IMG/VR virus record: IMGVR_UViG_3300035670_007376
Span: 18,905 to 82,904 of that record
DNA: 64,000 bases
Origin: a virus
Taxonomy: Duplodnaviria; Heunggongvirae; Uroviricota; Caudoviricetes
Reading direction: 5' to 3' (one strand)
In this document: positions 1-64,000 of the stretch, one piece after another
Numbering within the stretch: position 1 is the stretch's first letter
How the letters are laid out: every line of letters begins with the position of its first letter
The notes under the pieces: model-generated
Told to the model about the DNA's origin: nothing
The model's input: the letters and a program-made list of their open reading frames with translations, nothing else
Database searches by the model: none
Position numbers and translations under genes: made by a program

Positions 1-894
1 CGTTCTGTTGACATTAAAAAACATGAGTTCTTAGAGGAATCGGAATTTTGTAATGAATTCCACCAAGGTGATTTAAGAGACCCTAAATTTGTTCTAAATG
101 TTATGTTTTTAAAAACGGGAGAACCCTTTGATGAAGTATATCAATTAGCGGCAGATATGGGTGGTGCGGGTTATATAAATACCGGCGAAAACGACGCGGA
201 AGTTATGCACAATTCGACACTAATTAATTTGAATGTTCTTGACAGTTGTATTAGAACTGGTGTTAAGAAGGTATTCTATTCTTCTACCGCTTGTGTTTAT
301 CCTGAACATAATCAAATGGATGAAAATGAACCAAATTGTGAGGAATCGACAGTATATCCAGCACATCCTGATTCCAATTATGGGTGGGAAAAATTATATG
401 GTGAAAGATTATACATAGCCTATAATAAAAATTATGGAATCGATGTTAAAATTGCTAGATATCACAATATATTTGGACCGTATGGAACGTATGATGGTGG
501 AAAAGAAAAGGTACCGGCTGCATTATGTAGAAAAGTCTCAGAATGTTTAGATGGTGGTGAAATCGAGGTTTGGGGTGACGGATTACAAAGTAGAAGTTTT
601 TTATATATTGACGAATGTATTGAGGGGACAATAAGATTAATGAATTCAGAATTTAGTGGTCCTGTTAATATCGGTAGTGAAGAAATGGTCTCAATAAATT
701 CATTGGCGAATTATATAATTGATATAAGTGGTAAAATAATACAAATAAAAAATATTAAAGGACCACAAGGTGTTAGAGGTAGAAACAGTCATAATAAATT
801 GATAGAAGAAAAATTGGGATGGAAACCAAATAAACCATTGTATGAGGGATTAATAAAAACATACAATTGGATTAATAGTAAAGTTAAAATATAG
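1..894 (+). CDS. gme: GDP-mannose 3,5-epimerase (extended SDR), 5'-truncated by the window edge
   Basis: Frame 1 is open from nt 1 with no upstream stop. The product aligns over its whole length with plant GME (CNEFHQGDLR, LAADMGGAGYI, YSSTACVYPEHNQ, YGWEKLYGERL, RYHNIFGP, VNIGSEEMVSINSLA, GPQGVRGRNSHN). The N-terminal GxxGxxG Rossmann motif lies off the window. Confidence 0.8.
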   Translation, partial: RSVDIKKHEFLEESEFCNEFHQGDLRDPKFVLNVMFLKTGEPFDEVYQLAADMGGAGYINTGENDAEVMHNSTLINLNVLDSCIRTGVKKVFYSSTACVYPEHNQMDENEPNCEESTVYPAHPDSNYGWEKLYGERLYIAYNKNYGIDVKIARYHNIFGPYGTYDGGKEKVPAALCRKVSECLDGGEIEVWGDGLQSRSFLYIDECIEGTIRLMNSEFSGPVNIGSEEMVSINSLANYIIDISGKIIQIKNIKGPQGVRGRNSHNKLIEEKLGWKPNKPLYEGLIKTYNWINSKVKI

Positions 895-2121
895 ATGAAA
901 TTCTTTAATATACTTTTCGATAGTACTGTTGTTGGCAATAAAGAGTTAATGACGAATACGTTGTCACCATATAATGTTGAAGAATTAAAGATGGTAGACA
1001 TTAACGGATTAAACGTTGAGAATGAACAAAATTATTACTCATTTACAATTACAGGACAATACCTCGAATCATTGGTTGCAACTTTAAATTGTTTACCAAT
1101 ACATCATCAAGTAAAGACATTGATGAGAGAACATGAAAACATATATTGGGTTTTAATGGCTGAACATGAATCGGATGCGGATAACATTGTCATGTTGATT
1201 GAAGAATATTGTAAAAAAGAATTATTGAATCCTAAACAAATCATTTTACTTAATGGTAATCAAAAAATTAAAAAATTGATTAGGGATTTGAATAGTGAAA
1301 TGAGGGGTCACACATCCAACAGGTTACCAAACGTAGCGGTAACTGGGATGAATAATTTTAAATACGAATTTAAAAAAGAAAAAGAATCTTTCTTTATGTG
1401 TTATAATAGAATGAATAAACCACATCGAATTGGTTTATTAGTTTTATTAAAAAGAGCGGGGTTTTTGGATGATATCGATTGGACACTGTTAAGGGCCAAC
1501 GAAATAAAACCAAATTACACAAATTCAGATGGTACAATTTCGATGAACTTATTGGATGTTAGAACAAAAGATACAAAAAAATATAGTGTGTTCACAATTG
1601 ATGATTTTAACGAACATCTAAATGAGATTGAATATTTTTATAACTTAGATTCCAAAAAGAGTAAATTTGAAACCGGATATAAAATTGATGAGCCGCCATT
1701 TTTTATTGACTTTTATAAGACATATGAAATGAATCCATATAGTCATTCATATGTGAACATTGTGACGGAAACAAATTATACCTCCAACGACGTTATCCAC
1801 ATAACAGAAAAATCTTTGATACCGTGTTATTATTCACAGATACCATTAATATTGGGTAACTACGAGCATAATAAATTTTTAAAAGAAAGATACGATTTGG
1901 ATTTGTTTGAAGACATTATCGATTATTCTTACGATAATGTGACAACACCTCGAGATAGGTTATTCATGTTCGTTGAAGAGGTAAAAAGAATCAATACCAT
2001 TAAAAACGATGTTATTGAATTCTACAAGAATAACCAAGAAAGATTTGAACAAAATAAGAGAAAGATAATAAACATATTAGAAGATAAAACTGACTATAAT
2101 TTTTTTAAAACGTTAATATAA
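895..2121 (+). CDS. hypothetical protein (glycan island)
   Basis: 408-aa ORF tightly packed in the operon, with a TAATG junction to the next gene. No motif recognised. Confidence 0.5.
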   Translation: MKFFNILFDSTVVGNKELMTNTLSPYNVEELKMVDINGLNVENEQNYYSFTITGQYLESLVATLNCLPIHHQVKTLMREHENIYWVLMAEHESDADNIVMLIEEYCKKELLNPKQIILLNGNQKIKKLIRDLNSEMRGHTSNRLPNVAVTGMNNFKYEFKKEKESFFMCYNRMNKPHRIGLLVLLKRAGFLDDIDWTLLRANEIKPNYTNSDGTISMNLLDVRTKDTKKYSVFTIDDFNEHLNEIEYFYNLDSKKSKFETGYKIDEPPFFIDFYKTYEMNPYSHSYVNIVTETNYTSNDVIHITEKSLIPCYYSQIPLILGNYEHNKFLKERYDLDLFEDIIDYSYDNVTTPRDRLFMFVEEVKRINTIKNDVIEFYKNNQERFEQNKRKIINILEDKTDYNFFKTLI

Positions 2122-2648
2122 TGACATATAAAGATTCACTAACAAGTGTAATGACTAAATTAGGTGAAAGAGAAGATACAGTATTCATCGGACAACAAAT
2201 TCTATTCCCTGGTAATCCAATGAGCTCTACATTAATTAATGTCCCTAAAGAAAAAATGATAGAGGTTCCGGTTATGGAAGATACTCAAATGGGAATGTCA
2301 TTGGGGATGTCAATGAATGATAAATTTGTGGTTACGTTTTATCCGAGATGGGATTTTTTAATTTGTGCAACTAATCAACTTGTAAATCATGTTGACAAAT
2401 TAAAATTAATGAGTAATAACGAATGGTCATCCAATATGATTATTAGAGTCGGTAAAGGTTCAGATGACCCAATAGACCCAGGACACCAACATAAGGGTAA
2501 TTACTTTGAAGAATTCAAATCTCTTTGTAAGAACATAACGTTTCATGACCTTAAAACTAAAGAGGATGTTGATACCGCATATGAAACTGCAATTAATATG
2601 GGCGGTATACATGTTATTGTAGAATACCCACAAAATTATAATTTATAA
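2121..2648 (+). CDS. stand-alone transketolase-like pyrimidine-binding (Pyr) domain protein (E1-beta-like)
   Basis: Aligns with the N-terminal Pyr domain of pyruvate dehydrogenase E1 beta/transketolase (EDTVFIGQ..., EVPVMEDTQMGMSLGMSMNDKFVVTFYPRWDFLICATNQLVNHVDKL, GHQHKGNYFEEFKS...GGIHVIVE). The C-terminal domain is absent. Confidence 0.55.
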   Translation: MTYKDSLTSVMTKLGEREDTVFIGQQILFPGNPMSSTLINVPKEKMIEVPVMEDTQMGMSLGMSMNDKFVVTFYPRWDFLICATNQLVNHVDKLKLMSNNEWSSNMIIRVGKGSDDPIDPGHQHKGNYFEEFKSLCKNITFHDLKTKEDVDTAYETAINMGGIHVIVEYPQNYNL

Positions 2649-2649
2649 T

Positions 2650-3699
2650 ATGAAAATTATTCACACATACGTTAAAACTAAAAACGGAGGGGGACTAAAC
2701 GAATATACTGCATATTGTATGTTACTGTCAGTATTATTGGCTAAAAAACACTATACAAGAGTTGAGTTGTATTGTGACAAAGAAACTTTTGATGTTGTAA
2801 AAGAATTAGGAATTCCTTATACCGATTTCCACGTCGATGTTTTAGATGGGTTGGATGTTGGGACATTCTCAATACCTAAGTTATTAGTCTATTCCGTGCA
2901 AAATGAACCATTTTTACATATAGATTTAGATACTTTTCTTTATGAAAAACCAAAAGAATTAGATAAGAAAACAATATGGGGATGTTATCCAGAGGGTTCG
3001 GGTGAATACGTTAGTTATACTAAAAATAATACAAATTTTTTCACCACATATCTTCAAAACGCATTTAAAATACAGAACAATGTACCTGAAGACTTTTTAG
3101 AATTTGTTAAGTTTAGGGATATCATGAACATGTGTATTTTTGGTGGTTATAATTTTGAATTGATATCTAAAGCTTCAAAATATTGTTTAAAAATATATGA
3201 AGATAATAAAGAATTCTTTGATTCAGATTATTACAACGCGTGTATCATTGAACAACTTTTTATACCATCGGCTGTTAGATACTTGGTTAATAACAAAGTA
3301 TACCCAAGAAAAACCGATAAAGAACTATTTTCGTTCTTTTTTGAAAAAAACCCAACACTATTACACTACGAAAGTCAAAAACTAACATATCCATTTATAA
3401 TTGAAAGTAACGGGAAGGAATTGTTAATTAAAAATAGGGTGGATATATTCAAAAATATATCATATAATTTTAATGGTTTTCTCCATCTAAATGGATACAA
3501 AACAAACGAAGAGATTATATTTTTTATAAAACAAAGACTAATACAGGAATTTGGTGTGACCAATGAAATTATTAAAATTGATGAGAAATATTCGGAATTT
3601 GGTAATTGTAAGGAGATGACGAAAACATATAAAAAATATCTGTCAGACCAATTAGAACTATTGGATAATATTGATGGTAAGGTTTTTAAAATTGTATAA
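2650..3699 (+). CDS. hypothetical protein, possibly a glycosyltransferase-like sugar-binding domain (HIDLD)
   Basis: 349-aa ORF with a DxD-like HIDLDTF segment. Assignment is weak. Confidence 0.4.
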   Translation: MKIIHTYVKTKNGGGLNEYTAYCMLLSVLLAKKHYTRVELYCDKETFDVVKELGIPYTDFHVDVLDGLDVGTFSIPKLLVYSVQNEPFLHIDLDTFLYEKPKELDKKTIWGCYPEGSGEYVSYTKNNTNFFTTYLQNAFKIQNNVPEDFLEFVKFRDIMNMCIFGGYNFELISKASKYCLKIYEDNKEFFDSDYYNACIIEQLFIPSAVRYLVNNKVYPRKTDKELFSFFFEKNPTLLHYESQKLTYPFIIESNGKELLIKNRVDIFKNISYNFNGFLHLNGYKTNEEIIFFIKQRLIQEFGVTNEIIKIDEKYSEFGNCKEMTKTYKKYLSDQLELLDNIDGKVFKIV

Positions 3700-3707
3700 T
3701 TATTAGT

Positions 3708-5336
3708 ATGTACGTAATTGGAATATCATCATATTATCACGATTCTTCTGCTTGTTTATTTGAAAACGGTAAACTGGTATTTGCTTGTGAAGAAGAGAAA
3801 TTTACAGGAATAAAACATGACAGTTCATTTCCAATTGAAACTTTAAAATACATTTTTGAACACTATAAAATAACAAAATCAGATATTGAATGTGTTTGTT
3901 ATTATGAGGACCCGAAACTAAGATTTAACAGAGCTAAATCGTTTCTTACGTCATTGTTGAATAACGTTAAGGTATGGTATAATCTAAGAAAAATTAGTAA
4001 AAAAATATACTACACCCCACATCACATCTCACATATGATGTATTCATATGCATCGTCGAATTTTAAGGAATCGTTAGTGGTATCGGTTGATGGGGTTGGT
4101 GAAACATCAACTGTTTCAATTGGAAAGGGTATTGACGGTCAATTAACACAAATTAAAACAATTGAATACCCACATTCATTGGGATTATTTTATTCCGCGA
4201 TGACTTCATTTTTAGGGTTCAAACCAAACGAAGGTGAATATAAAGTAATGGGTTTGGCATCATATGGTGACCCATCTGTTTTTAGGGAGGAGGTTTCAGA
4301 ACTAATTAAATTTGAAAATGGTGAAGTTATATGTAACATGGATTATTTTTCTTGGGACAGTTCTAATATGACAATGTTTAACCATAAATTAGAAGAACAT
4401 TTAAATGTTGAACCTCGATTCACTAAGAGCGGATTAGAACCTTTTCATAAAAATTTAGCGGCATCTGTACAAGAAAGATACGAAGAAGTTTTATTTGATT
4501 TATTGAACTATTCAAAAACACTATATAATTCAGAAAATCTTTGTTTAGGTGGTGGATGTGCTTACAACGGAAGGGCGAATGGTAAAATTGTCGATAATAA
4601 GATGTTTAAGAAATTGTGGGTACCACCTGCACCTTCGGATGCGGGAAACGCAATCGGAAGTTGTCTATATTATCTATGGAAAGAAAAGGGTGTTAGAAAA
4701 AGATTACACACTAACCCATTTTTAGGTCCACACTTTAGTTCAAAGGAAATTGAATCGTCATTAGAAAAATACAAAATACTAATACATTACGAACATTCAA
4801 CTAGAGAAAATGTATTAAAGAAAACTGCAAAACATATTAAAAACGGTTTAGTGATTGGTTGGTTCCAAGACAGAATTGAATTTGGTGCGAGAGCTTTAGG
4901 TAATAGGTCAATTTTAGCCGACCCAACTGTTCCTGATATGAAAGATAGAATTAATCGAGTAATAAAGAAAAGAGAAGGTTTTAGACCCTTTGCACCAATG
5001 GTTGCATATGAAAGTCAACATGTGTATTTTAAATCGAAAGAATATGTTCCATATATGAACCAGGTGGTGGAAGTTGTGGAAGAATACAGAGATAAATTAG
5101 TTGCCGTAACTCATGTGGATAACACCGCAAGAATACAATCAGTAACACCGTTTAACCCAATCTATTCTTTGATTAAAAAATTTGAAGAAATTTCGGGTTA
5201 CCCAATACTTTTAAACACATCCTTTAATGTAAAAGATAAAACGATGGTACTAACCCCTGAAGACGCAATAATAACATTTTTAGATACTGAAATGGATGTT
5301 TTAGTATTGGGAAATTATATGGTTTATAAAAAATAA
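3708..5336 (+). CDS. NodU/CmcH-family O-carbamoyltransferase
   Basis: N-terminus MYVIGISSYYHDSSACLFENGKLVFACEEEKFTGIKHDSSFP is the carbamoyltransferase signature. Length 542 aa is typical of the family. Confidence 0.8.
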   Translation: MYVIGISSYYHDSSACLFENGKLVFACEEEKFTGIKHDSSFPIETLKYIFEHYKITKSDIECVCYYEDPKLRFNRAKSFLTSLLNNVKVWYNLRKISKKIYYTPHHISHMMYSYASSNFKESLVVSVDGVGETSTVSIGKGIDGQLTQIKTIEYPHSLGLFYSAMTSFLGFKPNEGEYKVMGLASYGDPSVFREEVSELIKFENGEVICNMDYFSWDSSNMTMFNHKLEEHLNVEPRFTKSGLEPFHKNLAASVQERYEEVLFDLLNYSKTLYNSENLCLGGGCAYNGRANGKIVDNKMFKKLWVPPAPSDAGNAIGSCLYYLWKEKGVRKRLHTNPFLGPHFSSKEIESSLEKYKILIHYEHSTRENVLKKTAKHIKNGLVIGWFQDRIEFGARALGNRSILADPTVPDMKDRINRVIKKREGFRPFAPMVAYESQHVYFKSKEYVPYMNQVVEVVEEYRDKLVAVTHVDNTARIQSVTPFNPIYSLIKKFEEISGYPILLNTSFNVKDKTMVLTPEDAIITFLDTEMDVLVLGNYMVYKK

Positions 5337-5463
5337 AATTATGTTTAAGAAAATTATTAATTGGGTTAAAAATAAAATATCCCAAAGAAAGAAAAAAAAG
5401 GAATTCCAAAAGAAATTAGAAGAATTAAGAAAAAGAGACCCATTTATTTACAAACATTAATAT

Positions 5464-6831
5464 ATGGTTTTTTTAACGTTTTCAATTGGTGATGATTCTT
5501 ACCATGATTTTGCAACCCAAACAGTTAACTCTGCAATAAATCAAGGGTATGATACATTTGTATTAACAGACAAACCTGATTTATACCCGAATTCAAAAAC
5601 ACTACTTTATGAAAAAGAAAAATTTTCATATCACGATAAATTGGATGCTGTTGAGTGGGTTTATAGTATGGGTTACAAACAAATACTTTATTTGGATGCC
5701 GACATTATAGTCAATGATATTGTATTTTTTAATGACGTTAAAAAAATTGAGTTTAATGATGGAATCAATTATACGAGAAGTGGTATACCTAAAGATTTAG
5801 AATCACACCTAAACGAAAAACACTTAAGTAATTACCGTACAAAATTAGACGAAAACTTTAAGTTAAATTATTCCGAAATCCCATCAATATTCGAAGATAT
5901 TTTCGTTTTCAATTTTGAAAATGTGGACCCGTCACAATTCTTTAAGTATTTTAAAAAATTAAGGGATTTAAAACACGAATCAGACATCCAAACTGATAAC
6001 CAAAGATATGGAGACCAAGAAGGTTATTCAATATCAATAGCGTCTAAATTATCTTTGATGCCTTGTCAAATTTCTGACAGTTTAAGAACTTTATCATCCA
6101 CTCATTTATTAGCGAGTAACTACACATATGATGGAATCATTAAATCGATTATGTCTGAAGTTAGTTTTATATTTCCATATAGAAAAGATAGTATTGAAAG
6201 AGAACAAAATTTCTCAACATGTCTAAATTACTATAAAAGATATTTTAATGATTCCGAATTTATAATATCGGAACAAGGTGAAAAAAGGACTATCTTTCAC
6301 CATTCAGGATACAATTATACATTCGAAGAATTACCGTTACCACATAACCAATCGAGAACAATCAATCAAGGAATTAGATTAAGTGATAAAAAAATTGTTT
6401 GTGTGATTGATTCGGACATAATTTTAATAAATCACTACAACATCTATTTGGCGGTAAAAGAAATTTTCCAAAATAAGATTGATTATTGTTTACCATATCT
6501 TGAATGTGTTGACTTACCCGGATTTATGTTTAGAGGTCCATGGGGTGGTTATTGTATTGGTGGAATTTATGTTGTAGATAGAAATAAATTTATTGAGATT
6601 GGATTAAATGACGAAGAATATCGTGGTTGGGGAAGGGAGGATGATGATAGACACCAAAGAATGTTAGACAACGGTTTTAGATTTAAAAGACATCACGGTA
6701 ACATTGTTCATATGTACCATCCACCACAAGAAAACATAAAGGAAAGTGCGGAAAAGAACCTAATTAGATTAAGAAATTATACAGATGGTAACGGTAATAC
6801 TAACGAAGTACAAAAGGACAAACTTATTTGA
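5464..6831 (+). CDS. two-domain glycosyltransferase: N-terminal GT-A-like domain (YLDADIIV) plus C-terminal beta-1,4-galactosyltransferase-like domain
   Basis: C-terminal FRGPWGGYCIGGIYVVDRNKFIEIGLNDEEYRGWGREDDDRHQRM matches the beta4GalT motif (WGWGGEDDD). The N-terminal domain is paralogous to ORF 9723..10346. Confidence 0.6.
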   Translation: MVFLTFSIGDDSYHDFATQTVNSAINQGYDTFVLTDKPDLYPNSKTLLYEKEKFSYHDKLDAVEWVYSMGYKQILYLDADIIVNDIVFFNDVKKIEFNDGINYTRSGIPKDLESHLNEKHLSNYRTKLDENFKLNYSEIPSIFEDIFVFNFENVDPSQFFKYFKKLRDLKHESDIQTDNQRYGDQEGYSISIASKLSLMPCQISDSLRTLSSTHLLASNYTYDGIIKSIMSEVSFIFPYRKDSIEREQNFSTCLNYYKRYFNDSEFIISEQGEKRTIFHHSGYNYTFEELPLPHNQSRTINQGIRLSDKKIVCVIDSDIILINHYNIYLAVKEIFQNKIDYCLPYLECVDLPGFMFRGPWGGYCIGGIYVVDRNKFIEIGLNDEEYRGWGREDDDRHQRMLDNGFRFKRHHGNIVHMYHPPQENIKESAEKNLIRLRNYTDGNGNTNEVQKDKLI

Positions 6832-7456
6832 TGAACAATATCAATCTGTTTTAAATCAAACACTTAAACCCACCGAAATTTTAGTGTGTGATAATACAAC
6901 CCAAAACACAGGTGTTTGGGGAAGATTTTCATTGGCACTATTGGCAAAAAATGATTTTGTATGTGTTATCGATGATGACACCATACCTGGTAATTCATGG
7001 TTACAAAACTGTGTCAATTGTTTCCAAGAAAAAGAAGGACTATATGGTACCTGTGGTTATCTTTTTAATTCGAACACACATTACCAAGATAACTACACCA
7101 GACACGGATGGTGTAACCCAAATGAAGAAATAAAAGAAGTCGACTACGTCGTACACAATTGGTTCTTTAAAAAGGAATGGTTAAAATATTATTGGTCGGA
7201 AATAAGAGATGAAAAATATTGGTTGTGTGGTGAAGACATGAACTTTTCATATCAACTACAAAAACAAGGAATTAAAACATTTGTTCCCCCACATCCAAAA
7301 GATAATGGTAACCGATGGGGTAGTATAAAAGGTTGGCAATATGGAATAGACTCCGTTTCTCTATATGAAACAAACCCCGAAAATTTTAGACAGAATATGT
7401 TTGATTTTTTCGATGAACAAATAAAAAAAGGATGGAAATTATTATATGAATCATAA
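6785..7456 (+). CDS. GT2-family glycosyltransferase
   Basis: VTVILTKYKRTNLFDEQYQSVLNQTLKPTEILVCDNTT matches the GT2 N-terminal motif and DDD follows. The ATG start overlaps the upstream gene by 47 nt in another frame. Confidence 0.55.
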   Translation: MVTVILTKYKRTNLFDEQYQSVLNQTLKPTEILVCDNTTQNTGVWGRFSLALLAKNDFVCVIDDDTIPGNSWLQNCVNCFQEKEGLYGTCGYLFNSNTHYQDNYTRHGWCNPNEEIKEVDYVVHNWFFKKEWLKYYWSEIRDEKYWLCGEDMNFSYQLQKQGIKTFVPPHPKDNGNRWGSIKGWQYGIDSVSLYETNPENFRQNMFDFFDEQIKKGWKLLYES

Positions 7457-8135
7457 AGTTGTTACATTTTACGCAATCGAATTACCCAATGTTGAGTCGG
7501 TAATCGGATATCAAAAAAAAGTATTTAATCATTTCGGTTTGGACATTGAACAAATACCGTTTACAGATAAATTACCACACCCACATAGTGAAGCGATGAC
7601 AAATTATTTGTCAAATAACCAATGGGATAGTGTATCGATATTCGATGTCGATTCAGTTGTAACCTCAAGTGAAACTATTGAAAGAGCAATTGATTTAATT
7701 AGTGATAAAAATACGATTTACGGTAACGCACAGGCAACACATAACGAACTTCCATTTGCTGCACCAAACTTTTTGAATTTAACAAGAGAAGTTTGGGATA
7801 GGACTTTAGAGATTTGGAATAAGGACCAAGATTTACATAGGGACATTTTCAGATATCAAACTTACCATAAAGATGGGAAAGAAATTATTTGTGATGTGGC
7901 AGAGAGATTCAATATTGAACATAGGAAAATAGGTACTAAAATATTGGTATCTTATCCAGTAAAGAATGAGGGAATACCTGAATGGAAATATACTGGAGGA
8001 AATGGATATAAGGATTTTGAATGGGGAAATGGAACATGGTTTGACAGTAAAACTTTTCACGGTAGTGAAATAAGATATCCACATAAACAACAAGTGTTTT
8101 TTGATATTTGTGAAAAAATTTTAAATAATGGGTAA
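7446..8135 (+). CDS. hypothetical protein
   Basis: 229-aa ORF packed in the operon. Confidence 0.45.
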   Translation: MNHKVVTFYAIELPNVESVIGYQKKVFNHFGLDIEQIPFTDKLPHPHSEAMTNYLSNNQWDSVSIFDVDSVVTSSETIERAIDLISDKNTIYGNAQATHNELPFAAPNFLNLTREVWDRTLEIWNKDQDLHRDIFRYQTYHKDGKEIICDVAERFNIEHRKIGTKILVSYPVKNEGIPEWKYTGGNGYKDFEWGNGTWFDSKTFHGSEIRYPHKQQVFFDICEKILNNG

Positions 8136-9003
8136 GGAAATATATTTTCTTAGTTTTTACACCACAGGTGACGGTGCACCGGACTTAACCCATGTTGCAA
8201 ATGAAGTTAAAGAGAAACTATCAACGTACTTCACCGAAATGTTCATTTATAACAAAGAAACTTTAAAACAATTACCAAACAGCGAAGATATTTGTAATGT
8301 TTTCGAAGAACCTACAGATATGACATATTTTCCATATGCACATAAAATGGGTTACTATGATTGGAAAGCATTTTTGATTGATTACACACTAAAGAATATA
8401 CCCGAAAATTCAATCTTGTTATATCACGATATTAATTTTGAAAAGTACCCAAATTATTGGCAAAGTGATTGGGAAAACATATATGATGTTTGTGATGGGT
8501 TTTTAAAAGAAAATGAAAGTGATATATGGGCGAAGTTTGAGTTACATGATTTTTATCTTAAAAAATCAATGAAAACGTACGCAATCGATAAAGTTTTTAC
8601 AGACCCAATACAAAATGATGTGGTTAAAAATTCACTACAAATAAATTCTAGTCAAGTTGTATTAAAAAATACAAGTTTCTCTAAAGAATTTGCAAAAGAT
8701 TGGTTATATTTTACTAGAGATTGGGATATTACACATCCATCACCAAATCCAAATCGTCACCCCGAATCGGAAATAATCGGGTGTCCTGACCAAGATTCGA
8801 TGCAATGTGCACTATACCAAAGAATATTTGACGGTAGGTTGAAACCCACATTCCCAACATATGGATTACATTGGAGGGTGATGAGAACTGATACTATTGT
8901 GTTTAATATGAAGGGTATGGAATGTAAAACCGGTCCATATCGTTTAGAAAATAAAGCGGTTATAAATTATTTTAAAAATAAAACAAATGAGGAAGTTTTC
9001 TGA
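8128..9003 (+). CDS. hypothetical protein
   Basis: 291-aa ORF packed in the operon. Confidence 0.45.
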   Translation: MGKEIYFLSFYTTGDGAPDLTHVANEVKEKLSTYFTEMFIYNKETLKQLPNSEDICNVFEEPTDMTYFPYAHKMGYYDWKAFLIDYTLKNIPENSILLYHDINFEKYPNYWQSDWENIYDVCDGFLKENESDIWAKFELHDFYLKKSMKTYAIDKVFTDPIQNDVVKNSLQINSSQVVLKNTSFSKEFAKDWLYFTRDWDITHPSPNPNRHPESEIIGCPDQDSMQCALYQRIFDGRLKPTFPTYGLHWRVMRTDTIVFNMKGMECKTGPYRLENKAVINYFKNKTNEEVF

Positions 9004-9730
9004 AAACAGTAATCTATACCTATTGGACCCCATTCCAGTATGGAAACGAAAATTAACCGATGATGAGGTTGGTTGTTCGTTAGAAGAATTTAATGAAAAA
9101 TTATTAAAAATTGCTAGACAATATTACGATGAGTGGCAATTAGAGGTTCCTGATGAAAGACATTATTTAGACAAATCAATAATGGCTGAGGAGGAATACG
9201 ATAGGATGAATAAAAGAGAAATATTCACACAAGCAAATTATCCTGCAGTTGGTAAGTGGCATTTAGTCCCGACCAATAATTTCTTTAAAGTCAATGAACC
9301 AGAAGTAAACTTACTTAAAGAGATTATATTAAATGATTATAAAACGGCATTAACTGAGTATTTTGAATTCGAATTCGAGGGAAAACAAAAAAACAATTCT
9401 AATCACGTAATAGATGAGAGTTGGTTACAATTTTATAAAAATTCAGACTATAAAGTTTTACACAATCATTTACGTTATGATTTAGACCCAACTGAACACA
9501 GGAATATTTGGGCTGGTGGTTATTATATTAGTGACGGTGAACCAGACAAATATCAACCATATAGTGGTAGATTTTCATTTAACACTAGAAATAAATCATA
9601 TTTGATTAAACCTGAAACAGGAATGATTATGTTATGGCCAGGTGAAATTTTACATGAGGTACATCCGTTTTATGGGGCGAAAGAAAGGATTTGTATAAAT
9701 TTTAATTTAAGTACGAGAGAAGATGAATAA
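8987..9730 (+). CDS. 2OG-Fe(II) oxygenase-like cupin (TIGR02466-type)
   Basis: C-terminal GMIMLWPGEILHEVHPFYGAKERICINFNL matches the LWPSWLxHxV...RISISFN pattern. Confidence 0.5.
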   Translation: MRKFSENSNLYLLDPIPVWKRKLTDDEVGCSLEEFNEKLLKIARQYYDEWQLEVPDERHYLDKSIMAEEEYDRMNKREIFTQANYPAVGKWHLVPTNNFFKVNEPEVNLLKEIILNDYKTALTEYFEFEFEGKQKNNSNHVIDESWLQFYKNSDYKVLHNHLRYDLDPTEHRNIWAGGYYISDGEPDKYQPYSGRFSFNTRNKSYLIKPETGMIMLWPGEILHEVHPFYGAKERICINFNLSTREDE

Positions 9731-10346
9731 ATTGGCGTTAGTGGCGGTCGGTGAAAAATATATTGAACCGGCAAGTAAAGTTATTAATGATTTTTTTGAT
9801 AAATGGGACATACATGTCTTAACTGATAACCCAACAAAACTACCATTTAAATGTCACACTAAATTACAAGAAAACAAAATATTCTCATATTTTGAAAAAA
9901 TGTTATTTGTGTTGAGACTGGTTGAGAAACATAAAAGTGGGGTCCTTTATGTTGATGTTGATAGGGTAGACGAATTTGGTGAAGAGTTAATGAATGAAAT
10001 TGTTTTAAACGAAAGTGTAACAATAAAAAATTATTGGCACGGAAACAATAAGAACTTCAAAGGATTCTACGACTCAAGTATCCATTTTAAACCATTAATT
10101 GAATACTGTAAAAGTAATGATATCGATTATGACGTCGATACGTTTTCTGAAGAAATATTTTATGTACCTTATTTGAAAAATATTAGTGAAATTATATATG
10201 ATGTTGAAAAACTTAGACCGATTTTTGAATACCAAAGTTTGATAAGTTTAGAAACAAATCAATATTACCCAAATATCGGAAACGCGGAAGGACTCGCCCT
10301 ATCTATGTCCTTAAAAAAGAACGGAGAAAAATTGAAAAAAATATAA
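9723..10346 (+). CDS. GT-A-like nucleotide-sugar transferase domain protein (paralog of the 5464 N-domain)
   Basis: HVLTDNPTKLP...IFSYFEKM...LYVDVDRV parallels FVLTDKPDLYP...KFSYHDKL...LYLDADIIV in ORF 5464. Confidence 0.45.
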   Translation: MNKLALVAVGEKYIEPASKVINDFFDKWDIHVLTDNPTKLPFKCHTKLQENKIFSYFEKMLFVLRLVEKHKSGVLYVDVDRVDEFGEELMNEIVLNESVTIKNYWHGNNKNFKGFYDSSIHFKPLIEYCKSNDIDYDVDTFSEEIFYVPYLKNISEIIYDVEKLRPIFEYQSLISLETNQYYPNIGNAEGLALSMSLKKNGEKLKKI

Positions 10347-11131
10347 TGGAAGAGGTTAAATTATTTTGGAGTTTTGATAGTAGGATGAATCTTTATGGTG
10401 ATAATGAATATCTTTATGACCTTTATCGTGCATCAATGTTAAGGGCCAAAAAATTGGGGTACACAGTCCATTTTTACGGAGATAATTTCGCAATTGAAAA
10501 ATTCGGAGACGTTATTGACACACCTTTCGATATAACAGATAAACATTTCAACATCGTTGATGACTTGAAAACGTTTGTACACGAAGACCAAGATTTAAAT
10601 TGTGTCACGATTGATGGTGACTTAATATTACATGACAGATTGGTGTTTCCCGATTACGAAACTACACATGTTTATTTTGATTTTCCTGAAACAAAAAATG
10701 ATATATTAAAAGAGGAGAACAACATCTACAACGGTTATGGTGATTTGAAGAAGATGTTTGAAAAGTATAACACACATTATTTTTTTCCATCATTTAATTA
10801 TGACAATGATTTCGCTTGTAACACGGGACTAATCAAATTCAATAATCAAGAAACAAAAGATTTATTTCTTAATCAATTTAAATCACTAAAAAACTATTTT
10901 GTGGGTAATATTGAACCATATGAAAATGTTAACACTGAAGAAAGTAATTCTAAACTTAGAAAAATACGATTTATTATTGCTCAGTATCACTTCGGTTGTC
11001 TTTCTGCTACAAATAATATCCCTACAATTTTTCTAAAACAACATAACAATTATGTACATCTTTTTGGTAATGAAAAGTTCTACGACCACAATAAAGAAAT
11101 GATATATAAAATCATAGAAAACAATGGGTAA
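10346..11131 (+). CDS. hypothetical protein
   Basis: 261-aa ORF with ATG directly after the upstream stop. Confidence 0.45.
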   Translation: MEEVKLFWSFDSRMNLYGDNEYLYDLYRASMLRAKKLGYTVHFYGDNFAIEKFGDVIDTPFDITDKHFNIVDDLKTFVHEDQDLNCVTIDGDLILHDRLVFPDYETTHVYFDFPETKNDILKEENNIYNGYGDLKKMFEKYNTHYFFPSFNYDNDFACNTGLIKFNNQETKDLFLNQFKSLKNYFVGNIEPYENVNTEESNSKLRKIRFIIAQYHFGCLSATNNIPTIFLKQHNNYVHLFGNEKFYDHNKEMIYKIIENNG

Positions 11132-11858
11132 AAGAATATGTGCATTTAGTCAAACGTATGGAAATGATAGAGAAGAATTATATGAGTATCTAAAAAATGA
11201 TAATTCATCAATCAACTTCAGGAATTCGTTCGATTTAAATTTATATTCTTTTCACAATTCAAGTCGTGAATATATTGATAGGATTAAAAAAGAAGAGTAT
11301 TTCACAAAATTAAAAAATCTAAAACTAATAGAGTTTAATAATATTGAATACACTCATACGTTAAGAAACGTGTTATATGGACTATTAGATGAAGGGTACG
11401 ATTACATTTTTTATTTACAAGACGATTGTTTCACACATGAATCTCATCGAGATATAACAGACTTAATCGATTTTATAAAAAATGAAGACTTCAACATGTT
11501 ATATCTTGAGTCTGACGGTTACTATATAAACAGTGACACAATTAGGTTCAAAAAAGACACATTAACAGTATATGACACCACTACCCAAGACTTCTTTAAA
11601 CGAAATGGTTGGGGGATGGACGATGGTGCTTATATTGCTAACATAAAGTTCCTTTTGGATAAAGTTTATGACGAAAAGTACTTCTCAATCGGTTCAATAC
11701 AGAAAGCCGAACAACACCTCTCATCAAAGTTCTCAACTTTAAATTTAGAGAGATTAACACCCAATTTTAAATTATACAGAAGATTTAGTATCGTTGGACC
11801 AAATGCACATTGGGACGAATCAAAAGAAAGACAGATGTTGGTAGAAAAGTTCAAATAA
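11124..11858 (+). CDS. hypothetical protein
   Basis: 244-aa ORF packed in the operon. Confidence 0.45.
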   Translation: MGKRICAFSQTYGNDREELYEYLKNDNSSINFRNSFDLNLYSFHNSSREYIDRIKKEEYFTKLKNLKLIEFNNIEYTHTLRNVLYGLLDEGYDYIFYLQDDCFTHESHRDITDLIDFIKNEDFNMLYLESDGYYINSDTIRFKKDTLTVYDTTTQDFFKRNGWGMDDGAYIANIKFLLDKVYDEKYFSIGSIQKAEQHLSSKFSTLNLERLTPNFKLYRRFSIVGPNAHWDESKERQMLVEKFK

Positions 11859-11896
11859 ATTGACTTTTTCAATAAAATATCTTATATTCTCTTATT

Positions 11897-12334
11897 ATGA
11901 TATATTGGTTTACAGGTCAACCTGGTGCAGGAAAAACAACATTAGCTAAACACTTAGTAACGTTCCTTTCAAATACGGGTAAGGTCATTCACATTGACGG
12001 AGACGATTTGAGAGACATTTTCCAAAATAAGGATTATTCGGAAAATGGTCGACGTAAAAACATAGAAAGGGCTCAAGATATTGCCCAATTTATGAATGAA
12101 AAGGGTTACGATGTTGTGGTATCTTTAGTGTCACCATATAAAGACCAAAGAGAAGAATTAAAATTAAAAACATCGGTAATTGAAATATTTGTTCATACCT
12201 CAGAAGAACGAGGTCGTGAAAATTTTCATGTCATTAACTACGAAAAACCTGAAGAAAATTTTGTGGAAATGGATACCACAGAAAATTCTGATGTTGAATC
12301 GTTTATTGAATTAATTAGTAAAATAGATTTATGA
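11897..12334 (+). CDS. cysC: adenylyl-sulfate (APS) kinase, short form
   Basis: P-loop GQPGAGKTT, then HIDGDDLRD (CysC LDGDNVR). NGRRKNIERAQDIAQF...VVVSLVSPYKDQRE...IEIFVHTS follow the CysC layout. Confidence 0.65.
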   Translation: MIYWFTGQPGAGKTTLAKHLVTFLSNTGKVIHIDGDDLRDIFQNKDYSENGRRKNIERAQDIAQFMNEKGYDVVVSLVSPYKDQREELKLKTSVIEIFVHTSEERGRENFHVINYEKPEENFVEMDTTENSDVESFIELISKIDL

Positions 12335-12711
12335 GTAAAAAATATGCAATGTACGTGGGTCGTTGGCAAAATTGGCACAAAGGACACGAATGGTTAATTA
12401 GACAACAATTAGACCAAGGTAAAAATGTTTGGGTAGCAATTAGAGACGTTGAAGTGGATGAGAATAATCCCAAAACTGCTAGAGAAGTGTTCGATTCATT
12501 AATCACCGAACCATTCTTTAACGATAATTTTGATAAAATCCTTCTATCGATAATTCCTGATATTGAAAGTATCAATTATGGTAGAGGTGTTGGATATGAT
12601 GTTATTTACCATGAACCGCCGAGTGACATTGCAACAATCAGTGGTACTGCCATCCGTACTGGTCATATGACACCAGATGGTAAAATAAAATATGATGAAA
12701 CGAAAGGGTAA
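12331..12711 (+). CDS. HIGH-motif nucleotidyltransferase (cytidylyltransferase-like: TagD / RfaE-domain-II / NMNAT class)
   Basis: YVGRWQNWHKGHEWL is the (F)xGxFxxxHxGH motif and a C-terminal ISGTAIRTG (ISSTxIR-like) is present. 126 aa, like TagD. Confidence 0.6.
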   Translation: MSKKYAMYVGRWQNWHKGHEWLIRQQLDQGKNVWVAIRDVEVDENNPKTAREVFDSLITEPFFNDNFDKILLSIIPDIESINYGRGVGYDVIYHEPPSDIATISGTAIRTGHMTPDGKIKYDETKG

Positions 12712-12716
12712 TCTAT

Positions 12717-12938
12717 ATGATTGTAGAAAGAAAACGACATATTGCTAAAACAATTTCATATAGAGTTATATCTACGTTAATTGGGTTTGTTGTAATGTGG
12801 TGGGTAAGTGGGTCAGTTAAGGTTGGTGCGGTTTTCGGGGTTACGGAATTAATTTATAAACCCATTCAATACTATCTTCATGAAAGAATATGGTATAAAT
12901 GGGTAAAATATGGACTTAGAAGAGGTGAAAAATCGTAA
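12717..12938 (+). CDS. DUF2061-like small membrane protein
   Basis: KTISYRVISTLIGFVV...YYLHERIWYKW matches DUF2061, a domain otherwise found fused to or next to APS kinases. Confidence 0.55.
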   Translation: MIVERKRHIAKTISYRVISTLIGFVVMWWVSGSVKVGAVFGVTELIYKPIQYYLHERIWYKWVKYGLRRGEKS

Positions 12939-13392
12939 ATTAAAACTATTATTAAACTTTTTAAGTAAAGAAGAATGTATTAACATCATTAATGGTAGTT
13001 ACAATCTTGAGATTTTAAAGAATAGAATATTACGGGAAATTGAAAAAAATTTTGTAACACAATTTAAAGGTTTTTATATTGGAGACTTTGTTGATTTAAA
13101 AATTGAGAAATATAACACAGAACAAAAATATAAAGATTTTGAAAAGAAAGGGGATGAAACATACGTTTCGTTTTCATTACAATTAAATAGTAACTACGAA
13201 GATGGTTTTTTTCAGTTTTTAGTTGATGATGGAAATAGATACTTCCAAGTCCATCATGGTTTGGGACATCTCATTTTATATTTTTCTGACTTACCAAAAA
13301 GGACTACTCCGGTTACAAATGGGACTAAGTACACGTTGGTTGGGTCGTTACCATTAATTAAAAAAACTAATAATAAAAACACACTTTTATAA
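12910..13392 (+). CDS. P4H-like 2OG-Fe(II) oxygenase paralog with degenerate motifs
   Basis: It shares the N-terminal LSKEECINIING motif and the middle block VSFSLQLNSNYEDGFFQF with ORF 13392 (TTVIFQLNDEYEDGEIKY). The HxD motif is not evident. Confidence 0.4.
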   Translation: MDLEEVKNRKLKLLLNFLSKEECINIINGSYNLEILKNRILREIEKNFVTQFKGFYIGDFVDLKIEKYNTEQKYKDFEKKGDETYVSFSLQLNSNYEDGFFQFLVDDGNRYFQVHHGLGHLILYFSDLPKRTTPVTNGTKYTLVGSLPLIKKTNNKNTLL

Positions 13393-13961
13393 TGTTTCAC
13401 AAATTAATTGAAGATTATTTAACACCTGACGAATGTAATTTCATTATCAATATGGGTAAATCGATTGGGTTACATAAGATGACTTCAGCAAAATTTGTTA
13501 ACGGAATTTACGCCGAAACATCGTTAAATGAAGACACCAATAAAAGAAAGGGGTGTTATTTTGTTGAGAATGATTTGAATAAACCCCAAATAAAAATAAT
13601 ATCCGAAAGGATTGTAAAAACCTTAAATGATTTAAAAATTTTTAACGGATTAGTTTATCATACAATCCCTAAGTACTCCTTTAATGAGTATACTGAAGAT
13701 GATTTTTTAGATTGGCATTCGGATTCACATGAAATATTATATGGTGCATCAACTACTGTTATTTTTCAATTAAATGACGAATATGAAGATGGTGAAATCA
13801 AGTATTTAATTGAAGGTATTGAATATTCGGTACCAAAGAAATGTGGTAGTATCTTTATTTTCGACTCTAATATCCCACATTCAGTTGATAAAATAAAATC
13901 GGGTATTAGATATTCATTAAACGTTTGGCCATCATCAAAGAAAAAAACAAATTTACTATGA
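13392..13961 (+). CDS. prolyl-4-hydroxylase-like 2OG-Fe(II) oxygenase
   Basis: HSDSHE (HxD), PHSV (second His) and RYSLNVW (Arg) are in P4Hc order. N-terminal LTPDECNFIIN. Confidence 0.6.
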   Translation: MFHKLIEDYLTPDECNFIINMGKSIGLHKMTSAKFVNGIYAETSLNEDTNKRKGCYFVENDLNKPQIKIISERIVKTLNDLKIFNGLVYHTIPKYSFNEYTEDDFLDWHSDSHEILYGASTTVIFQLNDEYEDGEIKYLIEGIEYSVPKKCGSIFIFDSNIPHSVDKIKSGIRYSLNVWPSSKKKTNLL

Positions 13962-15202
13962 AAAAAATTGTAATTGTTGGTGGAGGTACTGCTGGTTGGT
14001 TAACATCATTAGTGGTAAATAAATTTTGGAAAAACACCACAATCACTATTGTGGAGAGTTCTAAAATTGGAATATTGGGAGCAGGAGAAGGTGGTACCTC
14101 CAACTTCGGTAAAATGTTATCATTATTAGACATTAATCAAAACGAATTTTTTGAGAAAACTAAATCAACTGTAAAAGGTGGATTGCATCTTTATAATTGG
14201 ACTGGTAAAAATGAACTATCTAAACATCTATTTTTTGGTGATAATCCAAATGAAACTAATAAATCTTACGCATACCATTTTGATGCTCGATTAGTTGCGA
14301 AATATTTTAAAGAAATTGCATTGAGTAGAGGGGTTGAATGGATTGACGGAGAAGTTGATGAAATTAAAAAAGAAAATGATAAAATTACCGAATTACATTT
14401 AAAAGATAACAGAGTAATAGAATTAGACTTTGTTTTTGACTGTAGTGGGTTTTCTAAAATCATAGTAGATGGTATACATAAAGAAGAATGGATTAGTTAT
14501 ACCAAATATCTTATGATGAACAAAGCGATTGTTTTCTTTTTACCGCAAGAAAATGAGTATAAATTAAATGACAAAACTTATACCGAAATGTTATCCATGG
14601 ATTGTGGTTGGATGTTTAAAATCCCATTGCAACATAGGTGGGGATGTGGGTACGTATTTAATGATAAGTATTTAACTGTGGAAGATGCAAAGAAAGAAGT
14701 GGAAAACCATTTAGGTCAAGAGGTTATATTACAAAACGTCTTTAATTTTAATCCTGGAACACATAAAAGAAGTTGGATTAGTAATAGTATATCGATAGGG
14801 TTATCATACGGTTTCATTGAACCTTTAGAGGCAACATCGTTGATGTCAACAATAATGCAACTAAAGAAATTAATTGATATTAATTTCGACGAGGGTAATA
14901 TGGACAAATACAATAATTGGTGTTATCAAATAAACGAACAGAATTTAAACTTTATAAGGTATCACTATTTGTGTGAAAGAGACGACACTCAATTTTGGAG
15001 AGACTGTACATCGATGCCGATACCTAACAAATTAAAAAAAATACTCGATAAAAACAATTCAATCATTGCCAAGAATGATGTGGAGTTACTAAAATTATTC
15101 GAATTAGAAGACATTACACCAAACGAACTTACATTTTTTGTGAAGAATTATTTGACAATATTTAAAAAGAATAAAAAATCGAACAAAAAAGAATTGATAT
15201 AA
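13958..15202 (+). CDS. flavin-dependent (tryptophan-type) halogenase
   Basis: MKKIVIVGGGTAGW...ILGAGEGGTSNF matches the PrnA/RebH N-terminus. The conserved Lys lies in STVKGGLHLYNW. GWMFKIPL is a WxWxIP variant with the second W replaced by F. The track start at 13925 is a TTG. The ATG at 13958 overlaps the upstream stop as ATGA. Confidence 0.7.
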   Translation: MKKIVIVGGGTAGWLTSLVVNKFWKNTTITIVESSKIGILGAGEGGTSNFGKMLSLLDINQNEFFEKTKSTVKGGLHLYNWTGKNELSKHLFFGDNPNETNKSYAYHFDARLVAKYFKEIALSRGVEWIDGEVDEIKKENDKITELHLKDNRVIELDFVFDCSGFSKIIVDGIHKEEWISYTKYLMMNKAIVFFLPQENEYKLNDKTYTEMLSMDCGWMFKIPLQHRWGCGYVFNDKYLTVEDAKKEVENHLGQEVILQNVFNFNPGTHKRSWISNSISIGLSYGFIEPLEATSLMSTIMQLKKLIDINFDEGNMDKYNNWCYQINEQNLNFIRYHYLCERDDTQFWRDCTSMPIPNKLKKILDKNNSIIAKNDVELLKLFELEDITPNELTFFVKNYLTIFKKNKKSNKKELI

Positions 15203-15203
15203 T

Positions 15204-15854
15204 ATGGAAAAAATGTATTTCGACGATAATACTTACATTTGGAAAACCAAACTAAATCTAAGTCATTTAAAAGAAAAAATTGTTTTAGAAGCAAAGGATG
15301 TGATTGATTCACAACCAGATATAAAGACGGATGGGTTTGCTTATAAAAAAGAAGATAAAAACATTAATTTTATGGGTGAAGTTACAATTAAAAATAATTT
15401 AGATGAGATTGTACAAACCGGTATAAATTTATGTAAAGAATTATATGAGGAAACAAAAACACCCTATAATAGAATAAACACCGATGCGTGGGTTAACGTA
15501 GTACGTTCAAAAAATCCTGTACAGTTACAGTTTAGACACGAAGAATTAAAACACGTTGATAAGTACCATGTACATACAGTCATTAATAAAGAAATGAATT
15601 CCTTCGTACCACACTATACATATGTTTATTATATACAGATGCCTAATATTATGGATGGGGACGACGGTGTGTTATATTTTAAAAATGAAAACAATGACGA
15701 ATTTTGGATTAGACCTGAGGAGGATGATTTAATAATAATGGAAGCAACTATGCCACATGCACCAAATAATGCACCACTGTCAACAAATGATAGAATTGTT
15801 ATGGCTGGTAATGTTGGGTTTGAGTATATCAAAAAAGAAAAATCATTAATATAA
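15204..15854 (+). CDS. 2OG-Fe(II) oxygenase-like cupin (TIGR02466-type)
   Basis: DGVLYFKNENNDEFWIRPEEDDLIIMEATMPHAPNN...DRIVMAGNVGF fits the G.l.F.dP...i.P..G.lvlFPs.l.H.V...eRISISFN pattern. Confidence 0.45.
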   Translation: MEKMYFDDNTYIWKTKLNLSHLKEKIVLEAKDVIDSQPDIKTDGFAYKKEDKNINFMGEVTIKNNLDEIVQTGINLCKELYEETKTPYNRINTDAWVNVVRSKNPVQLQFRHEELKHVDKYHVHTVINKEMNSFVPHYTYVYYIQMPNIMDGDDGVLYFKNENNDEFWIRPEEDDLIIMEATMPHAPNNAPLSTNDRIVMAGNVGFEYIKKEKSLI

Positions 15855-16645
15855 TGTTAATAGATAATAAATTCATTTATTTAAGTTTACCAAGATGTGC
15901 ATCCACGTCATTTCATTATTCTTGTATCTTAAATAATTTAGACGTTAAAACTTGTGATGACGGTTGGACAAAAGAGAATAGTAATATTGACTTCACCAAA
16001 ATAAATAAAGTTGATATAATGAATTACATCTACCATGGACATGAAAGTTTGACTGATTTACAGTTAAAATTTGGTTCAGAATTTCCAATTATTGCGGTTA
16101 GAAGAGAAAGACATGAAAGGTTCTTTTCACTTTATAAACATATTTTATCAGATTTTAAAAGATTTGGTTTAGATGATTTTTATGATTTATTTTCTAAATT
16201 AACAGTAGATGAATTGTTTTTCTTTACTAAAAATGACCTATTAACCAAAAAATCAATTTGGACAAAAATTTTCACTTTTTTAGTCGATAGAGGATTGTTT
16301 GATAAAAACATGACAATGGATAAGGTGATTGCACCAATGAAGAAAAGGGGTGACTACTACAGACAAGATAAAAACCTCTATATAATCAACATATTAGAAA
16401 TCCTACTAACCCCAATATCAACATTAACAAACAATAGTAATAAAATTATTTGGTTTGACTTCAATAGAATGGGTGAAATGGAAGAATGGGTTTCAAATAT
16501 TACACGTAAACCGTTTAAGTTAGAATCTGTGAATTCAAGTAAACACATTGAATGTAGAATTGAGTTTAATGATGAATTTATTATGAAATACGATGAGATT
16601 TATGATTTTTATGATTTACAAAAAGAAAAAATAACACTAATATAA
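15854..16645 (+). CDS. sulfotransferase-like protein
   Basis: 5'-PSB-like LSLPRCASTSFHY and a 3'-PB-like VRRERHERFFSLY (R...S). Confidence 0.45.
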   Translation: MLIDNKFIYLSLPRCASTSFHYSCILNNLDVKTCDDGWTKENSNIDFTKINKVDIMNYIYHGHESLTDLQLKFGSEFPIIAVRRERHERFFSLYKHILSDFKRFGLDDFYDLFSKLTVDELFFFTKNDLLTKKSIWTKIFTFLVDRGLFDKNMTMDKVIAPMKKRGDYYRQDKNLYIINILEILLTPISTLTNNSNKIIWFDFNRMGEMEEWVSNITRKPFKLESVNSSKHIECRIEFNDEFIMKYDEIYDFYDLQKEKITLI

Positions 16646-16713
16646 AATTATATATTTATATATAAGATTTAAAAACAAAAAATAAATATTTATATTAAAA
16701 GAAACTAAATATT

Positions 16714-18210
16714 ATGAAAGGAACAATTATTGGTACCGATTTATTAGAGAAGGGAGACTCAGTAAAAATACTGGAAATCAACACAAACACAACGATTTAT
16801 AATTCTGGTGCAGATATGTTAGATTATGACACATTTTTTTCGGTTTTAACTGGAAATAACATAACAGAATTACATTTTATATATACGGAGAGTTCCTCAC
16901 ACACACCATTACCAAGTGAATTTAGATTTGAGAGAAGATTGATTGATAAATGTACCGAACTAAACATTACATATTATCCATATTTGGTACCTAGAAATTC
17001 AGTTACTGTTCCATATATCGAAGATTCTTCGAATAAGTTCATATTGAGACAATCTTTTGATACTACGGCATTAGTTGACGAAACATATTGTGCTGACAAA
17101 TTTGAGTTTTTCAAATTAATGAGTGGGTCGACTTATGTTCCAAATACATTCTTTAATTCGACAGGTATTAACATGGACACTCTATCAACGATTGACACAT
17201 CTAACACAGGACACCCAAACATTATAAAAAAACACAGATATCCACTATACGAACCAATGGATTATCCTGAGATTTATGTCTTAAATGATAATCAAGAATT
17301 AACGGACTTAAAGTCAAATAACAATCCCGAATCAAATAACTTAATACAAGAATTTATTTATGATGATGCAAATCTTGTAGATGGTAGATACAGTATAATA
17401 AGAAGTATTGATATTATTTATGGACCAACCTTAGATGTAATCAATTTGGGTGGATATCGACAATCAACAATTATCCCGTTATCTTTTACTGAAAACGAAT
17501 TCGTGGAAAACACTAATAAAATAAATCAAAAAACTAGATACAAATATATCACAAAAGAACTTGGTAATTTCTCAACAATAAATTATCACGTAGATGATGA
17601 TACCATGATTTTAAATTATGATGGTACATTAATAGATGTTGATACAATACAATTGGGTAATTTTATTAAATCAATTAATTTTCAAGATAATAATGGGAAT
17701 AATGCTGGAGACTTCCAAGAAGAAATACTTTCCGTATATGGATGGGATGGAACAATTGAAAAAACAAACGAAACATTGGAAGTGCTACAATCAGAATTAT
17801 TAGGAAAAACATCTGCGAATGTTGACACTATCTTTATAAGAATAACTCTATCAAACGGATTAACATGGAATGATTCACCAAGTTGTAAATATTATATTGA
17901 GGAATCGGGTTCTACATATACTAGATTTGAAAAAGTTAATAACATGGTTATTGGTGATAAATTAGTTGTAACCGATTCACAAACAAACCAACTAACAACT
18001 GTTGAAATAACTGGTTTAGAAATGGAATATGCGGTTAAAACAATTTATGACTTGGATTTTGAACCGTCTGATTTATTTTTAGTGGATATTGGTGATGGAT
18101 TGTTTGGTGTGATGCATAACTCATGTTGGTGTCCATGGAATTATTGTGGTTATTATTGTAATTCGTGGTATTGCCCTTCATGTTCAGGAGGAGGAATTCC
18201 AAAATTCTAA
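16714..18210 (+). CDS. hypothetical protein with Hint/intein-C-like terminus and 28-aa Cys-rich tail
   Basis: The C-terminus ...TIYDLDFEPSDLFLVDIGDGLFGVMHN|SCWCPWNYCGYYCNSWYCPSCSGGGIPKF resembles intein block F/G (vYDleVe..hnF.angilvHN followed by Cys/Ser). An upstream SCKYYIEESG...GDKLVV resembles block A. Confidence 0.5.
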   Translation: MKGTIIGTDLLEKGDSVKILEINTNTTIYNSGADMLDYDTFFSVLTGNNITELHFIYTESSSHTPLPSEFRFERRLIDKCTELNITYYPYLVPRNSVTVPYIEDSSNKFILRQSFDTTALVDETYCADKFEFFKLMSGSTYVPNTFFNSTGINMDTLSTIDTSNTGHPNIIKKHRYPLYEPMDYPEIYVLNDNQELTDLKSNNNPESNNLIQEFIYDDANLVDGRYSIIRSIDIIYGPTLDVINLGGYRQSTIIPLSFTENEFVENTNKINQKTRYKYITKELGNFSTINYHVDDDTMILNYDGTLIDVDTIQLGNFIKSINFQDNNGNNAGDFQEEILSVYGWDGTIEKTNETLEVLQSELLGKTSANVDTIFIRITLSNGLTWNDSPSCKYYIEESGSTYTRFEKVNNMVIGDKLVVTDSQTNQLTTVEITGLEMEYAVKTIYDLDFEPSDLFLVDIGDGLFGVMHNSCWCPWNYCGYYCNSWYCPSCSGGGIPKF

Positions 18211-18400
18211 AAAAATAAATAAAATTATATTATTATGGCACAAAGAGAAAGAATAGAAAGACCGGCGCAAACAATAAAAACGATAGTTGCTCCGATAACG
18301 TCGAATACTAAATTAAAAATTTCAACCGCAATACAAGTTGTTGTTGATAAAATAAAAGAAAAACATCTCGGATAAAATGTAAAAAAAATTCTTTTATATT

Positions 18401-18967
18401 GTGAATTATATCATAAACAATAATTTTTGTGATAAAGAGCAAGCCAATAAAATAATTGATTTTTGTATTAAATTTGGTGAACCCTTTTCATATGTTCCAA
18501 CGGAAAGTTGGGATTGTAGAAGGGTTTATGATAATAAATTTAAAGAGGAGATTATTAATTTATTGGTAGATAAGTATAGAAACGGTGATTTTAAATTATG
18601 GTTCGACTATAACACATTCAATCTAAAGAATTTCAATATTAGTTTAACGTCATATTATGACGGGAGATATCTTAATTTACATAAAGATAAAACAAGTGAA
18701 TTGACAACCGTTATTGTTTTATCTGAAGATTTTGAAGGTGGAAATTTTGTATTAACTGAAGACAAAAATCCACCTTTTCATTTTGAGACATTATCGGGTT
18801 TAACTTTATGTGATTTGAAACTCGGAGACTCCATTTCATTTAATGGTAGTGAAACGTACCATGGAGTTTTACCAGTAACTAAAGGAAAAAGAATTGCTCT
18901 AAACATATGGATGACCGAAACTGATTTTAACTACCCAAAAATTAAAAAAACTGAAACATTATTATGA
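18401..18967 (+). CDS. prolyl-4-hydroxylase-like 2OG-Fe(II) oxygenase
   Basis: LHKDKT (HxD), ETYHGV (His) and RIALNIW (Arg). The start is a GTG at 18401 and the 5' end is uncertain. Confidence 0.55.
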   Translation: MNYIINNNFCDKEQANKIIDFCIKFGEPFSYVPTESWDCRRVYDNKFKEEIINLLVDKYRNGDFKLWFDYNTFNLKNFNISLTSYYDGRYLNLHKDKTSELTTVIVLSEDFEGGNFVLTEDKNPPFHFETLSGLTLCDLKLGDSISFNGSETYHGVLPVTKGKRIALNIWMTETDFNYPKIKKTETLL

Positions 18968-19479
18968 GAATATTAATTATCTCATTACCAAGAACAGGTT
19001 CAACCTCCTTATTAAATAAGATTTCCAAAGAAAAAAAATTACAACCCCTATTTGAACCTTTTGATGGTTCTGGAAGAACACTATATTCGGATGATTTAAA
19101 GAATATCGTTCTAAAAACAATTGTATGTGAACAACACCCCAAAGACGTCGACAACTATATGGAGTGGATTACAAATTTTTCCAAAACATTTGATGAGGTG
19201 ATTTTATTGTCAAGAAAAGATTTAATTGCATGTGCTGAAAGTCATTCATATTGTGTCTTTAATAAAAGTAAAGGATTTACTTCATATAATAATTATTTGT
19301 GGGAAAAAACACCAATCGATGAAATTTGTTATAATAATGTAATCAAGTGGGATGGTTTTTTAAAAGAACTATCCATTAAATTAAAGACTCCGATTACATA
19401 TTATGAAGACATTTATGATATTAATAGTGAGGAAAGATTAAGAAAAGGTAATAAACCATCTAATCTAAATTTGATATAA
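18964..19479 (+). CDS. sulfotransferase (Sulfotransfer_3/Stf0-like)
   Basis: MRILIISLPRTGSTSLLNKI (5'-PSB loop) and LLSRKDLIACAES (3'-PB R...S). Confidence 0.6.
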   Translation: MRILIISLPRTGSTSLLNKISKEKKLQPLFEPFDGSGRTLYSDDLKNIVLKTIVCEQHPKDVDNYMEWITNFSKTFDEVILLSRKDLIACAESHSYCVFNKSKGFTSYNNYLWEKTPIDEICYNNVIKWDGFLKELSIKLKTPITYYEDIYDINSEERLRKGNKPSNLNLI

Positions 19480-20126
19480 TGAAAATTGCATTATTAACTT
19501 CCGCCAGAAGTGGGTCAACCAGTTTATTTCATTTATTTGAGGAGATGTTAAATCCACATAATTATATTTGCATTTCTGAACCATTTAACTCTTTTTGGAG
19601 AGTTCCGTCAGGATTGAAATTATATGATACTTCATTTTTTGAAAAAAAAGAAAACATTTTTATCAAAACATTTATCAGCGATTTACAAATACCAAAAGAA
19701 TTTAAAGAGGATAATAATTTATATTGGGATTGGTTTTTTAGTTACTTTGATAAGGTGATTATTTTAGATAGAAAAAATAAAGACTTACAAAGTGAAAGCT
19801 TAACATATCATTTAAAAAGTAAAGATTTCTATAGTTGGCAAAAAAAACAATTTTACGATTTATCTAAAATAGAAAAAGAGGAAATTGAAAATAATAAAAA
19901 TATTTTAATACAAGAATCAAAAAAGAAATACCTTTTTTCACAAAGAGGATATCCTCTCTACTATTTTGAGGATTTATTCATTAATAAAAACATGGAAATA
20001 ATTGAAAGTTTGTTTAACTATTTAAATTTAGAACCAAAAAAAGACCTCATTGAAAAATACATAATTTCCGATTCATTTAAAATTAGAATTAACAGCAACG
20101 ACGAACGATTCAAATCTATTATATAG
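19479..20126 (+). CDS. sulfotransferase (tandem paralog)
   Basis: MKIALLTSARSGSTSLFHLF and ILDRKNKDLQSES. Same architecture as ORF 18964. Confidence 0.6.
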   Translation: MKIALLTSARSGSTSLFHLFEEMLNPHNYICISEPFNSFWRVPSGLKLYDTSFFEKKENIFIKTFISDLQIPKEFKEDNNLYWDWFFSYFDKVIILDRKNKDLQSESLTYHLKSKDFYSWQKKQFYDLSKIEKEEIENNKNILIQESKKKYLFSQRGYPLYYFEDLFINKNMEIIESLFNYLNLEPKKDLIEKYIISDSFKIRINSNDERFKSII

Positions 20127-20815
20127 TGGCGTCCAAAATTAAAAATATTGAACTTCTTTACAAAGTGTTTGGTGACAATGCAAAACATATTCTAAATAAA
20201 TTAGATAAAGAAAAAATTAATATATCACAAAGGTCGTCTAATTTTGTTTTAAAAGTTTCAAATTTAATTTCCAATTACGTTGATTTTATCCACGCAGGAG
20301 ATTTTTCATCTGTCAATGATAAAACAATTAACACAATTCAACAAGAATATGATGAATGGTTTAACTATAATAAAATAAACTATTCAAATATAACTAATTC
20401 GAACCAAGGAACTGTATTATTTGATTATCGAGAAAATGATATAGGTTATTATTGGGTTAATCTTAATACACATTACAGTGTTGACATGATGTTTAATATG
20501 AATAACTGTGGTAGAGTTGGAGTTGAACAAAATTTAGTTTTATTAAGAGAACAAAAGAATACTAAGGAAAATTTAATGCACGTTTTAATTGTTATAAGTA
20601 ATGACAATTTTATTGTACAAATAAAAGGAGTAGAAAATAGTAAACCAAACAATTTTTACGAACATATTTTCGATTTCCTATTAAAATATGAACCAATAAA
20701 CGGGTTTAAAGGAGTTTTCAATCCTAAAAATGATTTTTCACTATTGGATTTGAAAAGAGAAGATGTTGATGAATTAAAAAAGGTTAAACCACACTTATTT
20801 CAAAAAATAATATGA
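20126..20815 (+). CDS. hypothetical protein
   Basis: 229-aa ORF. Its GTG start overlaps the upstream stop. Confidence 0.4.
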   Translation: MASKIKNIELLYKVFGDNAKHILNKLDKEKINISQRSSNFVLKVSNLISNYVDFIHAGDFSSVNDKTINTIQQEYDEWFNYNKINYSNITNSNQGTVLFDYRENDIGYYWVNLNTHYSVDMMFNMNNCGRVGVEQNLVLLREQKNTKENLMHVLIVISNDNFIVQIKGVENSKPNNFYEHIFDFLLKYEPINGFKGVFNPKNDFSLLDLKREDVDELKKVKPHLFQKII

Positions 20816-21195
20816 CATATAGAATCGTTAAGACCAATAAAAAAGGTATGTCATTATTTAGTGAAATAAACTTAGAAAGTGGAAGTTTAATCGGGGAATA
20901 TATTTCAAGAACACCTAACAATATAGGTAAGAATATTATGGATTCGGGGTTATGGGAAAGTGAAATTTGTAGGTACGTTAACCATAGTTTTAACCCTAAC
21001 AGTGAGATATTTTTTGAGGGGGATGTTTGGAATCTATATTCAAAATCAAATATTAGTATTGGAGATGAAATTGTTGTTGACTATGTTGTTGTTGCATTAA
21101 AACTTGAATTACCTGAAAATATCTTTTATAACAAAAATTTTATTGAATTTAATCTAACCAATTTCGGTGAAATCTTACCCACAAAGTTGATTTAA
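20812..21195 (+). CDS. SET-domain protein (vSET-like lysine methyltransferase)
   Basis: RYVNHSFNPN matches the NHSCxPN motif and ISIGDEIVVDY matches GEELtxdY. The N-terminal KKGMSLFSEINLESGSLIGEY is the GrGlfA...G..I.EY region. 127 aa, like chlorovirus vSET. Confidence 0.65.
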   Translation: MTYRIVKTNKKGMSLFSEINLESGSLIGEYISRTPNNIGKNIMDSGLWESEICRYVNHSFNPNSEIFFEGDVWNLYSKSNISIGDEIVVDYVVVALKLELPENIFYNKNFIEFNLTNFGEILPTKLI

Positions 21196-21222
21196 TAGGT
21201 AAAATTATATATATTTTACTTA

Positions 21223-23940
21223 ATGAAGATATTAGCCCACGCACCGTTTATTGGAACAACAGGATACGCCAATCATGCACGTTCATTTTTTTGTGCATTA
21301 AACAAATATCATACCGTAAAAGTTCGTAATCTAACCATTGGTAATAGTTGGAAGGGAATGAATAATCGTCCACATGACGGAGAACCATATTTCACGGATG
21401 AAATTGGTGACATGTTAATTTTACAGACACTATACAATCAAGACGGGTCTAGAAACGACCATAATATGTACGATTATAAAGGTGACTTTGTTCCCGACGT
21501 CCATATTATCTTAATGGAGACCAATAATCATTATTTCTATGAAGAATATGAAGGTTATAAAATTGCATACAATGTATGGGAATCAACAAGATATCCTGAT
21601 GAATTCTTTAAAAGATTATTTTATTTTGACGAAGTTTGGGTACCGACTCAATGGCAATTTGATTGTTTAGTTGAACAAGGTTATCCAAAAGAAAAGATAT
21701 TCATTGTACCTGAAGGTGTGGATATCGAAACCTTTAAACCAATTAAAAAGTTCCCAAAAAGAGAAAAAATACGTTTTGTACATTTTGGTAGATGGGATTA
21801 TAGAAAAGGTACTACAGAAATATTACAAGCATTTGCAGAAGAATTTAAAGATGTTGACGATGTCGAACTTCTGGCATCAGTTGAAAACCCATATCCATAC
21901 GATGGAATGAACTCAACCGAAGAAAGAGTTAAACATTATGGTATCGATACCAAGAATATCAAGTTTCTAAATTTCCCATCAAGAGAAGAATATGTAAATT
22001 ATTTACAAACCGCACACGTATTTGTTTCGTGTGCTCGAAGTGAGGGATGGAATTTACCTCTAATTGAGGCAATGGCGTGTGGAACACCTTCAATATACTC
22101 AGATTGGGGAGGTCAACTACAATTTGCCGAAGGTAAAGGTGTTCCGGTTCAAATTAAAGGATTGAGACCCGCAAACATTGAACATAAGGAGTGGCCGGGT
22201 GAATATTGTGAACCGGACTGGGATGATTTGAAGAGACAGATGAGACAAGCGTATGATTACAATACTGCGATGTGGATAAAAGCAGTCGGAGACTCTAAAG
22301 ATATTCACGAAAAATTCAATTGGGATTCGATTGCTAAAGGTGCGTGTGAAATTTTGGAAAGAAACAAGAAACCATTTGCATTTGTGACAACAGGTAATTT
22401 AGGTTATATGCCCGTAATTGAAAAATTGGTACAATCATTACTAGAATTTTCAGAACAAAAGATTATAGTTTACGGTGTAGATTGTGATGTACCTTTCGAT
22501 TACCCCAATGTAATCAAACGAAGAATTGACCCACCAAAAATATCTGAACACGATAAGTGGTATTGGAAACAATATGCTTGTTTAGAATCACTAAATGAAG
22601 GATTTGAATATCTGATATGGATTGATGGTGATGTGGTTGTGAATCATAATATTGATACTGTTAGAAAATATTTTAATAAAGTAGGTAGATATCCGTTGTC
22701 AGATATTCATGTCCAAGAAGAATTCTTTGGGATGTATGATAATGGAAATAAATCACAATTATTCAACGAAGAACTTGCCAAAAAATGGGGAATAGAAAAG
22801 GGTCAACCATACATGCATATTTGTTTCTTTGTTTATAATAACGGTTCAAAATCACACTTCCTACAAATATTAACAGAATACCGAACGTTAATAAAGGAAA
22901 ACCCTAAAGATTACAGTAAGTATTTTTTATGGAACGATGAAGGTATTGATAATGCATTGAGATGGGTTAATGGTTATACTAATCATTTACCACTATCAAA
23001 TTTTGATACATCATCTTATGACGGTGATGAGGGATTTATTGATAAAACATTACATCAGTTTTATAAATTTTGGAACGAAGAGGGACCACAAAACTTTAAT
23101 AGAATATTCGGATACCAATACATACCGAAAGATAAATCACAAATCATTTATTTTCACGGAAATAAAAACGCGGAGATTTCAGATAAAATGATTGAATTTA
23201 TAAAAATGCAACGAGATAAATCGTTCTATAAATCTAAGTCATTTTACACTGACGTTTATAAAATAGAAAAATTTGATGATTTATATGAATACGAAGGTAG
23301 TACAATGCAAGTTGCAGAAAAATTTGGTTGGGCACCTGCGATATTCCATGAAATTTACAACCTTAGAGATTATTACAAAGATAGAGAAAAAAGAATACAT
23401 GAAGGGGACACCGTAGTAGATTTAGGTGGAAACATCGGAATCTTCAACAGATGGGCTTATAGTGAGGGTGCAAGTAGAGTAATATCATTTGAACCTGATA
23501 GAAGATACTTTAAACTATTATCATTAAACGCTGACCCACGTTCAATTCTTTTTAATGGTGCGATGTCTAATTCTGTTGGTGAGATAAGATTACACGAAAC
23601 CGAACATTTAGGTGGGTCCACAATATTAGGTGATAGTGATGATGGTTATTTAGTTAGAACATATACGTTAGATTATCTTTTTGAAAGTGGGTTAATTGAC
23701 AAGATTGATTTCTTAAAAGTGGACATTGAGGGTGCTGAACATTATGCAATCCAAGGAATAAGTGATGAAAACTTAATGAAGGTTAAAACAATATCAATGG
23801 AATACCATCACAGTCATTTTAACTACGATGAAACACTAAGACAAAATTTAATAGACAGAATGTTAAAATTAGGATTCAATTCTTATTTAATGTTTATGGG
23901 TTCAAATAATGCATTACAAATGTTATATTTCACAAGATGA
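21223..23940 (+). CDS. three-domain glycan-modifying enzyme: GT4 glycosyltransferase + GT-A-like domain + FkbM-family methyltransferase
   Basis: N-terminal third has SEGWNLPLIEAMACGTPSIYSD (GT4 EX7E region). The middle has a DxD-type domain (YLIWIDGDVVV). The C-terminus has VVDLGGNIGIF...VISFEPD...LKVDIEGAEHYAI (FkbM/Methyltransf_21). Confidence 0.65.
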   Translation: MKILAHAPFIGTTGYANHARSFFCALNKYHTVKVRNLTIGNSWKGMNNRPHDGEPYFTDEIGDMLILQTLYNQDGSRNDHNMYDYKGDFVPDVHIILMETNNHYFYEEYEGYKIAYNVWESTRYPDEFFKRLFYFDEVWVPTQWQFDCLVEQGYPKEKIFIVPEGVDIETFKPIKKFPKREKIRFVHFGRWDYRKGTTEILQAFAEEFKDVDDVELLASVENPYPYDGMNSTEERVKHYGIDTKNIKFLNFPSREEYVNYLQTAHVFVSCARSEGWNLPLIEAMACGTPSIYSDWGGQLQFAEGKGVPVQIKGLRPANIEHKEWPGEYCEPDWDDLKRQMRQAYDYNTAMWIKAVGDSKDIHEKFNWDSIAKGACEILERNKKPFAFVTTGNLGYMPVIEKLVQSLLEFSEQKIIVYGVDCDVPFDYPNVIKRRIDPPKISEHDKWYWKQYACLESLNEGFEYLIWIDGDVVVNHNIDTVRKYFNKVGRYPLSDIHVQEEFFGMYDNGNKSQLFNEELAKKWGIEKGQPYMHICFFVYNNGSKSHFLQILTEYRTLIKENPKDYSKYFLWNDEGIDNALRWVNGYTNHLPLSNFDTSSYDGDEGFIDKTLHQFYKFWNEEGPQNFNRIFGYQYIPKDKSQIIYFHGNKNAEISDKMIEFIKMQRDKSFYKSKSFYTDVYKIEKFDDLYEYEGSTMQVAEKFGWAPAIFHEIYNLRDYYKDREKRIHEGDTVVDLGGNIGIFNRWAYSEGASRVISFEPDRRYFKLLSLNADPRSILFNGAMSNSVGEIRLHETEHLGGSTILGDSDDGYLVRTYTLDYLFESGLIDKIDFLKVDIEGAEHYAIQGISDENLMKVKTISMEYHHSHFNYDETLRQNLIDRMLKLGFNSYLMFMGSNNALQMLYFTR

Positions 23941-24596
23941 GTACTTTAGATAAAATAGCGAAATCGTTCGGAACCGATAAATCTTCCGATAACCACAATT
24001 ACTGTGTTAAATATGAAAAATACTTACCATTTAAACGATATGATAAGTTAAATATTTTAGAAATTGGTGTGTTGGATGGTAAATCACTCCTAACTTGGAA
24101 AGAATATTACTACCGTTCTAACATATTAGGTATTGATATTAATCCTGATTGTAAGAAATATGAAGAGGATAGGATAAAAGTTGAAATTGGTTCACAGGAT
24201 GACCACGTTTTTTTAAATGATATCATGAGAGAATATGGTCCTTTTGATATGATATTAGATGATGGGTCACATATGAATGAACACATGATTTATTCTTTTG
24301 AACACTTGTTCCAATCCGTTAAATCGGGTGGTGTCTACGTAATTGAGGATATTGGTTGTTCCTATTGGTCTGATTATGGTGGAGGATACTTGAATCAAAA
24401 CTCGGCAGTTGAATATTTTAAAAGACTCTCTGATGATGTTAATTTTAGAGGGTTAATGAATATGAATCACACTAATGTACACGCAAGAAGAGAAGACGTA
24501 TTAGTTGAATTATCAAAACAAGTCCAACCAGGTTGTGTGACAAATATAGAATCAATAAACTTTCTAAATGGAATTATTATTATAACTAAACGATAA
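23937..24596 (+). CDS. class I SAM-dependent O-methyltransferase (CmcI/rhamnosyl-O-MTase-like)
   Basis: FGTDKSSDNHNY...ILEIGVLDGKSLLTWKEYY...ILGIDIN...MILDDGSH. Confidence 0.55.
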   Translation: MSTLDKIAKSFGTDKSSDNHNYCVKYEKYLPFKRYDKLNILEIGVLDGKSLLTWKEYYYRSNILGIDINPDCKKYEEDRIKVEIGSQDDHVFLNDIMREYGPFDMILDDGSHMNEHMIYSFEHLFQSVKSGGVYVIEDIGCSYWSDYGGGYLNQNSAVEYFKRLSDDVNFRGLMNMNHTNVHARREDVLVELSKQVQPGCVTNIESINFLNGIIIITKR

Positions 24597-26728
24597 TGGG
24601 ATATACTTTTGATGATGATGTTTTTATAATCGATTGTTGGTTGGATACAGAGGAAAAAGAGAAAACTCTTTTGAACTTAATAAATCGAGTTAAAATTTTT
24701 AACGTACCAATAATATTATGTGGACATTATCCTGTTAAACCGGAGATACAAAAAGAAGTTGATTATTTTTTATATGATAAGAATAATGATATTCTATTAG
24801 AAAAAGATTTTAACGAATACGGAGTTGTTAGTGATAGATGGACGATAATGAACAATTATAAAATCTTCAACAAAGTAGATTTCCATCATGACTATGCAAT
24901 ATGGATAACGATGAGAAATGCTTTTAATTTAGCAAAACAACTCGGTAAAAAATATATCCATTTTTTGGAATACGATAATTTACCCGACGAGGTACAATAT
25001 CGACAATCATTCATGGAATATGTTAGAAGTTTTGATGCGGTTGTCCTTGAGTATTCTGAAGGTTCCACCAAAGAAAGTCAACCATACAGTTCTACCTATA
25101 TATTTTCAATAAAGACCGATATTGCTGTCGAGTTAATTTCTAAGATTAACACTAAAGAGGAATATTTTAAAAATAGACCCAATGGATGGCAATTAGAGAA
25201 AGTTTTTTATCAAACGTTAAAAACAATAACGAATAATGTTTTTGTCAGTAAGTACATACCAAATGATGAGGAATTAAACATATATGCGGCTTGGAATAGA
25301 AATGGTATCTTAAGAAATGGTGCTCGTTTCCAAACTTATTTGGCGGTGGATAACCATAACAAACTTTACGTTCATTTTATTTCAGGGTTTTCCGAAAAGC
25401 CGGCCGATAAAGATTATCTTGTTGAGATAAATTACCATGACAGGAATCTTTTTTATAAGGTGGGTAAAGATACATATTCATTAGAATCATTAGGTGATTA
25501 TAAACAAGGAGAAACGGTTAAAGTTTTTTATCAGGGAGTTGAGGTATTCAAACAAGAGTTAAAAGACGATTTGGAAACATTTAAACGTAAGAACACTTTA
25601 GTTTGGAATACTGATAAATCCAATCTTAAAGTCAACATCAATTTTGTTGACGGACCATTTGTTGAGATTTTGAATGACATTGACTATAGATACTTAGTCC
25701 AATTTGTAGACAAAAAAAATGGTCAAATCGTTTATCAAACAGAACTTAGAAGTAACCATTGGGCCAAAGCTTCTCAAAAATATTATATCGAATGGGAAAT
25801 TAGAATCAAAGGAATTGATAACGATTACGAAGGTGTGTATCAATTCAACCCAAAAGGTAAAAGATTTTTAATAAGTTTTGAAACAAAATCATTGGGGGAT
25901 AACATAGCATTCATACCTTATGTCGATAAGTTTGCAAAGGAAAATGAATGTGAAGTAATTTGTACAACATTCCACAATGATTTATTTAAAGAACAATATC
26001 CTAATATCACTTTTGTTTTACCGGGTTCCACAGTTGATAATATATACGGTTTATACCGTTTAGGTATTTTTAATATTACAAATTCGGATAACACTAAAGA
26101 AATAAATTATGAATTCCACCCATATGACCCAATAAAAGAACCACTACAAAAAGTTGCGTCCGATATTTTAGGATTACAATATGAGGAAATACGACCTAAA
26201 TTACCAAAATTAGGTAAAAAAAAGAAAAAAATGGTGACCATTGCGGTTCACTCAACATCACAAGCAAAATATTGGAATAACAAAGGTGGATGGCAGGAGG
26301 TCGTTAATTATCTTAAATCCAAAGGTTATGAGGTTAGACTTTTATCCAAAGAAGAAGATGGTTACATGGGTAACATTAACCCCAAAGGAGTTACCCAACA
26401 ACCCGAAAGTACTGTTAGAGAAATATTAAAAACAATACAAGAATCTGAATTTTTTATTGGAATTAGTAGTGGTCTAAGTTGGTTGGCATGGGGTGGAGAA
26501 GTACCTGTTATTTTGATATCCGGATTCACAGACGTTTATTTGGAACCTTTTGAGGGTATCGAAAGAGTTATCAATAAAGAAGTTTGTCATGGATGTTGGC
26601 ACGTTTATGATTTTAATCCTGGTGATTGGTATTGGTGCCCCGTACATAAAAATACCGATAGACATTTTGAATGTTCAAAAGAAATCACACACCACAGTGT
26701 TATAGAGAAAATTGAAAAATTTTTATGA
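24596..26728 (+). CDS. two-domain protein with C-terminal GT9 (heptosyltransferase-like) domain
   Basis: C-terminus KKKKMVTIAVHSTSQAKYW...GISSGLSWLAWGGEVPVILISGFT matches the GT9 DSGpmHLAAAlGtPtvaLFG region. The N-terminal ~500 aa are unassigned. Confidence 0.5.
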   Translation: MGYTFDDDVFIIDCWLDTEEKEKTLLNLINRVKIFNVPIILCGHYPVKPEIQKEVDYFLYDKNNDILLEKDFNEYGVVSDRWTIMNNYKIFNKVDFHHDYAIWITMRNAFNLAKQLGKKYIHFLEYDNLPDEVQYRQSFMEYVRSFDAVVLEYSEGSTKESQPYSSTYIFSIKTDIAVELISKINTKEEYFKNRPNGWQLEKVFYQTLKTITNNVFVSKYIPNDEELNIYAAWNRNGILRNGARFQTYLAVDNHNKLYVHFISGFSEKPADKDYLVEINYHDRNLFYKVGKDTYSLESLGDYKQGETVKVFYQGVEVFKQELKDDLETFKRKNTLVWNTDKSNLKVNINFVDGPFVEILNDIDYRYLVQFVDKKNGQIVYQTELRSNHWAKASQKYYIEWEIRIKGIDNDYEGVYQFNPKGKRFLISFETKSLGDNIAFIPYVDKFAKENECEVICTTFHNDLFKEQYPNITFVLPGSTVDNIYGLYRLGIFNITNSDNTKEINYEFHPYDPIKEPLQKVASDILGLQYEEIRPKLPKLGKKKKKMVTIAVHSTSQAKYWNNKGGWQEVVNYLKSKGYEVRLLSKEEDGYMGNINPKGVTQQPESTVREILKTIQESEFFIGISSGLSWLAWGGEVPVILISGFTDVYLEPFEGIERVINKEVCHGCWHVYDFNPGDWYWCPVHKNTDRHFECSKEITHHSVIEKIEKFL

Positions 26729-26793
26729 GTCCTAGATAATTAGATACTTAAATACAATTGACGAGTATTTATATGGTATAATATAATATCTAG

Positions 26794-28830
26794 ATGAAAA
26801 TATTTGAACCATTTATTACGGGGTCTATTTCAGTATCTGGGTCGGCACATATCCAAGGTGATTTAACCGTTTTGGGGACGATAAATGCGACAATTAGTGG
26901 TACAACTTCCAATGCTATCAGTGCGTCATATGCGTCTAATGCAGATACAATAGACGGCATCGATTCTTCAAGATTGGCAACGACAGGTAGTAACACTTTT
27001 AGTGATGACCAAATTGTTACCGGCTCTATTAAGATTGATGGTGACTTATACATAAACGGAACACAGTATACAGCTGCAAGTTCCGGTACTTCAGGTACTT
27101 CAGGTACGTCAGGAACATCCGGTTCTTCGGGTAGTTCGGGTTCTTCAGGAACATCGGGTTCAAGTGGAACAAGTGGAACTTCTGGTTCTGATGGTTCTTC
27201 GGGAACAAGTGGAACATCAGGTTCTAGTGGTTCTTCGGGAAGCTCGGGTTCAGATGGTTCTTCAGGTACCTCGGGTTCATCAGGAACTAGTGGAACATCA
27301 GGTTCTAGTGGTTCTTCGGGTAGCTCAGGTTCATCAGGTAGTTCGGGGTCTAATGGTTCATCAGGAACATCAGGTAGTTCAGGAACAAGTGGAAGTTCAG
27401 GTACCTCAGGTTCATCGGGGTCTAGTGGCTCATCAGGGACATCAGGTTCTTCGGGAAGTTCAGGAACATCGGGTAGCTCAGGGTCTAGTGGGTCTTCAGG
27501 AACTTCTGGTACGTCAGGTAGTTCAGGAACATCTGGTTCTTCAGGAAGTTCAGGGAGTAGTGGAAGTTCAGGAACATCCGGCACTTCAGGAAGTTCAGGT
27601 TCTAGCGGTTCTTCGGGAACAGTAACATTATCGGGTACAACCGATAATGGTGTATTAACACTTAACGGGTCCTCACCAAATGTAACCGCAGAATCTAATT
27701 TAACATTTGACGGTACAACATTAACTGTTACGGGTGATATTTTAATAACTAATAATTTATTAGTCCAAGGTTCAACAACAAGTTTACAGGTTAATAATTT
27801 ATTAATTGAAGATAAATTAATAACATTAGCGAGTGGGTCAGCAACAGCGGCCGCCGCTAATGGCGCGGGTATCGAAGTGGTGGGACCGACAACGGCTGCC
27901 ACGATGACGTATGTTAATACCGATGATAGTTGGAATTTTAATAAGAAAGTTAATGTTCCATCACTAACCATCAATGGTACATCTTATTCTGCTGCCACTT
28001 CAGGTACATCGGGAACATCGGGTTCATCAGGTAGTTCGGGTTCATCGGGTACATCAGGTTCTAGTGGTTCAAGTGGTACTTCAGGAAGTAGTGGAACGTC
28101 TGGTAGTTCAGGTTCCAGTGGTTCGAGTGGTACCTCGGGTTCTAGTGGTTCTTCAGGAACTTCTGGTTCATCAGGTAGTTCAGGAAGTAGTGGAACTTCT
28201 GGTTCTTCAGGTTCTTCAGGAAGTAGTGGAACTTCAGGTTCCTCGGGAAGTTCCGGTTCATCGGGAACATCGGGGTCTAGTGGTAGTTCGGGAAGTAGTG
28301 GAACATCAGGGTCATCAGGAAGTTCTGGTTCATCAGGTAGTTCAGGTACAACAACGATAACAAATGCCGCTGAGGATAGAGTAATGACGAGTACAGGTGG
28401 TGTAGGGTTAAATGGTGAGGCTAACTTCACATTTAATGGTACCACCGCATACATTGCAGGAGCATTAGGTGTTGGAACTAATACCCCAACAACAACAGGT
28501 TTGATTAGAGCAACCAATGACGTTATTGCATATTATGGTTCAGATAGTAGATTAAAAGAAAATGTGACACCAATTTCAAACCCTATTGAGAAGATTCAAC
28601 AAATAGGTGGTTATGAATACGATTGGATTCCGATGGAAGGTATTCACGAAAATGAAGGACATGACATTGGGGTAATAGCACAGGAAATTGAATCAATATT
28701 ACCTGAAATCGTAACAACAAGGGAGAATGGTTACAAAGCGGTTAAATACGAAAGATTAGTTGCTTTACTTATCGAATGTGTTAAAGACCAACAAAAACAA
28801 ATAGATGAATTAAAATCTAAATTACAATAA
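26794..28830 (+). CDS. collagen-like (Gly-Ser/Thr-Ser)n tail-fibre protein with C-terminal peptidase-S74 intramolecular chaperone domain
   Basis: Two blocks of about 180 and 115 G-S/T-S triplets. The C-terminus SDSRLKENVTPI...GGYEYDWIP...GVIAQEIESILPEIV...YERLVALLIECVKDQQKQIDELKSKLQ is the S74 auto-processing chaperone domain. A terminator lies immediately downstream. Confidence 0.85.
   Translation: MKIFEPFITGSISVSGSAHIQGDLTVLGTINATISGTTSNAISASYASNADTIDGIDSSRLATTGSNTFSDDQIVTGSIKIDGDLYINGTQYTAASSGTSGTSGTSGTSGSSGSSGSSGTSGSSGTSGTSGSDGSSGTSGTSGSSGSSGSSGSDGSSGTSGSSGTSGTSGSSGSSGSSGSSGSSGSNGSSGTSGSSGTSGSSGTSGSSGSSGSSGTSGSSGSSGTSGSSGSSGSSGTSGTSGSSGTSGSSGSSGSSGSSGTSGTSGSSGSSGSSGTVTLSGTTDNGVLTLNGSSPNVTAESNLTFDGTTLTVTGDILITNNLLVQGSTTSLQVNNLLIEDKLITLASGSATAAAANGAGIEVVGPTTAATMTYVNTDDSWNFNKKVNVPSLTINGTSYSAATSGTSGTSGSSGSSGSSGTSGSSGSSGTSGSSGTSGSSGSSGSSGTSGSSGSSGTSGSSGSSGSSGTSGSSGSSGSSGTSGSSGSSGSSGTSGSSGSSGSSGTSGSSGSSGSSGSSGTTTITNAAEDRVMTSTGGVGLNGEANFTFNGTTAYIAGALGVGTNTPTTTGLIRATNDVIAYYGSDSRLKENVTPISNPIEKIQQIGGYEYDWIPMEGIHENEGHDIGVIAQEIESILPEIVTTRENGYKAVKYERLVALLIECVKDQQKQIDELKSKLQ
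27085..27621 (+). repeat. tandem 9-nt (GGN-WCN-WCN) coding repeat block 1, encoding (G-S/T-S)n
   Basis: Periodic GGT/GGA-ACT/TCT/AGT-TCA/TCG triplets of triplets. GC-richer than the surroundings. Confidence 0.85.
28003..28350 (+). repeat. tandem 9-nt coding repeat block 2, encoding (G-S/T-S)n
   Basis: Same degenerate repeat unit as block 1. Confidence 0.85.
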
Positions 28831-28833
28831 AAG

Positions 28834-28862
28834 AAAGGGACTCAATTGAGTCCCTTTTTTAT
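28834..28862. terminator. bidirectional rho-independent terminator shared by convergent genes
   Basis: Perfect palindrome AAAGGGACTCAA|TTGAGTCCCTTT followed by TTTTTT on + and a T-rich tract on -. The minus-gene stop codon lies within the stem. Confidence 0.8.
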
Positions 28863-29957
28863 TTCTATTAACATGTTACCAATTTGATACTCACCGGGTT
28901 CATAATAGGGAATAGACAAACGAAGCTTATGAAGATTTATTATATCTTCATTTGTAAACGGCTCTACTTCTATTATAACGACATCTACCGTATCTGTAAG
29001 GGTAAATTTAGACCTTAAATCATAACGTGTATTCTTTTGTTCGTTGTTAATGTAATCCTCAGGAATCTCACCTAAATCGATTTTATCAAAAAATGGTTCA
29101 ACATCAAATAATTTATTTTTACTACGAGTTTTCAATCCCATTGTAAATGTTTTATATGTAAAAACCGAGTCATCCCAATAATGTAATTCATTAAATGCGT
29201 GTATTGGTACACCCCATTTACGAACAAAGTTTCGATTTGATGATAATTCTATTTTTAATCTATCATTTTTATAATCATCACCAAATCGTGATGTCTGCGA
29301 AACAAAATGATAGGTTATAGCGGAATCACATGTTTTCAATTCGTATCCTTTTAGTTTCGCACGAATTAAAAAATCATCATCCTCACAAAATAGTGGTGCA
29401 AATGTAAAACCATCAAAATAACCCACATCCTCAAATAATTTTTTATATCCACTCATAAAAAATACCGCACCATTATATAGTTTGTCACTTTCTTTTTGTT
29501 GATTCACATAGTTGTTAAAATCATTATAATTAAAATCTCCAAATCCCGAACCTAAATCCATTATAACTTTACCAGGTCTTTTATGACCTGCAAAAATTGG
29601 AGGTTCGATTGTGGTATAAGACAATAACATATTCGGTTCCAACAACCTTTCAATAGACTCTAAAAATCCCTCACCAATAACCATATCGTTATGGATAAGA
29701 ACTAATTTTTCAGTATCAACTAATTTAATTGCGGTGTTATATGTGTCAGAAAATGTTAACCTATCATCATCATGAAATATTGTTAAATAATCGTCAGTTT
29801 CTGACATCTCCATTAACCACTCTTTTGTTCCGTCACTTGAACCACCACTACTAATAACAAACGGAACTTCTGGATACAATTCCCTCACCCGACGATAACA
29901 ATTTTTAGTTAAATCTAACTTGTTTAAAACTGCCAAAACAAATGAAATATTTCTCAT
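28842..29957 (-). CDS. GT2-family glycosyltransferase
   Basis: ISFVLAVLNKLDLTKNCYRRVRELYPEVPFVISSGGSSDGTKEWL matches the GT2 N-terminus. Confidence 0.55.
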   Translation of the reverse strand: MRNISFVLAVLNKLDLTKNCYRRVRELYPEVPFVISSGGSSDGTKEWLMEMSETDDYLTIFHDDDRLTFSDTYNTAIKLVDTEKLVLIHNDMVIGEGFLESIERLLEPNMLLSYTTIEPPIFAGHKRPGKVIMDLGSGFGDFNYNDFNNYVNQQKESDKLYNGAVFFMSGYKKLFEDVGYFDGFTFAPLFCEDDDFLIRAKLKGYELKTCDSAITYHFVSQTSRFGDDYKNDRLKIELSSNRNFVRKWGVPIHAFNELHYWDDSVFTYKTFTMGLKTRSKNKLFDVEPFFDKIDLGEIPEDYINNEQKNTRYDLRSKFTLTDTVDVVIIEVEPFTNEDIINLHKLRLSIPYYEPGEYQIGNMLIEIKKGLN

Positions 29958-30517
29958 CTTAATGAATTGTATATCGATAAAACTTTATCGATAAATTTTT
30001 TATTTTGTGACTTATCATAACACTCAATTGCAAAATAACCGTCAGCTTCATATGTTGGTAACATCCATCTCGATTCACCAATAATATCAACAGACACTAA
30101 AAAATTATGACTATCTATTTTTTGTAATTTAACTTGGTCCCCTTTTAACCTTATTATGCCGTTTTTTAATGATTGTTTAAAATGTATAAAATCATTATCT
30201 AAATTTTTAACATTTTCCCAGAAATCTTTGTGCATCGAAGTATCATCATCATTAAAATAAACATACCCTTCTTTCACTAAATCTAATGCGTAATTTCTTT
30301 GGGAATTACCAAATTTACTTTTACTATTTCTATGTAAATACGTTTCACAATTTTCAGGTATAAGTTCTTTTTCGGGTAACTCATCTAAATCAAATACAAC
30401 AATCCATCGATAATTTTCTTTAGGAATGTTAATACTTTCACTTATTTTATGTAGATTTTTCGGTCTACTACACGGGGTTATAATATTGATATACATGTTT
30501 AAACTCTTTTTATCCAA
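29954..30517 (-). CDS. GT-A-fold glycosyltransferase-like protein
   Basis: MYINIITPCSRPKNLHKISESI...WIVVFD resembles the GT2/GT-A N-terminal core. Confidence 0.4.
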   Translation of the reverse strand: MDKKSLNMYINIITPCSRPKNLHKISESINIPKENYRWIVVFDLDELPEKELIPENCETYLHRNSKSKFGNSQRNYALDLVKEGYVYFNDDDTSMHKDFWENVKNLDNDFIHFKQSLKNGIIRLKGDQVKLQKIDSHNFLVSVDIIGESRWMLPTYEADGYFAIECYDKSQNKKFIDKVLSIYNSLR

Positions 30518-31044
30518 CTGGTGTCTTTGAAAATTTTATCTGGACCACCTAACTCCTCATGAACAACTTTAATAACACCCTCCCAATTTTTGTGGTAATC
30601 GTGACCACCAATAAACCCTGAGTTTGGTATCAATTTAATATAATTTTTTAAATCTTTTTTTACTTGTTCGTATGTGTGTAATCCGTCTATGTAAATAAAA
30701 TCAAACGTTTCATTTTGTAACTCTAAAAAAGCATCATCCGAAGTCTTTCTTATGTGTTTAATATTTTTTAATTCATTAATTTTTAAAACGAATAATTCAT
30801 ACACATTATCGAAGTCCATATAACTGCAGGCTGGGTCATCTAAATCGTAATCATTTAAAAATGGGTCAATAGATAAAACACTTTTAAAATGTTTTGAAAA
30901 TATTTCAGTGGACTCACCAGCATATGAACCAATCTCAATCATACACATATTTTTTGTGTCGGAATATTGGTTAATATAATCAATTAAATCCATAAGACCA
31001 TCACTATATATTTGGTCTCTCATTTTATATAATAAATTTTTCAT
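30499..31044 (-). CDS. class I SAM-dependent O-methyltransferase (TylF/MycF-like)
   Basis: MIEIGSYAGESTEIFSKHFKSVLSIDP. Confidence 0.5.
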   Translation of the reverse strand: MKNLLYKMRDQIYSDGLMDLIDYINQYSDTKNMCMIEIGSYAGESTEIFSKHFKSVLSIDPFLNDYDLDDPACSYMDFDNVYELFVLKINELKNIKHIRKTSDDAFLELQNETFDFIYIDGLHTYEQVKKDLKNYIKLIPNSGFIGGHDYHKNWEGVIKVVHEELGGPDKIFKDTSWIKRV

Positions 31045-31046
31045 AA

Positions 31047-31628
31047 CTAATTGTGAACGTAAAGAGGTTTTTCAATGTATCTAATACTTCCATTAGGAAA
31101 TCTTTTCAAGTACTCCTCAACAAATAAACCATCACCATATACTTTTGTGATATCTATTTTCATTTGTTGACCAAATTCTCTTCTAACCATAAAATTACCG
31201 ATGTCGATTCTACCGATATGTGGTGCACATTTTATAAGATGGTATTGATACTGTGTCCAATTGTGTACCATATCACAATAAACAAAATGTACATTATTAG
31301 GTGAACCAGCATTTAAAAAATGGTCAACAAAAACAGGTGTGTAGTAATTATCATCACCACTCATAACAACCCATTCTTCGGTTGCATTTTCTAATCCGTA
31401 ATTTCTTGGAGTGTGACCCCAATCATTGTGTCTTTTTTCTAATGTTGTAAATTTAATCCTCTCATCACCCCCAAAATATTTTACAACTTTATCATAACCT
31501 TCTTCTTGTGGACCATCAGCAATAACATGTATTTTCCATTTATCACTTCTTTGTGAATAGATGGAATTTATTACACACATTAAATTATTTGGTCTGTTAT
31601 ATGTTGGAATGATAAACTCTATTTTCAT
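31047..31628 (-). CDS. GT2-family glycosyltransferase
   Basis: MKIEFIIPTYNRPNNLMCVINSIYSQRSDKWKIHVIADG. Confidence 0.7.
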   Translation of the reverse strand: MKIEFIIPTYNRPNNLMCVINSIYSQRSDKWKIHVIADGPQEEGYDKVVKYFGGDERIKFTTLEKRHNDWGHTPRNYGLENATEEWVVMSGDDNYYTPVFVDHFLNAGSPNNVHFVYCDMVHNWTQYQYHLIKCAPHIGRIDIGNFMVRREFGQQMKIDITKVYGDGLFVEEYLKRFPNGSIRYIEKPLYVHN

Positions 31629-31639
31629 AATTTTAAACT

Positions 31640-31873
31640 TTAATAAGAATGTGTGTCTTTTATGTCTTTAGGTAATTTCCACCCTTTTTTAATACTTCTT
31701 AATCCAAGACAGGTTGTTAGGAAAAAGAATTGGAATAACCATAACCCTGTTACCCAACCACCTTTTTGCATCTCATCATAAAAATACAAAGCAAAACCAT
31801 TAAGGTAAATGATTAAAGATAAAAAGGTAATAATTTGTTCATTATTTTTCCAAAAATTAATAATATTTTTCAT
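31640..31873 (-). CDS. small membrane protein
   Basis: 77 aa with two hydrophobic segments. Confidence 0.4.
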   Translation of the reverse strand: MKNIINFWKNNEQIITFLSLIIYLNGFALYFYDEMQKGGWVTGLWLFQFFFLTTCLGLRSIKKGWKLPKDIKDTHSY

Positions 31874-31876
31874 AAT

Positions 31877-32869
31877 TTATTTTTTCCAAAAACTATATAT
31901 TCCTTTATCTAATTCGTATGAATCCCATACGAATCTCTCTCTTTTTGGTTGAGTCTTTGCCCATTCCCACATTTTAGTTAGTCCATCATGTAATGATGTT
32001 TTATCTGAATAACCTAACAACTCAACAGACTTTTGCCAAGTCGGATAAGCGTTTTTAACCTCATGACGTTGTTCTTTATAAACAACATCTGAACCCGATA
32101 TAACATCTCTTAAAACTTTATTGGCTTCGTTAATTGTGTAATGTTTAGTTCCACCTAAATTTATAATCTCTTTAGAACATTCAGGTAGGTATGATGATTT
32201 CCATAACCCCTCTAAACAATCGTCAATATAACTAAAAGCTCTTTTTTGTTCACCATCACCAAAAATTGTCATCGGTTCCCCGTTCATATGTTGATACATC
32301 CAAATACCCAATACGTTTCGATACTTGTCCCAAATGTTTTGTTTTATACCGTATACGTTGTGTGGTCGAATGATACACCAATCTAAACCGTGTTGTTCAC
32401 CGGCAACTCTAATGTCCATTTCACAACCATATTTTGCAATACCATACGGGTCAATTGGTGCTGGTAGTTGAGACTCATCAAAGATATCACCATTACCGTG
32501 ACCATAAACCGCCATTGTTGATGTAAAGATTAATCTTTTAACGTCATGTTTAATACATTGATTGATTACTCTCGCAGTTGCCACTAAATTATTTTGATAA
32601 TTGTAACTCCTAATAAATGGTGATAAACCTTCTGCAGCGTAAGCTGCCATATGATAGACATAATCAAATTTATTCACCTCAAAACAATTCTCAATTGGAT
32701 GGGTAACTAAATTCATTTGCCAAAACTCTACTTTAGGGTGGACATTTTCTTTATAACCACCACTTAAATCATCAATACCCACAACGTGTACGTCAGGATA
32801 ATTCTCAATAATATAATCTGCTAGTCTTGAGCCTAAAAGACCCGCAACACCTGTAATTAAAATCTTCAT
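31877..32869 (-). CDS. NAD-dependent sugar epimerase/dehydratase (extended SDR)
   Basis: MKILITGVAGLLGSRLADYI (GxxGxxG), YGIAKYGCE (YxxxK), HNVYG. Confidence 0.8.
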   Translation of the reverse strand: MKILITGVAGLLGSRLADYIIENYPDVHVVGIDDLSGGYKENVHPKVEFWQMNLVTHPIENCFEVNKFDYVYHMAAYAAEGLSPFIRSYNYQNNLVATARVINQCIKHDVKRLIFTSTMAVYGHGNGDIFDESQLPAPIDPYGIAKYGCEMDIRVAGEQHGLDWCIIRPHNVYGIKQNIWDKYRNVLGIWMYQHMNGEPMTIFGDGEQKRAFSYIDDCLEGLWKSSYLPECSKEIINLGGTKHYTINEANKVLRDVISGSDVVYKEQRHEVKNAYPTWQKSVELLGYSDKTSLHDGLTKMWEWAKTQPKRERFVWDSYELDKGIYSFWKK

Positions 32870-33513
32870 ATTGTATTATAAAATTTATTTTGTTTTTCTT
32901 GTTTAGTTATTGTTTTATGATGTTGGATACAATAAACTTCATCGTAAGGTAATGTTGAAAATATCTGTCCACCAACAATTCGTTCGTGTACTTTACCATA
33001 CCAACTCATCCCCTTTCTATAAATTCGACCTTGGTAGTCAGGAAAATTAATCCATCCTTTTTCGTTGACTTTCCAATTCCAATTTTTAATATGTGACTCA
33101 GTGATACCATTAACAGTATTAATCCTTGGAACAAAAATTAAATCAACCTTAGGGTTCATTAGTAGTATTTCGTGTAGATTCCCAATCATATACTCATCGA
33201 CCATTTCATCCGCATCTATTTGATAGATGTAATCTCCCGTACAATATTCACTAAGTTTATTTTTCCAATCTGCGAAATTATTGTTCCACCAAAGACCTCT
33301 CCATGTTTGAACGTTTGGTTTGATATTAAATGGTAATAGATATTCTAAAACTTCAGAACTACCATTTTTTTCATCATATAAAATGACAATTTCATCTTCA
33401 ATTCTTTTATGTTCTAAAAGAAATGGGAGTAATTTTTTTATCTCCTCTAATTCGTTACATACTGTTATAGCAAAACTTATTTTCATAATGTTTCTCTTCC
33501 GATATTCATCCAA
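32866..33513 (-). CDS. GT2-like glycosyltransferase
   Basis: MKISFAITVCNELEEIKKLLPFLLEH...EIVILYDEKNGSSEVLEYL, with DADE further on. Confidence 0.5.
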   Translation of the reverse strand: MDEYRKRNIMKISFAITVCNELEEIKKLLPFLLEHKRIEDEIVILYDEKNGSSEVLEYLLPFNIKPNVQTWRGLWWNNNFADWKNKLSEYCTGDYIYQIDADEMVDEYMIGNLHEILLMNPKVDLIFVPRINTVNGITESHIKNWNWKVNEKGWINFPDYQGRIYRKGMSWYGKVHERIVGGQIFSTLPYDEVYCIQHHKTITKQEKQNKFYNTI

Positions 33514-33758
33514 CGCCCTAAGTAATCAGCACGTTCTTGTAAATCGTTTAATTGTGCTCCGCCGTTTATTCTTCTCGTTATCCTATTTAAAATATCGTTA
33601 TCGATTGTTCTTGCAATTTCTTCAGACATTATTCTGGTTAATTCGGACTCAGCATCAATTGTCTCCGTAAGATTCGAATCTTGAGCAATTTGTGGTGACC
33701 AAACCACCGTCATTTGGTTATTACTAATACCACGAAAAAATTTAAAATTTCTAACCAT
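33483..33758 (-). CDS. small protein with N-terminal FKFFRG motif (tandem paralog)
   Basis: MVRNFKFFRGISNNQMT... The track start at 33776 is a TTG. The ATG at 33758 directly follows the upstream stop. Confidence 0.45.
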   Translation of the reverse strand: MVRNFKFFRGISNNQMTVVWSPQIAQDSNLTETIDAESELTRIMSEEIARTIDNDILNRITRRINGGAQLNDLQERADYLGRWMNIGRETL

Positions 33759-34011
33759 CTTGTCTCCCCCTAGCAAATATTTTAAATGTTCTGTTGTTAT
33801 GATTAAATGTAATGTTACCGTCCGTAGTTGGTGCGACAGTAATTGTTAAGTTCTCAGTACCCGTACCAAAAACAACCGGTTCATCATCATCAAATTGAAA
33901 ACAATATTCATTGTTAAGATTTTGTTGTTGAGGTCTTAGTGATAAAACCTGCGTTGGTTCCAATCTTAAAAAATAATTATTTTCATTGCCTCTCAGAAAC
34001 TTAAAGTCCAT
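33751..34011 (-). CDS. small protein with N-terminal FKFLRG motif (tandem paralog)
   Basis: MDFKFLRGNENNYF... The ATG overlaps the upstream stop as TAATG. Confidence 0.45.
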   Translation of the reverse strand: MDFKFLRGNENNYFLRLEPTQVLSLRPQQQNLNNEYCFQFDDDEPVVFGTGTENLTITVAPTTDGNITFNHNNRTFKIFARGRQDG

Positions 34012-35267
34012 TACTTAATTTTTGTTAATTTCGGAAGAACTAATTTTTGTTCTTTTGGTTTATTTAAAAAGGGATTTAAAATTATCTTAAATGATTCCGT
34101 CATTTTATCTAAGGTATATTTCTCAGAGTTAATCTCTCTTAATTTTTCCGACCTATTTTTAAAATCTTCATAATCTCTTTTAACTATTTTCATAACCTCA
34201 ACAAATTCATTGTAATTGGCTGTGAACCATTTAGAACCTTTAATGATAAAATTATCAATCACACTATCATGTACTTCAGTAAGTTTACCACCAATCATAA
34301 CCGCCTTGTCCATTGGTAAAAAGTCCTTATGACCTGACCAGTTAGATGCAATTATCGGTTTACCGGTCATTGAAAATTCTAATAACGGTCTACCAAACCC
34401 TTCACCTTTAGTTATTGATACCATTGATTTAACTTTTGGATGATTATACAAATCATTCATTTCATTATCAGTCAAATCACCAAACAATAAGTAAATTGAT
34501 GGAGGAGTTTGTGTAACACTATAAGAGATTGTCTCAATTTTTTTTCTTAATTCCTCTCTTTGTTTTACTGAGAAATGTGCTGATGATGTTTTAAGTATTA
34601 AACCTGGTTTGTCCACCTCATCTTTAAATGATTCAACAAAACATTTTATTAACATCCCAACATCCTTTCTATCTTGACCCATATCACCTTTTAACCAATG
34701 ACCAACAAAAAGATAGTTAAAATCTTCCTTTAAACCTAATTCTAGGTCGTTATATTTGTTATTAAAAATATTCGTATCAACACCTTCAAACAAAACTTCT
34801 ACAGGTTTTTCTATTCTATGTTGTTTAACTAATTTACCCGTAGTCTTTTCATTTTCATTATAAACGGTTTGTAATAGAACATCTTTCGAAAAATTAGATG
34901 TTGTGATTACCAAATCCATTCTATTACACCCATCAATCCAATCTTTTGGAGCTATTGTCGTTTCGATACCGGCAGTTATTCCAATATTAAACTTACCCAT
35001 TCTTTGAAATTCATTTGGTACGGTGACTTGAACGTAAATGTCAGGTTGTTTTGGTATTAACCCTGTAACGATATTCCGCTCAATCCATTGATGGAACGGA
35101 TTTCCATTTTCCAATGCCGTTGTTGGTGTGGACCCCCATGGGCAACTATCGATATTAATATCAAATAAGTCCATTTTATATAATGACTCTAACAAATCTC
35201 TTGAATGACCACCATATCCACTTCTTGTTTTCACTGGTCCTCTAAATAATAAAAATGGTTTACTCAT
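34011..35267 (-). CDS. GT4-family (GT-B) glycosyltransferase
   Basis: GEGFGRPLLEFSMTGKPIIASNWSGHKDFL is the GT4 EX7E region. Confidence 0.7.
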   Translation of the reverse strand: MSKPFLLFRGPVKTRSGYGGHSRDLLESLYKMDLFDINIDSCPWGSTPTTALENGNPFHQWIERNIVTGLIPKQPDIYVQVTVPNEFQRMGKFNIGITAGIETTIAPKDWIDGCNRMDLVITTSNFSKDVLLQTVYNENEKTTGKLVKQHRIEKPVEVLFEGVDTNIFNNKYNDLELGLKEDFNYLFVGHWLKGDMGQDRKDVGMLIKCFVESFKDEVDKPGLILKTSSAHFSVKQREELRKKIETISYSVTQTPPSIYLLFGDLTDNEMNDLYNHPKVKSMVSITKGEGFGRPLLEFSMTGKPIIASNWSGHKDFLPMDKAVMIGGKLTEVHDSVIDNFIIKGSKWFTANYNEFVEVMKIVKRDYEDFKNRSEKLREINSEKYTLDKMTESFKIILNPFLNKPKEQKLVLPKLTKIK

Positions 35268-36625
35268 ATTATTTTATATAAATTAAATCTCTTCTTCGGT
35301 TTAAAGTTTTTTATTGAATTCTCAATACCCTCAACCATTTTATTACACATAATTTCACTCGATAGATTTTCTAACATGAATTCTCTACCTAATAAACCTT
35401 TTTCTTTTCTTTTCTCTTTACCAAACTCATACATTTCATAAATTGCCTTAGCAACATCATCATGGTTAACCTTGTCTTCATAAATGTATGGTGTTGCGGG
35501 TGAACCATTTAAAGTATTTGTCAAAGACCAAACAGGTACAACCCATTCACCTTCTTGTGTTAAATGCATTGACTTACTTTTATTATGTAATGACCCAATT
35601 GTTATGTAATCTTCAGCTGAAAAGTTAAAACCACATTGGTCTTGTAATCCACCTGTTACGTTAACAATTATTGGTGTACCCGACATTAACGATTCTGCGG
35701 TAGTTAATCCGAATCCTTCGTTGCTAGCAATATTAATAGTACAATCAACAGAGTTATAAATTTCATTTAATTTAGGTTGCTCAAACTTATTATTGGTGAT
35801 TTTAACATCGTACTCAACACATAAATTGTTAATGACTTCCGGTAAGTCTGTACCGTTATTATCAATTGCTGCTGTGTGCATTAATAAAAGACATTTACTT
35901 GATTGTTCTTTTGTTAATTTATCACAAAACAACTTATAAGAAAGAATCACATCACTAGTCTGTTTTCTCCTTATGTTTCTATTATTATAGAAAATAACAA
36001 AATCATATTCTTTATCACCATGAATCATCTTAGTGATATCATTTGAAACCGATTCCAACGGTTTAAAAATGTTAGAATTAATTCCATGTGGAACGTAACT
36101 TATCTGCCAATCTTTTAATGGTTCGTAAGTTGATTTGTCATCTAACTTTCCTACACGATTAACAATACCATATGTTTGTTTAGAAATACAACCAATCCAA
36201 TCACAACTCTCATAAAAATCTCTATTATATTTTGGGTCTGGTAGGTTATCCCATATGTGGTAATATAAGATTGGTACTTGTTGTCTAATTTCGTGTTCAT
36301 TGTCATATAACCATTGCCAATAATGTGGGTCGGTAAAATGTAGAATGGCGTCAGGTTTTTCTTCCTTAATTAATTTACGTAATGTTTGGATGTCACCATA
36401 ACCATTATTCGGAATCACTTTAACCTTAGCATCCTTCACCCCCGTTCTTTTAGATATATCCTCATCCAAGCTAATGATTGTACCAAATTCAGGATGTTTA
36501 ATCGCCGCACCTAATTGGACCCAATCAAACTTATCAACAGTACCCATGACAATCTCTCTAGACATCGTTGATATACCTGATGTCATTCTTAAATCATCTG
36601 ATAAAAGTAATATCTTTTTTTTCAT
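35264..36625 (-). CDS. GT4-family (GT-B) glycosyltransferase
   Basis: NEGFGLTTAESLMSGTPIIVNVTGGLQDQ. Confidence 0.7.
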   Translation of the reverse strand: MKKKILLLSDDLRMTSGISTMSREIVMGTVDKFDWVQLGAAIKHPEFGTIISLDEDISKRTGVKDAKVKVIPNNGYGDIQTLRKLIKEEKPDAILHFTDPHYWQWLYDNEHEIRQQVPILYYHIWDNLPDPKYNRDFYESCDWIGCISKQTYGIVNRVGKLDDKSTYEPLKDWQISYVPHGINSNIFKPLESVSNDITKMIHGDKEYDFVIFYNNRNIRRKQTSDVILSYKLFCDKLTKEQSSKCLLLMHTAAIDNNGTDLPEVINNLCVEYDVKITNNKFEQPKLNEIYNSVDCTINIASNEGFGLTTAESLMSGTPIIVNVTGGLQDQCGFNFSAEDYITIGSLHNKSKSMHLTQEGEWVVPVWSLTNTLNGSPATPYIYEDKVNHDDVAKAIYEMYEFGKEKRKEKGLLGREFMLENLSSEIMCNKMVEGIENSIKNFKPKKRFNLYKII

Positions 36626-36628
36626 TAA

Positions 36629-36826
36629 TTAAAACTTTGAACCACTCGATGCTAAACCATTATGATTATCAATCATATTCCTATAGTTTTCGTCTTTATT
36701 GTATAAGTCTAATGACCTATTAACCAATTTTTGTAAATTGATTGAACCTTCGATTGACTTAACTTTAAATTTTCTATAAACATCATCTAAAATGTTTACA
36801 CTCGTTAATTTTGTTTCTGCTTTCAT
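36629..36826 (-). CDS. small hypothetical protein, first gene of the minus-strand operon
   Basis: 65-aa ORF separated by 3 nt from the next gene. Confidence 0.4.
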   Translation of the reverse strand: MKAETKLTSVNILDDVYRKFKVKSIEGSINLQKLVNRSLDLYNKDENYRNMIDNHNGLASSGSKF

Positions 36827-36863
36827 ATTAATATATATATCCTTATATATAATATACCTAAAA

Positions 36864-36885
36864 AATATCGGACATGTCCGATATT
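36864..36885. promoter_or_regulatory. perfect 22-bp palindrome AATATCGGACA|TGTCCGATATT, a candidate operator or minus-strand terminator
   Basis: Verified by reverse complement. A third CCGATAT half-site lies at 36889..36895. On the minus strand it is followed by UUUUUU. Confidence 0.6.
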
Positions 36886-36897
36886 ATGCCCGATATA

Positions 36898-37071
36898 TTA
36901 CAATAAATCTTTATTGATTTGATTAATTCTGTCAACTATTTTATCAACAATCACTTTTTGTGATTCGGTTAGAGTTTGACTATTCGTTTCGGCCACAGTT
37001 GTGTTAATAGTTTGAGGGGTACTAACATTTGTAGGTTGAACTGGTTTCTTTTTTTTACATCCACATGCCAT
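36898..37071 (-). CDS. unannotated small ORF (57 aa, MACGCKKKKPVQP...), below the track cutoff
   Basis: ATG at 37071..37069, TAA at 36900..36898, translated by hand. The palindrome lies immediately downstream. Confidence 0.3.
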   Translation of the reverse strand: MACGCKKKKPVQPTNVSTPQTINTTVAETNSQTLTESQKVIVDKIVDRINQINKDLL

Positions 37072-37156
37072 AATGTTCTTTTTTTATAAATATTTTGGTT
37101 TATTAATTTTTATTTCTTATCTTTTTAAAAAGTAACAAAAACTAAACAAAAAATCA

Positions 37157-37852
37157 ATGGAAAAAGGATTCAAACCCGTAAAAAGTGTTTACACCTCGAA
37201 TTACGATGCCATCACCAATATAATGGGTCTTTACAATATTGAACAGTTCGATTTGGATTGTACATATTCTAAAGGAAATTTTTGGAAGGATTTACCAAGT
37301 CCAAAACATAAATCAGATTTATTTCCTGTCAACGAAACTGTGATTGAGGCTGACTCAGAAAATTTACCGTTTGAGGATGGTTCAATGAAAAGTATAATGT
37401 ACGACCCCCCGTTCGTGGTTGCTGGTTCATCCTATAGAAAAAACAAAGAAGGAAGTTCGATAATTGCAAAAAGATTTGAAGGTTATACTTCTTATAACGA
37501 TTTAAAAGTCAATTATTTTAATACATTAAAAGAATTATACCGTATCTGTGAAAAGGGTGGGTTTGTTGTGATGAAATGCCAAGACACCGTATCCGGTGGT
37601 AAAAATCACTTCACACATTGTTTAATTATGAATATGGCCGCTGAGATTGGTTTTTATCCAAGAGACCTATTTGTTCTCACTTCAAATGTTAGAATTAATA
37701 GTTTTGGTACAAAGTGGACAAAACAAGAACACGCTAGAAAATACCATTCTTATTTTTGGGTTTTTGAAAAAGTTAAACCAAAAGTTAAATATGACTTTAC
37801 AAATGTAATTACGGTTGAACAGGATTTTGAGGTGACCCAAGATATAGATTAA
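37157..37852 (+). CDS. beta-class DNA N-methyltransferase (N6-A/N4-C, DPPF motif)
   Basis: FPVNETVIEADSENLPFEDGSMKSIMYDPPF has the beta-class order (target domain then motif IV DPPF). Confidence 0.55.
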   Translation: MEKGFKPVKSVYTSNYDAITNIMGLYNIEQFDLDCTYSKGNFWKDLPSPKHKSDLFPVNETVIEADSENLPFEDGSMKSIMYDPPFVVAGSSYRKNKEGSSIIAKRFEGYTSYNDLKVNYFNTLKELYRICEKGGFVVMKCQDTVSGGKNHFTHCLIMNMAAEIGFYPRDLFVLTSNVRINSFGTKWTKQEHARKYHSYFWVFEKVKPKVKYDFTNVITVEQDFEVTQDID

Positions 37853-38207
37853 CCTTATCCCCAACCTTAAAATTGGAACATGTACCTGATGGAAATTCAA
37901 TCACGTGGTCACCAATACCGGTATATCTCTTAGTACATTCCGAGTCACAAGGTTGACAATCTTGGTGAATTCTTGTGATTCTATTATTAAGTACAAAAAC
38001 GATGTCCAAGGGGATTAGACAATCCTTCATCCAAAATGAATGATGACCCTTTCCCATTTTAAAAACCATACAACCATCTAAAGATTGTCTACCCATCATA
38101 CCTTTGGAGGTTTGTTCAGGGGTTGTCATATATTCAGCGGGAAATGTGGTATCACCAATTCTAACGTTCATAACAATAATTATTTGGAATATACAAATAA
38201 TTTTCAT
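37809..38207 (-). CDS. DUF192 (COG1430) protein
   Basis: QTSKGMMGRQSLDGCMVFKMGKGHHSFWMKDCLIPLDIVFVLNNRITRIH...VIEFPSGTCSNFKVGDKV matches the DUF192 consensus. Confidence 0.65.
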   Translation of the reverse strand: MKIICIFQIIIVMNVRIGDTTFPAEYMTTPEQTSKGMMGRQSLDGCMVFKMGKGHHSFWMKDCLIPLDIVFVLNNRITRIHQDCQPCDSECTKRYTGIGDHVIEFPSGTCSNFKVGDKVNLYLGSPQNPVQP

Positions 38208-38218
38208 ATATTTGATTT

Positions 38219-38470
38219 ATGGAGACAATATTCGGAGGACTAATTGAATTTGAAGATAAAAATGAATTGGTTGACTTTGTTGAAAAAGTTGACATTACTG
38301 ATTCAATTAATCTAATTGAAGTGGCATTAAACTATTCACAACAAAGTGGTATTTTTACTATTGAAGAATCACATATTATTTACAAATCATTAAAAAAACT
38401 AAAAGAAACTTATGGATTTAACAGCGGAAATGGAGAACTACAACAAGGTGAAGGAAATAGTCCTGAATAA
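38219..38470 (+). CDS. small hypothetical protein
   Basis: 83-aa ORF. Confidence 0.35.
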   Translation: METIFGGLIEFEDKNELVDFVEKVDITDSINLIEVALNYSQQSGIFTIEESHIIYKSLKKLKETYGFNSGNGELQQGEGNSPE

Positions 38471-38696
38471 ACTTGTTACAGAAGGTCTATTAGAACAAAC
38501 TGATGCGGAGGAATTTAGTGAAAGATGCCAAGTATTGGTATATAAGGGCAAATGGTTTAGTAAGTGGTTTGACAAAAACATGAAGACCGAAAATAACAGT
38601 GAAAATTCATACTATATTCGTATGGTGGAATTGAAAGAAAGAGAAGATGAGGTTGATAGATTATTAAGAAGAACAACAGGAAATTATGACGAATAA
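38412..38696 (+). CDS. small hypothetical protein
   Basis: 94-aa acidic ORF. Confidence 0.35.
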   Translation: MDLTAEMENYNKVKEIVLNKLVTEGLLEQTDAEEFSERCQVLVYKGKWFSKWFDKNMKTENNSENSYYIRMVELKEREDEVDRLLRRTTGNYDE

Positions 38697-38901
38697 AGAA
38701 CCAAAATACTTAACCGATTTTTTCATTTATAAGAAAAAACACCATTGGTTTATCATACCAACGATTATATTCTTTTATCGAAAAGACACATTTTTTGAGA
38801 CAGGAGTTTATTCACCCGCCTTCGGTTTATCTTTTAGGTGGTTAACGTTTTTTATGGGAGTACAAGTTCAAAAAAATATTTATTATAAAAATGGAAAATA
38901 A
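38686..38901 (+). CDS. small hypothetical membrane protein
   Basis: 71-aa ORF. Confidence 0.3.
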   Translation: MTNKEPKYLTDFFIYKKKHHWFIIPTIIFFYRKDTFFETGVYSPAFGLSFRWLTFFMGVQVQKNIYYKNGK

Positions 38902-39289
38902 CGAAGTTAAACCTTGGCATTTATTAATTTTCACATCATTATGTCTCGTGATGATTTATATGATTTACAGCCACCCAATAAAGGTGGTTGAGAAGAATGA
39001 AAATAACTGTAAGGACGATTCGTTAAGATTAGTGATAGAACAGTTACAATCAGAACTACAAATCGAAGAAGATGGTTGGGACAAAAGAGAGAATAGATAT
39101 GAAAATATCATTTTTGAATACGAATACGGTATTAGTTATTTAAAAGAGAATCATCCAAGTGCTTATAAAGATTTTCATAGAATAATCGGGTATCGAGAAC
39201 GATATTCACATGAACTTGAGAGAGATAATAAAAAAAGATTAAGTATAGAAAATGGCAACACTGTGGACATTCGGAGACAGTCTTACTGA
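38891..39289 (+). CDS. hypothetical protein with N-terminal TM segment
   Basis: 132-aa ORF. Confidence 0.4.
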   Translation: MENNEVKPWHLLIFTSLCLVMIYMIYSHPIKVVEKNENNCKDDSLRLVIEQLQSELQIEEDGWDKRENRYENIIFEYEYGISYLKENHPSAYKDFHRIIGYRERYSHELERDNKKRLSIENGNTVDIRRQSY

Positions 39290-39884
39290 AGGTTATAACA
39301 TAAAATATGAATGGTCTAAATCATATATCGATTGGAAAGGATATACCCCAAAAGTACATGGCGAAGTCATATCAGAAAAATTAAACTTAGATTTAAGAAA
39401 TTTAGGTTTAGGTGGGTCCGACAATTATTCAATCTTTCAAAATTTTTGTGACGTTTCAAATAAAATTAAGGAAGATGATATAGTAATTTTCGGATGGTCA
39501 AGTCCAATGAGATTTAGATTGGTAGGTAATCATAATACATGGAAAACATTTATTCCAAACTATACAAAAAATCTTAGTGACATCAACGGAATTAGCATTA
39601 ACACAATAAATGAATTATTAATTCATAGAGATAATGTTAAATTTGTTGAAGAGGTGAATAGCTGGATAACACTAATTGATAATTTTTTGGTCAACGTAAA
39701 TCATGTTCATTGGACAATATTTGATGACAGAATAAAGGCACATATGATTAGAGGTCTTAACACAATAAAGAATGAAACCAACGGGGATGTTGATGACGGA
39801 CATTTTAGTGAGGAAGGACAGTTTCAATTATCAGAAAAATTAATTCATCTTTTATCAATTAAAAATAAAAATACATTAATATGA
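39252..39884 (+). CDS. SGNH/GDSL-family hydrolase (esterase/acyltransferase)
   Basis: N-terminal WTFGDSLTEGY is the GDSx block-I motif. Confidence 0.65.
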   Translation: MATLWTFGDSLTEGYNIKYEWSKSYIDWKGYTPKVHGEVISEKLNLDLRNLGLGGSDNYSIFQNFCDVSNKIKEDDIVIFGWSSPMRFRLVGNHNTWKTFIPNYTKNLSDINGISINTINELLIHRDNVKFVEEVNSWITLIDNFLVNVNHVHWTIFDDRIKAHMIRGLNTIKNETNGDVDDGHFSEEGQFQLSEKLIHLLSIKNKNTLI

Positions 39885-41068
39885 ATACAATAGATTCTAA
39901 ATACCAAGATTTATTACAAGATATTTTAGATAACGGAGTCAAGAAAAGTGATAGAACTGGTACTGGTACAATATCCGTATTTGGAAGACAAATTCGACAT
40001 AAAATGTCACAAGGGTTTCCATTACTTACAACAAAAAAAATGGCGTGGAATGTCATGGTTACTGAACTCTTATGGTTTTTACGTGGAGATACTAATATCA
40101 AATTCTTATTGGATTACGATTGTCACATTTGGGATGGTGATGCATATAAGAACTACACTAAAAAAATTAATGATGTTATTGATGGATATAAGTGTGGTGA
40201 TATAATGGGGATGCAACCACATATGGAAGTTTGGTTTAGTGATTCTGATAAATTAACACCATTAACTCAAGAAGAGTTTATTGATAAAATCAAAACTGAT
40301 GATGAATTTGCTAAAAAGTGGGGTGAATTAGGACCAATTTATGGTAAACAATGGAGAAGTTGGAATGTGGAATCTACTTATATTGGGGATGGAGATTGGA
40401 AAGCAGGCGTAGATATTGACCAAATTGCAAATCTAATCTCTGAACTCAAAACAAATCCCAATAGTAGACGTTTAATGGTTAGTGCTTGGAATGTAGGTGA
40501 ATTAGGTCAAATGGTTTTACCACCTTGCCACTATGGATTCCAAGTTTACACTAGAGAGTTAACAGGAGAAGAAAGATGGGATTTGTTAAAGAAGAAAGTC
40601 GGTGAAGATAATTTCCAATTGATGGTTGAAGATATCGTCCCATTCGGTGGAGGATTAAGTGAGGAATTACAGGTATATAAAATCCCTAAAAAGGCAATCT
40701 CATTAATGTGGAACCAACGTTCTGTTGACACCTTTTTAGGTTTACCATTTAACATTGCATCATATGCTTTATTATTAGAAATCCTTGCAAAGGAAGTGAA
40801 CATGATACCTGATGAATTGGTTGGTAATTTGGGTGACACTCATCTATATTTGAACCATATTGAACAAGCGAAAGAGCAAATCAAAAGGGAACCATATGAT
40901 TTACCAAAAGTTGAAATCACAGAAAGGAATTGGTATTTACACCACAAAGTAAAAGAACATCTAGGTGAAAAAACATTTGAAGAAAAAATAATGAGTTATA
41001 GACCTGATTGTTTTGAATTAATTGGGTACATTTCTCACCCAAAAATAAAGGCACCTTTAAGTAATTAG
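39881..41068 (+). CDS. thyA: thymidylate synthase (ThyA) with large insertions
   Basis: RTGTGTISVFG, catalytic MVLPPCHYGFQVY, DLGPIYGKQWR, PFNIASYALL. Confidence 0.9.
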   Translation: MNTIDSKYQDLLQDILDNGVKKSDRTGTGTISVFGRQIRHKMSQGFPLLTTKKMAWNVMVTELLWFLRGDTNIKFLLDYDCHIWDGDAYKNYTKKINDVIDGYKCGDIMGMQPHMEVWFSDSDKLTPLTQEEFIDKIKTDDEFAKKWGELGPIYGKQWRSWNVESTYIGDGDWKAGVDIDQIANLISELKTNPNSRRLMVSAWNVGELGQMVLPPCHYGFQVYTRELTGEERWDLLKKKVGEDNFQLMVEDIVPFGGGLSEELQVYKIPKKAISLMWNQRSVDTFLGLPFNIASYALLLEILAKEVNMIPDELVGNLGDTHLYLNHIEQAKEQIKREPYDLPKVEITERNWYLHHKVKEHLGEKTFEEKIMSYRPDCFELIGYISHPKIKAPLSN

Positions 41069-41179
41069 TCATGGAAGAAAGAAAAGAAAAAATTGTCCAA
41101 GAGATAATTAAATTAAAAACAGAAAAAACTCTTGAATCAAAAAGTAAAATACAAAAACTCCAACAAGAGTTAGATAACA

Positions 41180-41491
41180 TTGAGTATGAAAAACAAAACA
41201 AAGAAAATCTATAAGGAATGGAAAGACGCCACATGGTTTGAAATTTTTGAAGGAATTAGAGACAATTTCACATTTGGTTTTATTGGTGCAACTTTGGTTG
41301 TATTCATTGCAACAAAAACAGATATTGCGGTTTTTGTTGGATACGTAACGTACTATTTTTATATGGGTAAGATTGTGAATCGACCTAAATATGTTACAGA
41401 CTTGGGGAAGTTGATAGTATTCCCAATCCCATCTGCTTTAGGTGCTTTTACGGGTTATAAACTATCTTATTACATATTATCGTTATTATGA
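41180..41491 (+). CDS. small membrane protein
   Basis: 103 aa with two to three hydrophobic segments. Confidence 0.4.
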   Translation: MSMKNKTKKIYKEWKDATWFEIFEGIRDNFTFGFIGATLVVFIATKTDIAVFVGYVTYYFYMGKIVNRPKYVTDLGKLIVFPIPSALGAFTGYKLSYYILSLL

Positions 41492-41955
41492 GAAAATATT
41501 TTTTAACATTATTAGTGATTTTTTCACTAAAAGTTAGTGCACAAACACCCGTTGAGAAATTCGATGATGGTGTTTTTACTGAAGACACAACATTAAATAA
41601 GTTTATTTTAAAGTGGTTAGGTAAACCTTATAAATTGGGTGGTAAAACCGAAAAAGGAATCGACTGTTCCCAATTTAATAAAAGATTATATCGAGATGTT
41701 TATAACTTAACACTTGAAAATGTTTGTTACAAACAATGGAATCAAACTGGTAGGGTTAAAAAAGACAGTTTACAGGTTGGAGACCTTTTATTTTTCAGAA
41801 GTAAGTTATCCCCAAGTGGATGGCATTGTGGAATATATATAGGAAATACCTATTTTGTTCACGCAGCAAATAGATACGAGGGTGTTAAAATCAGTTCAAT
41901 TTCTGAACCGAGATACAACAAAACTTTTAGAGGTGGTGGTAGAATTAAAAATTAA
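41488..41955 (+). CDS. secreted NlpC/P60-family peptidase
   Basis: Signal peptide MRKYFLTLLVIFSLKVSAQ. YKLGGKTEKGIDCSQF has the catalytic Cys and HCGIYIGNTYFVHA the catalytic His. Confidence 0.75.
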   Translation: MRKYFLTLLVIFSLKVSAQTPVEKFDDGVFTEDTTLNKFILKWLGKPYKLGGKTEKGIDCSQFNKRLYRDVYNLTLENVCYKQWNQTGRVKKDSLQVGDLLFFRSKLSPSGWHCGIYIGNTYFVHAANRYEGVKISSISEPRYNKTFRGGGRIKN

Positions 41956-42083
41956 GACCTACCCTGTCCTCTATATTTTTTAGGTTTTTGGTCCTTAGGT
42001 CCGTAAGATTTACGAGCTTTACCTGTACTTTTTTTACCGAATACTACTTTCATTGATGATGAACTTCCTTTTGCTTTTGCCAT
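41952..42083 (-). CDS. possible small basic protein (43 aa), antisense in an intergenic region
   Basis: Hand translation gives MAKAKGSSSSMKVVFGKKSTGKARKSYGPKDQKPKKYRGQGRS. This could be spurious. Confidence 0.2.
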   Translation of the reverse strand: MAKAKGSSSSMKVVFGKKSTGKARKSYGPKDQKPKKYRGQGRS

Positions 42084-42128
42084 AAAAATATTTTTTTATA
42101 TAAATACGTATATTCTAACTTTTTTTTA

Positions 42129-42136
42129 TATATTTG
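42129..42136 (+). promoter_or_regulatory. Bacteroidetes -7 element TATATTTG (no clear -33)
   Basis: Matches TAnnTTTG, 22 nt upstream of the ATG at 42159. Confidence 0.35.
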
Positions 42137-42158
42137 TAACATCTTAAAATACATAAAA

Positions 42159-44042
42159 ATGGAAGATATAATTACACAAAGATTTTCATACTCGAGCATT
42201 ACCCCATATAAGGATTATTGTCGTTTAGATGAAAAAAAAGACCTATCCACCTCTTTTCAAAATAATTTAGATGGTCTTTCGGAGGTTGATGATTTATTTT
42301 CATTTTTATCGTCAACCAATAAGGAAAAAACAAATTCTAAATATGTAGGTAGAATTATATCATTACCCGAAAAAAGGAAAAGAAGAGTACATTATTTTTC
42401 CACGACTGATACTGTACAAGAACGATTTGAAATTACCTATGCATATAAAAATCCAAAGAGGTCAAATACTTTTGAGACAACCAATAATAGACATATAAAG
42501 AGTCATTATGGTAGACCATTTAGTTCTATTTCGGTAAACACTATCGAAAGGTCAATCAGAAAGAGGGAGGACGTCGTGACGATTAAAGTGTATGTATCAT
42601 CTAAAATTAGGAGTTTTAATTCAATTTATTTTAGAAAATCGTATACCGTTTATTCTCTTTCGATAAATTTAAAAACTGGCAATTTTACAACCGGTACAAT
42701 TACAAAATCGGGTAAAAAATCTGGAAAAACATTTCGAGTAAACAATTTCATGGAGTTATCAAGAATTGTTACCGGTAAATCATTTTTAAATGTTCATGGA
42801 TTTATCTCATCCGATAGTGTTTTAAAAAATGAATTTATTCAAATTTTTGATAATCTTGAATTCACAACCCAAATCCAAAAAGTATTGGGTATTGATTTAG
42901 GATGTGTATCATATAGCTCTAACCCAAATCAGTTTGTAAGTGATTTGTGTAAAATTTTTATAAAGAAAAAAAACATAAAAGTCCCGAATGGGGACTATGA
43001 ATTTTGGATAAGTAGGTACTATCCAACTGAAAAATATCTAAAAAAGAACGATAGAAAATTAATAGCATCGATTCTGGATGTGTTTAATATTAAAACAAAG
43101 TTCACCATCAAACTTTTACATGAATACCCAAGTATAGATTTGTTCGGTTTAATTTCGTTCTGTTCTTATTTTGGAAACGACTATTCAAAATACATTAGTA
43201 GTTTACAACCACATGTCTTTGAAAATTCTGTGAGAAAAGTAAAAAATGATGATTATGTTAATAATAAATCATTCATTTTAAATAATGTCACAAAAAGTTC
43301 CTACCATTTAACCGATAATGAAAAAGAAAATTTAATTAGGGTTGCAAACAGTATCCAATACTCATCTGATGGTGTTTTTAGTGAAAGAATGATTCAATTA
43401 TTTAATGACCACTTCAAGATGATTGAAAAGGTTAGGGATTATGATTCATCTTTGTTTATGAAATCAAAAACAATCGATGAGTTCAACGACGAACATCGAG
43501 AATTAACTAAAATGGTTTCCGCAATTAAAAAAGGTTGGGTCATTGAATATCAGTTTAACGAAAAGATGGTTGAGGACATTGAGAAACCGATTCCATTAAA
43601 AATAAATTTGGGGTCAGAGGATAATCCGGTATATGCTGACGATATTGACATATCATTTTATCCATATATCCTTAAAAGAGAAGAGGAGTATATTGAAGAG
43701 GGTTCCTTTATGCATCACTGTGTTGCAACATATGCGGATAAAGATAAATCTATAATCATATCGGTTAGAACCGAAAATAGTATGGATAGAGTTACATGTG
43801 AATACAATTGTCAAGATGGTAGATTAATACAATCGAGACATTTTTGTAATAAACAACCGCCAGCCGACATGGAGTACGCAATAGAGGATTTAACAATTAA
43901 AGTACAAAAATATGCGAGGCTAGGTTTATTACACAACACCGACAAGAAAAAAGTTCCATTAAAAATTAATGGTGTAGAGGTGGTTAGAGAAAATCCAACA
44001 TCTTGGATGGACGCAGTTTTTGGTGTTGCGAGAGAGTTTTAA
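42159..44042 (+). CDS. large hypothetical protein (tandem paralog A)
   Basis: 627 aa. Shares blocks with ORF 44020 (PSILDVFNIKTKF / PSILDYYNIKSKY, EGSFMHHCVATY / EGFVMKNCMSKQF). Confidence 0.5.
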   Translation: MEDIITQRFSYSSITPYKDYCRLDEKKDLSTSFQNNLDGLSEVDDLFSFLSSTNKEKTNSKYVGRIISLPEKRKRRVHYFSTTDTVQERFEITYAYKNPKRSNTFETTNNRHIKSHYGRPFSSISVNTIERSIRKREDVVTIKVYVSSKIRSFNSIYFRKSYTVYSLSINLKTGNFTTGTITKSGKKSGKTFRVNNFMELSRIVTGKSFLNVHGFISSDSVLKNEFIQIFDNLEFTTQIQKVLGIDLGCVSYSSNPNQFVSDLCKIFIKKKNIKVPNGDYEFWISRYYPTEKYLKKNDRKLIASILDVFNIKTKFTIKLLHEYPSIDLFGLISFCSYFGNDYSKYISSLQPHVFENSVRKVKNDDYVNNKSFILNNVTKSSYHLTDNEKENLIRVANSIQYSSDGVFSERMIQLFNDHFKMIEKVRDYDSSLFMKSKTIDEFNDEHRELTKMVSAIKKGWVIEYQFNEKMVEDIEKPIPLKINLGSEDNPVYADDIDISFYPYILKREEEYIEEGSFMHHCVATYADKDKSIIISVRTENSMDRVTCEYNCQDGRLIQSRHFCNKQPPADMEYAIEDLTIKVQKYARLGLLHNTDKKKVPLKINGVEVVRENPTSWMDAVFGVAREF

Positions 44043-45471
44043 ACTACAACTTTTAAATAAATCCATATATATTCTATGTATGGATTTATTGTTTAAACAT
44101 AACCAAACAAAAAAAGAAAGAAAGGGGTACTCCGAATCTAAATGTGATTTAAAACTATTCTCAAACGAGAGTCACATAACATATTTGGGTGTCTTTGATT
44201 TAGAATATAGTCGATACGGAACAAAAAAACACATCACATTCGAACACACATTAACCATTAATTTAAATAATGGTGATGTTGATGTAATATATCGAATTAT
44301 TAACGACAAATTAAGTGATGATAAAATTTTCAGAACAACTCACAAAAATAAACGTAACGACTTTAAATTAATATTTGAACTGACCGAAAACGGATTTTAT
44401 CGTGGCGAAAAGAGAATTAATTATTGGGGAGTACGTTACGAAAGAGCCTTAGAATTTATCACAAACACAATCTACGATAGTTTAAAAAATAAATTTAAAA
44501 CTGATTTTTTTATTGATAAATCATATGATAAATGCAGTTTCAATAAACTATACGAAATAATTGTTGATTTTCATTTAGACATGAAAAATATAAAGGGACA
44601 CGACGGGGTGTACTTAGATATTCAAAATAACTACCCCCAAAAGAAATGGTTAATAAAAAATGATTACAAGTTCCTACCATCAATCTTAGACTATTATAAT
44701 ATAAAGTCAAAATATCTAATCGGTGAACTGAATAGAAATTACGATAAGTCAATTCATATTGATTCGTTAAACTATTTGTGTAAGTTATTTGGTGAAAATT
44801 ATATCGACTACATTAAGAAAATAAATTGGCACAATCACTGTTACGACCGACCACCCAATAAAAAAATCCATGTTTTGAAAAATGAATCAGAGAAAAATTC
44901 TATGGTGTCATTAATTAATAAGTGGGAAACAACTACTTTGAGAACTGACTCATTAATATACAACATTAATAAGTTATTATCGATGAGGGAACAGTTGGAA
45001 GAAAAACAGTATGATTTAAAATTCAGAGCAAAAAACGATACTGATTTTGAGAACACATTAGAAACATGGTCAGGAATAAAATTACACATATCCAGAGGAT
45101 ATCGATTAAGATACTCAATACCTGACGATTTATTAAATGAAGTTCAGTTAGATATTGTTGTGAATGGTGAGACATTTAAAATTAAAATCATCTCATCGGA
45201 AGATGACTTCAGACAAGAAGGTTTTGTTATGAAAAACTGTATGAGTAAACAATTCCCAAACGGAGCAATCTACTTGTATATCTCATTACAACATAAACGA
45301 AAAAGAGTTAATCTACAATATAGAAAAGGGGAGTTAGTACAATCGTATGGTAAGGCAAATACAAAAGTTTTACCCCTATTCAACGAAGCAATAGAGGTTT
45401 TAAACAATAGATTGAAACCTTTTAAAGATGTTATATGGAAAAAAGAAAAATATGATATCCTAAATCATTGA
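44020..45471 (+). CDS. large hypothetical protein (tandem paralog B)
   Basis: 483 aa, paralog of ORF 42159. Confidence 0.5.
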   Translation: MVLRESFKLQLLNKSIYILCMDLLFKHNQTKKERKGYSESKCDLKLFSNESHITYLGVFDLEYSRYGTKKHITFEHTLTINLNNGDVDVIYRIINDKLSDDKIFRTTHKNKRNDFKLIFELTENGFYRGEKRINYWGVRYERALEFITNTIYDSLKNKFKTDFFIDKSYDKCSFNKLYEIIVDFHLDMKNIKGHDGVYLDIQNNYPQKKWLIKNDYKFLPSILDYYNIKSKYLIGELNRNYDKSIHIDSLNYLCKLFGENYIDYIKKINWHNHCYDRPPNKKIHVLKNESEKNSMVSLINKWETTTLRTDSLIYNINKLLSMREQLEEKQYDLKFRAKNDTDFENTLETWSGIKLHISRGYRLRYSIPDDLLNEVQLDIVVNGETFKIKIISSEDDFRQEGFVMKNCMSKQFPNGAIYLYISLQHKRKRVNLQYRKGELVQSYGKANTKVLPLFNEAIEVLNNRLKPFKDVIWKKEKYDILNH

Positions 45472-45500
45472 TTATCAATAAGAAAAAAAATTAAAAAAAA

Positions 45501-45531
45501 TTTGTGATTTTCTAAATTATTATTAAATTTG
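45501..45531 (+). promoter_or_regulatory. Bacteroidetes-type sigma-A promoter TTTG-19nt-TAAATTTG
   Basis: TTTG at 45501..45504, 19-nt spacer, TAAATTTG at 45524..45531, 26 nt upstream of the ATG at 45558. Confidence 0.6.
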
Positions 45532-45557
45532 TATCAACAACAAAACTTATTAATAAA

Positions 45558-46538
45558 ATGAAAAAATCAATCGTTATTCTCGATTTGTTCGCCGGTTATG
45601 GTGGAGCAGAGTTATCAGCAAATTATGCAGGTATCAAAGTGAAAAAAAGTTACATCAGTGAAATCGAACCATCAGCGTTAAAGGTTCTGAAAAAACGTTT
45701 TCCTAATGCAATTTTTGTTGGTGACGTAAGAAAATTAAAAGGTAAAGATTTCTTAGATGCGAATCTGATTTGTGCAGGGTCACCTTGTCAATCCTTTTCA
45801 ATGGCTGGTAGAAAAAAAGGAATGGTTACAACTACAAATGTTGAAGTCAGAACCTTGAAACAATACTTAAAATTGAAAAAAGAGGAATTTCAATTCGAGG
45901 GTCAATCTTATCTATTTTGGGAATTTGTTAGATTGAAAAAAGAAATCACAGATTTACAAAAAAAGATGGGTTTACCTGTTGCTAAGTTCTTACTAGAGAA
46001 TGTCGATATGACAGAAAAATGGAAAAGAATTATATCTGATGCTGTTGGAGTTGAACCTGTTTTATTTGATGCGGCATTAGTAAGTGCACAAAGTCGACTT
46101 AGATTATTCTGGACTGATATTGCAAAAATTGAAGTTCCTGAAGATATGAACATAAAACTTGGCGATGTTATCAAAGGTGCCGAAAATGGTGTAGGCTTTA
46201 GAGGTAGAAAAGTCGGTGGAGATGATTTCTATACATACCCACAAACAACAAGGAGAGACAACAAATCAAACTGTTTAGTAACCACATTGGGTAGTACCAC
46301 TAAAGATGGGAAAAGATATGGTACCGGTTTCATTGTAACAAAGAGTGGTGTTATTAAACAATTAACAATTGAACAAGCCGAAATGTTACAAGGTTTGGAA
46401 CCCGGTTATACTAATGTCGAAGGTGTGTCAAAAACCGCAAGAATTAAAATGATTGGTAATGGTTGGCCAATACCTGTCACAGGAAGAATCATATCTTATT
46501 TGAAAAAAGATAAGACTAAGGTTTTGAAAAATAATTAA
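45558..46538 (+). CDS. dcm: DNA (cytosine-5)-methyltransferase
   Basis: Motif I LDLFAGYGG, motif IV GSPCQSFSMAG, motif VI LLENV. Confidence 0.9.
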   Translation: MKKSIVILDLFAGYGGAELSANYAGIKVKKSYISEIEPSALKVLKKRFPNAIFVGDVRKLKGKDFLDANLICAGSPCQSFSMAGRKKGMVTTTNVEVRTLKQYLKLKKEEFQFEGQSYLFWEFVRLKKEITDLQKKMGLPVAKFLLENVDMTEKWKRIISDAVGVEPVLFDAALVSAQSRLRLFWTDIAKIEVPEDMNIKLGDVIKGAENGVGFRGRKVGGDDFYTYPQTTRRDNKSNCLVTTLGSTTKDGKRYGTGFIVTKSGVIKQLTIEQAEMLQGLEPGYTNVEGVSKTARIKMIGNGWPIPVTGRIISYLKKDKTKVLKNN

Positions 46539-46558
46539 TATTCCTTATATTATTGTTT

Positions 46559-46723
46559 ATGCAAGAGAAAGAATCAAAAACAAATAGTCACTTTTGGATA
46601 AGTTTAGTAAAATCAGGCATCAGAATTGGTGCCTGTTTTTTCCTTTTCCATGGTCAAGTCGGTAATGCCGCAATTTCATTAGGTTTAGCGGAGGTACTAG
46701 GTATTGCCGAAGAAATCTTTTAA
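46559..46723 (+). CDS. unannotated small ORF (54 aa, amphipathic or membrane)
   Basis: Hand-translated MQEKESKTNSHFWISLVKSGIRIGACFFLFHGQVGNAAISLGLAEVLGIAEEIF. Fills the gap after dcm. Confidence 0.35.
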   Translation: MQEKESKTNSHFWISLVKSGIRIGACFFLFHGQVGNAAISLGLAEVLGIAEEIF

Positions 46724-46724
46724 C

Positions 46725-47033
46725 ATGAATTTCTATCTATTACATTCATTTGTAAAAAAAAGTAAAATGAAAACATTTAAAGACTTAGAATTCGAAATTT
46801 TAACCGATGAGTTTATGTCGGGAAAAAAGGGAAGAATCCAATTTGATAATAAATTTGGGGCTTCAGTTGTTAGTCACACTTATTCGTATGGTGGTAAACA
46901 AGGGTTATATGAGTTAGCAGTTCTATTTGAAGATGAACTTCACTATGATAATCCTGTGGCACAAGGAGATGTTAGGGGTTATCTAAGTGAGGAAGAAGTC
47001 ACTGATTTATTAATTGAAATACAAAAACTATGA
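46725..47033 (+). CDS. hypothetical protein
   Basis: The track start at 46704 is a TTG inside the small ORF. The first ATG is at 46725. Confidence 0.4.
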   Translation: MNFYLLHSFVKKSKMKTFKDLEFEILTDEFMSGKKGRIQFDNKFGASVVSHTYSYGGKQGLYELAVLFEDELHYDNPVAQGDVRGYLSEEEVTDLLIEIQKL

Positions 47034-47323
47034 AAATCCTAACAGAAATCAAGTTTTACTTGGTAGTTGTTATATTATCTTTTTTTGGTCTTTTGGTAAA
47101 CTACCTTTACTTAAAAGATAGGTTAAACAATGTGAATAAAGAATTAGGTGAATGTAAAAAATCTAATTCAATATTGGAACATAATGTTGATTCTCTAATT
47201 ATGGAGAATTACCCTTGTCAAATCGAAATAGGTCGATACCAAATGGCGTATGAAATTCTCTTGGAGAGAAATCCAAGTGCGGCGAAACAATACGGTGACA
47301 TAATCAGTAACGAAACCGAATAA
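47030..47323 (+). CDS. hypothetical protein with N-terminal TM
   Basis: 97-aa ORF. Confidence 0.4.
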   Translation: MKILTEIKFYLVVVILSFFGLLVNYLYLKDRLNNVNKELGECKKSNSILEHNVDSLIMENYPCQIEIGRYQMAYEILLERNPSAAKQYGDIISNETE

Positions 47324-47324
47324 A

Positions 47325-47654
47325 ATGGGAAACGAAAATTCAATCGACTTAGACAAAGGTTCATCTTTCATTGACGTAAGTGCTGGTGAACATGTTAATA
47401 TCAAAACTTCAACCATCGTAAAAATGTACGAGATATTCACGGTGGTAACTGAAGAAGGACCAGTCTCATTAAACGTTACAATTACCGCAGACTTTAATGA
47501 GATACCGAAAAGGTATCAAGAGATTTTCCTAAACGTACTTACATCAAAGTATATGAATAAGGTTAATTTTGGTACTAATCCATTTTCAGAATGTAAACCA
47601 GTTCAAAAAAAGAAATGGTGGCAGTTTTGGAAAACTCAATATTTCACAAATTAA
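47325..47654 (+). CDS. hypothetical protein
   Basis: 109-aa ORF. Confidence 0.4.
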   Translation: MGNENSIDLDKGSSFIDVSAGEHVNIKTSTIVKMYEIFTVVTEEGPVSLNVTITADFNEIPKRYQEIFLNVLTSKYMNKVNFGTNPFSECKPVQKKKWWQFWKTQYFTN

Positions 47655-47664
47655 AACTACACAA

Positions 47665-47817
47665 ATGAAAATTTTAGGTTTATTATTTATCATGGTTTTT
47701 TTGTGGACCACCTATGAAATTTGGAGGGCACCATTAATAGAAGAAATGGAAAATGGTGACTTTAAAATTAAAAGACCAGCGAAAAAATTAAGTGACTTAT
47801 GGCGAAAGCAACGTTAG
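47665..47817 (+). CDS. small membrane protein
   Basis: The internal ATG of track ORF 47569 (MKILGLLFIMVFLWTTYEIW...) avoids overlap with the upstream gene. Confidence 0.35.
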   Translation: MKILGLLFIMVFLWTTYEIWRAPLIEEMENGDFKIKRPAKKLSDLWRKQR

Positions 47818-48044
47818 AATTTGATTTGGATGAACTCGATGATAGAATGGCACATTTACGTGCTGTTAAATCACATGATATGGCAATTGCATTATGGGAA
47901 ATAACTCATAACACAAAAAAATCATTGGAGTGGGCGATGGAAGGAAAAGAAATTGACAAGTTTGATGCATTGGAAATGGTATATGAAAAGATATATGAAA
48001 TTTTAAATGAGCACAATGTCAATACGGATGAACTAATATATTAA
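47799..48044 (+). CDS. hypothetical protein
   Basis: 81-aa ORF. Confidence 0.4.
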   Translation: MAKATLEFDLDELDDRMAHLRAVKSHDMAIALWEITHNTKKSLEWAMEGKEIDKFDALEMVYEKIYEILNEHNVNTDELIY

Positions 48045-48056
48045 AATATTTATAAC

Positions 48057-48221
48057 ATGATTGAATTTTTAAAGAACAACCAAAAAAATATAACCACAGG
48101 TGCCGCCGCAGTGTTGTTATTAATTTGTTACTTCCAACAAAAGGAATTATCAAAACTTAGAAAAAACGTACAAATAAACAAAGAGATTAAAATCGATAAA
48201 AAAACAACCGATTCTCTTTTA
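48057..48221 (+). CDS. unannotated small ORF (54 aa; TM plus basic tail)
   Basis: Hand-translated MIEFLKNNQKNITTGAAAVLLLICYFQQKELSKLRKNVQINKRLKSIKKQPILF. Confidence 0.25.
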
Positions 48222-48237
48222 AATAAAATAAAATAAA

Positions 48238-48465
48238 ATGTCAAGATTAATTAAAGCATTGACTGCACAAGCAATTTCAGAAAAAGAACAGGCATTGATG
48301 TCATTAGAATTATTAACTGAAAAATCTGTAGGTATTGGTGACCATACAGCTAACGACTTTTTCAAAGACGGTGAAATCGCACTACAAAGATTGGTAGATG
48401 CAGAGGATAAACTTGAAATACTTAAGAAGTATTTTCCTGATGGTAAATTAAATGATTTGGTTTAA
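48238..48465 (+). CDS. hypothetical protein
   Basis: 75-aa ORF. Confidence 0.4.
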   Translation: MSRLIKALTAQAISEKEQALMSLELLTEKSVGIGDHTANDFFKDGEIALQRLVDAEDKLEILKKYFPDGKLNDLV

Positions 48466-48467
48466 TC

Positions 48468-48797
48468 ATGATTACAATTACTGACAGTGCGTTAGAACAC
48501 CTTAAAGAAGTAATGAAAGAAGAGGGTATCAGTAATGATACCCATTTTTTACGCGTAGGGGTTAAAGGTGGAGGTTGTAGTGGACTTTCCTATGTTATGG
48601 ATTTTGATGATGAAATAACCGAGATGGATGAAATCATTAACCTACCTGATTTAAAGGTGGTTATTGACAAAAAATCGGTTCTATATTTGTTCGGGACTGA
48701 GCTACAGTATTCTAGTGGGTTGAACGGTAAGGGGTTTCAATGGGTTAATCCCAATGCATCGAGAACATGTGGTTGCGGTGAAAGTTTCTCCCTTTAA
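48468..48797 (+). CDS. iscA: Fe-S cluster insertion protein (IscA/ErpA/HesB family)
   Basis: VKGGGCSGLSY with the C-terminal CGCGESF motif. 109 aa. Confidence 0.85.
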   Translation: MITITDSALEHLKEVMKEEGISNDTHFLRVGVKGGGCSGLSYVMDFDDEITEMDEIINLPDLKVVIDKKSVLYLFGTELQYSSGLNGKGFQWVNPNASRTCGCGESFSL

Positions 48798-48835
48798 ATT
48801 TTTTATTTCCGTTATTTTTTATTATATTTTATGTT

Positions 48836-49165
48836 ATGGTTAATATCATAACATACACACTATTCATATCAATTCTTTACTATTTTATTGGGGTAAGGAA
48901 GATATGGGACAAAATTACATTATTTAAATCCAAGGAATATTGGACAGATTATAATGTCATTGAGTTTTGTGCTTGGATGTCCAAGGCGATTATTATTGTA
49001 CCAAGTTTATTATTTGGTATTGAATTATGGTATCTACATTTTTTAACACTACTTACTTCATCACTATTGATTTGGGCAAGTATGAGAAAATCGTTACCAA
49101 CACTAATCGTATTCAATACATTATGGATTATCATATCTTTAACAATTATTTTAAAACACATTTAA
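48836..49165 (+). CDS. membrane protein
   Basis: 109 aa with three to four TM segments. Confidence 0.45.
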   Translation: MVNIITYTLFISILYYFIGVRKIWDKITLFKSKEYWTDYNVIEFCAWMSKAIIIVPSLLFGIELWYLHFLTLLTSSLLIWASMRKSLPTLIVFNTLWIIISLTIILKHI

Positions 49166-49175
49166 ATTTAAAACT

Positions 49176-49457
49176 ATGCCAGAATTTACAGCAGAAGTAG
49201 ACATTGACCCAAGTGAATTTATTGATTCTTGTACTAAAAGAGAAAGAGACCGATTAGTTGAAATACTAATTGAAGATGGTTACATCCAACCAGACCAAGA
49301 CAGTAAAAACGGTAACAATGGGGTTCGTAGACCAAACATTAACGACACAAGGTTTTGGGAGAGTCTTGACAAGTTAGCAAAATGTAGAGACCTCTTGTCA
49401 GTCGAGGAAGAGAACTATATTAATAATTTAGCCGATAGGTACAAACATTTAAGATGA
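49176..49457 (+). CDS. hypothetical protein
   Basis: 93-aa ORF. Confidence 0.4.
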   Translation: MPEFTAEVDIDPSEFIDSCTKRERDRLVEILIEDGYIQPDQDSKNGNNGVRRPNINDTRFWESLDKLAKCRDLLSVEEENYINNLADRYKHLR

Positions 49458-50137
49458 TTAAAATTGACCACCCTTTAGTTAAAGGGGTTGTAAAGGAAAT
49501 AAAACCAAAAATATATTGTGTCTTAATTGATGATGATTATGATAGGGCAATGTTATTTTGCCGATATCAAGAATATTATGAATCCCCACATAAAAAATTC
49601 AGAGGAAAATATTTTACGTGGATGGAGTACATGAGACATTACAAAGATTTTTGGAAAAAAAGAATTTTTACATATCCGGAGGATTGGTCAGGTTATAACA
49701 TCCCATCAAATATTTTACAACAGTCTCACCACATGTTTTGTGAAGAGACTGAGTATGATATTATCATGAATGACATTTATTGGTTCTGTGTTGGTGACAC
49801 ACAAGAAAAATATTGTGGAGAACGTGTAGATTGGTATTTAATTGGTGCAAGTAGTAAAGATTTAAAAACTATGGACCATGAGATTGCTCACGGTTTATAT
49901 TTTACTAATGATGATTATAGAAAATCTGTAAAGAAACTAATCAAAGACATAAAACCAACTCATTATGAGAAATTAAAAAAGAAATTAGTTAAAATGGGTT
50001 ATGTTAATGATAAGAAGATAATTGACGACGAGATTCAAGCATTTATGTCTACAGGTTTATATAATGGTTTGGACACCAAGGAATTAAAAAAATACGAAAA
50101 ACAATTTGTTGATAACTTCAAAAAATACAATAAGTGA
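49454..50137 (+). CDS. hypothetical protein with HExxH (MDHEIAHGLY) zinc-metallopeptidase-like motif
   Basis: Single HEIAH motif. No further family assignment. Confidence 0.35.
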   Translation: MIKIDHPLVKGVVKEIKPKIYCVLIDDDYDRAMLFCRYQEYYESPHKKFRGKYFTWMEYMRHYKDFWKKRIFTYPEDWSGYNIPSNILQQSHHMFCEETEYDIIMNDIYWFCVGDTQEKYCGERVDWYLIGASSKDLKTMDHEIAHGLYFTNDDYRKSVKKLIKDIKPTHYEKLKKKLVKMGYVNDKKIIDDEIQAFMSTGLYNGLDTKELKKYEKQFVDNFKKYNK

Positions 50138-50481
50138 GGTCATTTAAATTTTATAAAAATGAACACGGTTGGTTTGTTGATTTACCCGAATGGGAAGGTG
50201 AGGTTTGGGACTTACAAATGGTAATGGGTGCTGACACATTTTTAGATATTTTGTCACAAGGTGATGAAGTTGTTCATGTCACATTATCAACCACACCATT
50301 TGAGGGGTGTGATATTCTACATTACCAACACCAAGGAAGATTGGAAGGACCTGAATACGGTGAAGGTGCTTGGTACTTTCTAAATGAATATATGGGAATC
50401 TCAATGACATTAGAAGTGTGGTTATGTGATGTGACAAAATTTGTTTTTGGGGACTTCCCAATTAAAATTTATTTTAGATAG
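50134..50481 (+). CDS. hypothetical protein
   Basis: 115-aa ORF. Confidence 0.4.
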   Translation: MRSFKFYKNEHGWFVDLPEWEGEVWDLQMVMGADTFLDILSQGDEVVHVTLSTTPFEGCDILHYQHQGRLEGPEYGEGAWYFLNEYMGISMTLEVWLCDVTKFVFGDFPIKIYFR

Positions 50482-50511
50482 GGGTGTTAAAATAGTACAA
50501 TTTCGAGATAT

Positions 50512-50534
50512 ATATGTAATGTAAAATTACATAT
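50512..50534 (+). promoter_or_regulatory. inverted repeat ATATGTAAT-gtaaa-ATTACATAT, 2 nt upstream of the ATG at 50537
   Basis: Arms verified by reverse complement. A candidate operator or translational hairpin. Confidence 0.4.
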
Positions 50535-50536
50535 TA

Positions 50537-50962
50537 ATGCAAGAAGAGTTTGTACCTTATCACCAACATCTTTTAATGAAGATTTGGATTACTAATCCAC
50601 CTAAAGAAGTGGATGTACTCAACAAGTGGTTTGTTGATTTAGTTCATAAAGTTAAAATGGAAGTGGTTGGTGGACCAACCAGTGTCTATGTTGATTATCC
50701 TGGTAACGAAGGATTAACGGGAACAGTCACATTAGCAACATCACATTCCTCAATCCATATTTGGGACCATCAAAGTCCCGCAATGGCCCAATTTGACATC
50801 TACAGTTGTAAATGTTTCACTTTAAGTGATGTTTTAGAACAATTTGAACCTTGGGGTATTGTAAGTGTTGAGTGGGTAATGATTGATAGAAATGAAAGTC
50901 CAGTTATAACGTCAAGTGGTACTTGGACCCCACAATTGGAATATATTGATGAAATTTCATAA
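50537..50962 (+). CDS. S-adenosylmethionine decarboxylase-like protein (pyruvoyl-dependent SpeH/SpeD type)
   Basis: LATSHSSIHIWDHQSPAMAQFDIYSCKCF matches aESHisiHTWPE...vDvftCG (processing Ser in the SHSS block). 141 aa. Confidence 0.55.
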   Translation: MQEEFVPYHQHLLMKIWITNPPKEVDVLNKWFVDLVHKVKMEVVGGPTSVYVDYPGNEGLTGTVTLATSHSSIHIWDHQSPAMAQFDIYSCKCFTLSDVLEQFEPWGIVSVEWVMIDRNESPVITSSGTWTPQLEYIDEIS

Positions 50963-51266
50963 AAATATTTGGAATATTCATGAAGTACACGTAATTTCGT
51001 GGTTAGTAAAGGATATATTTTGGACATTGAAATGGAAATGGTTAGCAACCTTTATGGTGGTACCAACCCTGTTATTGGCATTTTACATTCTTTTAACCGA
51101 GAGAAAAGACCGTGACAGTAATGTTACGTTATTTTTTTGGTTACTTATGAACATAAGTTGGATGTTACACGAATTACAAAATTTCCCATATTATCCTGTC
51201 CAAGTCTTTATGTTCTTGGGGATTTTTAATACATTAATATTAATAATAAAAAGAAGAAAAAAATGA
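50949..51266 (+). CDS. membrane protein
   Basis: The track ORF starts with a GTG at 50916. An ATG at 50949 (MKFHKNIW...) is the more likely start. Two TM segments. Confidence 0.4.
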   Translation: MKFHKNIWNIHEVHVISWLVKDIFWTLKWKWLATFMVVPTLLLAFYILLTERKDRDSNVTLFFWLLMNISWMLHELQNFPYYPVQVFMFLGIFNTLILIIKRRKK

Positions 51267-51856
51267 AAGTAATTTTTCTTGACCACGACGGTGTTATATG
51301 TTTATCAACCGAGTGGGGTGGTAGACACAAAAAACAAAGAGAATTTGGGCGCAAAATGAGTCAAGGTATTTCGGAGATGCCTGTTGAAGTTCGGTTTGAT
51401 AATTTTAATAAGAAATCAATTAAGATATTAAATGAAATATTGGAAGAAACTAACGCTGAAATTGTTGTCTCATCTGATTGGAAAAGATGGGCGAGTGTTG
51501 AGGAGATGGGTGAGTATTATGAGTCACAGGGAATCAAAAAGAAACCAATAGGGTTTACACCTAATTTGGGTAACTGTACTTGGTACATCGATGCTTATCC
51601 TGCTGGTTTTGTTTGGTCTCGTGCTTGGGAATTAGAACAAACTAGATGTATTGAGATTAAACAATATCTTATAGACCATCCTGAAATTACACATTGGGTT
51701 TCGGTTGATGATTTGAGAATGGGAAAGAGTGGGTTAGACTATTCGGTTCCTTTTGAACATGAATGGGGTTTGGATAATTTTGTTGAAACTCCACGTAGTA
51801 CCGAAGGAATTAAACAAAGTGGAATTAAAGAAAAAATCTTAAACTTTTTATTATAA
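51263..51856 (+). CDS. HAD-like hydrolase / nucleotidase-like protein
   Basis: N-terminal VIFLDHDGVI (DxDG motif I). Confidence 0.4.
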   Translation: MKVIFLDHDGVICLSTEWGGRHKKQREFGRKMSQGISEMPVEVRFDNFNKKSIKILNEILEETNAEIVVSSDWKRWASVEEMGEYYESQGIKKKPIGFTPNLGNCTWYIDAYPAGFVWSRAWELEQTRCIEIKQYLIDHPEITHWVSVDDLRMGKSGLDYSVPFEHEWGLDNFVETPRSTEGIKQSGIKEKILNFLL

Positions 51857-52017
51857 TGGAATCAGTTTTAATAGGGATAATTATCTCATTCAGTTTTGCG
51901 GCATTAGTCTCATACTTTTGGGTAAGAGGTATTGATTATATGCATAAAAATCATCCTGATTATAAAGGTGACGACTTATTCGGTTTCGATGAAGACGATA
52001 AAGATAATCTTCTATGA
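51856..52017 (+). CDS. unannotated small membrane protein (53 aa)
   Basis: Hand-translated MESVLIGIIISFSFAALVSYFWVRGIDYMHKNHPDYKGDDLFGFDEDDKDNLL. Its start overlaps the upstream stop (TAATG) and its stop overlaps the downstream start (ATGA). Confidence 0.45.
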   Translation: MESVLIGIIISFSFAALVSYFWVRGIDYMHKNHPDYKGDDLFGFDEDDKDNLL

Positions 52018-52412
52018 AAAAGAAACCCGATTTAGTGGTGTGGGATGAAGAGAAAGGATATTACCAAAAAGAATTAACTTATGGTAGTAATGTTGGTGCA
52101 CCCGCAATTAAAATGGAAGATGTTGGTGGTTGGAAACAAGCACAAGCCAACATCGCTAACAAACAATTTAAAACAAGGTACGAAGAATTAAAAACCGAAT
52201 TTCAGAAACTAATAGATGAGGTAAATTGGAATGATTTGGTTTACACCTCAAAATATTCGTTTATACCTGTTATGGGGGAGACCTATCACTTGTATATAAA
52301 AAATGATGAGACCATGTTCTTATCACTAATATCCCCCGAACAGTGGAACCAAAAACACATTGGCTCCTTCCAATTGGATTCAACACAGAAGTGGATTAAA
52401 GTTGAAAAATAG
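52014..52412 (+). CDS. hypothetical protein
   Basis: 132-aa ORF. Confidence 0.45.
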   Translation: MKKKPDLVVWDEEKGYYQKELTYGSNVGAPAIKMEDVGGWKQAQANIANKQFKTRYEELKTEFQKLIDEVNWNDLVYTSKYSFIPVMGETYHLYIKNDETMFLSLISPEQWNQKHIGSFQLDSTQKWIKVEK

Positions 52413-52426
52413 TATATTTATAGTAT

Positions 52427-53878
52427 ATGAAAAAGTCACTTAGGGAAGAGTTAGAAAGAATGCTAACTATCACATACGGGGAAAAAGTAATTGAAGAACA
52501 AAACCTATTAAATAGAATATTGTCCGATATTGGTTTAGATAAAACTGAGAAGAAAGTTGACGACCCTAAGAAGGCCGATTTAGTATCATCAGATGTACAA
52601 GAGTTTTATGATAATTTAGAATCTATCGAAAGTCCAATATTCCAACAAAAATATGGTGGAATGGAATACCAAAAAGACGTCGAGTCAGTTCAAATTGGTT
52701 TAATTCTGTTAGGATATGAGTTACCAAGATTTGGTGTAGATGGTCTATTTGGTCCTGAGACTGCAAATGCAGTTAATAAATTCAAGACAGATAATAACAT
52801 TAAAGACGAAGAAGTTAGTGTTAATGAAAACATTAACGAAGTTGCATTAATAGCACCCGTATCAACACAAAAAGTAACATCAAATTACGGAGAAAAAAGA
52901 AGTTACGAAAGTCATCCCGGTGTAGATATTGCAGTACCTTCGGGAACAGAAATAAAGTCACCAGCAGATGGTAAAGTATTAGACGCACGTTTTAAAGCTG
53001 GAGCTTGTGGTGGTACAATTCAAATCGAACATGGAAATGGTTTTGTCAGTAGATATTGTCACTGTAAAGATATCAGAGTTTCGATTGGTGATATGGTTAA
53101 ACAAGGTGATGTTGTCGGTTTAACAGGTGGTGCGGCGAATGACAATGGTAAAGGTAACTCAAGAGGTGCACACTTACATTTCGAATTAAAGAAAAACGGT
53201 TCATTGGTGGACCCATTAGACTATATTGGGGCAGATGCTGGTACTTACGATTTAAGTAAGGAAGGTAGTTTAAAATCAAATATAACCCCACAGATGGTTG
53301 AGGTAATGGTTAATAAACTAAAAGAGAAGGGAGTAACATCTGAAGAACTTTCAAAATTAATTGACCAATCGACTAATAAATCAATATCGATAGACGGTAG
53401 TTGGGTTCAAATATCTAAAGAACTAATAATGAAGCACGAAACGTTTTCAGATAAGGCGTCTTGGGATGAAAATGCATATAGAGGTGGATATGGTTCTGGT
53501 AAAAAATTGGTTAATGGTCGTTTAGAAACTGTTACACAAAATACCACATGGACAAAACCCGAGGCTGAAGAAACTTTGGATTATGAAATAAAGAATTTCT
53601 ATGGACCAACCATTGCAAAACAACTTGGAGTTGCAAATTGGAATAAATTAAATGATAGACAAAAGGCATCCTTAGTGAGTCTTGGTTACAATGCGGGTCC
53701 ATATTATATAACGGCAAGAGGATACGGTAAACAAATTAAAAACGCCATCCAAAATGACGATATGGAATTGGCAGCAAGTTACATTGAAAAAGGACCAACT
53801 ACCGGTGCGGGTAGTGGTAAAGTCTATAGTGGGTTAGAAAAAAGAAGAAAAGAAGAGGCTCAAATATTTTTAGCCTAA
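52427..53878 (+). CDS. multidomain peptidoglycan hydrolase: PG-binding domain + M23 peptidase + GH24 lysozyme
   Basis: PG_binding_1-like QIGLILLGYELPRFGVDGLFGPETANAVNKFK. M23: HPGVDIAVPSGTEIKSPADG...GAHLHFEL. GH24: ETFSDKASWDENAYRGGYGSG...RQKASLVSLGYNAG. Confidence 0.8.
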   Translation: MKKSLREELERMLTITYGEKVIEEQNLLNRILSDIGLDKTEKKVDDPKKADLVSSDVQEFYDNLESIESPIFQQKYGGMEYQKDVESVQIGLILLGYELPRFGVDGLFGPETANAVNKFKTDNNIKDEEVSVNENINEVALIAPVSTQKVTSNYGEKRSYESHPGVDIAVPSGTEIKSPADGKVLDARFKAGACGGTIQIEHGNGFVSRYCHCKDIRVSIGDMVKQGDVVGLTGGAANDNGKGNSRGAHLHFELKKNGSLVDPLDYIGADAGTYDLSKEGSLKSNITPQMVEVMVNKLKEKGVTSEELSKLIDQSTNKSISIDGSWVQISKELIMKHETFSDKASWDENAYRGGYGSGKKLVNGRLETVTQNTTWTKPEAEETLDYEIKNFYGPTIAKQLGVANWNKLNDRQKASLVSLGYNAGPYYITARGYGKQIKNAIQNDDMELAASYIEKGPTTGAGSGKVYSGLEKRRKEEAQIFLA

Positions 53879-53882
53879 TATT

Positions 53883-53913
53883 TTTGTTTTTTAGTATATA
53901 TTGATTATTTTTG
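53883..53913 (+). promoter_or_regulatory. Bacteroidetes-type promoter TTTG-19nt-TATTTTTG
   Basis: TTTG at 53883..53886, 19-nt spacer, TATTTTTG at 53906..53913. A second overlapping TATTTTTG lies at 53879..53886. Confidence 0.5.
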
Positions 53914-53923
53914 AAATAAAAAG

Positions 53924-54385
53924 ATGAATATATTTTATTTAGATGGTGACCCCACAAAATGTGCAAGATATCATAACGACAAACATGTTGTGAAAATGAT
54001 ACTCGAAACCGCACAACTTTTATGTGGTGTACATTGGACAATCGGTTCTGAAGCTCCCTATAAATTATCACACAAAAATCATCCCTGTTCTATATGGGTC
54101 AGAAGTTCTTTAGAGAACTATCTGTGGTTATGTGAATTAGGATTAGAATTATGTCAAGAATACACTTATAGGTATGGTAAGAAACACAAATCACAACAGG
54201 TTATTGAGTGGTGTATTGTGAATAAACCTAATATACCTGATAAACCATTCAACGAACCCCCCAAAGCAATGCCTGATGAATTTAAAGTGGGTAATGTGAC
54301 CCAATCATATAGAAATTATTATATGGGGGCCAAGAAAGATTTCTGTAATTGGAAAAACAGGGAGACACCTAATTGGTTTTGTTGA
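53924..54385 (+). CDS. conserved hypothetical protein (family not identified)
   Basis: 153 aa, MNIFYLDGDPTKCARYHNDKHVVKMILETAQLL. Confidence 0.45.
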   Translation: MNIFYLDGDPTKCARYHNDKHVVKMILETAQLLCGVHWTIGSEAPYKLSHKNHPCSIWVRSSLENYLWLCELGLELCQEYTYRYGKKHKSQQVIEWCIVNKPNIPDKPFNEPPKAMPDEFKVGNVTQSYRNYYMGAKKDFCNWKNRETPNWFC

Positions 54386-54410
54386 TATTTATATAAAAAT
54401 ATACTCGGTA

Positions 54411-55898
54411 ATGGAATTTAGTAAAGAACAATTCATTAAAATAATGTCCGAAAATTACATCTCAGATTTAGATGAGATGGGGAAATTTTGGGATAAACAA
54501 AACCCAATAAGTAGACCAATCAAAGATGATGAAGGTAATCTTATCGGTCATGATATGAGAGTGGACCCATTTGATGATAATAGTCCAAGGGTTAACGTAA
54601 TTTTCACCTGTGATATTCAAGAATTTATTAATTCTCATCCTGATTTAGTTGCGAAATTAAAGGAACAATACGGTAATATTAAATGGACTGACGATGTTTG
54701 TCCAAAATATAATCCACATAAAAAGAAAAGAGCGTACCAACCTATTCCTGGGGCTGAAGACCAGTCATCGGACATCAAGAAAAGAACGGCACAAGATGCG
54801 TCAACAGGTGAGAAATTAGTTGGTTCGGCTAGAATCAAGAGATTCTTCCTAAACTATCTTAGAAACAATTTAACAAGGTCTGAAGATAACTTCAATAAAG
54901 AGTTAAGTAAAAGAAGTATTCCTGCTATTGTATTGGACGATAGAAAATATTTCGATAGACATAATGATGTTTGGACTAATGATAAAGTAGAATTTAGAAT
55001 CACCGCGTTTAACACATACGAAAGTGGTAAAGACTTCTTACAAAAAGTAGCAAACAGAATTAGCGGTAAAACAGAAGAGAATCAAGATACCGAACACTTA
55101 GCGAGACAATGGAATAACATTTATCGTAATTGGGAAGAAACGAGAAAGAGTGATAAGTTATACCAAGGTAAAACGGATGTATTTGGTCTCGATGTAAAGG
55201 GATTTAAAGAAGGTAATTTCGACGTATCAATGAAAATGATATTAGAAATTAAAGGTGAGAAAATTGGAGAATCTTTTATATGGACAGTATCAATGGTTAA
55301 TAAATTTGGTAGAAAGAGACCTGACGAATATAGAATTTCAGGACAATTAAAACCGATTGAATTAGTACCTGGTGGTTACTTAGATGAGAAGAAATTAGTT
55401 AAAAGTGTTTCAGTACCATTGGAACCAAACGAATCTTTTACACCTGAAAACACCATCATGGATGATGAAAATGTTGTAAAAGGGTTAATTGATGTGATTA
55501 ACGAATTCAAATCAATGATTATAGATATTTCACCTAAAACAGCTTTAAAATATGCAACACTTAAAAGGTCTGATGTTGAGAGAGTTGATGAAAACAAGGA
55601 AATTAAAAATGTCGTAAAAGATATTATAATGGAAGTTAAAAAAGGTTATCAAATTTACCACAAATCATACACATCTGCAATTAATGCGGCATTAGAATAC
55701 GCCGAAAGTAGGGGTTATACGTATGATAAAGAAGAGACTGCTAGTGAAATTGGAATGGGGCCTAAAAAACCATCTGATGGAAAAACTAACAGGTTCAGAA
55801 TTGGGTTAAAAAAAGATGATAAAGAACAAAGAAAGTCACTACACATTCAAGTTTACGGTATGGGTGATAAATACGAATTAAATACATACATTAATTAA
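54411..55898 (+). CDS. hypothetical protein
   Basis: 495-aa ORF followed by a terminator. Confidence 0.5.
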   Translation: MEFSKEQFIKIMSENYISDLDEMGKFWDKQNPISRPIKDDEGNLIGHDMRVDPFDDNSPRVNVIFTCDIQEFINSHPDLVAKLKEQYGNIKWTDDVCPKYNPHKKKRAYQPIPGAEDQSSDIKKRTAQDASTGEKLVGSARIKRFFLNYLRNNLTRSEDNFNKELSKRSIPAIVLDDRKYFDRHNDVWTNDKVEFRITAFNTYESGKDFLQKVANRISGKTEENQDTEHLARQWNNIYRNWEETRKSDKLYQGKTDVFGLDVKGFKEGNFDVSMKMILEIKGEKIGESFIWTVSMVNKFGRKRPDEYRISGQLKPIELVPGGYLDEKKLVKSVSVPLEPNESFTPENTIMDDENVVKGLIDVINEFKSMIIDISPKTALKYATLKRSDVERVDENKEIKNVVKDIIMEVKKGYQIYHKSYTSAINAALEYAESRGYTYDKEETASEIGMGPKKPSDGKTNRFRIGLKKDDKEQRKSLHIQVYGMGDKYELNTYIN

Positions 55899-55901
55899 CC
55901 T

Positions 55902-55924
55902 ATCTATGGATAGTATCCATAGAT
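55902..55924 (+). promoter_or_regulatory. inverted repeat ATCTATGGATA-g-TATCCATAGAT
   Basis: 11-bp arms with a 1-nt centre, directly after the stop. No T-run. Confidence 0.35.
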
Positions 55925-55947
55925 TGACCTAAGTTAGGTTTAAGTTA

Positions 55948-55980
55948 AATCCTCAAAGAAATTTGAGGATTTTTTTTTCC
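55948..55980 (+). terminator. rho-independent terminator
   Basis: AATCCTCAAA-gaaa-TTTGAGGATT stem followed by TTTTTTT. Confidence 0.7.
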
Positions 55981-56012
55981 ATTTTTTTTCCTTATATTAT
56001 TAATCATAAAGA

Positions 56013-56870
56013 ATGGAAATATACAACAACATTAAAGACGGGGTCACGGTGGAGGATGTCAAAAGAATATTTGGCAACAAAGATAATGCTATTGATTATC
56101 TAACAACTTTGGGTGATTGGACGTATAGTACATTAAAATCAGAATCCCCTAATATTGTTTACGATAAGGTTTGTGAGAAGTGGGATTATGATATTGCAAA
56201 AATGGCGGTTAGACACATCTCTAAAAAAACAAAATACAGTTTATCAGAATATGAAAAAAATAGTGAACTGTATGAAAATGTCAGAAACGTTATTAAGAAT
56301 GAATACGATGGTAACAAAGATTGGGCGTTTAATGTAACAACCTACGATATAAAACTAACAAGTACGATTAGAAAGTATGGTAATGTTTCAGATGGTTTAA
56401 ATAAACATTTATCAGATGTTAAGAAAAATTATATGATTAAGTCATATAATATCTATCGTTCGTTTTTATATGAATACTACATAGTTAAACACCATGACAA
56501 CATATTACCAACACTATCAAATAATAATGGTGTTGATTTTTATTATGACGGTAAGAAATTTGATTTAAAAAATACAAGTAGTGTAACCGAAAAATTTAAA
56601 ATTGACCACGGTGATAAATGGATGAGGGACGCTTTAAACAACCCTAAAACCGTTGCGAAGTATTTGTATGAGAATCAAAATGAAAATAGATTCGGATTCA
56701 ACCCAAGAATATTTGTTGTTGAGTTAGAAGGTAATATTCAAACGTTGGAACAAATTGAGAATGATTGTAGAAATTTAAATTTTGGTAGTTTACACAAAAT
56801 TGATTTCGATTACATGATAAATGGAACTAAAGAAAATTTCACAACTGAATCATTAGTTGTATTTGTTTAA
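56013..56870 (+). CDS. hypothetical protein abutting the Dam-like MTase (candidate restriction/effector partner)
   Basis: 285 aa. Its stop and the next ATG abut (TAAATG). There is a weak PD-(D/E)xK-like segment (KDWAFNVTTYDIKL). Confidence 0.35.
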   Translation: MEIYNNIKDGVTVEDVKRIFGNKDNAIDYLTTLGDWTYSTLKSESPNIVYDKVCEKWDYDIAKMAVRHISKKTKYSLSEYEKNSELYENVRNVIKNEYDGNKDWAFNVTTYDIKLTSTIRKYGNVSDGLNKHLSDVKKNYMIKSYNIYRSFLYEYYIVKHHDNILPTLSNNNGVDFYYDGKKFDLKNTSSVTEKFKIDHGDKWMRDALNNPKTVAKYLYENQNENRFGFNPRIFVVELEGNIQTLEQIENDCRNLNFGSLHKIDFDYMINGTKENFTTESLVVFV

Positions 56871-57935
56871 ATGAATTATATAGGAAGTAAATTAAGACTC
56901 TTAGGATTCTTAGAGGAGTCAATAAAGAATGTTGTTGGTGACGGAAAGTTCTCCTTCTGTGACCTTTTTGCTGGTACTGGTACCGTTGGAGTACACTTTA
57001 AAAAAATTGGATATGAAGTCATTTCAAATGATTTACAATATTATAGTTATGTTCTTAACAAACATCTAATCGAAAATAACGGTGTTTTTAAATTTCAAAA
57101 CCTTACAACTGTAATAACAGAATTGGGAAACATAAACGATGAGGAGAAACCAAAAATTGTGTGTGATTATTTAAATAACTTACCATTAAGTGATGGTTTT
57201 ATTTATAACAATTACTCATCGGGTGGTACAATAAATGACGAATTTACTCGACTATATTTTTCAGATGAAAACGCTAAAATTTGTGACACAATAAGAACAA
57301 AATTAAATGAGTGGAAAGAGAATAATTTAATAACAGATAATGAATTTTATTTTCTTTTGGCTTCTCTAATTGAGTCTGTAGATGAGAAAGCAAACACCAC
57401 TTCAGTATATGGTGCGTTCCTTAAAAGTTTTAAGAAAAGTGCATTAAGTAAAGTTGTTATAAAACCAATGCAAATTGTTGAAAGTGTTTGTGATAATAAA
57501 GTTCACAATAAAGATGCAAACGAATTGGTTAAAGAATTTCATTGTGATATTATGTATTTGGACCCACCATATAATAATCGAGTGTATGGTGATAACTATC
57601 ACCTTTTGGAGACCATTGCGAAATATGATAACCCAGAAATTAAGGGGAAAACCGGTAACAGGTTAGAAAAAACAAAATCAGATTACTCCAAAAAAACCGA
57701 AGTTAAAAAGGCGTTTGTTGACCTAATTAATAACATATCAGCAAAGTACATCTTCTTAAGTTATAATAATGAGGGCCTTTTATCTTTAGATGAAATAAAA
57801 GAAATTATGTCAACTAAAGGTGAGTATGGTCTCTTTACTAAAGAATATCAAAGATATAAGTCAGATAAAGATGAGAATAGAAATCATAAGGATATCCAAA
57901 CTTATGAATACTTGCACTATGTAAAATGTGGATAA
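56871..57935 (+). CDS. D12-class N6-adenine DNA methyltransferase (Dam-like)
   Basis: MNYIGSKLRLL (xYxGxK), FAGTGTVG, MYLDPPY. Confidence 0.85.
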   Translation: MNYIGSKLRLLGFLEESIKNVVGDGKFSFCDLFAGTGTVGVHFKKIGYEVISNDLQYYSYVLNKHLIENNGVFKFQNLTTVITELGNINDEEKPKIVCDYLNNLPLSDGFIYNNYSSGGTINDEFTRLYFSDENAKICDTIRTKLNEWKENNLITDNEFYFLLASLIESVDEKANTTSVYGAFLKSFKKSALSKVVIKPMQIVESVCDNKVHNKDANELVKEFHCDIMYLDPPYNNRVYGDNYHLLETIAKYDNPEIKGKTGNRLEKTKSDYSKKTEVKKAFVDLINNISAKYIFLSYNNEGLLSLDEIKEIMSTKGEYGLFTKEYQRYKSDKDENRNHKDIQTYEYLHYVKCG

Positions 57936-58026
57936 CTTCTTAATTTTTTTTTAATATTATTTTTTTATTTGAAATATACATGTTACTTTTGTGATGTTAA
58001 TAAAATTTTAACTAAACAAAAAAAAC

Positions 58027-59568
58027 ATGGAAAAATTAGTTACAGACACTATAAGTGTGTCTCAAAACGAAGTGAGTGGAAATCTCACATCAACAATTGT
58101 CAAAAACATTGAAGTTTCTGACAGATACTTTTTAGAATCTCTAAGAAGTTCTAATTACGACATCTATAAAGCCATTTACGAATTATTGGACAATGGTATC
58201 GATGCCGGTGCAACACGAATTGAGATTATATTTGACAAAGAACGAGACATTATCATCATAAAAGATAATGGTTCAGGAATGTCATCAAATAGATTAATGA
58301 AATCTATGGATTTGGGTTGTGATAACGTTTACACACAAAATCAAATTGGTTATTTTGGTGTCGGAATGAAGACAGGTATTCTTAACATCATCGACATTAA
58401 TAAAGACAACCCAACTATTTCGTTGATAACAAATGATGGTTACCAAACCACAAAATTATCTTGGGAACCAAAAAAGAATGTTAAGGAAATTAAATACGAC
58501 GTTGTCAGAGACACAAACCACGAAAGAGGTACGACGATTATAATAACGGGATGTAAGTATTTTAATCCCGCACCATTTAAAAATAGTGCCGGTGTAGTTT
58601 TTTATCCAACATTAAAAAATGGGACTGTAAAAATTTTCCTTAATGAAGATGAGATAATTGGAACAGACCCACTCTATCGAGATAGAGAAAAAACAATATC
58701 TAATTTTGTTGATTCGGTAGTTGAGAATGAAACAATTCGAATAAACACCGTAGTCATTGATGAATATGAAGAAAGAACACCATGGGATGCAAAAAAGGGA
58801 CCCAATGGTGGTTGGGCATTTGCTAAGGCTGGTTGTTATGTAATTTATGGTGGTAGATACATTGAAGTTGGAGGAACATCAATCATTGATAGACCTTTCG
58901 ACTCTTGGTGGAGTAGAACGAGAATTGAATTTACCGTACCAAAAAATTTAACAGAGTCTTTTGAAGTACCATTTAATAAAGTATCTGGTTTAAAGGTACC
59001 GAGAGAAAAGATGCCAGACTTGTGGAGTAAAATATGGGACCAACTAACTTGGGGTAGCAATATTAGAGGTAAAAGTAAAAAACCTGACGCAACGAAAGAT
59101 GAGATAGAGGAGAACGATGAGTTAGTAAAACAATTAAATAAGTCGGCGTTCAATGCAGGAATTAAATCCCCTAAAACTGAAGAAGAAAATAAAAAGGAAG
59201 TTACTTTTAAAGCTAATCCTAATAAAGTAAAAACTGAAAAAGAGACACCAACAATAAAGGCTCGAATTGTTGAAAAACAAATTTATGATTTTAAATTTGA
59301 AAACATGGGTACAACATCTGTTTTTTGGAGATTGGCCTATGAGAAAAACAAATTCACCATTTATTTAAACACCTCACATGGTTTTTATCGTGAAGTATAT
59401 TCTGATTTAAATAAAAAGGCTAAGTTTGGTGTGATGCAATTATTGGCATCCATTGCACTAACCCAATATAGAATCGATGAATTAGGTGTTAGTTCAAATG
59501 ACGAATTCTTTTGGGACACGTATTGGAGCGACGTCTCACTTCAATTGATGAAGATAATGAATAATTAA
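58027..59568 (+). CDS. GHKL-family ATPase (HATPase_c_3 / MORC-like)
   Basis: ELLDNGIDAGATRIEIIF...IIIKDNGSGM...IGYFGVGMKTG gives the Bergerat-fold N, G1 and G2 boxes. Confidence 0.65.
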   Translation: MEKLVTDTISVSQNEVSGNLTSTIVKNIEVSDRYFLESLRSSNYDIYKAIYELLDNGIDAGATRIEIIFDKERDIIIIKDNGSGMSSNRLMKSMDLGCDNVYTQNQIGYFGVGMKTGILNIIDINKDNPTISLITNDGYQTTKLSWEPKKNVKEIKYDVVRDTNHERGTTIIITGCKYFNPAPFKNSAGVVFYPTLKNGTVKIFLNEDEIIGTDPLYRDREKTISNFVDSVVENETIRINTVVIDEYEERTPWDAKKGPNGGWAFAKAGCYVIYGGRYIEVGGTSIIDRPFDSWWSRTRIEFTVPKNLTESFEVPFNKVSGLKVPREKMPDLWSKIWDQLTWGSNIRGKSKKPDATKDEIEENDELVKQLNKSAFNAGIKSPKTEEENKKEVTFKANPNKVKTEKETPTIKARIVEKQIYDFKFENMGTTSVFWRLAYEKNKFTIYLNTSHGFYREVYSDLNKKAKFGVMQLLASIALTQYRIDELGVSSNDEFFWDTYWSDVSLQLMKIMNN

Positions 59569-59573
59569 ATTCC

Positions 59574-59604
59574 AATCCCTACAGAAATGTGGGGATTTTT
59601 TTTT
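59574..59604 (+). terminator. rho-independent terminator
   Basis: AAUCCCUACA-gaaa-UGUGGGGAUU (one G-U pair) followed by T9. Confidence 0.75.
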
Positions 59605-59611
59605 GTTATAT

Positions 59612-59642
59612 TTTGGAATATCCGAAATAATATGTATATTTG
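59612..59642 (+). promoter_or_regulatory. Bacteroidetes-type promoter TTTG-19nt-TATATTTG
   Basis: TTTG at 59612..59615, 19-nt spacer, TATATTTG at 59635..59642, 18 nt upstream of the ATG at 59661. Confidence 0.6.
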
Positions 59643-59660
59643 TCAAATAAACTTATTAAC

Positions 59661-60161
59661 ATGGGGACAAATTACTATAGAATACCGACACACGAGGAAA
59701 TGGAGGCTCGTAAAGAAACCTTAATTGGTTTTGTAAATAATCTTAACTTATCCGCATCAGATGTTGCGAGTGGATTTAAATTCATAAGCCCAAGAAAGGA
59801 TTGGGAATGGTTTTCACCGTGGGAAATGTTTTTAGAGGACACTAACATTCATTTGGGTAAACGGAGTAGTGGTTGGAAATTTTGTTGGAATTTTCACAAT
59901 AACAAATACTATTCAAACAAAGAAGAACTATTAACATTTATACGTTCTGGTCGTGTTGTGGATGAATATAATGAAGAACAAGATGTTGAGGAGTTTATCA
60001 TAATGGCACTTGAGTGGGGTGAACCCGACGGATTGGTTGTTAATGCGGAATATAGAAAACAAAAAAGATTAAATGGGATGGGTTCATTTTTTGATGACCC
60101 GAGATATGACGATTTAATAATCGATGGACTTCGTGTAAGTTCGGCAACAGATTTTTGTTAA
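59661..60161 (+). CDS. hypothetical protein
   Basis: The track start at 59640 is a TTG inside the -7 box. The ATG at 59661 is used here. Confidence 0.45.
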   Translation: MGTNYYRIPTHEEMEARKETLIGFVNNLNLSASDVASGFKFISPRKDWEWFSPWEMFLEDTNIHLGKRSSGWKFCWNFHNNKYYSNKEELLTFIRSGRVVDEYNEEQDVEEFIIMALEWGEPDGLVVNAEYRKQKRLNGMGSFFDDPRYDDLIIDGLRVSSATDFC

Positions 60162-60619
60162 TTATAAAAAATTACTTTGTGAAATTTGAACCACTTCATT
60201 TTTTCTTTGGATTGTATTGGGTGTTATCCATTTTATATTGTTTTAGATGGCACCATAGAAAGGGTAATCTTAATTATAGTACTTTCTTTATGTCTTTAAT
60301 AATTGGACCTGCGATGGTGCTTATTCTTATGGACGATGACCAACACACAAAAAAAATTAATAGTGAAAATGTAGAACGAAACGACAGGAAACGAAGATGG
60401 TTTAGAACGATGTCTGAAATTAACAGACAAACAATACCAAGTTTTGGTAGAACTATTCCACCTCCACCACCAATGTCACGTATTGAACGAATGCAATCAG
60501 ATAGAGATGATGCAATTAGAATGGCAAGAGAAAGACTTAATTTAGGTGAAGTTAGAGGTGAGTGGAGAAGACAAAATGGAATTAACAATTTAAAAGATTT
60601 TAAATTTTTCAGAGGATGA
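60155..60619 (+). CDS. membrane protein with C-terminal FKFFRG motif
   Basis: Two TM segments, a PPPP segment, C-terminal ...NNLKDFKFFRG. Confidence 0.45.
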   Translation: MLIIKNYFVKFEPLHFFFGLYWVLSILYCFRWHHRKGNLNYSTFFMSLIIGPAMVLILMDDDQHTKKINSENVERNDRKRRWFRTMSEINRQTIPSFGRTIPPPPPMSRIERMQSDRDDAIRMARERLNLGEVRGEWRRQNGINNLKDFKFFRG

Positions 60620-60993
60620 TGAATTGTGATTCAATAAATCAATTGATTAAATTAAGTGATGAACCTGGAAAAATATCCGATGGTTACCACACATTTGATG
60701 AACTATATGAGTTTAGAAAACTATATAATGCGGCATTGTTCAATGAGTGGGCTGCTAGTGGAAAATATTCGGTAATGAAATCATTCCATCATAGTGACGG
60801 AACAAAATGTTTTGGTGGATGGTTCATAGTGATTGCACAACTCCCAACCGGACAAATATCAAATCATTATAAACTAGAAGATTGGGATTTATTTGATTGT
60901 GATATCATTCGATACCCACCACAGTTCGATGGTCACACACCACAAGATGTATTAACAAGATTAAAAGATTTAATAGATGATAAAAATAGATGA
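60616..60993 (+). CDS. hypothetical protein
   Basis: 125-aa ORF. Confidence 0.4.
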   Translation: MMNCDSINQLIKLSDEPGKISDGYHTFDELYEFRKLYNAALFNEWAASGKYSVMKSFHHSDGTKCFGGWFIVIAQLPTGQISNHYKLEDWDLFDCDIIRYPPQFDGHTPQDVLTRLKDLIDDKNR

Positions 60994-61630
60994 TAACATT
61001 AAAGTGTGGATTACATCCGACACACATTATAGTCACACCAACATATGTAGAGGTGTGACAAATTGGAGAATGCCTGATGGGTCAATACCCGAAAAACAAA
61101 CAAGAGATTTCCCAACGGTGGAAAAGATGAACTCAGCAATTGTAAATAACATTAACGAATTAGTTGGTCAAGATGATGTGTTGATACATCTTGGTGATTG
61201 GTCATTTGGTGGGTTTGAAAACATCGAGGAGTTTTACAATCGATTGGTTTGTAAGAACATACATTTGATTCTTGGTAATCATGACCATCACATTGATAGA
61301 AATCGTGGTGGTGTCAGAGACTTATTCAAATCAGTAAGTTGGTTCGACCAGTTCCAATACCAAGGTGAAACAATTGAGTGTTGCCATTACCCAATCAGTT
61401 CTTGGAATGGACTTCGTAAAGGTCGTATTCATTTACATGGACATTGTCACTTACCATTCGATAAAAAGATTAGTAATGGTCGACGTATGGATATAGGTAT
61501 GGATGGTAGTATGGAATTTGCACCATATGAATTAAAGGAAGTAATCAAGGCACTTAAGAAACATAAGATTGGTTCTGAAATGGGTGCCGATGACCACCAT
61601 ATGGATGATATGCAAAATGTTGACCGATAA
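60977..61630 (+). CDS. calcineurin-like metallophosphoesterase
   Basis: VWITSDTHYSH, LGDWSFGG, ILGNHDHH, HLHGHCH. Confidence 0.75.
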   Translation: MIKIDDNIKVWITSDTHYSHTNICRGVTNWRMPDGSIPEKQTRDFPTVEKMNSAIVNNINELVGQDDVLIHLGDWSFGGFENIEEFYNRLVCKNIHLILGNHDHHIDRNRGGVRDLFKSVSWFDQFQYQGETIECCHYPISSWNGLRKGRIHLHGHCHLPFDKKISNGRRMDIGMDGSMEFAPYELKEVIKALKKHKIGSEMGADDHHMDDMQNVDR

Positions 61631-61666
61631 TTTTTTTATTTCAAATATTTTTATTATATTTTTTTT

Positions 61667-61909
61667 ATGACATTAGATGAGATACTTGAAGTTTACGACG
61701 ATTTAGAAATTCTAAAAGCCGATGGGTTTGATACTGCGGTAATTGGGATTGAGGTAAAGACTGGTAGATTAGTATATGATATCAGTAAAATGATTCAGAT
61801 ATTAATGGAAAATGATAACATGACAGAAGAAGAATCGATTGAACATATTGATTTTAATGTGATTGGTTCATATGTTGGGGAACTAACACCTATTTTTATC
61901 ACCATATGA
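61667..61909 (+). CDS. hypothetical protein
   Basis: 80-aa ORF. Confidence 0.4.
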   Translation: MTLDEILEVYDDLEILKADGFDTAVIGIEVKTGRLVYDISKMIQILMENDNMTEEESIEHIDFNVIGSYVGELTPIFITI

Positions 61910-62013
61910 AAAAATTGATACAATTTTTTCAGGACATTTTGTTAGGATTCAAAATTGCCGAAGAGAATAGGGGTAAATCCCAATGGGGAAAGTTTTAAAT
62001 AAATCAAAATAAT

Positions 62014-62451
62014 ATGAATATTAAACAAGCACTTAAGAAAAAAAACAAACTCGTTGGTTTAATTAATGAGGAGTTTTACAAGGCGTCACAATATAATGTG
62101 ATTGAAGAAGGAAATAGTCGTCCTTATTCTGCAACCGAATCAATTGGTAAATGGATGCAATTAACTAATGAATTGATTGTGTTGAAAACACAGATTCATA
62201 AAGCAAATTTACCTGTTTATGATAAAATTTTTGAGTTATCTGAATTAAAGAATCAAGTTAAACATTTGAAATCTCTTAATTGTAATTCAGGTAAAGTTAA
62301 TGGGGGTAGATGGGGAGAAGGTGAACCAGTAATCAAACACGCAGAAATCAACATAGTTGAAAAAGATACAATGGTTAAAAATTTGGAATCAAGAATAGAA
62401 CAACTCCAAGATGATTTAGACCAATGGAATCACAACACTGTGATTGATTAA
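62014..62451 (+). CDS. hypothetical coiled-coil protein
   Basis: 145-aa ORF. Confidence 0.4.
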   Translation: MNIKQALKKKNKLVGLINEEFYKASQYNVIEEGNSRPYSATESIGKWMQLTNELIVLKTQIHKANLPVYDKIFELSELKNQVKHLKSLNCNSGKVNGGRWGEGEPVIKHAEINIVEKDTMVKNLESRIEQLQDDLDQWNHNTVID

Positions 62452-62488
62452 AAATATTGGTTGGGGGAGAGGGGAGGATTTATAAATC

Positions 62489-62695
62489 ATGGTTAAAGAC
62501 TTCATGTCTTTTGCAAACAATTATACTATAAAGTCTGATAAACTGATGAAGTTAGTGAATTCAACAATTAACAATCAAATAGTCAACAGTTACACATTAA
62601 ACTTTAAAACTCCTTCAAGATTTATTTTATCCAAGCCTCAAACTCAACCATCTTTACAAACTTACAAAACCAAAAAACATGAAAGACTTATTTAA
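62489..62695 (+). CDS. small hypothetical protein
   Basis: 68-aa ORF. Confidence 0.3.
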   Translation: MVKDFMSFANNYTIKSDKLMKLVNSTINNQIVNSYTLNFKTPSRFILSKPQTQPSLQTYKTKKHERLI

Positions 62696-63077
62696 GAAAG
62701 TTTTCTCAGAGAAAACATCATCACCCATCTTTGTTGGGTTCGGTGTATTTGCAATTTTTACATTTATCGTATTTCCAGGATTAACTGTTGCAAGTACAAT
62801 CTTTAATATTCTCTCAGCTTTATTGGGGTTATTTACTCTTATTTTTGTATTTTACTACTTAAGAGTTGATAAAATATATGAGTCAATGACTCATGTTGAA
62901 CCCGGTGAAACTGAGTTGGATTATATAAATCCAGAAGAATTAAAACCGAAGAGGAAGACGACGAAAAAGAAAACAACTAAACCTGAATTTCCAATGGCAC
63001 CTCACCATACAAGAACCGAAAAGGTGTCGAACGTCAAAGAGAAAGTTAAAAAATCAACAAATAAAAACTTAAAATAA
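62679..63077 (+). CDS. membrane protein with basic C-terminus
   Basis: 132 aa, two TM segments. Confidence 0.4.
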   Translation: MKDLFKKVFSEKTSSPIFVGFGVFAIFTFIVFPGLTVASTIFNILSALLGLFTLIFVFYYLRVDKIYESMTHVEPGETELDYINPEELKPKRKTTKKKTTKPEFPMAPHHTRTEKVSNVKEKVKKSTNKNLK

Positions 63078-63078
63078 C

Positions 63079-63993
63079 ATGGGATACGAAAGTTTTGAAG
63101 AACGTTATGCTCGTCAAATGAAAGAACGAGAAGAATTAAAATTAGAACAACAATTAAAAACAAAAAAAATTATGAAAAACATTTTAGTAGGGGTTGCGGT
63201 ATTTTTTACATTAACATTTTTATTTTTCTCTTGTGAGAGAATCGATGCTGGACATGTAGGTGTCAAAGTAAATCAGTATGGTGATAACAAAGGTGTGGAT
63301 GACGTAGTGGCTGTAACCGGTATGGTATTCTATAATCCGTTTACAACTCGAGTATACGAATTCCCAACGTTTATTCAACATAAAGAATACAAAGGGGACA
63401 ACTCATTTATTGTGAACAGTAAAGATGGTTCTGAATTTGCAGTATCTCCAATCATGAACTATTCAGTACAAAGAGAAAAGGTTCCGGCAATCTTTTCAAA
63501 ATATCGTAGACCTTTAGAAGATATTGAAGAGGGATTCTTAAAGACGGCCGTGTATGATGCGTTTAGATTGGCAACTAACAAATATACCGCCGATGAATTA
63601 ATTAGTAATCGTGCAGTATTTGAAGTTGAGGTTCGTAGATTATTAGATGCTCAACTATTAAAAGAAGGTTTCGTGATTAATCAATTTACATCTAATTTGA
63701 TTTATCCTGAAACATTTAAGAAATCAATTGAAGCTAAGAACAACGCAGTTCAAGCTGCACTGAGAGCGGAGAATGAAGTTAAAACCGCAGAAGCTCAAGC
63801 TAAGATTAAAGTTGCAACCGCTGAAGGTAACGCACAAGCTTTATTAACATCTGCTAAGGCGGAAGCTGAGGCAAATAGAATGAAACAACAAACATTGACA
63901 CCATTACTTATTCAAATGGAATATGTTAATAAGTGGGATGGTAAGTTACCTGTTTATGGTCAAGTACCACAACTATTCAAAAATATAAATTAA
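63079..63993 (+). CDS. SPFH/band-7 (prohibitin/HflK-like) membrane protein
   Basis: N-terminal TM, then an SPFH-type core and a coiled-coil Ala/Glu-rich C-terminus (AALRAENEVKTAEAQAKIKVATAEGNAQALL). Confidence 0.6.
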   Translation: MGYESFEERYARQMKEREELKLEQQLKTKKIMKNILVGVAVFFTLTFLFFSCERIDAGHVGVKVNQYGDNKGVDDVVAVTGMVFYNPFTTRVYEFPTFIQHKEYKGDNSFIVNSKDGSEFAVSPIMNYSVQREKVPAIFSKYRRPLEDIEEGFLKTAVYDAFRLATNKYTADELISNRAVFEVEVRRLLDAQLLKEGFVINQFTSNLIYPETFKKSIEAKNNAVQAALRAENEVKTAEAQAKIKVATAEGNAQALLTSAKAEAEANRMKQQTLTPLLIQMEYVNKWDGKLPVYGQVPQLFKNIN

Positions 63994-64000
63994 TTTGTAT

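Follow-up and report, generated by a model that had tools for sequence, protein, structure and literature searches.

Background

The BAHT-type enzymes TibC and AAH transfer a sugar to serines in the passenger domains of autotransporters. All characterised BAHTs have autotransporters as their targets, and the roles of the residues D110, T226/K230 and W305 have been established for TibC-type enzymes (PMC4358343). Collagen-like proteins can also carry sugars: the collagen regions of BclA bear O-glycans (PMC12357932), and in Mimivirus the protein L230 glycosylates viral collagen-like proteins (PMC9614988). Among phages, large LPS-type gene clusters occur in P-SSM2, S-SM2 and S-SSM7, and prnA, carbamoyltransferase and multiple 2OG oxygenase genes are found sporadically in cyanophages (PMC3037559). 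The 'LPS gene clusters' found in large cyanomyoviruses have already been proposed to remodel the host surface. Since such clusters and virus-encoded glycosylation of virion proteins were both described before, the claim in the initial annotation that a phage system of the present kind had not been described needs to be narrowed.

Gene content of the island

The window (the complete stretch of 64,000 nt that was analysed) derives from a very large, freshwater-type phage, whose genome comprises about 330 kb. Within positions 1-36625, 38 ORFs lie close together (Table 1), and 26 of them encode some 30 domains of sugar-nucleotide, glycosyltransferase, methyl-/carbamoyl-/sulfo-transferase, halogenase and 2OG-oxygenase families, as identified in Pfam, NCBIfam and PDB-profile searches. 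The island is at least 36 kb long and its left end lies beyond the window edge, the frame being open from base 1. About 10 ORFs matched no family that would assign them. The gene content of the initially proposed glycan island is borne out.

Table 1. Features of the island and its surroundings
Position	Strand	Feature	Evidence
1..894	+	SDR sugar-nucleotide epimerase/reductase, 5'-truncated by window edge	Pfam Epimerase 2.5e-34, profile positions 64-240
3708..5336	+	NodU/CmcH-type O-carbamoyltransferase	Carbam_trans_N 2e-57, Carbam_trans_C 5e-62
5464-6831	+	Glycosyltransferase, Glyco_transf_7C domain	Pfam
6785-7456	+	GT2	Pfam
8987..9730	+	2OG-Fe(II) oxygenase	2OG-FeII_Oxy_5 1e-10
11897-12334	+	APS kinase	APS_kinase 1.9e-19; overlaps next gene
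12331-12711	+	HxGH nucleotidyltransferase, 126 aa	Weak NMNAT/cytidylyltransferase-family matches
12910-13392	+	2OG-Fe(II) oxygenase	Paralogy to 13392-13961, phmmer 4.8e-6
13392-13961	+	2OG-Fe(II) oxygenase	2OG-FeII_Oxy_3 8.8e-9
13925..15202	+	Flavin-dependent halogenase, Trp_halogenase family	298 bits
15204-15854	+	2OG oxygenase, weak	E=0.013
15854..16645	+	Sulfotransferase, Sulfotransfer_2-like	Family profile vs heparan-sulfate 2-O-sulfotransferase E=1e-4
16714..18210	+	498-aa conserved protein, C-terminal Hint/intein-like domain, Cys-rich tail	Profile match KlbA intein 2JMZ E=3e-5
18401..18967	+	2OG-Fe(II) oxygenase	2OG-FeII_Oxy_3 1.1e-8
18964-19479; 19479-20126	+	Two putative small sulfotransferases, marginal	Invariant PRxG(S/T) 5'-PSB-like motif
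20812..21195	+	SET-domain protein	Pfam SET 1.1e-7
21223..23940	+	Core gene 1, 905 aa: GT4 (~1-380), GT8-like retaining GT-A (~380-720), FkbM O-methyltransferase (~730-885)	
23937..24596	+	Core gene 2, class I SAM methyltransferase, Methyltransf_24-like	25.9 bits vs 26.3 cutoff
24596..26728	+	Core gene 3, 710 aa: GT-A-fold (8-220), beta-sandwich (245-337), TibC/AAH-type BAHT (341-708)	
26794..28830	+	Core gene 4, collagen-like G-[S/T]-S tail fibre, C-terminal Peptidase_S74 intramolecular chaperone	Collagen 5e-42, Peptidase_S74 3e-16
28831..28860	.	Bidirectional terminator-like hairpin	13-bp stem, T-runs on both strands
28842-29957	-	GT2	Pfam
29954-30517	-	GT, weak GT2	Weak match
30499-31044	-	Methyltransf_24	Pfam
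31047-31628	-	GT2	Pfam
31877-32869	-	SDR epimerase/dehydratase	Profile search
32866-33513	-	GT2	Pfam
34011-35267	-	GT4-like, weak	Weak match
35264-36625	-	GT4	Profile search
39252-39884		GDSL esterase	Profile search

Profile searches recovered all of the predicted SDR enzymes, the carbamoyltransferase, APS kinase, flavin halogenase, SET protein and GDSL esterase, and the three or four expected methyltransferases correspond to an FkbM domain and two Methyltransf_24 enzymes, one just under the cutoff. Other counts were matched in part: four of five GT2 and two of three GT4 domains, the remaining one of each being weak; two GT-A domains with structural support, where three GT-A-like ones had been listed (in the 710-aa protein, residues 1-220; in the 905-aa protein, the GT8-like residues 380-720); one of three sulfotransferases, the other two being marginal, as their sole PDB matches (E about 0.1) are the sulfotransferases CurM and NodH; and three solid 2OG oxygenases out of five, with a fourth recognised by paralogy and a weak fifth. 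The best NCBIfam match of the truncated SDR enzyme is GDP-fucose synthase-like, far below the cutoff of that model. The hairpin lies at the meeting point of the converging plus- and minus-strand gene blocks.

A TibC/AAH-type glycosyltransferase next to a collagen-like fibre

The gene of the 710-aa protein had been annotated as GT9. A GT9-type domain is indeed present, and its identity is that of a TibC/AAH-type protein O-glycosyltransferase: it scores 266 bits (cutoff 200) with TIGR04414, the NCBIfam equivalog for the TibC/AAH autotransporter protein Ser-O-heptosyltransferases, and residues 365-703 match TibC (PDB 4RAP) with E=4e-51. The alternative of an LPS heptosyltransferase was rejected, as the models for those enzymes reached at most 28 bits. 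The catalytic D110, the phosphate-binding T226/K230, the sugar-binding W305 and the four Fe-finger cysteines are retained in 46-49 of the 49 phage homologues. By homology the donor sugar could be ADP-heptose. Arg286, which contacts the adenine in TibC, is replaced by Ile, Val or Leu in all 47 alignable homologues (of 49) of the phage family, as it is replaced in most outgroups, and no heptose-pathway gene was found. The replacement and the missing pathway together suggest that the donor is perhaps another one.

At a distance of 65 nt this enzyme gene is followed, on the same strand, by the fibre gene, whose product matches many tail-fibre families in PHROG. It had been described as a Ser/Thr-repeat fibre; the Ser/Thr content is indeed the maximum of the window (41%, as compared to at most 23% for all other proteins), and the repeats are of the collagen-like Gly-X-Y type, followed by a Peptidase_S74 C-terminus. 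There are 99 triplets (60+39), with X being Ser in 64 and Thr in 35, and Y being Ser in 94. The Ser and Thr residues number 281, and not about 600 as stated initially. Between near-identical strains the repeat number varies (678 vs 663 aa). The collagen-like nature of the triplets speaks against the fibre as acceptor, since the substrates known for BAHTs are autotransporter repeats of the beta-helical type.

The initial annotation had proposed a synteny comparison, in which the adjacency of enzyme and fibre turned out to be conserved in the phage family and to recur in unrelated phages and bacteria. Of 40 related viral loci, counted without redundancy, 35 show the order GT4+GT8-like+FkbM, methyltransferase, GT-A+BAHT, fibre, with the fibre or a collagen-like gene lying downstream at a distance of at most 3.5 kb, a number that partly reflects inheritance within one family and hence partly non-independent cases. 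In three further loci giant G-[ST]-x collagen-like ORFs are located immediately upstream, and in two a fibre near the module is absent. The core methyltransferase was found in 60 related loci. In one relative (L019) the fibre shaft is not collagen-like, yet still Ser/Thr-rich. Outside the family, BAHT homologues adjoin G-[S/T]-x collagen-like genes in Microcystis phage Mel-JY01, a 735-kb megaphage, Methylobacter luteus and a bacterial MAG, and the association holds in four of five independent contexts. In Mel-JY01 and the megaphage a single polypeptide comprises GT4 and BAHT, which speaks for a functional coupling of the two, and in M. luteus the gene of a secreted G-T-A/G-T-S protein directly precedes a stand-alone BAHT.

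These recurrences bear on the question whether the enzyme modifies other proteins, such as host autotransporters, adhesins or other virion proteins (e.g. capsid decoration proteins), with the fibre being nearby only through late-gene clustering. The targets of the characterised BAHTs (PMC4358343) would agree with this, as would the tail-tube-like and LamG-type fibre genes that also adjoin the module in distant relatives, and the Ser-rich non-collagen 'structural protein' whose gene in Mel-JY01 separates the collagen-like ORF from the enzyme gene. However, no autotransporter gene is present among the ORFs of the Methylobacter and MAG loci, where the nearby gene encodes a G-[ST]-x repeat protein, and given the four independent associations we consider another target unlikely.

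Absence of export machinery

No TM helices were predicted in the real genes of the island and no ORF in the window has more than three. The sole 3-TM ORF inside the island (26790-27974, minus strand) was rejected as an artefact of reading the collagen repeats out of frame. Polytopic membrane proteins are lacking in the 64-kb window as well as in 82 related loci (1.35 Mb), which rules out Wzx, Wzy, WaaL, an ABC permease and a priming phosphoglycosyltransferase there. The initially noted lack of Wzx/Wzy/Wzz or an ABC exporter therefore holds for 64 kb of the ~330-kb genome and for those loci.

The island might nevertheless rebuild or modify LPS, capsule or S-layer glycans of the host, for instance in superinfection exclusion, with the fibre gene merely embedded. 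The LPS-type clusters of P-SSM2, S-SM2 and S-SSM7 (PMC3037559) provide a precedent, GT2, GT4 and SDR enzymes belong to the general repertoire of polysaccharide genes, and the phage could make use of flippases or ligases of the host. Such a role appears improbable, as no flippase, polymerase, ligase, transporter or priming enzyme is encoded in the window or the related loci, the most conserved glycosyltransferase is a protein O-glycosyltransferase equivalog and not an LPS enzyme, and in unrelated genomes the module goes together with collagen-like genes.

The lack of polytopic membrane proteins and the pairing of a TibC/AAH-type enzyme with a Ser-rich fibre make it probable, on sequence grounds, that the conserved core is a self-glycosylation module for the phage's own fibre. 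The proposal of fibre glycosylation rather than LPS/CPS export is thereby supported by the type of the neighbouring enzyme, the conserved adjacency and the missing membrane machinery. The part that does not follow is a single glycan made by all ~40 genes: nothing shows one, and the flanks of the four-gene core are mosaic among relatives.

Proposed route of fibre glycosylation

We expect that the collagen-like fibre is synthesised in the host cytoplasm during infection, and that the S74 chaperone assembles it into trimers before being removed by cleavage. The BAHT domain would move a sugar from a nucleotide sugar to the hydroxyls of the repeat serines (possibly threonines), and the resulting stub could be extended by the BAHT-fused GT-A domain and the GT4 and GT8-like domains of the 905-aa enzyme. 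O-methylation by the FkbM and Methyltransf_24 enzymes may follow. In at least some strains the glycan might be diversified by the strain-variable flanking GT2/GT4 and SDR enzymes, and possibly by the sulfotransferases and APS kinase. This would give the fibre a mucin-like or bottle-brush character.

Variable genes around the core

Outside the four-gene core most of the 'decoration' genes vary among relatives. The minus-strand genes from 28842 to 33513 occur in a variable subset (0-25 loci per gene), the SET gene is confined to near-identical strains, and the sulfotransferase at 15854..16645 has no homologues among GenBank phages. The 498-aa protein was found in 45 related loci. The carbamoyltransferase, halogenase and multiple 2OG oxygenases of the decoration set proposed initially are known as a sporadic set in aquatic myoviruses without the module (PMC3037559). 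In GenBank, 148 phage records contain a carbamoyltransferase homologue, and most of these phages are cyanomyoviruses. The nearest phage relative of the halogenase is found in Pelagibacter phage HTVC008M (37%), followed by cyanomyoviruses, and in HTVC008M and many cyanomyoviruses the gene likewise lies beside a 2OG oxygenase gene. None of these phages has a BAHT homologue, which is restricted to four GenBank phage records.

There is thus close to an even chance that only the core, perhaps with some neighbouring glycosyltransferases, acts on the fibre. The halogenase, carbamoyltransferase, 2OG oxygenases, SET protein and perhaps the sulfation genes would then be accessories without a link to it, gathered in a hypervariable region and acting on other targets, for example metabolites of the host, proteins of host or phage, or nucleic acids. 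This is a refinement of fibre self-glycosylation and not a replacement for it.

The same tailoring families (flavin halogenases, carbamoyltransferases, FkbM methyltransferases, 2OG oxygenases) are typical of natural-product clusters. A glycosylated, halogenated small molecule instead of a protein-linked glycan is highly improbable, as the profile searches found no scaffold-forming enzyme (PKS, NRPS, terpene, RiPP core) and the enzyme with the strongest conservation acts as a protein glycosyltransferase by its family.

Sulfation, carbamoylation, halogenation or hydroxylation of the fibre glycan may nonetheless play some role. The accessory genes share the orientation of the glycan genes, are closely spaced and frequently overlap with them, and the usual targets of NodU-type carbamoyltransferases and HS2ST-like sulfotransferases are sugars. 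Moreover, homologues of the APS kinase and of the nucleotidyltransferase are each present in about 25 related loci, and in many related loci these and sulfotransferase homologues lie within 10 kb of the core.

A heptosyltransferase-class domain next to a collagen-like fibre gene

The C-terminal domain of the 710-aa protein, encoded immediately upstream of the fibre gene (Table), can be assigned securely by homology to the bacterial autotransporter heptosyltransferases (BAHT) of the TibC/AAH type, rather than to the 'GT9' class of the initial annotation. Residues 341-708 match positions 7-373 of the 374 in TIGR04414, the NCBIfam equivalog 'autotransporter strand-loop-strand O-heptosyltransferase', with 266.3 bits (cutoff 200), whereas the LPS heptosyltransferase models of NCBIfam reach at most 28 bits. 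In addition, residues 365-703 match TibC (PDB 4RAP and 4RB4) with E=4e-51. Enzymes of the BAHT class form a dodecameric ring and move heptose from ADP-heptose to serine. TibC and AAH are cytoplasmic and hyper-heptosylate serines in the passenger domains of TibA and AIDA-I (PMC4358343).

The functional residues of TibC (PMC4358343) were mapped onto 49 phage homologues. The catalytic base Asp110 corresponds to D435 in the window protein and is an Asp in all 49; the beta-phosphate contacts Thr226 and Lys230 correspond to T554 and K558 (T in 46 and K in 48 of the 49), and the heptose contact Trp305 to W629 (W in 47 of the 49). The same Asp, Thr, Lys and Trp are present in the outgroup phages and in Methylobacter. 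All four cysteines of the 1Fe-0S iron finger (Cys339, Cys342, Cys358 and Cys370; C664, C667, C681 and C693 in the window protein) were found in each of the 46 alignable homologues. The position that governs heptose stereoselectivity is a Ser in the phage homologues, like in AAH, and the thumb-tip residues F265 and V266 of TibC are Y and M in the window protein. The ADP-sugar specificity of TibC has its basis in the contact between Arg286 and adenine N1 (PMC4358343). This residue is Ile610 in the window protein, and the 47 of the 49 family homologues that can be aligned here all have V, L, I or A; among the family and outgroups compared, Arg is retained only by the homologue of a 735-kb megaphage. 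Because the adenine contact has been replaced by hydrophobic residues, the donor sugar of the phage BAHT is uncertain.

No autotransporter family was found among the scanned ORFs of the window, and the neighbour of the 710-aa gene encodes a collagen-like fibre (Pfam Collagen, 5e-42). The fibre had been described as a Ser/Thr repeat, and its richness in these residues is evident, but it is not a plain repeat: it combines collagen-like Gly-X-Y triplets with a C-terminal Peptidase_S74 intramolecular-chaperone domain (residues 583-640; Pfam, 2.9e-16). The triplets form two uninterrupted blocks, of 60 (aa 98-277) and 39 (aa 404-520), flanked by non-repetitive N-terminal and middle domains. Position X of these 99 triplets is occupied by Ser (64) or Thr (35), and position Y by Ser in 94 of them. 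The estimate of about 600 Ser/Thr hydroxyls was too high, the count being 281; still, at 41% Ser+Thr the fibre lies far above every other protein of the window, in agreement with its earlier choice as the obvious acceptor candidate. The S74 region contains the motif YGSDSRLKEN at residue 583, the Ser and Lys of which are presumably the cleavage dyad, as in endosialidase chaperone domains. The protein is similar to many PHROG tail-fibre families and is therefore a predicted tail fibre.

At the DNA level the fibre repeats are imperfect 9-nt units with diverse Ser codons, which argues that selection works at the protein level. On the metagenome contig L001, from a near-identical strain, the fibre has 663 aa instead of 678 while the flanking genes are 99-100% identical; either the number of triplets is polymorphic within the population, or repeats have collapsed in the assemblies. 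A strong bidirectional terminator hairpin with a 13-bp stem lies just past the fibre stop codon, exactly where the fibre gene and the opposing GT2 gene converge. In a 10-kb scan the top sigma-70-like site (11/12) falls in the 65-nt gap ahead of the fibre start codon. Promoter-like sites showed no enrichment over shuffled sequences, and operon structure is therefore claimed only from gene spacing and the terminator hairpin.

Hydroxylation of prolines or lysines in the repeats by the 2OG oxygenases of the island was considered and is unlikely for this fibre, since its 9 Pro and 13 Lys residues all lie outside the X and Y positions. It may occur in those distant relatives whose collagen-like ORFs hold G-P-T and G-P-Q triplets.

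Conservation of the gene order

The 905-aa protein retrieved 78 viral loci from IMG/VR at 48-93% identity, the largest contig being of 335 kb; identical genes occur on four metagenome contigs. For the 710-aa protein 398 database homologues were found (contigs up to 339 kb), many of which already carry the TIGR04414 name at JGI. A synteny comparison showed that the four-gene core, from the 905-aa gene via the 219-aa methyltransferase and the 710-aa gene to the fibre, is conserved, whereas everything outside the core is mosaic. Of the 40 non-redundant loci with enough flank, 35 have a fibre or G-[ST]-x collagen-like gene downstream of the BAHT gene and no more than 3.5 kb from it. In three distant loci giant G-[ST]-x collagen-like ORFs are found directly upstream of the 905-aa gene (467 and 583 triplets in the two largest), and in the other two neither kind of gene is nearby. 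One relative retains the fibre termini around a shaft that is non-collagen yet Ser/Thr-rich, and in some the BAHT protein has a methyltransferase fused at its N-terminus. In the distant locus L080 one collagen-like ORF, with 583 G-[TS]-[SN] triplets, exceeds 2100 aa and runs off the locus, and a second one, of 870 aa, mixes G-S-S with G-P-T and G-P-Q; such ORFs would encode exceptionally long fibres.

Outside the core, homologues of the APS kinase, nucleotidyltransferase, oxygenase, sulfotransferase-like and 498-aa proteins occur in 19-45 related loci, those of the minus-strand glycosyltransferase and epimerase genes in 0-25, and the SET gene is confined to near-identical strains. The island variant of L088 (IMG 3300042391 contig, 335,630 bp) encodes an Asp/Arg hydroxylase, a radical SAM protein, a DUF3431 protein, a second, stand-alone BAHT of 376 aa, Anp1-like and GT92 transferases and an 80-aa Gp23-like fragment. 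Judged from this variant, the accessory genes turn over around a fixed core.

The pairing with a G-[ST]-x gene is repeated in four of the five contexts outside the phage family. BAHT homologues were found in only four records of GenBank phages. In Microcystis phage Mel-JY01 (190 kb), the only cultured carrier found, a 1226-aa protein consists of a GT4 domain, a homologue of the N-terminal portion of the 710-aa protein and a BAHT domain. The gene of a Ser-rich 'structural protein' (3065-4591 in PP395634) lies just upstream, as does an ORF for about 800 aa that contains 149 G-[ST]-x triplets. The 735-kb megaphage encodes a GT4-BAHT fusion 3.7 kb from a G-T-S/G-S-S collagen-like ORF. The presence of such fusions in other phages argues for a functional coupling. 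A scan of 185,579 species-representative bacterial genomes yielded two relatives only, both via the BAHT part alone, and gave no clue to the host. In Methylobacter luteus (NZ_KE386569, locus L083) a 287-aa G-T-A/G-T-S protein with a signal peptide is encoded directly upstream of a stand-alone BAHT, and this locus lacks an autotransporter; the pairing suggests that secreted collagen-like proteins of bacteria are BAHT substrates as well. Finally, a bacterial MAG carries a (GSS)11 ORF 1 kb from a frameshifted BAHT. Gene callers often choose the wrong strand over these repeats, as in the GenBank record of Mel-JY01 and on the metagenome contig L001 (Table), so that such fibres, and their link to the enzymes, are systematically hidden.

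Gene content of the island

The ORFs of the island are tightly packed in two convergent blocks, and the first is open to base 1, so that the island extends past the left edge of the window. The G+C content is about 30% throughout the window, and no tRNA genes were found in it. Pfam searches bear out most of the initial gene list (Table). One of the five GT2 and one of the three GT4 domains claimed are weak matches. Similarly, of the five 2OG oxygenases claimed, the fourth is recognized by paralogy, whereas the fifth has a weak Pfam match alone and showed no similarity by BLASTP to the 2OG oxygenase at 8987-9730. About ten ORFs remain without a family, Pfam at E values up to 10 having given nothing usable for them.

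Features of the window and of related loci (window positions unless a locus is named)
Feature	Position	Strand	Number or length	Evidence or remark
Glycan island	1-36625	+ to 28830; - 28842-36625	38 ORFs	
SDR epimerases/dehydratases			2	Pfam
NodU-type carbamoyltransferase			1	Pfam
Glyco_transf_7C protein			1	Pfam
GT2			4 solid, 1 weak	Pfam
GT4			2 solid, 1 weak	Pfam
Methyltransferases			FkbM 1, Methyltransf_24 2	Pfam
Trp_halogenase-family enzyme			1	Pfam, 298 bits
2OG-Fe(II) oxygenases			3 solid	Pfam
2OG-Fe(II) oxygenase, fourth			1	paralogue of 13392-13961
2OG-Fe(II) oxygenase, fifth candidate	15204-15854		1	weak match
SET domain			1	Pfam
GDSL esterase	just outside island			Pfam
APS kinase	11897-12334	+	145 aa	Pfam APS_kinase
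HxGH nucleotidyltransferase	12331-12711		126 aa	weak NMNAT-family matches
Hint-domain protein	16714-18210		498 aa	profile match to KlbA intein
905-aa protein	21223-23940	+	905 aa	core gene 1; GT4, GT8-like, FkbM
Methyltransferase	23937-24596	+	219 aa	core gene 2
710-aa protein, GT9-type domain	24596-26728	+	710 aa	core gene 3; Pfam, class BAHT
Sigma-70-like site	26758-26787			best of 10-kb scan
Fibre	26794-28830	+	678 aa	core gene 4
Terminator hairpin	28831-28860			bidirectional
DNA methyltransferases	37157-37852; 45558-46538; 56871-57935		3	
Thymidylate synthase	39881-41068		395 aa	
PcfJ-like proteins	42159-45471		2	adjacent
M23-type metallopeptidase	52427-53878		483 aa	
GHKL-type ATPase	58027-59568			HATPase_c_3
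L001 fibre	12162-14153		663 aa	
L001 gene call across repeats	12158-13330	-		wrong strand
L080 collagen-like ORFs	4-8993		>2100 aa; 870 aa	
L083 pairing, Methylobacter luteus	7001-9203			collagen-like gene and BAHT
L085 (Mel-JY01, PP395634) collagen-like ORF, as annotated	739-2298	-		wrong strand
L085 collagen-like ORF, actual	635-3052	+		
L088 island variant	470-22124			

The three putative sulfotransferases that had been proposed have no Pfam match. The 263-aa family is a candidate by its profile match to heparan-sulfate 2-O-sulfotransferase (E=1e-4) across the PSB-to-His region; the 171-aa and 215-aa families are marginal, their only top matches being the sulfotransferases CurM and NodH at E of about 0.1. 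No homologue of the 263-aa family was found among GenBank phages. The APS kinase is short; it scores 70.6 bits against a Pfam cutoff of 21.1 and falls under the NCBIfam equivalog cutoffs. No ATP sulfurylase was detected, the sole candidate being the HxGH nucleotidyltransferase, the gene of which overlaps the stop codon of the APS kinase gene. Both genes have homologues in about 25 relatives. The nucleotidyltransferase could be a minimal sulfate adenylyltransferase that completes the PAPS pathway, or a sugar-1-phosphate adenylyltransferase that feeds the BAHT.

The 498-aa protein, found in 45 related loci, has an N-terminal part that looks ATP-grasp-like by eye and a C-terminal Hint/intein-like domain (profile against the KlbA intein 2JMZ, E=3e-5) with an invariant His-Asn followed by Cys. 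After this domain comes a Cys-rich tail, CWCPWNYCGYYCNSWYCPSCSGGGIPKF. Self-cleavage of the protein might release this tail as a Cys-rich peptide.

Our hydropathy scan revealed no transmembrane segments in the real island genes and no window protein with more than three. Across the 1.35 Mb of the 82 related loci, four or more segments occurred only in ORFs that are out-of-frame artefacts within collagen repeats. As polytopic proteins are lacking in the window and the related loci, we conclude, in line with the initial annotation, that Wzx, Wzy, WaaL, ABC permeases and priming phosphoglycosyltransferases are absent from this neighbourhood.

A predicted fibre self-glycosylation module and its counterparts

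The best-supported reading of the conserved core is that of a putative module for glycosylation of the phage's own fibre. The BAHT domain would start O-glycosylation at the repeat serines of the fibre, the fused GT-A domain and the GT4 and GT8-like domains of the 905-aa enzyme would lengthen the glycan, and the two methyltransferases would cap it. A much wider proposal, which we put forward tentatively and consider less likely than not, is that a whole clade of BAHT enzymes, found in jumbo phages, megaphages, the cultured Microcystis phage and some bacteria, is specialised for collagen-like proteins of the Gly-Ser/Thr-X type instead of autotransporters. Here it would prime a mucin-like O-glycan brush on the fibre; the other genes of the island (at least 36 kb) would then extend, methylate, sulfate, carbamoylate and perhaps hydroxylate or halogenate the glycan, to give a strain-variable anionic glycocalyx on a phage appendage.

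By analogy, the module may work like the BAHT-autotransporter pairs and like the glycosylation of serine-rich-repeat adhesins. The homology with TibC and AAH spans the beta-barrel, the GT-B catalytic domain and the iron finger, and here too a (predicted) cytoplasmic enzyme is encoded beside the gene of a hyper-serine-rich repetitive protein, its putative substrate. In contrast to TibC and AAH, the phage BAHT carries an N-terminal GT-A-fold domain and a beta-sandwich, with methyltransferase or GT4 fusions elsewhere, and its candidate substrate is a fibre with collagen-like G-[S/T]-S triplets rather than an autotransporter beta-helix. The serine-rich-repeat adhesins of Gram-positive bacteria use GtfA/B and GT8 enzymes such as GlyE, whereas here there is neither a GtfB-like partner nor an accessory Sec system, and the initiating enzyme would be the BAHT domain.

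Virus-encoded glycosylation of virions is known from the capsid of chloroviruses. Mimivirus has fibril glycan clusters, and its L230 acts on viral collagen-like proteins (PMC9614988); mycobacteriophages glycosylate capsid and tail tube, according to Freeman et al. 2023 as cited in PMC12619734, with sites at the C-termini of these proteins. As is predicted for the present phage, these viruses supply cytoplasmic glycosyltransferases, sugar-nucleotide enzymes and methyltransferases for their own structural proteins. However, none of the three systems has a BAHT-type initiating enzyme, their enzyme families and linkages are unlike those predicted here (L230 uses hydroxylysine-Glc), and the phage examples are much smaller than this island. 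The initial statement that such a system had not been described is therefore too broad for viral self-glycosylation as such, but we found no paper that connects a BAHT or heptosyltransferase, collagen-like proteins and phages.

The collagen region of BclA of the Bacillus exosporium carries O-glycans (PMC12357932). BclA has a Gly-X-Thr/Ser stalk with O-glycosylated repeat hydroxyls, a trait predicted for the phage fibre, and the two share nearby glycan genes as well as methylated unusual sugars and polymorphic repeat numbers (both putative in the phage). The BclA system differs in its glycosyltransferases, which include no BAHT, in its location on a spore surface instead of a virion, and in the C1q/TNF-like C-terminus of BclA versus S74 here.

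Large glycan-type gene blocks are also found in other big low-GC aquatic myoviruses: the cyanomyoviruses P-SSM2, S-SM2 and S-SSM7 have 'LPS gene clusters' and sporadic prnA, carbamoyltransferase and 2OG-oxygenase genes (PMC3037559). Halogenase, carbamoyltransferase and multiple 2OG oxygenases are in fact sporadic in cyanomyoviruses and pelagimyophages that have no BAHT; the three phages named lack a BAHT homologue, and a connection with a fibre has not been suggested for any of them. Such islands have been known for 15-20 years without an assigned target, and one paper raised the question of whether they have a function or are just 'stuffer DNA'; here a candidate initiating enzyme and acceptor can be named. 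If this is true, the BAHT family is not limited to virulence autotransporters but takes in viruses and a new class of substrate, there is a second route to glycosylated viral collagen that is mechanistically distinct from L230, and the fibres of uncultured freshwater jumbo phages, which are abundant, are coated with variable glycan brushes that may be sulfated and methylated. Such brushes would bear on host recognition, on stickiness to particles and mucus and on resistance to proteases and grazers. The module is directly testable, also in a cultured phage.

Viral identity and the region right of the island

Capsid, portal and terminase genes were not found among the scanned ORFs of the window, and its viral assignment is indirect: it draws on the IMG/VR membership of the relatives, the tail-fibre homology, the tail-tube-like and virion-structural neighbour genes in L080, the Gp23-like fragment in L088 and the homologous arrangement in Mel-JY01, which lies close to the terminase gene. 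A megablast search of GenBank phages with 24 kb of the window gave a single match, of 160 bp in thymidylate synthase, and there is thus no close sequenced relative among them. The lineage may be that of the Bacteroidota-associated 'moraphages', described as having a Bacteroidota host, about 300 kb and four core glycosyltransferase orthogroups (PMC12619734).

The right-hand 27 kb of the window encode, among others, thymidylate synthase, DNA methyltransferases, PcfJ-like proteins and an M23/lysozyme-like protein. The alignment of the thymidylate synthase with the PHROG profile covers only about 280 profile positions, and this points to an insertion of some 100 aa. The DNA methyltransferases, the PcfJ-like proteins, one of which (627 aa) had no match by tblastn among GenBank phages, and the GHKL-type ATPase may have anti-restriction or defence-related functions. 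Finally, the M23-type metallopeptidase has a C-terminal endolysin-like region, and is predicted to act in lysis or else to be a cell-wall hydrolase associated with the virion.

What the first reader, a model, noticed from the sequence alone, without database searches (positions are those of the whole stretch)
11897..12938. Compact sulfur-activation module: APS kinase + 126-aa HIGH nucleotidyltransferase + DUF2061
A short CysC-like APS kinase (GQPGAGKTT, HIDGDDLRD) is translationally coupled to a minimal HIGH-motif nucleotidyltransferase (GRWQNWHKGH, ISGTAIRTG). That gene is followed by a DUF2061 protein, a domain otherwise known mainly as a fusion or neighbour of APS kinases. With three sulfotransferases within 8 kb, this looks like a phage PAPS-supply unit for glycan sulfation. 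The nucleotidyltransferase is too small to be a classical ATP sulfurylase, but it belongs to the same HIGH superfamily. It could be a minimal sulfate or sugar-phosphate adenylyl/cytidylyltransferase. An alternative is RfaE-domain-II-like ADP-heptose synthesis feeding the GT9 domain at 24596..26728.
Basis: partly seen in the sequence, partly recalled or inferred. Interest (0 to 1): 0.7.

Follow-up and report, generated by a model that had tools for sequence, protein, structure and literature searches.

The report
Phage PAPS cassette with unclassified nucleotidyltransferase
A large uncultured phage carries a three-gene cassette (short APS kinase, tiny NMNAT-like nucleotidyltransferase, small membrane protein) that most likely makes the sulfate donor PAPS for glycan sulfation, and the tiny enzyme belongs to a widespread, unannotated family that may be an unrecognised kind of ATP sulfurylase.

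Summary
Three co-directional genes at 11897-12938 encode a lid-shortened APS kinase (Pfam E 1.9e-19), a 126-aa HIGH-motif nucleotidyltransferase (NT) overlapping it by ATGA, and a DUF2061 protein (E 1.6e-15). All three are under purifying selection.

The NT is not a classical ATP sulfurylase, TagD or RfaE-II. Its family profile is closest to archaeal NMN adenylyltransferase (E 2.6e-15), with about 25 residues missing from the core.

- The family is large: 772 clusters at 50% identity, 385 hits in a one-genome-per-species GTDB collection, at least 577 viral contigs.
- In 65 of 74 bacterial and archaeal loci the NT is fused or adjacent to an APS kinase, in both fusion orders.
- Sulfotransferases and capsule genes recur nearby.
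- No Sat, CysD or CysN motif occurs in about 2 Mb of flanks.
- Databases name the fusions only "adenylyl-sulfate kinase".
- DUF2061 partners the NT, not the kinase.

Best reading: a self-contained sulfate-to-PAPS cassette in which the NT replaces ATP sulfurylase. The kinase and PAPS part is well supported. The sulfurylase role is inferred (about 0.5). The DUF2061 role is unknown.

The parts
11860..11888 (+). Candidate sigma-70-like promoter (TTGACT-17-TATATT) in the 38-nt gap upstream of ORF1
   Evidence: (10 of 12 consensus matches). Promoter-like sites in this AT-rich region are no more frequent than in shuffles (19 found, 18 expected), so this is only a candidate.
11897..12334 (+). ORF1: short, lid-reduced APS kinase (CysC family), 145 aa
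   Evidence: Pfam APS_kinase E 1.9e-19 over residues 2-107. All best PDB hits are APS kinases, e.g. 7yq0 at E 4.6e-11. The P-loop, DGD, R/Y/R..N and SLVSPY motifs are kept, and about 18 lid residues plus the N-terminal extension are missing. Scores are below the NCBIfam cut-offs (68.6 bits versus 138.7). dN/dS 0.13-0.23.
12331..12711 (+). ORF2: 126-aa HIGH-motif nucleotidyltransferase of an unannotated NMNAT-related family; proposed sulfate adenylyltransferase
   Evidence: ATGA overlap with ORF1. Family profile versus MJ0541 NMNAT E 2.6e-15, with 33 NMNAT residues replaced by 8. AF2 model pLDDT 90.7. Only weak HIGH-superfamily fold hits, TM about 0.5. Invariant R11, H16, H19, G84, G88, S104, R109. 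Fused to APS kinase in both orders. Fused or adjacent to an APS kinase in 65 of 74 GTDB loci. dN/dS 0.07-0.13.
12717..12938 (+). ORF3: DUF2061 small membrane protein, 73 aa, with one roughly 36-residue hydrophobic stretch (probable helical hairpin)
   Evidence: Pfam DUF2061 E 1.6e-15. Hydropathy profile. Follows the NT gene in 8 of 8 related metagenome contigs, 54 of 80 viral loci and 6 GTDB loci. An NT-DUF2061 fusion exists, P0211. dN/dS 0.05-0.25.
15854..16645 (+). Probable PAPS-dependent sulfotransferase (263 aa), the likely consumer of the cassette's product
18964..19479 (+). Possible small sulfotransferase-like protein (171 aa), motif-level only
   Evidence: N-terminal LPRTGSTSL is conserved in its family. 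hhalign matches only that motif (probability 37-80%). No Pfam hit and no domain on any homolog.
19479..20126 (+). Possible sulfotransferase-like protein (215 aa), motif-level only
   Evidence: N-terminal ARSGSTS motif. No Pfam hit. hhalign is not informative.

Best explanation
The three genes form a self-contained sulfate-activation cassette inside a phage glycan-modification island. Step 1 (inferred): ORF2, a much-reduced nucleotidyltransferase descended from the archaeal NMNAT branch of the HIGH superfamily, transfers AMP from ATP onto sulfate to give APS. This is the job of ATP sulfurylase, done by a different protein family. Step 2 (well supported by homology): ORF1, an APS kinase with a shortened lid, phosphorylates the 3'-OH of APS to give PAPS. 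The ATGA overlap, and the fusions of the two domains in both orders in other genomes, suggest a complex that hands APS over directly, which would help because APS formation is energetically unfavourable. Step 3 (partly supported): PAPS is used by sulfotransferase(s) in the same island (15854-16645, perhaps 18964-20126) to sulfate a glycan built by the neighbouring glycosyltransferases. ORF3 (DUF2061) is a small membrane hairpin that partners the NT specifically. The simplest guess is that it tethers APS synthesis to the inner membrane; its role is otherwise unknown.
For: Kinase: APS_kinase is by far the best family and the catalytic and APS-contact motifs are retained. The short-kinase type is at least as often near sulfotransferases as the canonical CysC type (19 of 30 versus 15 of 35 GTDB loci).

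NT-kinase link: among 150 representative clusters, 23 are APSK-NT and 13 are NT-APSK, and five of the proteins first scored as N-extended are truncated APSK-NT fusions. The fusion partners include canonical CysC domains at 230 and 189 bits. The NT is fused or adjacent to a kinase in 65 of 74 GTDB loci across many phyla.

Pathway context: recurrent neighbours are Sulfotransfer_5, _3 and _1 proteins plus capsule-type genes (Wzi confirmed by Pfam; Wzz/Wzx/Wza-like by inspection). CysQ-like motifs occur in two loci, in L077 directly downstream of the NT-APSK fusion. A phage-like contig has the order Sulfotransfer_3 - APSK - unknown - NT-DUF2061. A Verrucomicrobiota locus has Sulfotransfer_1 directly upstream of the NT.

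Pathway gap: no Sat (RNPxHxxH, GRDHAG), CysD (SGGKDS) or CysN (DTPGH) motif occurs in 1.03 Mb of GTDB flanks, 0.94 Mb of viral flanks or the window. By contrast, classical cysC sits next to or fused with cysDN or sat (established knowledge: the E. coli cysDNC operon, CysNC, Sat-CysC, PAPSS).

Catalytic competence: HxGH and ISxTxxR are invariant, and ORF2 has ISGT as in ATP sulfurylases (motif recalled from memory). Two family members weakly match colinear parts of Pfam ATP-sulfurylase.

Viral precedent: Moumouvirus Ma457 is predicted to be a classical bifunctional SAT/APS kinase and lies with a sulfotransferase in a glycan gene cluster (PMC10117803).

Consumer in the window: sulfotransferase fold for ORF 15854-16645.
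Against: There is no direct evidence for sulfate as the substrate. By sequence and fold the NT is closer to NMNAT, NadM and PPAT than to ATP sulfurylase, and it lacks the QxRN and GRDHAG sulfate-site motifs. The 'DIESxNYGR' segment may keep part of the NMNAT nicotinamide-contact motif (from memory; not verified), so NMN-like substrates are not excluded. In 32 of 80 viral loci the NT has no kinase within +-8 kb, and sulfotransferases are almost absent there. Three Nitrospiraceae loci pair the NT with a TrpD-like phosphoribosyltransferase instead. Whether genomes carrying the NT lack Sat/CysDN elsewhere could not be tested, and hosts may supply APS themselves. The motif scan for Sat/CysDN had no positive control. 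Loci from related genomes are not independent. The sulfotransferases in the window have no Pfam support.
Confidence: 0.5

Rival explanations
1. Only the kinase matters for PAPS. The host supplies APS through its own Sat or CysDN, and the NT has an accessory role bound to the kinase, for example nucleotide binding or regulation, scaffolding, or handling of PAP or PPi, rather than making APS.
For: Many bacteria already make APS for assimilation (established knowledge), so adding cysC would be enough for sulfation. Phage cysC alone is a known auxiliary gene (PMC10914622). The NT lacks the sulfate-site motifs of classical ATP sulfurylase, and ATP sulfurylase is not among its best sequence or fold matches.
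Against: The catalytic HxGH and ISxTxxR residues and R11 are invariant across the family, and dN/dS is about 0.1, so an active enzyme is expected. Independent fusions in both orders and near-obligate adjacency point to consecutive steps. NT-DUF2061 pairs exist without any kinase, so the NT has a function of its own.
Confidence: 0.15
2. A NadR/PnuC-like NAD salvage module. The NT is a true NMN (or NaMN) adenylyltransferase, the P-loop kinase phosphorylates a riboside precursor, and DUF2061 helps uptake at the membrane.
For: The closest characterised relatives of the NT are archaeal NMNAT and NadM. The kinase + NMNAT + membrane-protein arrangement mirrors NadR/PnuC (established knowledge). Kinase-less NT-DUF2061 pairs sit among housekeeping-type phage genes. 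Nitrospiraceae pair the NT with a phosphoribosyltransferase-family protein.
Against: The partner kinases are APS kinases, many of them canonical CysC at up to 230 bits, and the short ones keep the APS-contact motifs. Neighbours are sulfotransferases and capsule genes, not NAD genes. The NT lacks about 25 core residues of NMNAT and scores far below the NMNAT family cut-offs (24.8 bits versus 127).
Confidence: 0.13
3. The pair makes a different 3'-phosphorylated nucleoside-diphospho donor by the same logic as PAPS, in the way Campylobacter makes 3'-phospho-CDP-phosphoramidate with Cj1416 and the CysC homolog Cj1415 (recalled from memory, not checked here), or in the way PPAT and dephospho-CoA kinase make CoA.
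For: 'Nucleotidyltransferase then 3'-kinase' is a general logic. The short kinase has an altered lid, which could go with an altered substrate. JGI sometimes labels the NT 'phosphopantetheine adenylyltransferase', and PPAT is among the fold and profile hits.
Against: The same NT family also pairs with fully canonical CysC. PAPS-type sulfotransferases are the recurrent neighbours. No glutamine-kinase-like or amidohydrolase-like MeOPN genes turned up among the window ORFs scanned.
Confidence: 0.1
4. One reading: an RfaE-domain-II / HldC-like heptose-1-phosphate adenylyltransferase feeding the GT9 protein at 24596-26728.
For: A GT9 domain is present. A PfkB, RfaE-I-like kinase neighbours the NT in 8 GTDB loci (cluster 14), mostly on the opposite strand.
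Against: HldC is a weak structural match (TM 0.39, ranks 32-45) and is absent from the 60 best of 79 profile matches shown. The NT's constant partner is an APS kinase, not a heptose kinase. No GmhA-, GmhB- or HldA-like gene was found among the island ORFs scanned.
Confidence: 0.03

Closest known systems
Bifunctional PAPS synthases: animal PAPSS (APS kinase - ATP sulfurylase) and bacterial or fungal Sat-CysC (ATP sulfurylase - APS kinase)
   Same: A two-step sulfate activation unit in which an adenylyl-transferring HIGH/HxxH enzyme is physically coupled to an APS kinase, with fusions known in both orders. The NT family shows the same two fusion orders with APS kinase.
   Different: The transferase here is about 115-130 aa and derives from the NMNAT branch. 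It has no PUA-like domain and no QxRN or GRDHAG motifs, and it does not match Pfam ATP-sulfurylase. Its sulfurylase activity is inferred, not shown.
Moumouvirus australiensis Ma457 (predicted classical SAT/APS kinase, 642 aa) with Ma461 (sulfotransferase) in a giant-virus glycosylation cluster (PMC10117803)
   Same: A virus-encoded sulfate-activation enzyme and a sulfotransferase embedded in a glycan gene cluster. There too, sulfation of a glycan is proposed and not demonstrated.
   Different: That is a eukaryotic giant virus using what is predicted to be the classical bifunctional enzyme. Here a phage uses three small separate genes (145 + 126 + 73 aa) with a non-classical transferase and a membrane partner.
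Archaeal NMN adenylyltransferase / NadM (MJ0541, PDB 1f9a; M. thermautotrophicus NMNAT, PDB 1hyb)
   Same: Closest characterised homologs. They share GR(F/W)QPxHxGH, NPFT, DIE, GYE and SGTxIR, and in many family members the C-terminal 'W..LVP' helix.
   Different: About 25 residues of the NMNAT core are missing: 33 residues are replaced by an 8-residue loop carrying the invariant G84 and G88 and the nearly invariant R85. R38/D39 replace the GSAQ segment. ORF2 also lacks the C-terminal helix. Scores are far below family cut-offs. The genomic partners are APS kinases and sulfotransferases, not NAD genes.
Phage-encoded cysC 'auxiliary metabolic genes' (e.g. PMC10914622)
   Same: ORF1 is the kind of gene counted there as phage cysC. 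That paper reports that cysC-encoding phages tend to have large genomes, as appears to be the case here.
   Different: Those surveys read cysC as assimilatory sulfate reduction and do not mention an NT or DUF2061 partner. Here the context points to PAPS for sulfotransferases.
Xylella phage Sano gp35-type 'kinase' (phrog_10255)
   Same: A fused short-APS-kinase + NT protein in cultured siphophages, about 30% identical to ORF2 over the NT half. The PHROG matches ORF1 with its N-terminal half and ORF2 with its C-terminal half.
   Different: It is one polypeptide, has no DUF2061 neighbour, and has no sulfotransferase annotated within the 12 kb examined. Its function is equally unknown.

Membership tests
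APS kinase (CysC, Pfam PF01583) | Family HMM above the curated threshold | tested here: met
   70.6 bits versus gathering score 21.1, E 1.9e-19. All top PDB hits are APS kinases.
APS kinase (CysC, Pfam PF01583) | Walker A P-loop, the DGD motif, and the APS-contact residues (R after DGD, aromatic in GFS, R..N, S-x-x-S-P loop) | tested here: met
   GQPGAGKTT, DGDDLR, DYSENGRRKNI and SLVSPY align with canonical CysC. The residue roles are from established knowledge of APS kinase structures.
APS kinase (CysC, Pfam PF01583) | Full-length lid (RDxKGLYKKARxGEIxxFTGI) and N-terminal extension | tested here: not met
   About 18 lid residues and about 25 N-terminal residues are absent. The Pfam match covers only model positions 4-115 of 152.
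APS kinase (CysC, Pfam PF01583) | NCBIfam equivalog-level score | tested here: not met
   TIGR00455 68.6 bits versus cut-off 138.7. PRK05541 70.4 bits versus 127.
APS kinase (CysC, Pfam PF01583) | APS 3'-phosphotransferase activity | not testable with these tools
   Needs an enzyme assay or cysC complementation.
Classical ATP sulfurylase (Sat/MET3, Pfam PF01747) | Family HMM match | tested here: not met
   ORF2 has no PF01747 hit. There are only sub-threshold partial hits in two relatives, P0151 and P0224. No ATP sulfurylase is among the 60 best of 79 profile matches shown.
Classical ATP sulfurylase (Sat/MET3, Pfam PF01747) | HxxH motif and ISGTxxR motif | tested here: met
   H16-K-G-H19 and I103-S-G-T-A-I-R109. 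Both motifs are shared with the wider HIGH superfamily, so this is weak evidence.
Classical ATP sulfurylase (Sat/MET3, Pfam PF01747) | QxRNPxHxxH sulfate-binding register, GRDHAG loop, PUA-like N-terminal domain | tested here: not met
   ORF2 has GRWQNWHKGH and YGRGVGY instead, and has no N-terminal domain (126 aa in total). The motif definitions are from memory of published ATP sulfurylase structures.
Archaeal NMNAT / NadM (TIGR01527, NF002243) | Family HMM above the curated cut-off | tested here: not met
   24.8 bits versus 127, and 20.8 bits versus 181.2.
Archaeal NMNAT / NadM (TIGR01527, NF002243) | Complete core between 'DIE' and 'GYEV' (about 33 residues in MJ0541) | tested here: not met
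   Replaced by about 8 residues. The AF2 model shows only three core strands followed by an extended loop.
Archaeal NMNAT / NadM (TIGR01527, NF002243) | NMN-binding residues | tested here: inconclusive
   The family has DIESxNYGR where NMNAT has DIExNxxW. The NMNAT contact residues are recalled from memory and could not be verified (one search found no usable source).
DUF2061 (Pfam PF09834) | Family HMM above threshold; small hydrophobic membrane protein | tested here: met
   57.7 bits versus gathering score 23.1, covering profile positions 1-51 of 52. Hydrophobic stretch at residues 13-48.
RfaE domain II / HldC heptose-1-phosphate adenylyltransferase | Sequence or fold closest to HldC, with a heptose-pathway context | tested here: not met
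   HldC TM 0.39, ranked behind NMNAT and PPAT. Not among the 60 profile matches shown. No heptose genes were found among the island ORFs scanned.
PAPS-dependent sulfotransferase (for ORF 15854-16645) | Sulfotransferase fold with a 5'-PSB loop and a 3'-PB R-x7-S motif | tested here: met
PAPS-dependent sulfotransferase (for ORF 15854-16645) | Pfam sulfotransferase HMM match | tested here: not met
   No hit even at E up to 10. hhalign to verified sulfotransferase clusters matches only the N-terminal motif.

The most novel reading that the evidence does not exclude
The NT family is a third, previously unrecognised type of ATP sulfurylase (besides Sat and CysDN), derived from NMNAT by loss of part of the core. 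Together with APS kinase it forms a novel minimal PAPS synthase used by many uncultured bacteria (Marinimicrobia, Omnitrophota, Planctomycetota), some archaea and hundreds of phages. In the phage lineage, DUF2061 completes a fully autonomous sulfate-to-PAPS cassette, either by tethering the enzyme at the membrane or by admitting sulfate, so that phages can sulfate glycans even in hosts that do not activate sulfate.
Probability: 0.4. Interest if true: 0.85.

Novelty: new variant of a known kind. Interest (0 to 1): 0.72.

Why it matters
Only two enzyme families are known to activate sulfate, Sat and CysDN. A third, very small one would change how sulfur assimilation and sulfation capacity are read from genomes and metagenomes, because these proteins are currently annotated as 'hypothetical' or merged into 'adenylyl-sulfate kinase'. 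It would also change the reading of phage 'cysC' auxiliary genes, from boosting host cysteine synthesis to supplying PAPS for sulfated surface glycans. That bears on phage-host recognition and on sulfated polysaccharides in the ocean. A PAPS synthase of about 270 residues would also be useful for enzymatic sulfation in biotechnology. Finally, it gives DUF2061, a widespread domain of unknown function, its first specific partner.

Tried and rejected
- DNA-level search of 11000-14000 against cultured phages found nothing. Two other window proteins gave at most a 17%-coverage hit, so the phage has no close cultured relative.
- ORF2 alone against PDB sequences gave only noise. A family profile was needed.
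- Foldseek on the ORF2 model placed it in the HIGH superfamily but could not discriminate the substrate: TM about 0.5 to PPAT and NMNAT, with ATP sulfurylases at ranks 11, 27 and 40.
A 10-sequence alignment worked.
- I first argued that the NMN pocket is deleted. I withdrew this after noticing that the deletion lies after the 'DIE.N' segment, so NMN binding is not excluded by sequence.
- Literature searches for DUF2061 function, for NT-APS kinase fusions and for a non-orthologous ATP sulfurylase found nothing relevant.
- The promoter-like element upstream of ORF1 is not above chance for this AT-rich region.
- Rejected: the RfaE-II/HldC reading, a TagD-like reading (TagD E 0.063), and ORF1 as a thymidylate, gluconate or zeta-type kinase.
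Full report
**1. What is in the sequence**

ORF1 and ORF2 overlap by ATGA. ORF3 starts 5 nt after the ORF2 stop, and the next ORF (12910) overlaps the end of ORF3. A TTGACT-17-TATATT element lies in the 38-nt gap before ORF1, but such matches are no more frequent here than in shuffled sequence.

The window reads as a large uncultured phage:
- GC content is about 30%.
- It encodes a collagen-like tail fibre, an endolysin-like peptidase and a DNA methyltransferase.
- The first ~26.7 kb form a glycan-modification island on one strand, with an epimerase, a carbamoyltransferase, GT2, GT7C, GT4 and GT9 glycosyltransferases, an FkbM methyltransferase, several 2OG-Fe(II) oxygenases and a tryptophan halogenase.
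- Viral contigs of up to 287-298 kb carry an 80-88% identical ORF2 in a similar arrangement.
- No cultured phage is close.

**2. The three proteins**

ORF1 is an APS-kinase-family protein.
- Pfam APS_kinase scores E 1.9e-19, and the next family is ten orders of magnitude weaker.
- All best PDB sequence hits are APS kinases.
- Aligned with canonical CysC domains, it keeps the P-loop, the DGD motif, the Arg/aromatic/Arg..Asn residues and the S-x-x-S-P loop.
- It lacks the N-terminal extension and about 18 residues of the lid. This explains why the Pfam match stops at model position 115 of 152, and why the NCBIfam equivalog cut-offs are missed.

ORF3 is a clear DUF2061 protein (E 1.6e-15) with one hydrophobic stretch of about 36 residues.

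ORF2 on its own is barely recognisable: CTP_transf_like E 0.088, and NMNAT models at E 1e-5 but far below their cut-offs.
- It belongs to a large, highly conserved family, with 4,661 hits in the 90%-clustered database, the best 120 of which are at least 83% identical. There are 772 clusters at 50% identity.
- A profile of the family matches the archaeal NMN adenylyltransferase MJ0541 at E 2.6e-15 at both ends (GRFQPFHKGH ... NPFT ... DIE // GYEV ... SGTEIR). The 33 NMNAT residues in between are replaced by 8, carrying the nearly invariant 'YGR.VGY'.
- A confident AlphaFold model (pLDDT 90.7) finds only weak HIGH-superfamily matches covering about 80 residues: PPAT, NMNAT, NadM, and further down ATP sulfurylases and HldC.
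- ORF2 is therefore a reduced, unclassified offshoot of the NMNAT branch. It is not TagD, not RfaE-II and not a classical ATP sulfurylase.

All three genes are under purifying selection (dN/dS 0.05-0.25).

**3. What the relatives show**

- *Fusions.* Among the 150 best representative clusters, 23 are APS-kinase-NT fusions and 13 are NT-APS-kinase fusions. Five of the proteins first scored as N-extended are truncated kinase-NT fusions. The fused kinases include fully canonical CysC domains (230 and 189 bits). One protein is an NT-DUF2061 fusion. Cultured Xylella, Xanthomonas and Stenotrophomonas phages carry a fused short-kinase-NT protein; the corresponding family, phrog_10255, matches ORF1 with its N-terminal half and ORF2 with its C-terminal half.
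- *Adjacency.* A scan of one genome per GTDB species found 385 relatives. In the 74 loci with a callable NT ORF, 65 have an APS kinase fused or within two genes. The kinase is canonical (~200 aa) in 35 loci and the short ORF1 type in 30. The loci span Marinimicrobia, Omnitrophota, Planctomycetota, Bacteroidota, Acidobacteriota and some archaea.
- *Neighbours.* The most recurrent neighbour families include three to four sulfotransferase families, confirmed by Pfam as Sulfotransfer_5, _3 and _1. The rest are capsule and polysaccharide genes: Wzi by Pfam, Wzz-, Wzx- and Wza-like by inspection, plus aminotransferases and epimerases. Sulfotransferases occur in 19 of 30 short-kinase loci and 15 of 35 canonical-kinase loci. 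A CysQ-like motif lies directly after one NT-APSK fusion. A phage-like contig has the order Sulfotransfer_3 - APS kinase - unknown - NT-DUF2061.
- *What is missing.* No hallmark motif of Sat, CysD or CysN occurs in 1.03 Mb of GTDB flanks, 0.94 Mb of viral flanks or the window. This scan used motifs quoted from memory and had no positive control.
- *Annotation.* Databases call the fusions just 'adenylyl-sulfate kinase' and the stand-alone NT 'hypothetical' or 'phosphopantetheine adenylyltransferase'. I found no paper on them.

**4. DUF2061**

That is not what the data show.
- DUF2061 follows the NT gene in 8 of 8 close metagenome contigs, in 54 of 80 viral loci, and in only 6 of the 74 GTDB loci, mostly Bacteroidota MAG contigs with the closest NT homologs.
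- In 32 viral loci there is no kinase within +-8 kb. Most of these carry the NT-DUF2061 pair among genes that look, from sequence motifs, like a UV-endonuclease, a membrane protein and a peptide deformylase.
- DUF2061 is therefore the NT's partner in a phage and Bacteroidota-associated sub-lineage.
- The few papers that mention DUF2061 only list it as a membrane protein of unknown function.

**5. Is there a PAPS consumer in the window?**

Pfam finds no sulfotransferase in the window, and hhalign sees only the N-terminal motif.
- This ORF carries a PSB-loop motif (PRCASTS) and an invariant R-x7-S pair.
- ORFs 18964-19479 and 19479-20126 have similar N-terminal motifs but no further support.
- So there is one supported consumer and two possible ones.

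**6. Mechanism**

The kinase half of the story is well supported: ORF1 makes PAPS from APS. The open question is the NT.

The simplest account of (a) obligate coupling and two-way fusion with APS kinases, (b) sulfotransferase-rich neighbourhoods, (c) the absence of any classical sulfurylase nearby, and (d) intact catalytic HxGH and ISxTxxR residues is that the NT makes APS from ATP and sulfate. That would make it a non-orthologous replacement of ATP sulfurylase, forming a minimal PAPS synthase with the kinase. The two fusion orders mirror animal PAPSS and bacterial Sat-CysC. Giant viruses place what is predicted to be a classical SAT/APS kinase next to a sulfotransferase in their glycan clusters (PMC10117803), which shows that viruses do carry both activation steps.

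Against this:
- There is no direct evidence for sulfate as the substrate.
- The NT's nearest relatives are NMNAT and PPAT.
- Part of the NMNAT substrate motif may survive in the family.
- Kinase-less NT-DUF2061 pairs exist, almost never with sulfotransferases (1 of 32 loci versus 12 of 48).
- Nitrospiraceae pair the NT with a TrpD-like phosphoribosyltransferase.
- Genome-wide absence of Sat/CysDN could not be checked.

I put the sulfurylase reading at about 0.5, with the rivals listed separately.

**7. Novelty**

Phage cysC is known, and is usually read as an assimilatory sulfate-reduction gene (PMC10914622). The PAPS pathway itself is textbook. What is new is the obligate NMNAT-derived partner enzyme, its breadth across bacteria, archaea and phages, its specific link to DUF2061, and the sulfation context rather than an assimilation context. 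I class this as a new variant of a known kind, with a realistic chance that it hides a new enzyme family for a central reaction of sulfur metabolism.

Noticed in passing
L101, L104, L106-L121, L125-L135 (viral loci; NT at about 8001 or as listed): In 32 of 80 viral loci there is no kinase within +-8 kb. Most of these carry the NT-DUF2061 pair in a conserved block: Hsp20-like, 58-aa protein, ~375-aa membrane/coiled-coil protein, sometimes a UV-endonuclease-like 295-aa protein, NT, DUF2061, 211-aa peptide deformylase (HEIDHLDG), sigma-factor-like protein. Gene identities here are from inspection of the sequences, not from HMM searches.
   Followed up: partly
L044, L052, L057, L058, L062, L063, L066, L068, L070, L075, L080 (GTDB loci, Omnitrophota/Planctomycetota): A conserved cluster: Sulfotransfer_3 (341 aa) - sulfotransferase-like (468 aa) - arginine-deiminase/DDAH-like (296 aa) - NT-APS-kinase fusion (~306 aa) - methyltransferase-like (256 aa, by inspection) - radical-SAM-like (485 aa, by inspection). 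It looks like a pathway for a sulfated small molecule or lipid.
   Followed up: partly
L061, L069, L088 (Nitrospiraceae): Here the NT (165-178 aa, with an N-terminal extension) has no kinase. It is followed by a Glycos_transf_3 (TrpD-like phosphoribosyltransferase family) protein, a DUF420 membrane protein and a radical-SAM-like protein. This may mean functional diversity within the NT family.
   Followed up: partly
P0158 (378 aa), P0205 (374 aa): NT domains carrying a ~240-aa N-terminal Cys-rich repeat region with HNH-like motifs and no Pfam hit. This may be a homing-endonuclease-type fusion to the NT gene.
   Followed up: no
P0161 (249 aa): An NT fused to DUF6717 (E 7.8e-34), another domain of unknown function.
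   Followed up: no
L142-L144, L147, L154, L162 (viral loci): A 112-113-aa gene sits between the kinase and the NT. The L142 copy is HAD-phosphatase-like by Pfam (E about 4e-4, below the gathering score). It could be a PAP or pyrophosphate phosphatase belonging to the same pathway.
   Followed up: partly
window 12910-15854: Directly after the triad come two 2OG-Fe(II)-oxygenase-like ORFs (12910-13392 weak, 13392-13961 at E 8.8e-9), a tryptophan-halogenase-family flavoenzyme (13925-15202, E 1.1e-88) and another weak oxygenase-like ORF (15204-15854). Halogenase and oxygenase genes are unusual company for a glycan island.
   Followed up: no
window 21223-26728: A 905-aa fusion of a GT4 glycosyltransferase with an FkbM methyltransferase, then a 219-aa methyltransferase, then a 710-aa protein whose C-terminal part is a GT9 (heptosyltransferase-family) domain.
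   Followed up: no
window 26794-36625: The GC-richest stretch (0.35-0.39) holds a 678-aa collagen-like tail-fibre gene with long antisense ORFs (394 and 177 aa), probably artefacts of the repeat. From 28842 to 36625 the coding strand and the GC skew flip, with two glycosyltransferases (phrog_2170) on the minus strand.
   Followed up: no
L001-L004 (636-kb JGI contig and relatives), locus position about 7196-9148: In a related genome the triad is followed by a 181-aa ORF and then a 650-aa protein with an intein-splicing domain. The host contig is 636 kb, either a very large phage or a cellular genome. A carbamoyltransferase and a DUF6734 protein are shared with the window (2650-5336).
   Followed up: no
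L009 (Xylella phage Sano, NC_042344.1, 9820-22125): The fused kinase-NT protein gp35 lies in an early-gene block. About 3 kb upstream is a gene annotated 'cysteine dioxygenase' (gp28), and a MazG-like pyrophosphatase (gp31) is also there. This is a possible sulfur or pyrophosphate link that I did not examine.
   Followed up: no
L019, L038, L046 (Marinimicrobia SCGC AAA160-I06): One single-cell genome carries at least three kinase-NT loci, two with canonical kinases and one with a short kinase. L019 also has a second NT on the opposite strand.
   Followed up: no

Follow-up and report, generated by a model that had tools for sequence, protein, structure and literature searches.

Marine phage genomes were found to carry halogenase genes in 2010 at the latest, and VirX1 from cyanophage Syn10 (PDB 6qgm) is a useful iodinating biocatalyst. 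To our knowledge, neither the native substrate nor the biological role is known for any phage halogenase. VirX1 (530 aa) has the full helical 'pyramid', the canonical WxWxIP and ESTG motifs, and an open, accessible active site. The BrvH/Xcc4156-type enzymes (PDB 6frl, 6y1w) and the marine gammaproteobacterial proteins 9luq and 2pyx are bacterial, comprise ~490–525 aa and are often encoded in tandem arrays. MibH (541 aa, PDB 5uao), a lanthipeptide tryptophan 5-halogenase, belongs to a bacterial lanthipeptide cluster. In the flavin-dependent halogenase (FDH) family, a separate flavin reductase provides FADH2, which reacts with O2 to form C4a-hydroperoxyflavin; the latter oxidises a flavin-adjacent halide to hypohalous acid, which travels ~10 Å to the catalytic Lys (PMC7336383, PMC5659210).

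The window, i.e. the 64,000-nucleotide stretch of viral DNA analysed here, encodes a compact FDH at 13958..15202 on the plus strand. The ORF begins with the ATG at 13958, ends with the stop at 15202, and codes for 414 aa; an in-frame upstream TTG at 13925 is unused among the homologues, nearly all of which have 413–416 aa and begin with MKK. The protein matched Pfam Trp_halogenase (PF04820) with E = 1e-88 and 298.7 bits (cut-off 21), PHROG 2928 'tryptophan halogenase' with E = 1.5e-93, PrnA with E = 2.3e-51, VirX1 with E = 6.7e-51, and MibH with E = 6e-34. The four motifs listed by a previous sequence-only reading are all in place: IVIVGGGTAGW (residues 4–14), ILGAGEGGTSNF (39–50), STVKGGLHLYNW (70–81), and GWMFKIP (217–223). 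The FAD motif is formed by G8-G-G-T-A-G13, followed by W14; G8, G9, G10, and W14 are invariant among 118 relatives. In the HMMER alignment, the catalytic Lys/Glu pair is present, with K73 (STVKGG) corresponding to PrnA K79 (AFKAAI) and E291, the second Glu of FIEPLEATS (F286–S294), to PrnA E346 (FLEPLESTG). Both residues are kept in 100% of the compact clade, and K73 in 157 of the 158 compared representatives. The gene is under strong purifying selection. Judged from its sequence, it is a genuine, selectively maintained FDH of a pared-down type.

Like VirX1, the window protein is virus-encoded, belongs to the Trp-halogenase family, carries the catalytic Lys/Glu, and has no adjoining reductase; its active site is probably likewise open. 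VirX1 is, however, only ~29% identical to it and among the most distant of the 159 sequences compared, and the window protein has WxFxIP and EATS in place of the canonical motifs. As seen in the alignment, the compact halogenases lack an insert of ~50–75 aa after residue 92 and ~35–40 C-terminal residues, which also sets them apart from the BrvH/Xcc4156-type proteins, and both substrate regions are shorter than in the latter. The 414-aa protein does not have the full ~500–530 aa box-plus-pyramid architecture, and its clade is the smallest Trp-halogenase-type architecture encountered in our analysis. Because of the missing insert and C-terminal residues, we regard it as a reduced variant of the open-site indole halogenases rather than a plain member.

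The deletions affect regions that enclose the substrate. Substrate-closing region 1 (RebH 156–166) falls within the missing insert, whereas region 2 (RebH 442–467) is reduced to a few residues. In PrnA, Y443, Y444, E450, and F454 bind the amino-acid moiety of Trp (PMC5659210). None of the compact forms has the stretch with Y443/Y444/E450, as judged against a PrnA sequence that agrees with the HMMER alignment over residues 6–108 and 155–408. On the same basis, the indole-stacking aromatics are kept, with H90 (invariant), F92 (at least 90%), and F393 (invariant)/F394 corresponding to PrnA H101, F103, and W455. The earlier designation as a tryptophan-type halogenase holds for the family, whereas the anchor residues for free Trp and the closing loops are gone. 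Alignment and secondary structure point to a wide-open active site with the catalytic Lys exposed.

The compact clade was found on viral contigs only, and the nearest cellular-genome homologue is no closer than 34% identity. The clade appears to be virus-specific; bootstrap support for the monophyly of the compact form is weak (33–37 of 100). A halogenase is not unusual in a phage, given the characterised VirX1 and the homologues in 83 isolate phage records and more than 585 viral contigs. Phage halogenases as such are already known; what is distinctive here is the compact clade together with its optional cassette. PHROG 2928 is common to the window halogenase and the marine myophage 'PrnA' genes (T4-GC 212). 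The best isolate match, gp079 of Pelagibacter phage HTVC008M (37% identity), has the same EPLEATS motif and, as in the window, a 2OG-Fe(II) oxygenase directly upstream. In contrast, gp079 has 464 aa, keeps the insert, and is flanked by the terminase subunit genes instead of being part of a glycan island. Synteny with the HTVC008M order (TerS-2OG-halogenase-TerL) was rejected: the window 2OG oxygenase is not the gp078 orthologue, and u498, the gene downstream of the cassette, is unrelated to TerL. Megablast of positions 12900–16700 against isolate phages gave no match, so the locus has no close cultured relative. The 80 best cellular loci have no neighbour genes in common with the viral halogenase loci, and 47 of them contain tandem paralogue arrays. 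A literature search for halogenases in pelagimyophages or associated with polysaccharide utilisation found nothing.

We propose, with a probability of about 70%, that the gene encodes a functional two-component FDH of a compact, apparently virus-specific clade, which would use an open site to modify a bulky aromatic acceptor as part of an optional tailoring cassette. No sequence or fold match to the single-component FDHs (AetF/Bmp5) was detected, and the 414 aa contain no second nucleotide-binding domain, i.e. no built-in NAD(P)H reductase module. A flavin reductase was not found in the 64-kb window, part of a genome that may measure ~290 kb; the host would presumably supply this enzyme. A halide beside the flavin at T293/S294 would be converted to hypohalous acid, which would reach K73, and K73 together with E291 would steer electrophilic halogenation of an electron-rich aromatic carbon. 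In the Fx.Px.Sx.G motif, A292 stands in place of Ser and S294 in place of Gly. The latter change is shared with BrvH and the Xanthomonas enzymes, and this one residue at the halide site hints at the use of bromide or iodide. Given a site that is wide open, halogenation would target an indole- or phenol-type ring carried by a bulky acceptor, for which a peptide or protein is the most plausible candidate; free L-tryptophan and bare sugars would not be substrates. Late-stage halogenation of bulky substrates could be a practical use of such a minimal open-site enzyme.

The neighbouring genes are all on the plus strand. Directly upstream is a 2OG-Fe(II) oxygenase of 189 aa (13392..13961; Pfam 2OG-FeII_Oxy_3, E = 8.8e-9; phrog_61, E = 5.6e-21), whose stop shares 4 bp (ATGA) with the halogenase start. 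It is preceded by a short 2OG-Fe(II) oxygenase-like gene of 160 aa (12910..13392; phrog_61, E = 4.5e-6; NCBIfam Fe2+-dependent dioxygenase, E = 7.8e-4). The halogenase is followed by a 2OG-oxygenase-like gene of 216 aa (15204..15854; phrog_81 2OG-Fe(II) oxygenase, E = 7.9e-10; weak Pfam PF13640, E = 0.013) and by u263 (263 aa, 15854..16645), the last cassette gene in nearly all loci. The N-terminal LPRCASTSF loop of u263 resembles a sulfotransferase by eye only. The protein has no match in Pfam, PHROG, NCBIfam, or PDB, and its assignment as a sulfotransferase found no support, Pfam and PDB giving no match even at E ≤ 10.

Gene-order analysis showed that [2OG oxygenase]-halogenase-2OG-like-u263 is an optional cassette, always situated between u498 and DUF2061, a small predicted membrane protein of 73 aa (12717..12938; Pfam DUF2061, E = 1.6e-15) that is the upstream anchor. 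The literature on DUF2061 offers only Fur/iron-regulon listings and nothing on function. Between identical anchors, the halogenase is present or absent; at about 15 of the 16 sites with the cassette, the halogenase is followed by the 216-aa gene and then u263. In 28 of 29 compact-clade loci, which are phylogenetically non-independent, a 2OG oxygenase is located no more than 300 bp from the halogenase, and such adjacency is far more frequent in viruses than in bacteria. Variable regions of marine phages are so rich in 2OG oxygenases that some chance adjacency is expected. In this large, uncultured phage, the halogenase and its adjoining 2OG-Fe(II) oxygenases would act together as an optional tailoring cassette within a plastic island.

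Between DUF2061 and an upstream kinase gene lies u125 (12331..12711), a small HxGH nucleotidyltransferase-like protein (WHKGH ... ISGTAIR; NCBIfam NMNAT/cytidylyltransferase, E = 1.4e-5 to 3e-4, under the cut-offs). We rejected u125 both as the partner flavin reductase and as a homologue of the 'NAD synthetase' that neighbours the halogenase of P-SSM2; BLASTP and hhalign showed no similarity. u125 and DUF2061 are paired in 69 of 79 viral loci; they were dismissed as obligate halogenase partners, since a reciprocal scan found the halogenase in just 9 of the 79 such loci. Promoter and terminator scans gave results at the level of shuffled sequence, and no tRNAs were found.

The downstream anchor, u498 (498 aa, 16714..18210), is a conserved protein that combines an N-terminal ATP-grasp-like acid-amine ligase fold with a C-terminal Hint (intein/Hedgehog) fold. 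Y291, H292, and D294 are invariant around the expected start of the Hint domain, where there is no invariant Cys or Ser. The domain terminates in the invariant H468-N469, followed by a 29-aa tail, SCWCPWNYCGYYCNSWYCPSCSGGGIPKF, rich in Cys, Trp, and Tyr, with the pattern x-CWCPW-xx-CG-xx-C-xxxx-C-xx-C. A tryptophan-rich tail beside a halogenase suggests a peptide as the halogenated substrate, instead of a sugar or free tryptophan, which makes u498 a candidate substrate. The acceptor is most likely a bulky aromatic one and possibly this tail peptide. With a specific candidate acceptor beside the halogenase cassette, the role of a phage halogenase becomes directly testable.

Of the other explanations, the least improbable is that the enzyme halogenates a diffusible metabolite of the host, either indole or some other aromatic, and that the gene is an auxiliary metabolic one with no relation to its neighbours, placed at an insertion hot spot; we consider this possible, though doubtful. 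In vitro, VirX1, BrvH, and the Xanthomonas enzymes accept free indoles along with many small aromatics for halogenation (PMC8407142, PMC7336383), although these are not known as native substrates. The presence or absence of the halogenase between fixed anchors is typical of hyperplastic-region cargo, and its homologues in HTVC008M, S-PM2, and Syn10 have quite different surroundings. On the other hand, cargo independent of its neighbours fits poorly with the nearly constant company of the 216-aa gene and u263 and with the viral bias in 2OG oxygenase adjacency. If small indoles were the true substrate, the protein would simply add to a viral auxiliary gene family that is already known. A more specific and rather unlikely proposal is that the Hint domain of u498 cuts off a Cys-knot-like tail by Asn cyclisation and that the halogenase, 2OG oxygenases, and u263 decorate its Trp, Pro, and Tyr residues; with the tail freed in this manner, the phage would make a ribosomal, halogenated, Cys-rich peptide. 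Consistent with this proposal, the cassette is always directly upstream of u498, the Hint fold precedes the tail, the CWCPW-type tail accompanies the halogenase in 27 of 28 loci, and u498 paralogues with other hypervariable Cys-rich tails are without it in 10 of 11. The predicted open site, the missing anchor for free Trp, and the precedent of MibH for peptidyl-Trp halogenation point in the same direction; lanthipeptide genes of the MibH kind are absent from the window. However, shared ancestry confounds the correlation between tail and halogenase, and one locus (L176) has a CWCSW tail and no halogenase. Moreover, no u498 was found near the halogenases of HTVC008M, the cyanophages, or any long-form viral locus, the tail has pLDDT < 50 in the structure model, its cleavage is putative, and its fixed Cys positions might serve metal binding or disulfide formation in a protein that stays intact.

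Halogenation of a glycan, as the sequence-only reading had envisaged, received no specific support, although the 'glycan island' setting itself was borne out. Positions 1–36.6 kb of the window contain at least ten glycosyltransferase-like genes, two epimerase/dehydratases, a carbamoyltransferase, three methyltransferase domains, an APS-kinase-like gene, sulfotransferase-family genes, five to six 2OG-Fe(II) oxygenase-like genes, and a tail-fibre gene. The location of the halogenase in this ~36-kb island and the recurrence of a carbamoyltransferase beside distant viral halogenases (L033, L037, L039, L058, L062, L064) would suit an aromatic or enol-type glycan substituent built by the island. Yet FDHs require an electron-rich aromatic or enol carbon, which sugars do not have, no PKS, acyl-CoA ligase, or acyltransferase for aromatic acyl groups was seen in the window, and sister genomes with the island do without the halogenase, which makes such a substrate improbable. 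The replacement of the second Trp of WxWxIP, correctly noted before, was also considered: the motif reads W218-M-F220-K-I-P223, the second position being F in 95% of clade members and W in 5%, and WxFxIP occurs sporadically among long-form halogenases. It is very improbable that this change admits the substrate to the flavin, giving a monooxygenase (e.g. a LodB/QhpG-like peptidyl-Trp hydroxylase), or that the protein is catalytically dead. WxWxIP is not universal in active FDHs (PMC8407142), so the Phe variant speaks neither for nor against family membership. F286-I-E-P-L-E agrees with the FX[DE]PX[EFL] tunnel motif, and in fold the protein resembles halogenases more closely than it does group A monooxygenases.

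A bulky aromatic acceptor remains our preferred reading, and some further observations concern the surroundings of the cassette. The 2OG oxygenases are of the prolyl-hydroxylase family, and genes for PAPS supply and sulfotransferases lie close by. Modification of Trp, Pro, and Tyr is also the set found in cone-snail toxins. The u498 paralogues of sister phages, with their different tails and no halogenase, would, if the tail is indeed released, represent a diversifying family of virus-made peptides. The kinase upstream of u125 is an APS-kinase-like P-loop protein of 145 aa (11897..12334; Pfam APS_kinase, E = 1.9e-19) with the motifs GQPGAGKTT, DGDDLR, and SLVSPY; it matches NCBIfam adenylyl-sulfate kinase models at ~2e-19, under their cut-offs. 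Two adjoining genes of 171 and 215 aa (18964..20126, plus strand) have PRTGSTSL and ARSGSTSL loops. The gene at 18964 gave only chance matches against PDB and is called sulfotransferase-family because of its homology to an L005 protein. Both genes are 30% identical to the latter (E = 5e-10 and 7e-11), which scores 26.4 bits with Pfam Sulfotransfer_1 and so passes the cut-off of 22.

The halogenase gene ran from the ATG at 13958 to the stop codon at 15202 on the plus strand and encoded 414 residues. Nearly all homologues are 413-416 aa long with an MKK N-terminus, so ATG 13958 was taken as the start rather than the upstream TTG at 13925. The halogenase assignment made in the sequence-only reading was borne out, and the four motifs quoted there occur exactly as written. 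The Pfam PF04820 profile matched with E = 1e-88 (298.7 bits, cut-off 21), PHROG 2928 ("tryptophan halogenase") with E = 1.5e-93, and 30 solved tryptophan-type halogenases with E-values from 8e-52 to 4e-29, among them PrnA, RebH, PyrH, Thal, BrvH, Xcc4156, MibH and the phage enzyme VirX1. Matches of this strength to the family are far beyond chance. In the HMMER alignment, K73 corresponded to PrnA K79 and E291 to PrnA E346; both residues, likewise the GGG..W flavin motif and W218, were invariant in 118 clade members (62-99% identity). The catalytic Lys/Glu pair is thus present, and the fold lies closer to halogenases than to group A monooxygenases; neither refutation proposed in the sequence-only reading succeeded. 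As had been noticed, the second Trp of WxWxIP is replaced (WxFxIP), with Phe in 95% and Trp in 5% of the clade. The variant appeared sporadically in long (~500 aa) relatives that retain the Lys and Glu, and active halogenases do not all carry WxWxIP (PMC8407142). Pairwise dN/dS values were 0.04-0.30, with dS mostly saturated (0.066 for the least saturated pair); selection thus maintains the gene.

An exhaustive search over 1.84 billion representatives returned 4,592 relatives, 1,072 of them at E ≤ 1e-30. Nearly all were ~500 aa long and matched the window protein in two stretches; compact relatives (382-436 aa), which matched end to end, were limited to about a dozen clusters at 50% identity. 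In the alignment, two pieces were missing from the compact forms: an insert of ~50-75 aa that follows window residue 92 (PrnA ~105-155), and a second segment taking in PrnA Y443/Y444/E450 and their surroundings plus the last ~60 residues. In PrnA, the amino-acid part of tryptophan is bound by Y443, Y444, E450 and F454, and the indole is stacked by H101, F103 and W455 (PMC5659210). The former set is deleted in the window protein; the latter is retained as H90, F92 and F393/F394, invariant or nearly so. RebH residues 156-166 and 442-467 form two substrate-closing loops that are short in BrvH and Xcc4156. In these two enzymes the site is open and Ser or Asn replaces the halide-site Gly; they brominate indoles but not free tryptophan, and peptides have been suggested as their native substrates (PMC7336383). 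Like them, the window protein has Ser at the halide-site position (FIEPLEATS); unlike them, it lacks both loop regions altogether, which together indicate a further-reduced open-site type. The proposed PrnA/RebH likeness holds at the family level and was too specific beyond it, as the residues holding free tryptophan and the closing loops are absent; judged from its sequence, the enzyme is not a free-tryptophan halogenase of the PrnA/RebH kind. In a neighbour-joining tree built on 388 well-occupied columns, all 17 compact forms shared a single split free of long forms, with a weak bootstrap of 33-37/100, and PrnA and VirX1 were among the most distant sequences of the set. Residues 6-108 and 155-408 of the PrnA sequence used in these alignments match the HMMER alignment.

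Such genes had been thought unusual for a phage, which proved wrong. Homologues were found by tblastn in 83 isolate phage records, mostly of cyanomyophages and Pelagibacter phage HTVC008M (the best match, 37% identity), and most are annotated as tryptophan halogenase; an IMG/VR scan added at least 585 confirmed viral contigs. Sullivan et al. (2010) reported "PrnA" (T4-GC 212) in 7 of 16 cyanomyophages (PMC3037559), and a 2023 review counted the gene in 20 of 153 cyanophage genomes (PMC10452541). The structure of VirX1 of cyanophage Syn10 has been solved and its iodination and bromination activity measured (PMC8407142). BFVD also includes a 393-aa "Flavin-dependent halogenase [uncultured Caudovirales phage]". 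The closest cellular matches (one genome per species, 185,579 species) were proteobacterial long forms, 27-34% identical, which had no neighbours in common with the viral loci and were often arranged as tandem paralogues (47 of 80 loci). By these comparisons the compact clade appears specific to viruses, and the window halogenase is a new reduced variant of an already known viral enzyme kind. In one compared locus (L005, 10001-12464), two compact halogenases of 412 and 407 aa lie in tandem, the second ~41% identical to the window protein; the arrangement resembles the Syn10 pair (L006, 4482-7587) and the bacterial tandem paralogues. Two short IMG/VR contigs with halogenase relatives (L018 and L047) bear giant-virus MAG labels (GVMAG-M-...), which may be binning errors, since the window has phage-type tail-fibre and lysis genes.

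Genes were packed or overlapping from 11897 to 16645, in the order APS-kinase-like, u125, DUF2061, two 2OG-Fe(II) oxygenase-like (2OG), halogenase, a 216-aa 2OG-like protein and u263; a 4-bp overlap joins the halogenase start to the upstream 2OG stop. Scans for promoters and terminators remained at chance level. No scanned ORF of the 64-kb window matched a flavin-reductase family, and so none supplied a partner of the kind the sequence-only reading had in mind. These halogenases take FADH2 from unrelated reductases, e.g. E. coli Fre (PMC5659210), so host supply is the simplest assumption. Long-contig relatives keep the order APS kinase-u125-DUF2061-[2OG]-halogenase-2OG-like-[2OG]-u263-u498, and the u125-DUF2061 pair also lies directly 5' of distant long-form viral halogenases (33-37% identity). 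In the reciprocal scan of 79 viral loci from u125, DUF2061 was adjacent in 69, a carbamoyltransferase was nearby in 42 and APS kinase in 37, whereas the halogenase was found in only 9, which makes it accessory rather than an obligate partner of u125-DUF2061. DUF2061 and u498 acted as anchors, adjacent in 9 loci and separated in ~16 by a cassette, [±2OG]-halogenase-2OG-like-[±2OG]-u263. With iterated profiles, a 2OG gene lay ≤300 bp from the halogenase in 28/29 compact, 17/59 long-form viral and 1/80 bacterial loci. The pairing is recurrent and virus-specific, but 2OG genes abound in the variable regions of marine phages, and the compact loci are non-independent.

In the adjoining u498 (16714-18210, plus strand, 498 aa), an ATP-grasp-like ligase fold is joined to a Hint fold (intein/Hedgehog) and a 29-aa Cys/Trp/Tyr-rich tail. 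The Hint domain terminates in an invariant His-Asn, followed by the tail SCWCPWNYCGYYCNSWYCPSCSGGGIPKF, whose pattern x-CWCPW-xx-CG-xx-C-xxxx-C-xx-C is kept. No invariant Cys or Ser was seen at the Hint-domain start, so C-terminal cleavage via Asn cyclisation is plausible chemistry, and the tail could plausibly be released in this way; u498 looks like a self-processing peptide-release module. Homologues occur in compared loci L002-L031 and L169-L241, and the ~575 family members are all "hypothetical". Divergent paralogues in sister phages share the architecture, but what follows "..EHN" in them is an entirely different hypervariable Cys-rich tail, or next to none. CWCPW-type tails accompanied a halogenase in 27/28 loci and other tail types lacked one in 10/11. 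Shared ancestry confounds this correlation, and elsewhere related halogenases of phages occur with no u498 nearby.

The glycan setting was confirmed, the first ~36.6 kb of the window being a sugar-tailoring island. The triad at 11897-12938 (plus strand) comprises the APS-kinase-like gene, u125 (small, HxGH nucleotidyltransferase-like) and DUF2061 (a membrane protein); u125-DUF2061 neighbourhoods usually also contain either APS kinase or carbamoyltransferase. The triad possibly provides a minimal route of sulfate activation, or makes a different nucleotide-linked cofactor. In distant loci, u125 is fused at its N-terminal side and makes up the C-terminal half of a protein of ~260 aa. Two adjacent sulfotransferase-family genes (18964-20126, plus strand) showed 30% identity to an L005 protein passing Pfam Sulfotransfer_1, and with the APS-kinase-like gene they suggest that the island may yield sulfated products. 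The N-terminal loop of u263 (15854-16645) is similar to these, without detectable homology. A 678-aa tail fibre (26794-28830, plus strand) with 136 Gly and two long collagen-like (G-S/T-S)n tracts could be a target of the island's modifying enzymes. Its gene is embedded amid glycosyltransferase genes, those on the opposite strand beginning right after it. A 127-aa SET-domain protein (20812-21195, plus strand; Pfam SET E = 1.1e-7), of protein lysine methyltransferase fold, adjoins a 905-aa glycosyltransferase-methyltransferase fusion (21223-23940).

The reading we favour, at a probability of about 0.7, is that the halogenase is functional, of the two-component type and very open at its site, that it draws FADH2 from the host and modifies a ring of indole or phenol type on a bulky acceptor, and that it belongs with 2OG oxygenases to an optional tailoring cassette. 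A non-halogenating role is highly improbable. Among acceptors for the favoured enzyme, a diffusible aromatic is a tentative candidate and the u498 tail peptide an unlikely one. An aromatic substituent on a glycan appears more doubtful still: the gene's location inside the island is the one point in its favour, but sugars are not substrates for flavin-halogenase chemistry, and the window showed no genes for the biosynthesis of aromatic acyl groups. The locus owes its interest to a compact and apparently virus-only architecture, to its behaviour as a cassette and to the adjoining Hint-tail protein; together these make the long-open substrate question for phage halogenases approachable by experiment.

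The window also encodes peptidase/endolysin-like proteins, thymidylate synthase, DNA methyltransferases and speD; it contained no tRNA genes across its 64 kb. The nearest relatives of the halogenase and of u498 are found on 278-334 kb contigs. The 395-aa thymidylate-synthase homologue (39881-41068, plus strand) extends ~100 aa beyond the matched PHROG profile span and is closest to Flavobacterium myophages (58.6% identity to vB_FspM_immuto) and to uncultured megaphages of 630-640 kb (46-54%). The protein may hint at host or lineage, or be a modified-base synthase. The source may reasonably be guessed to be a large, uncultured tailed phage, and the host is possibly a member of Bacteroidota, from the 30% GC. 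Other genes, unrelated to the halogenase, encode two adjacent PcfJ-like proteins (42159-45471, plus strand), the S-adenosylmethionine decarboxylase SpeD (50537-50962), a GHKL-type ATPase-domain protein (58027-59568) and an SPFH/Band 7 protein (63079-63993).
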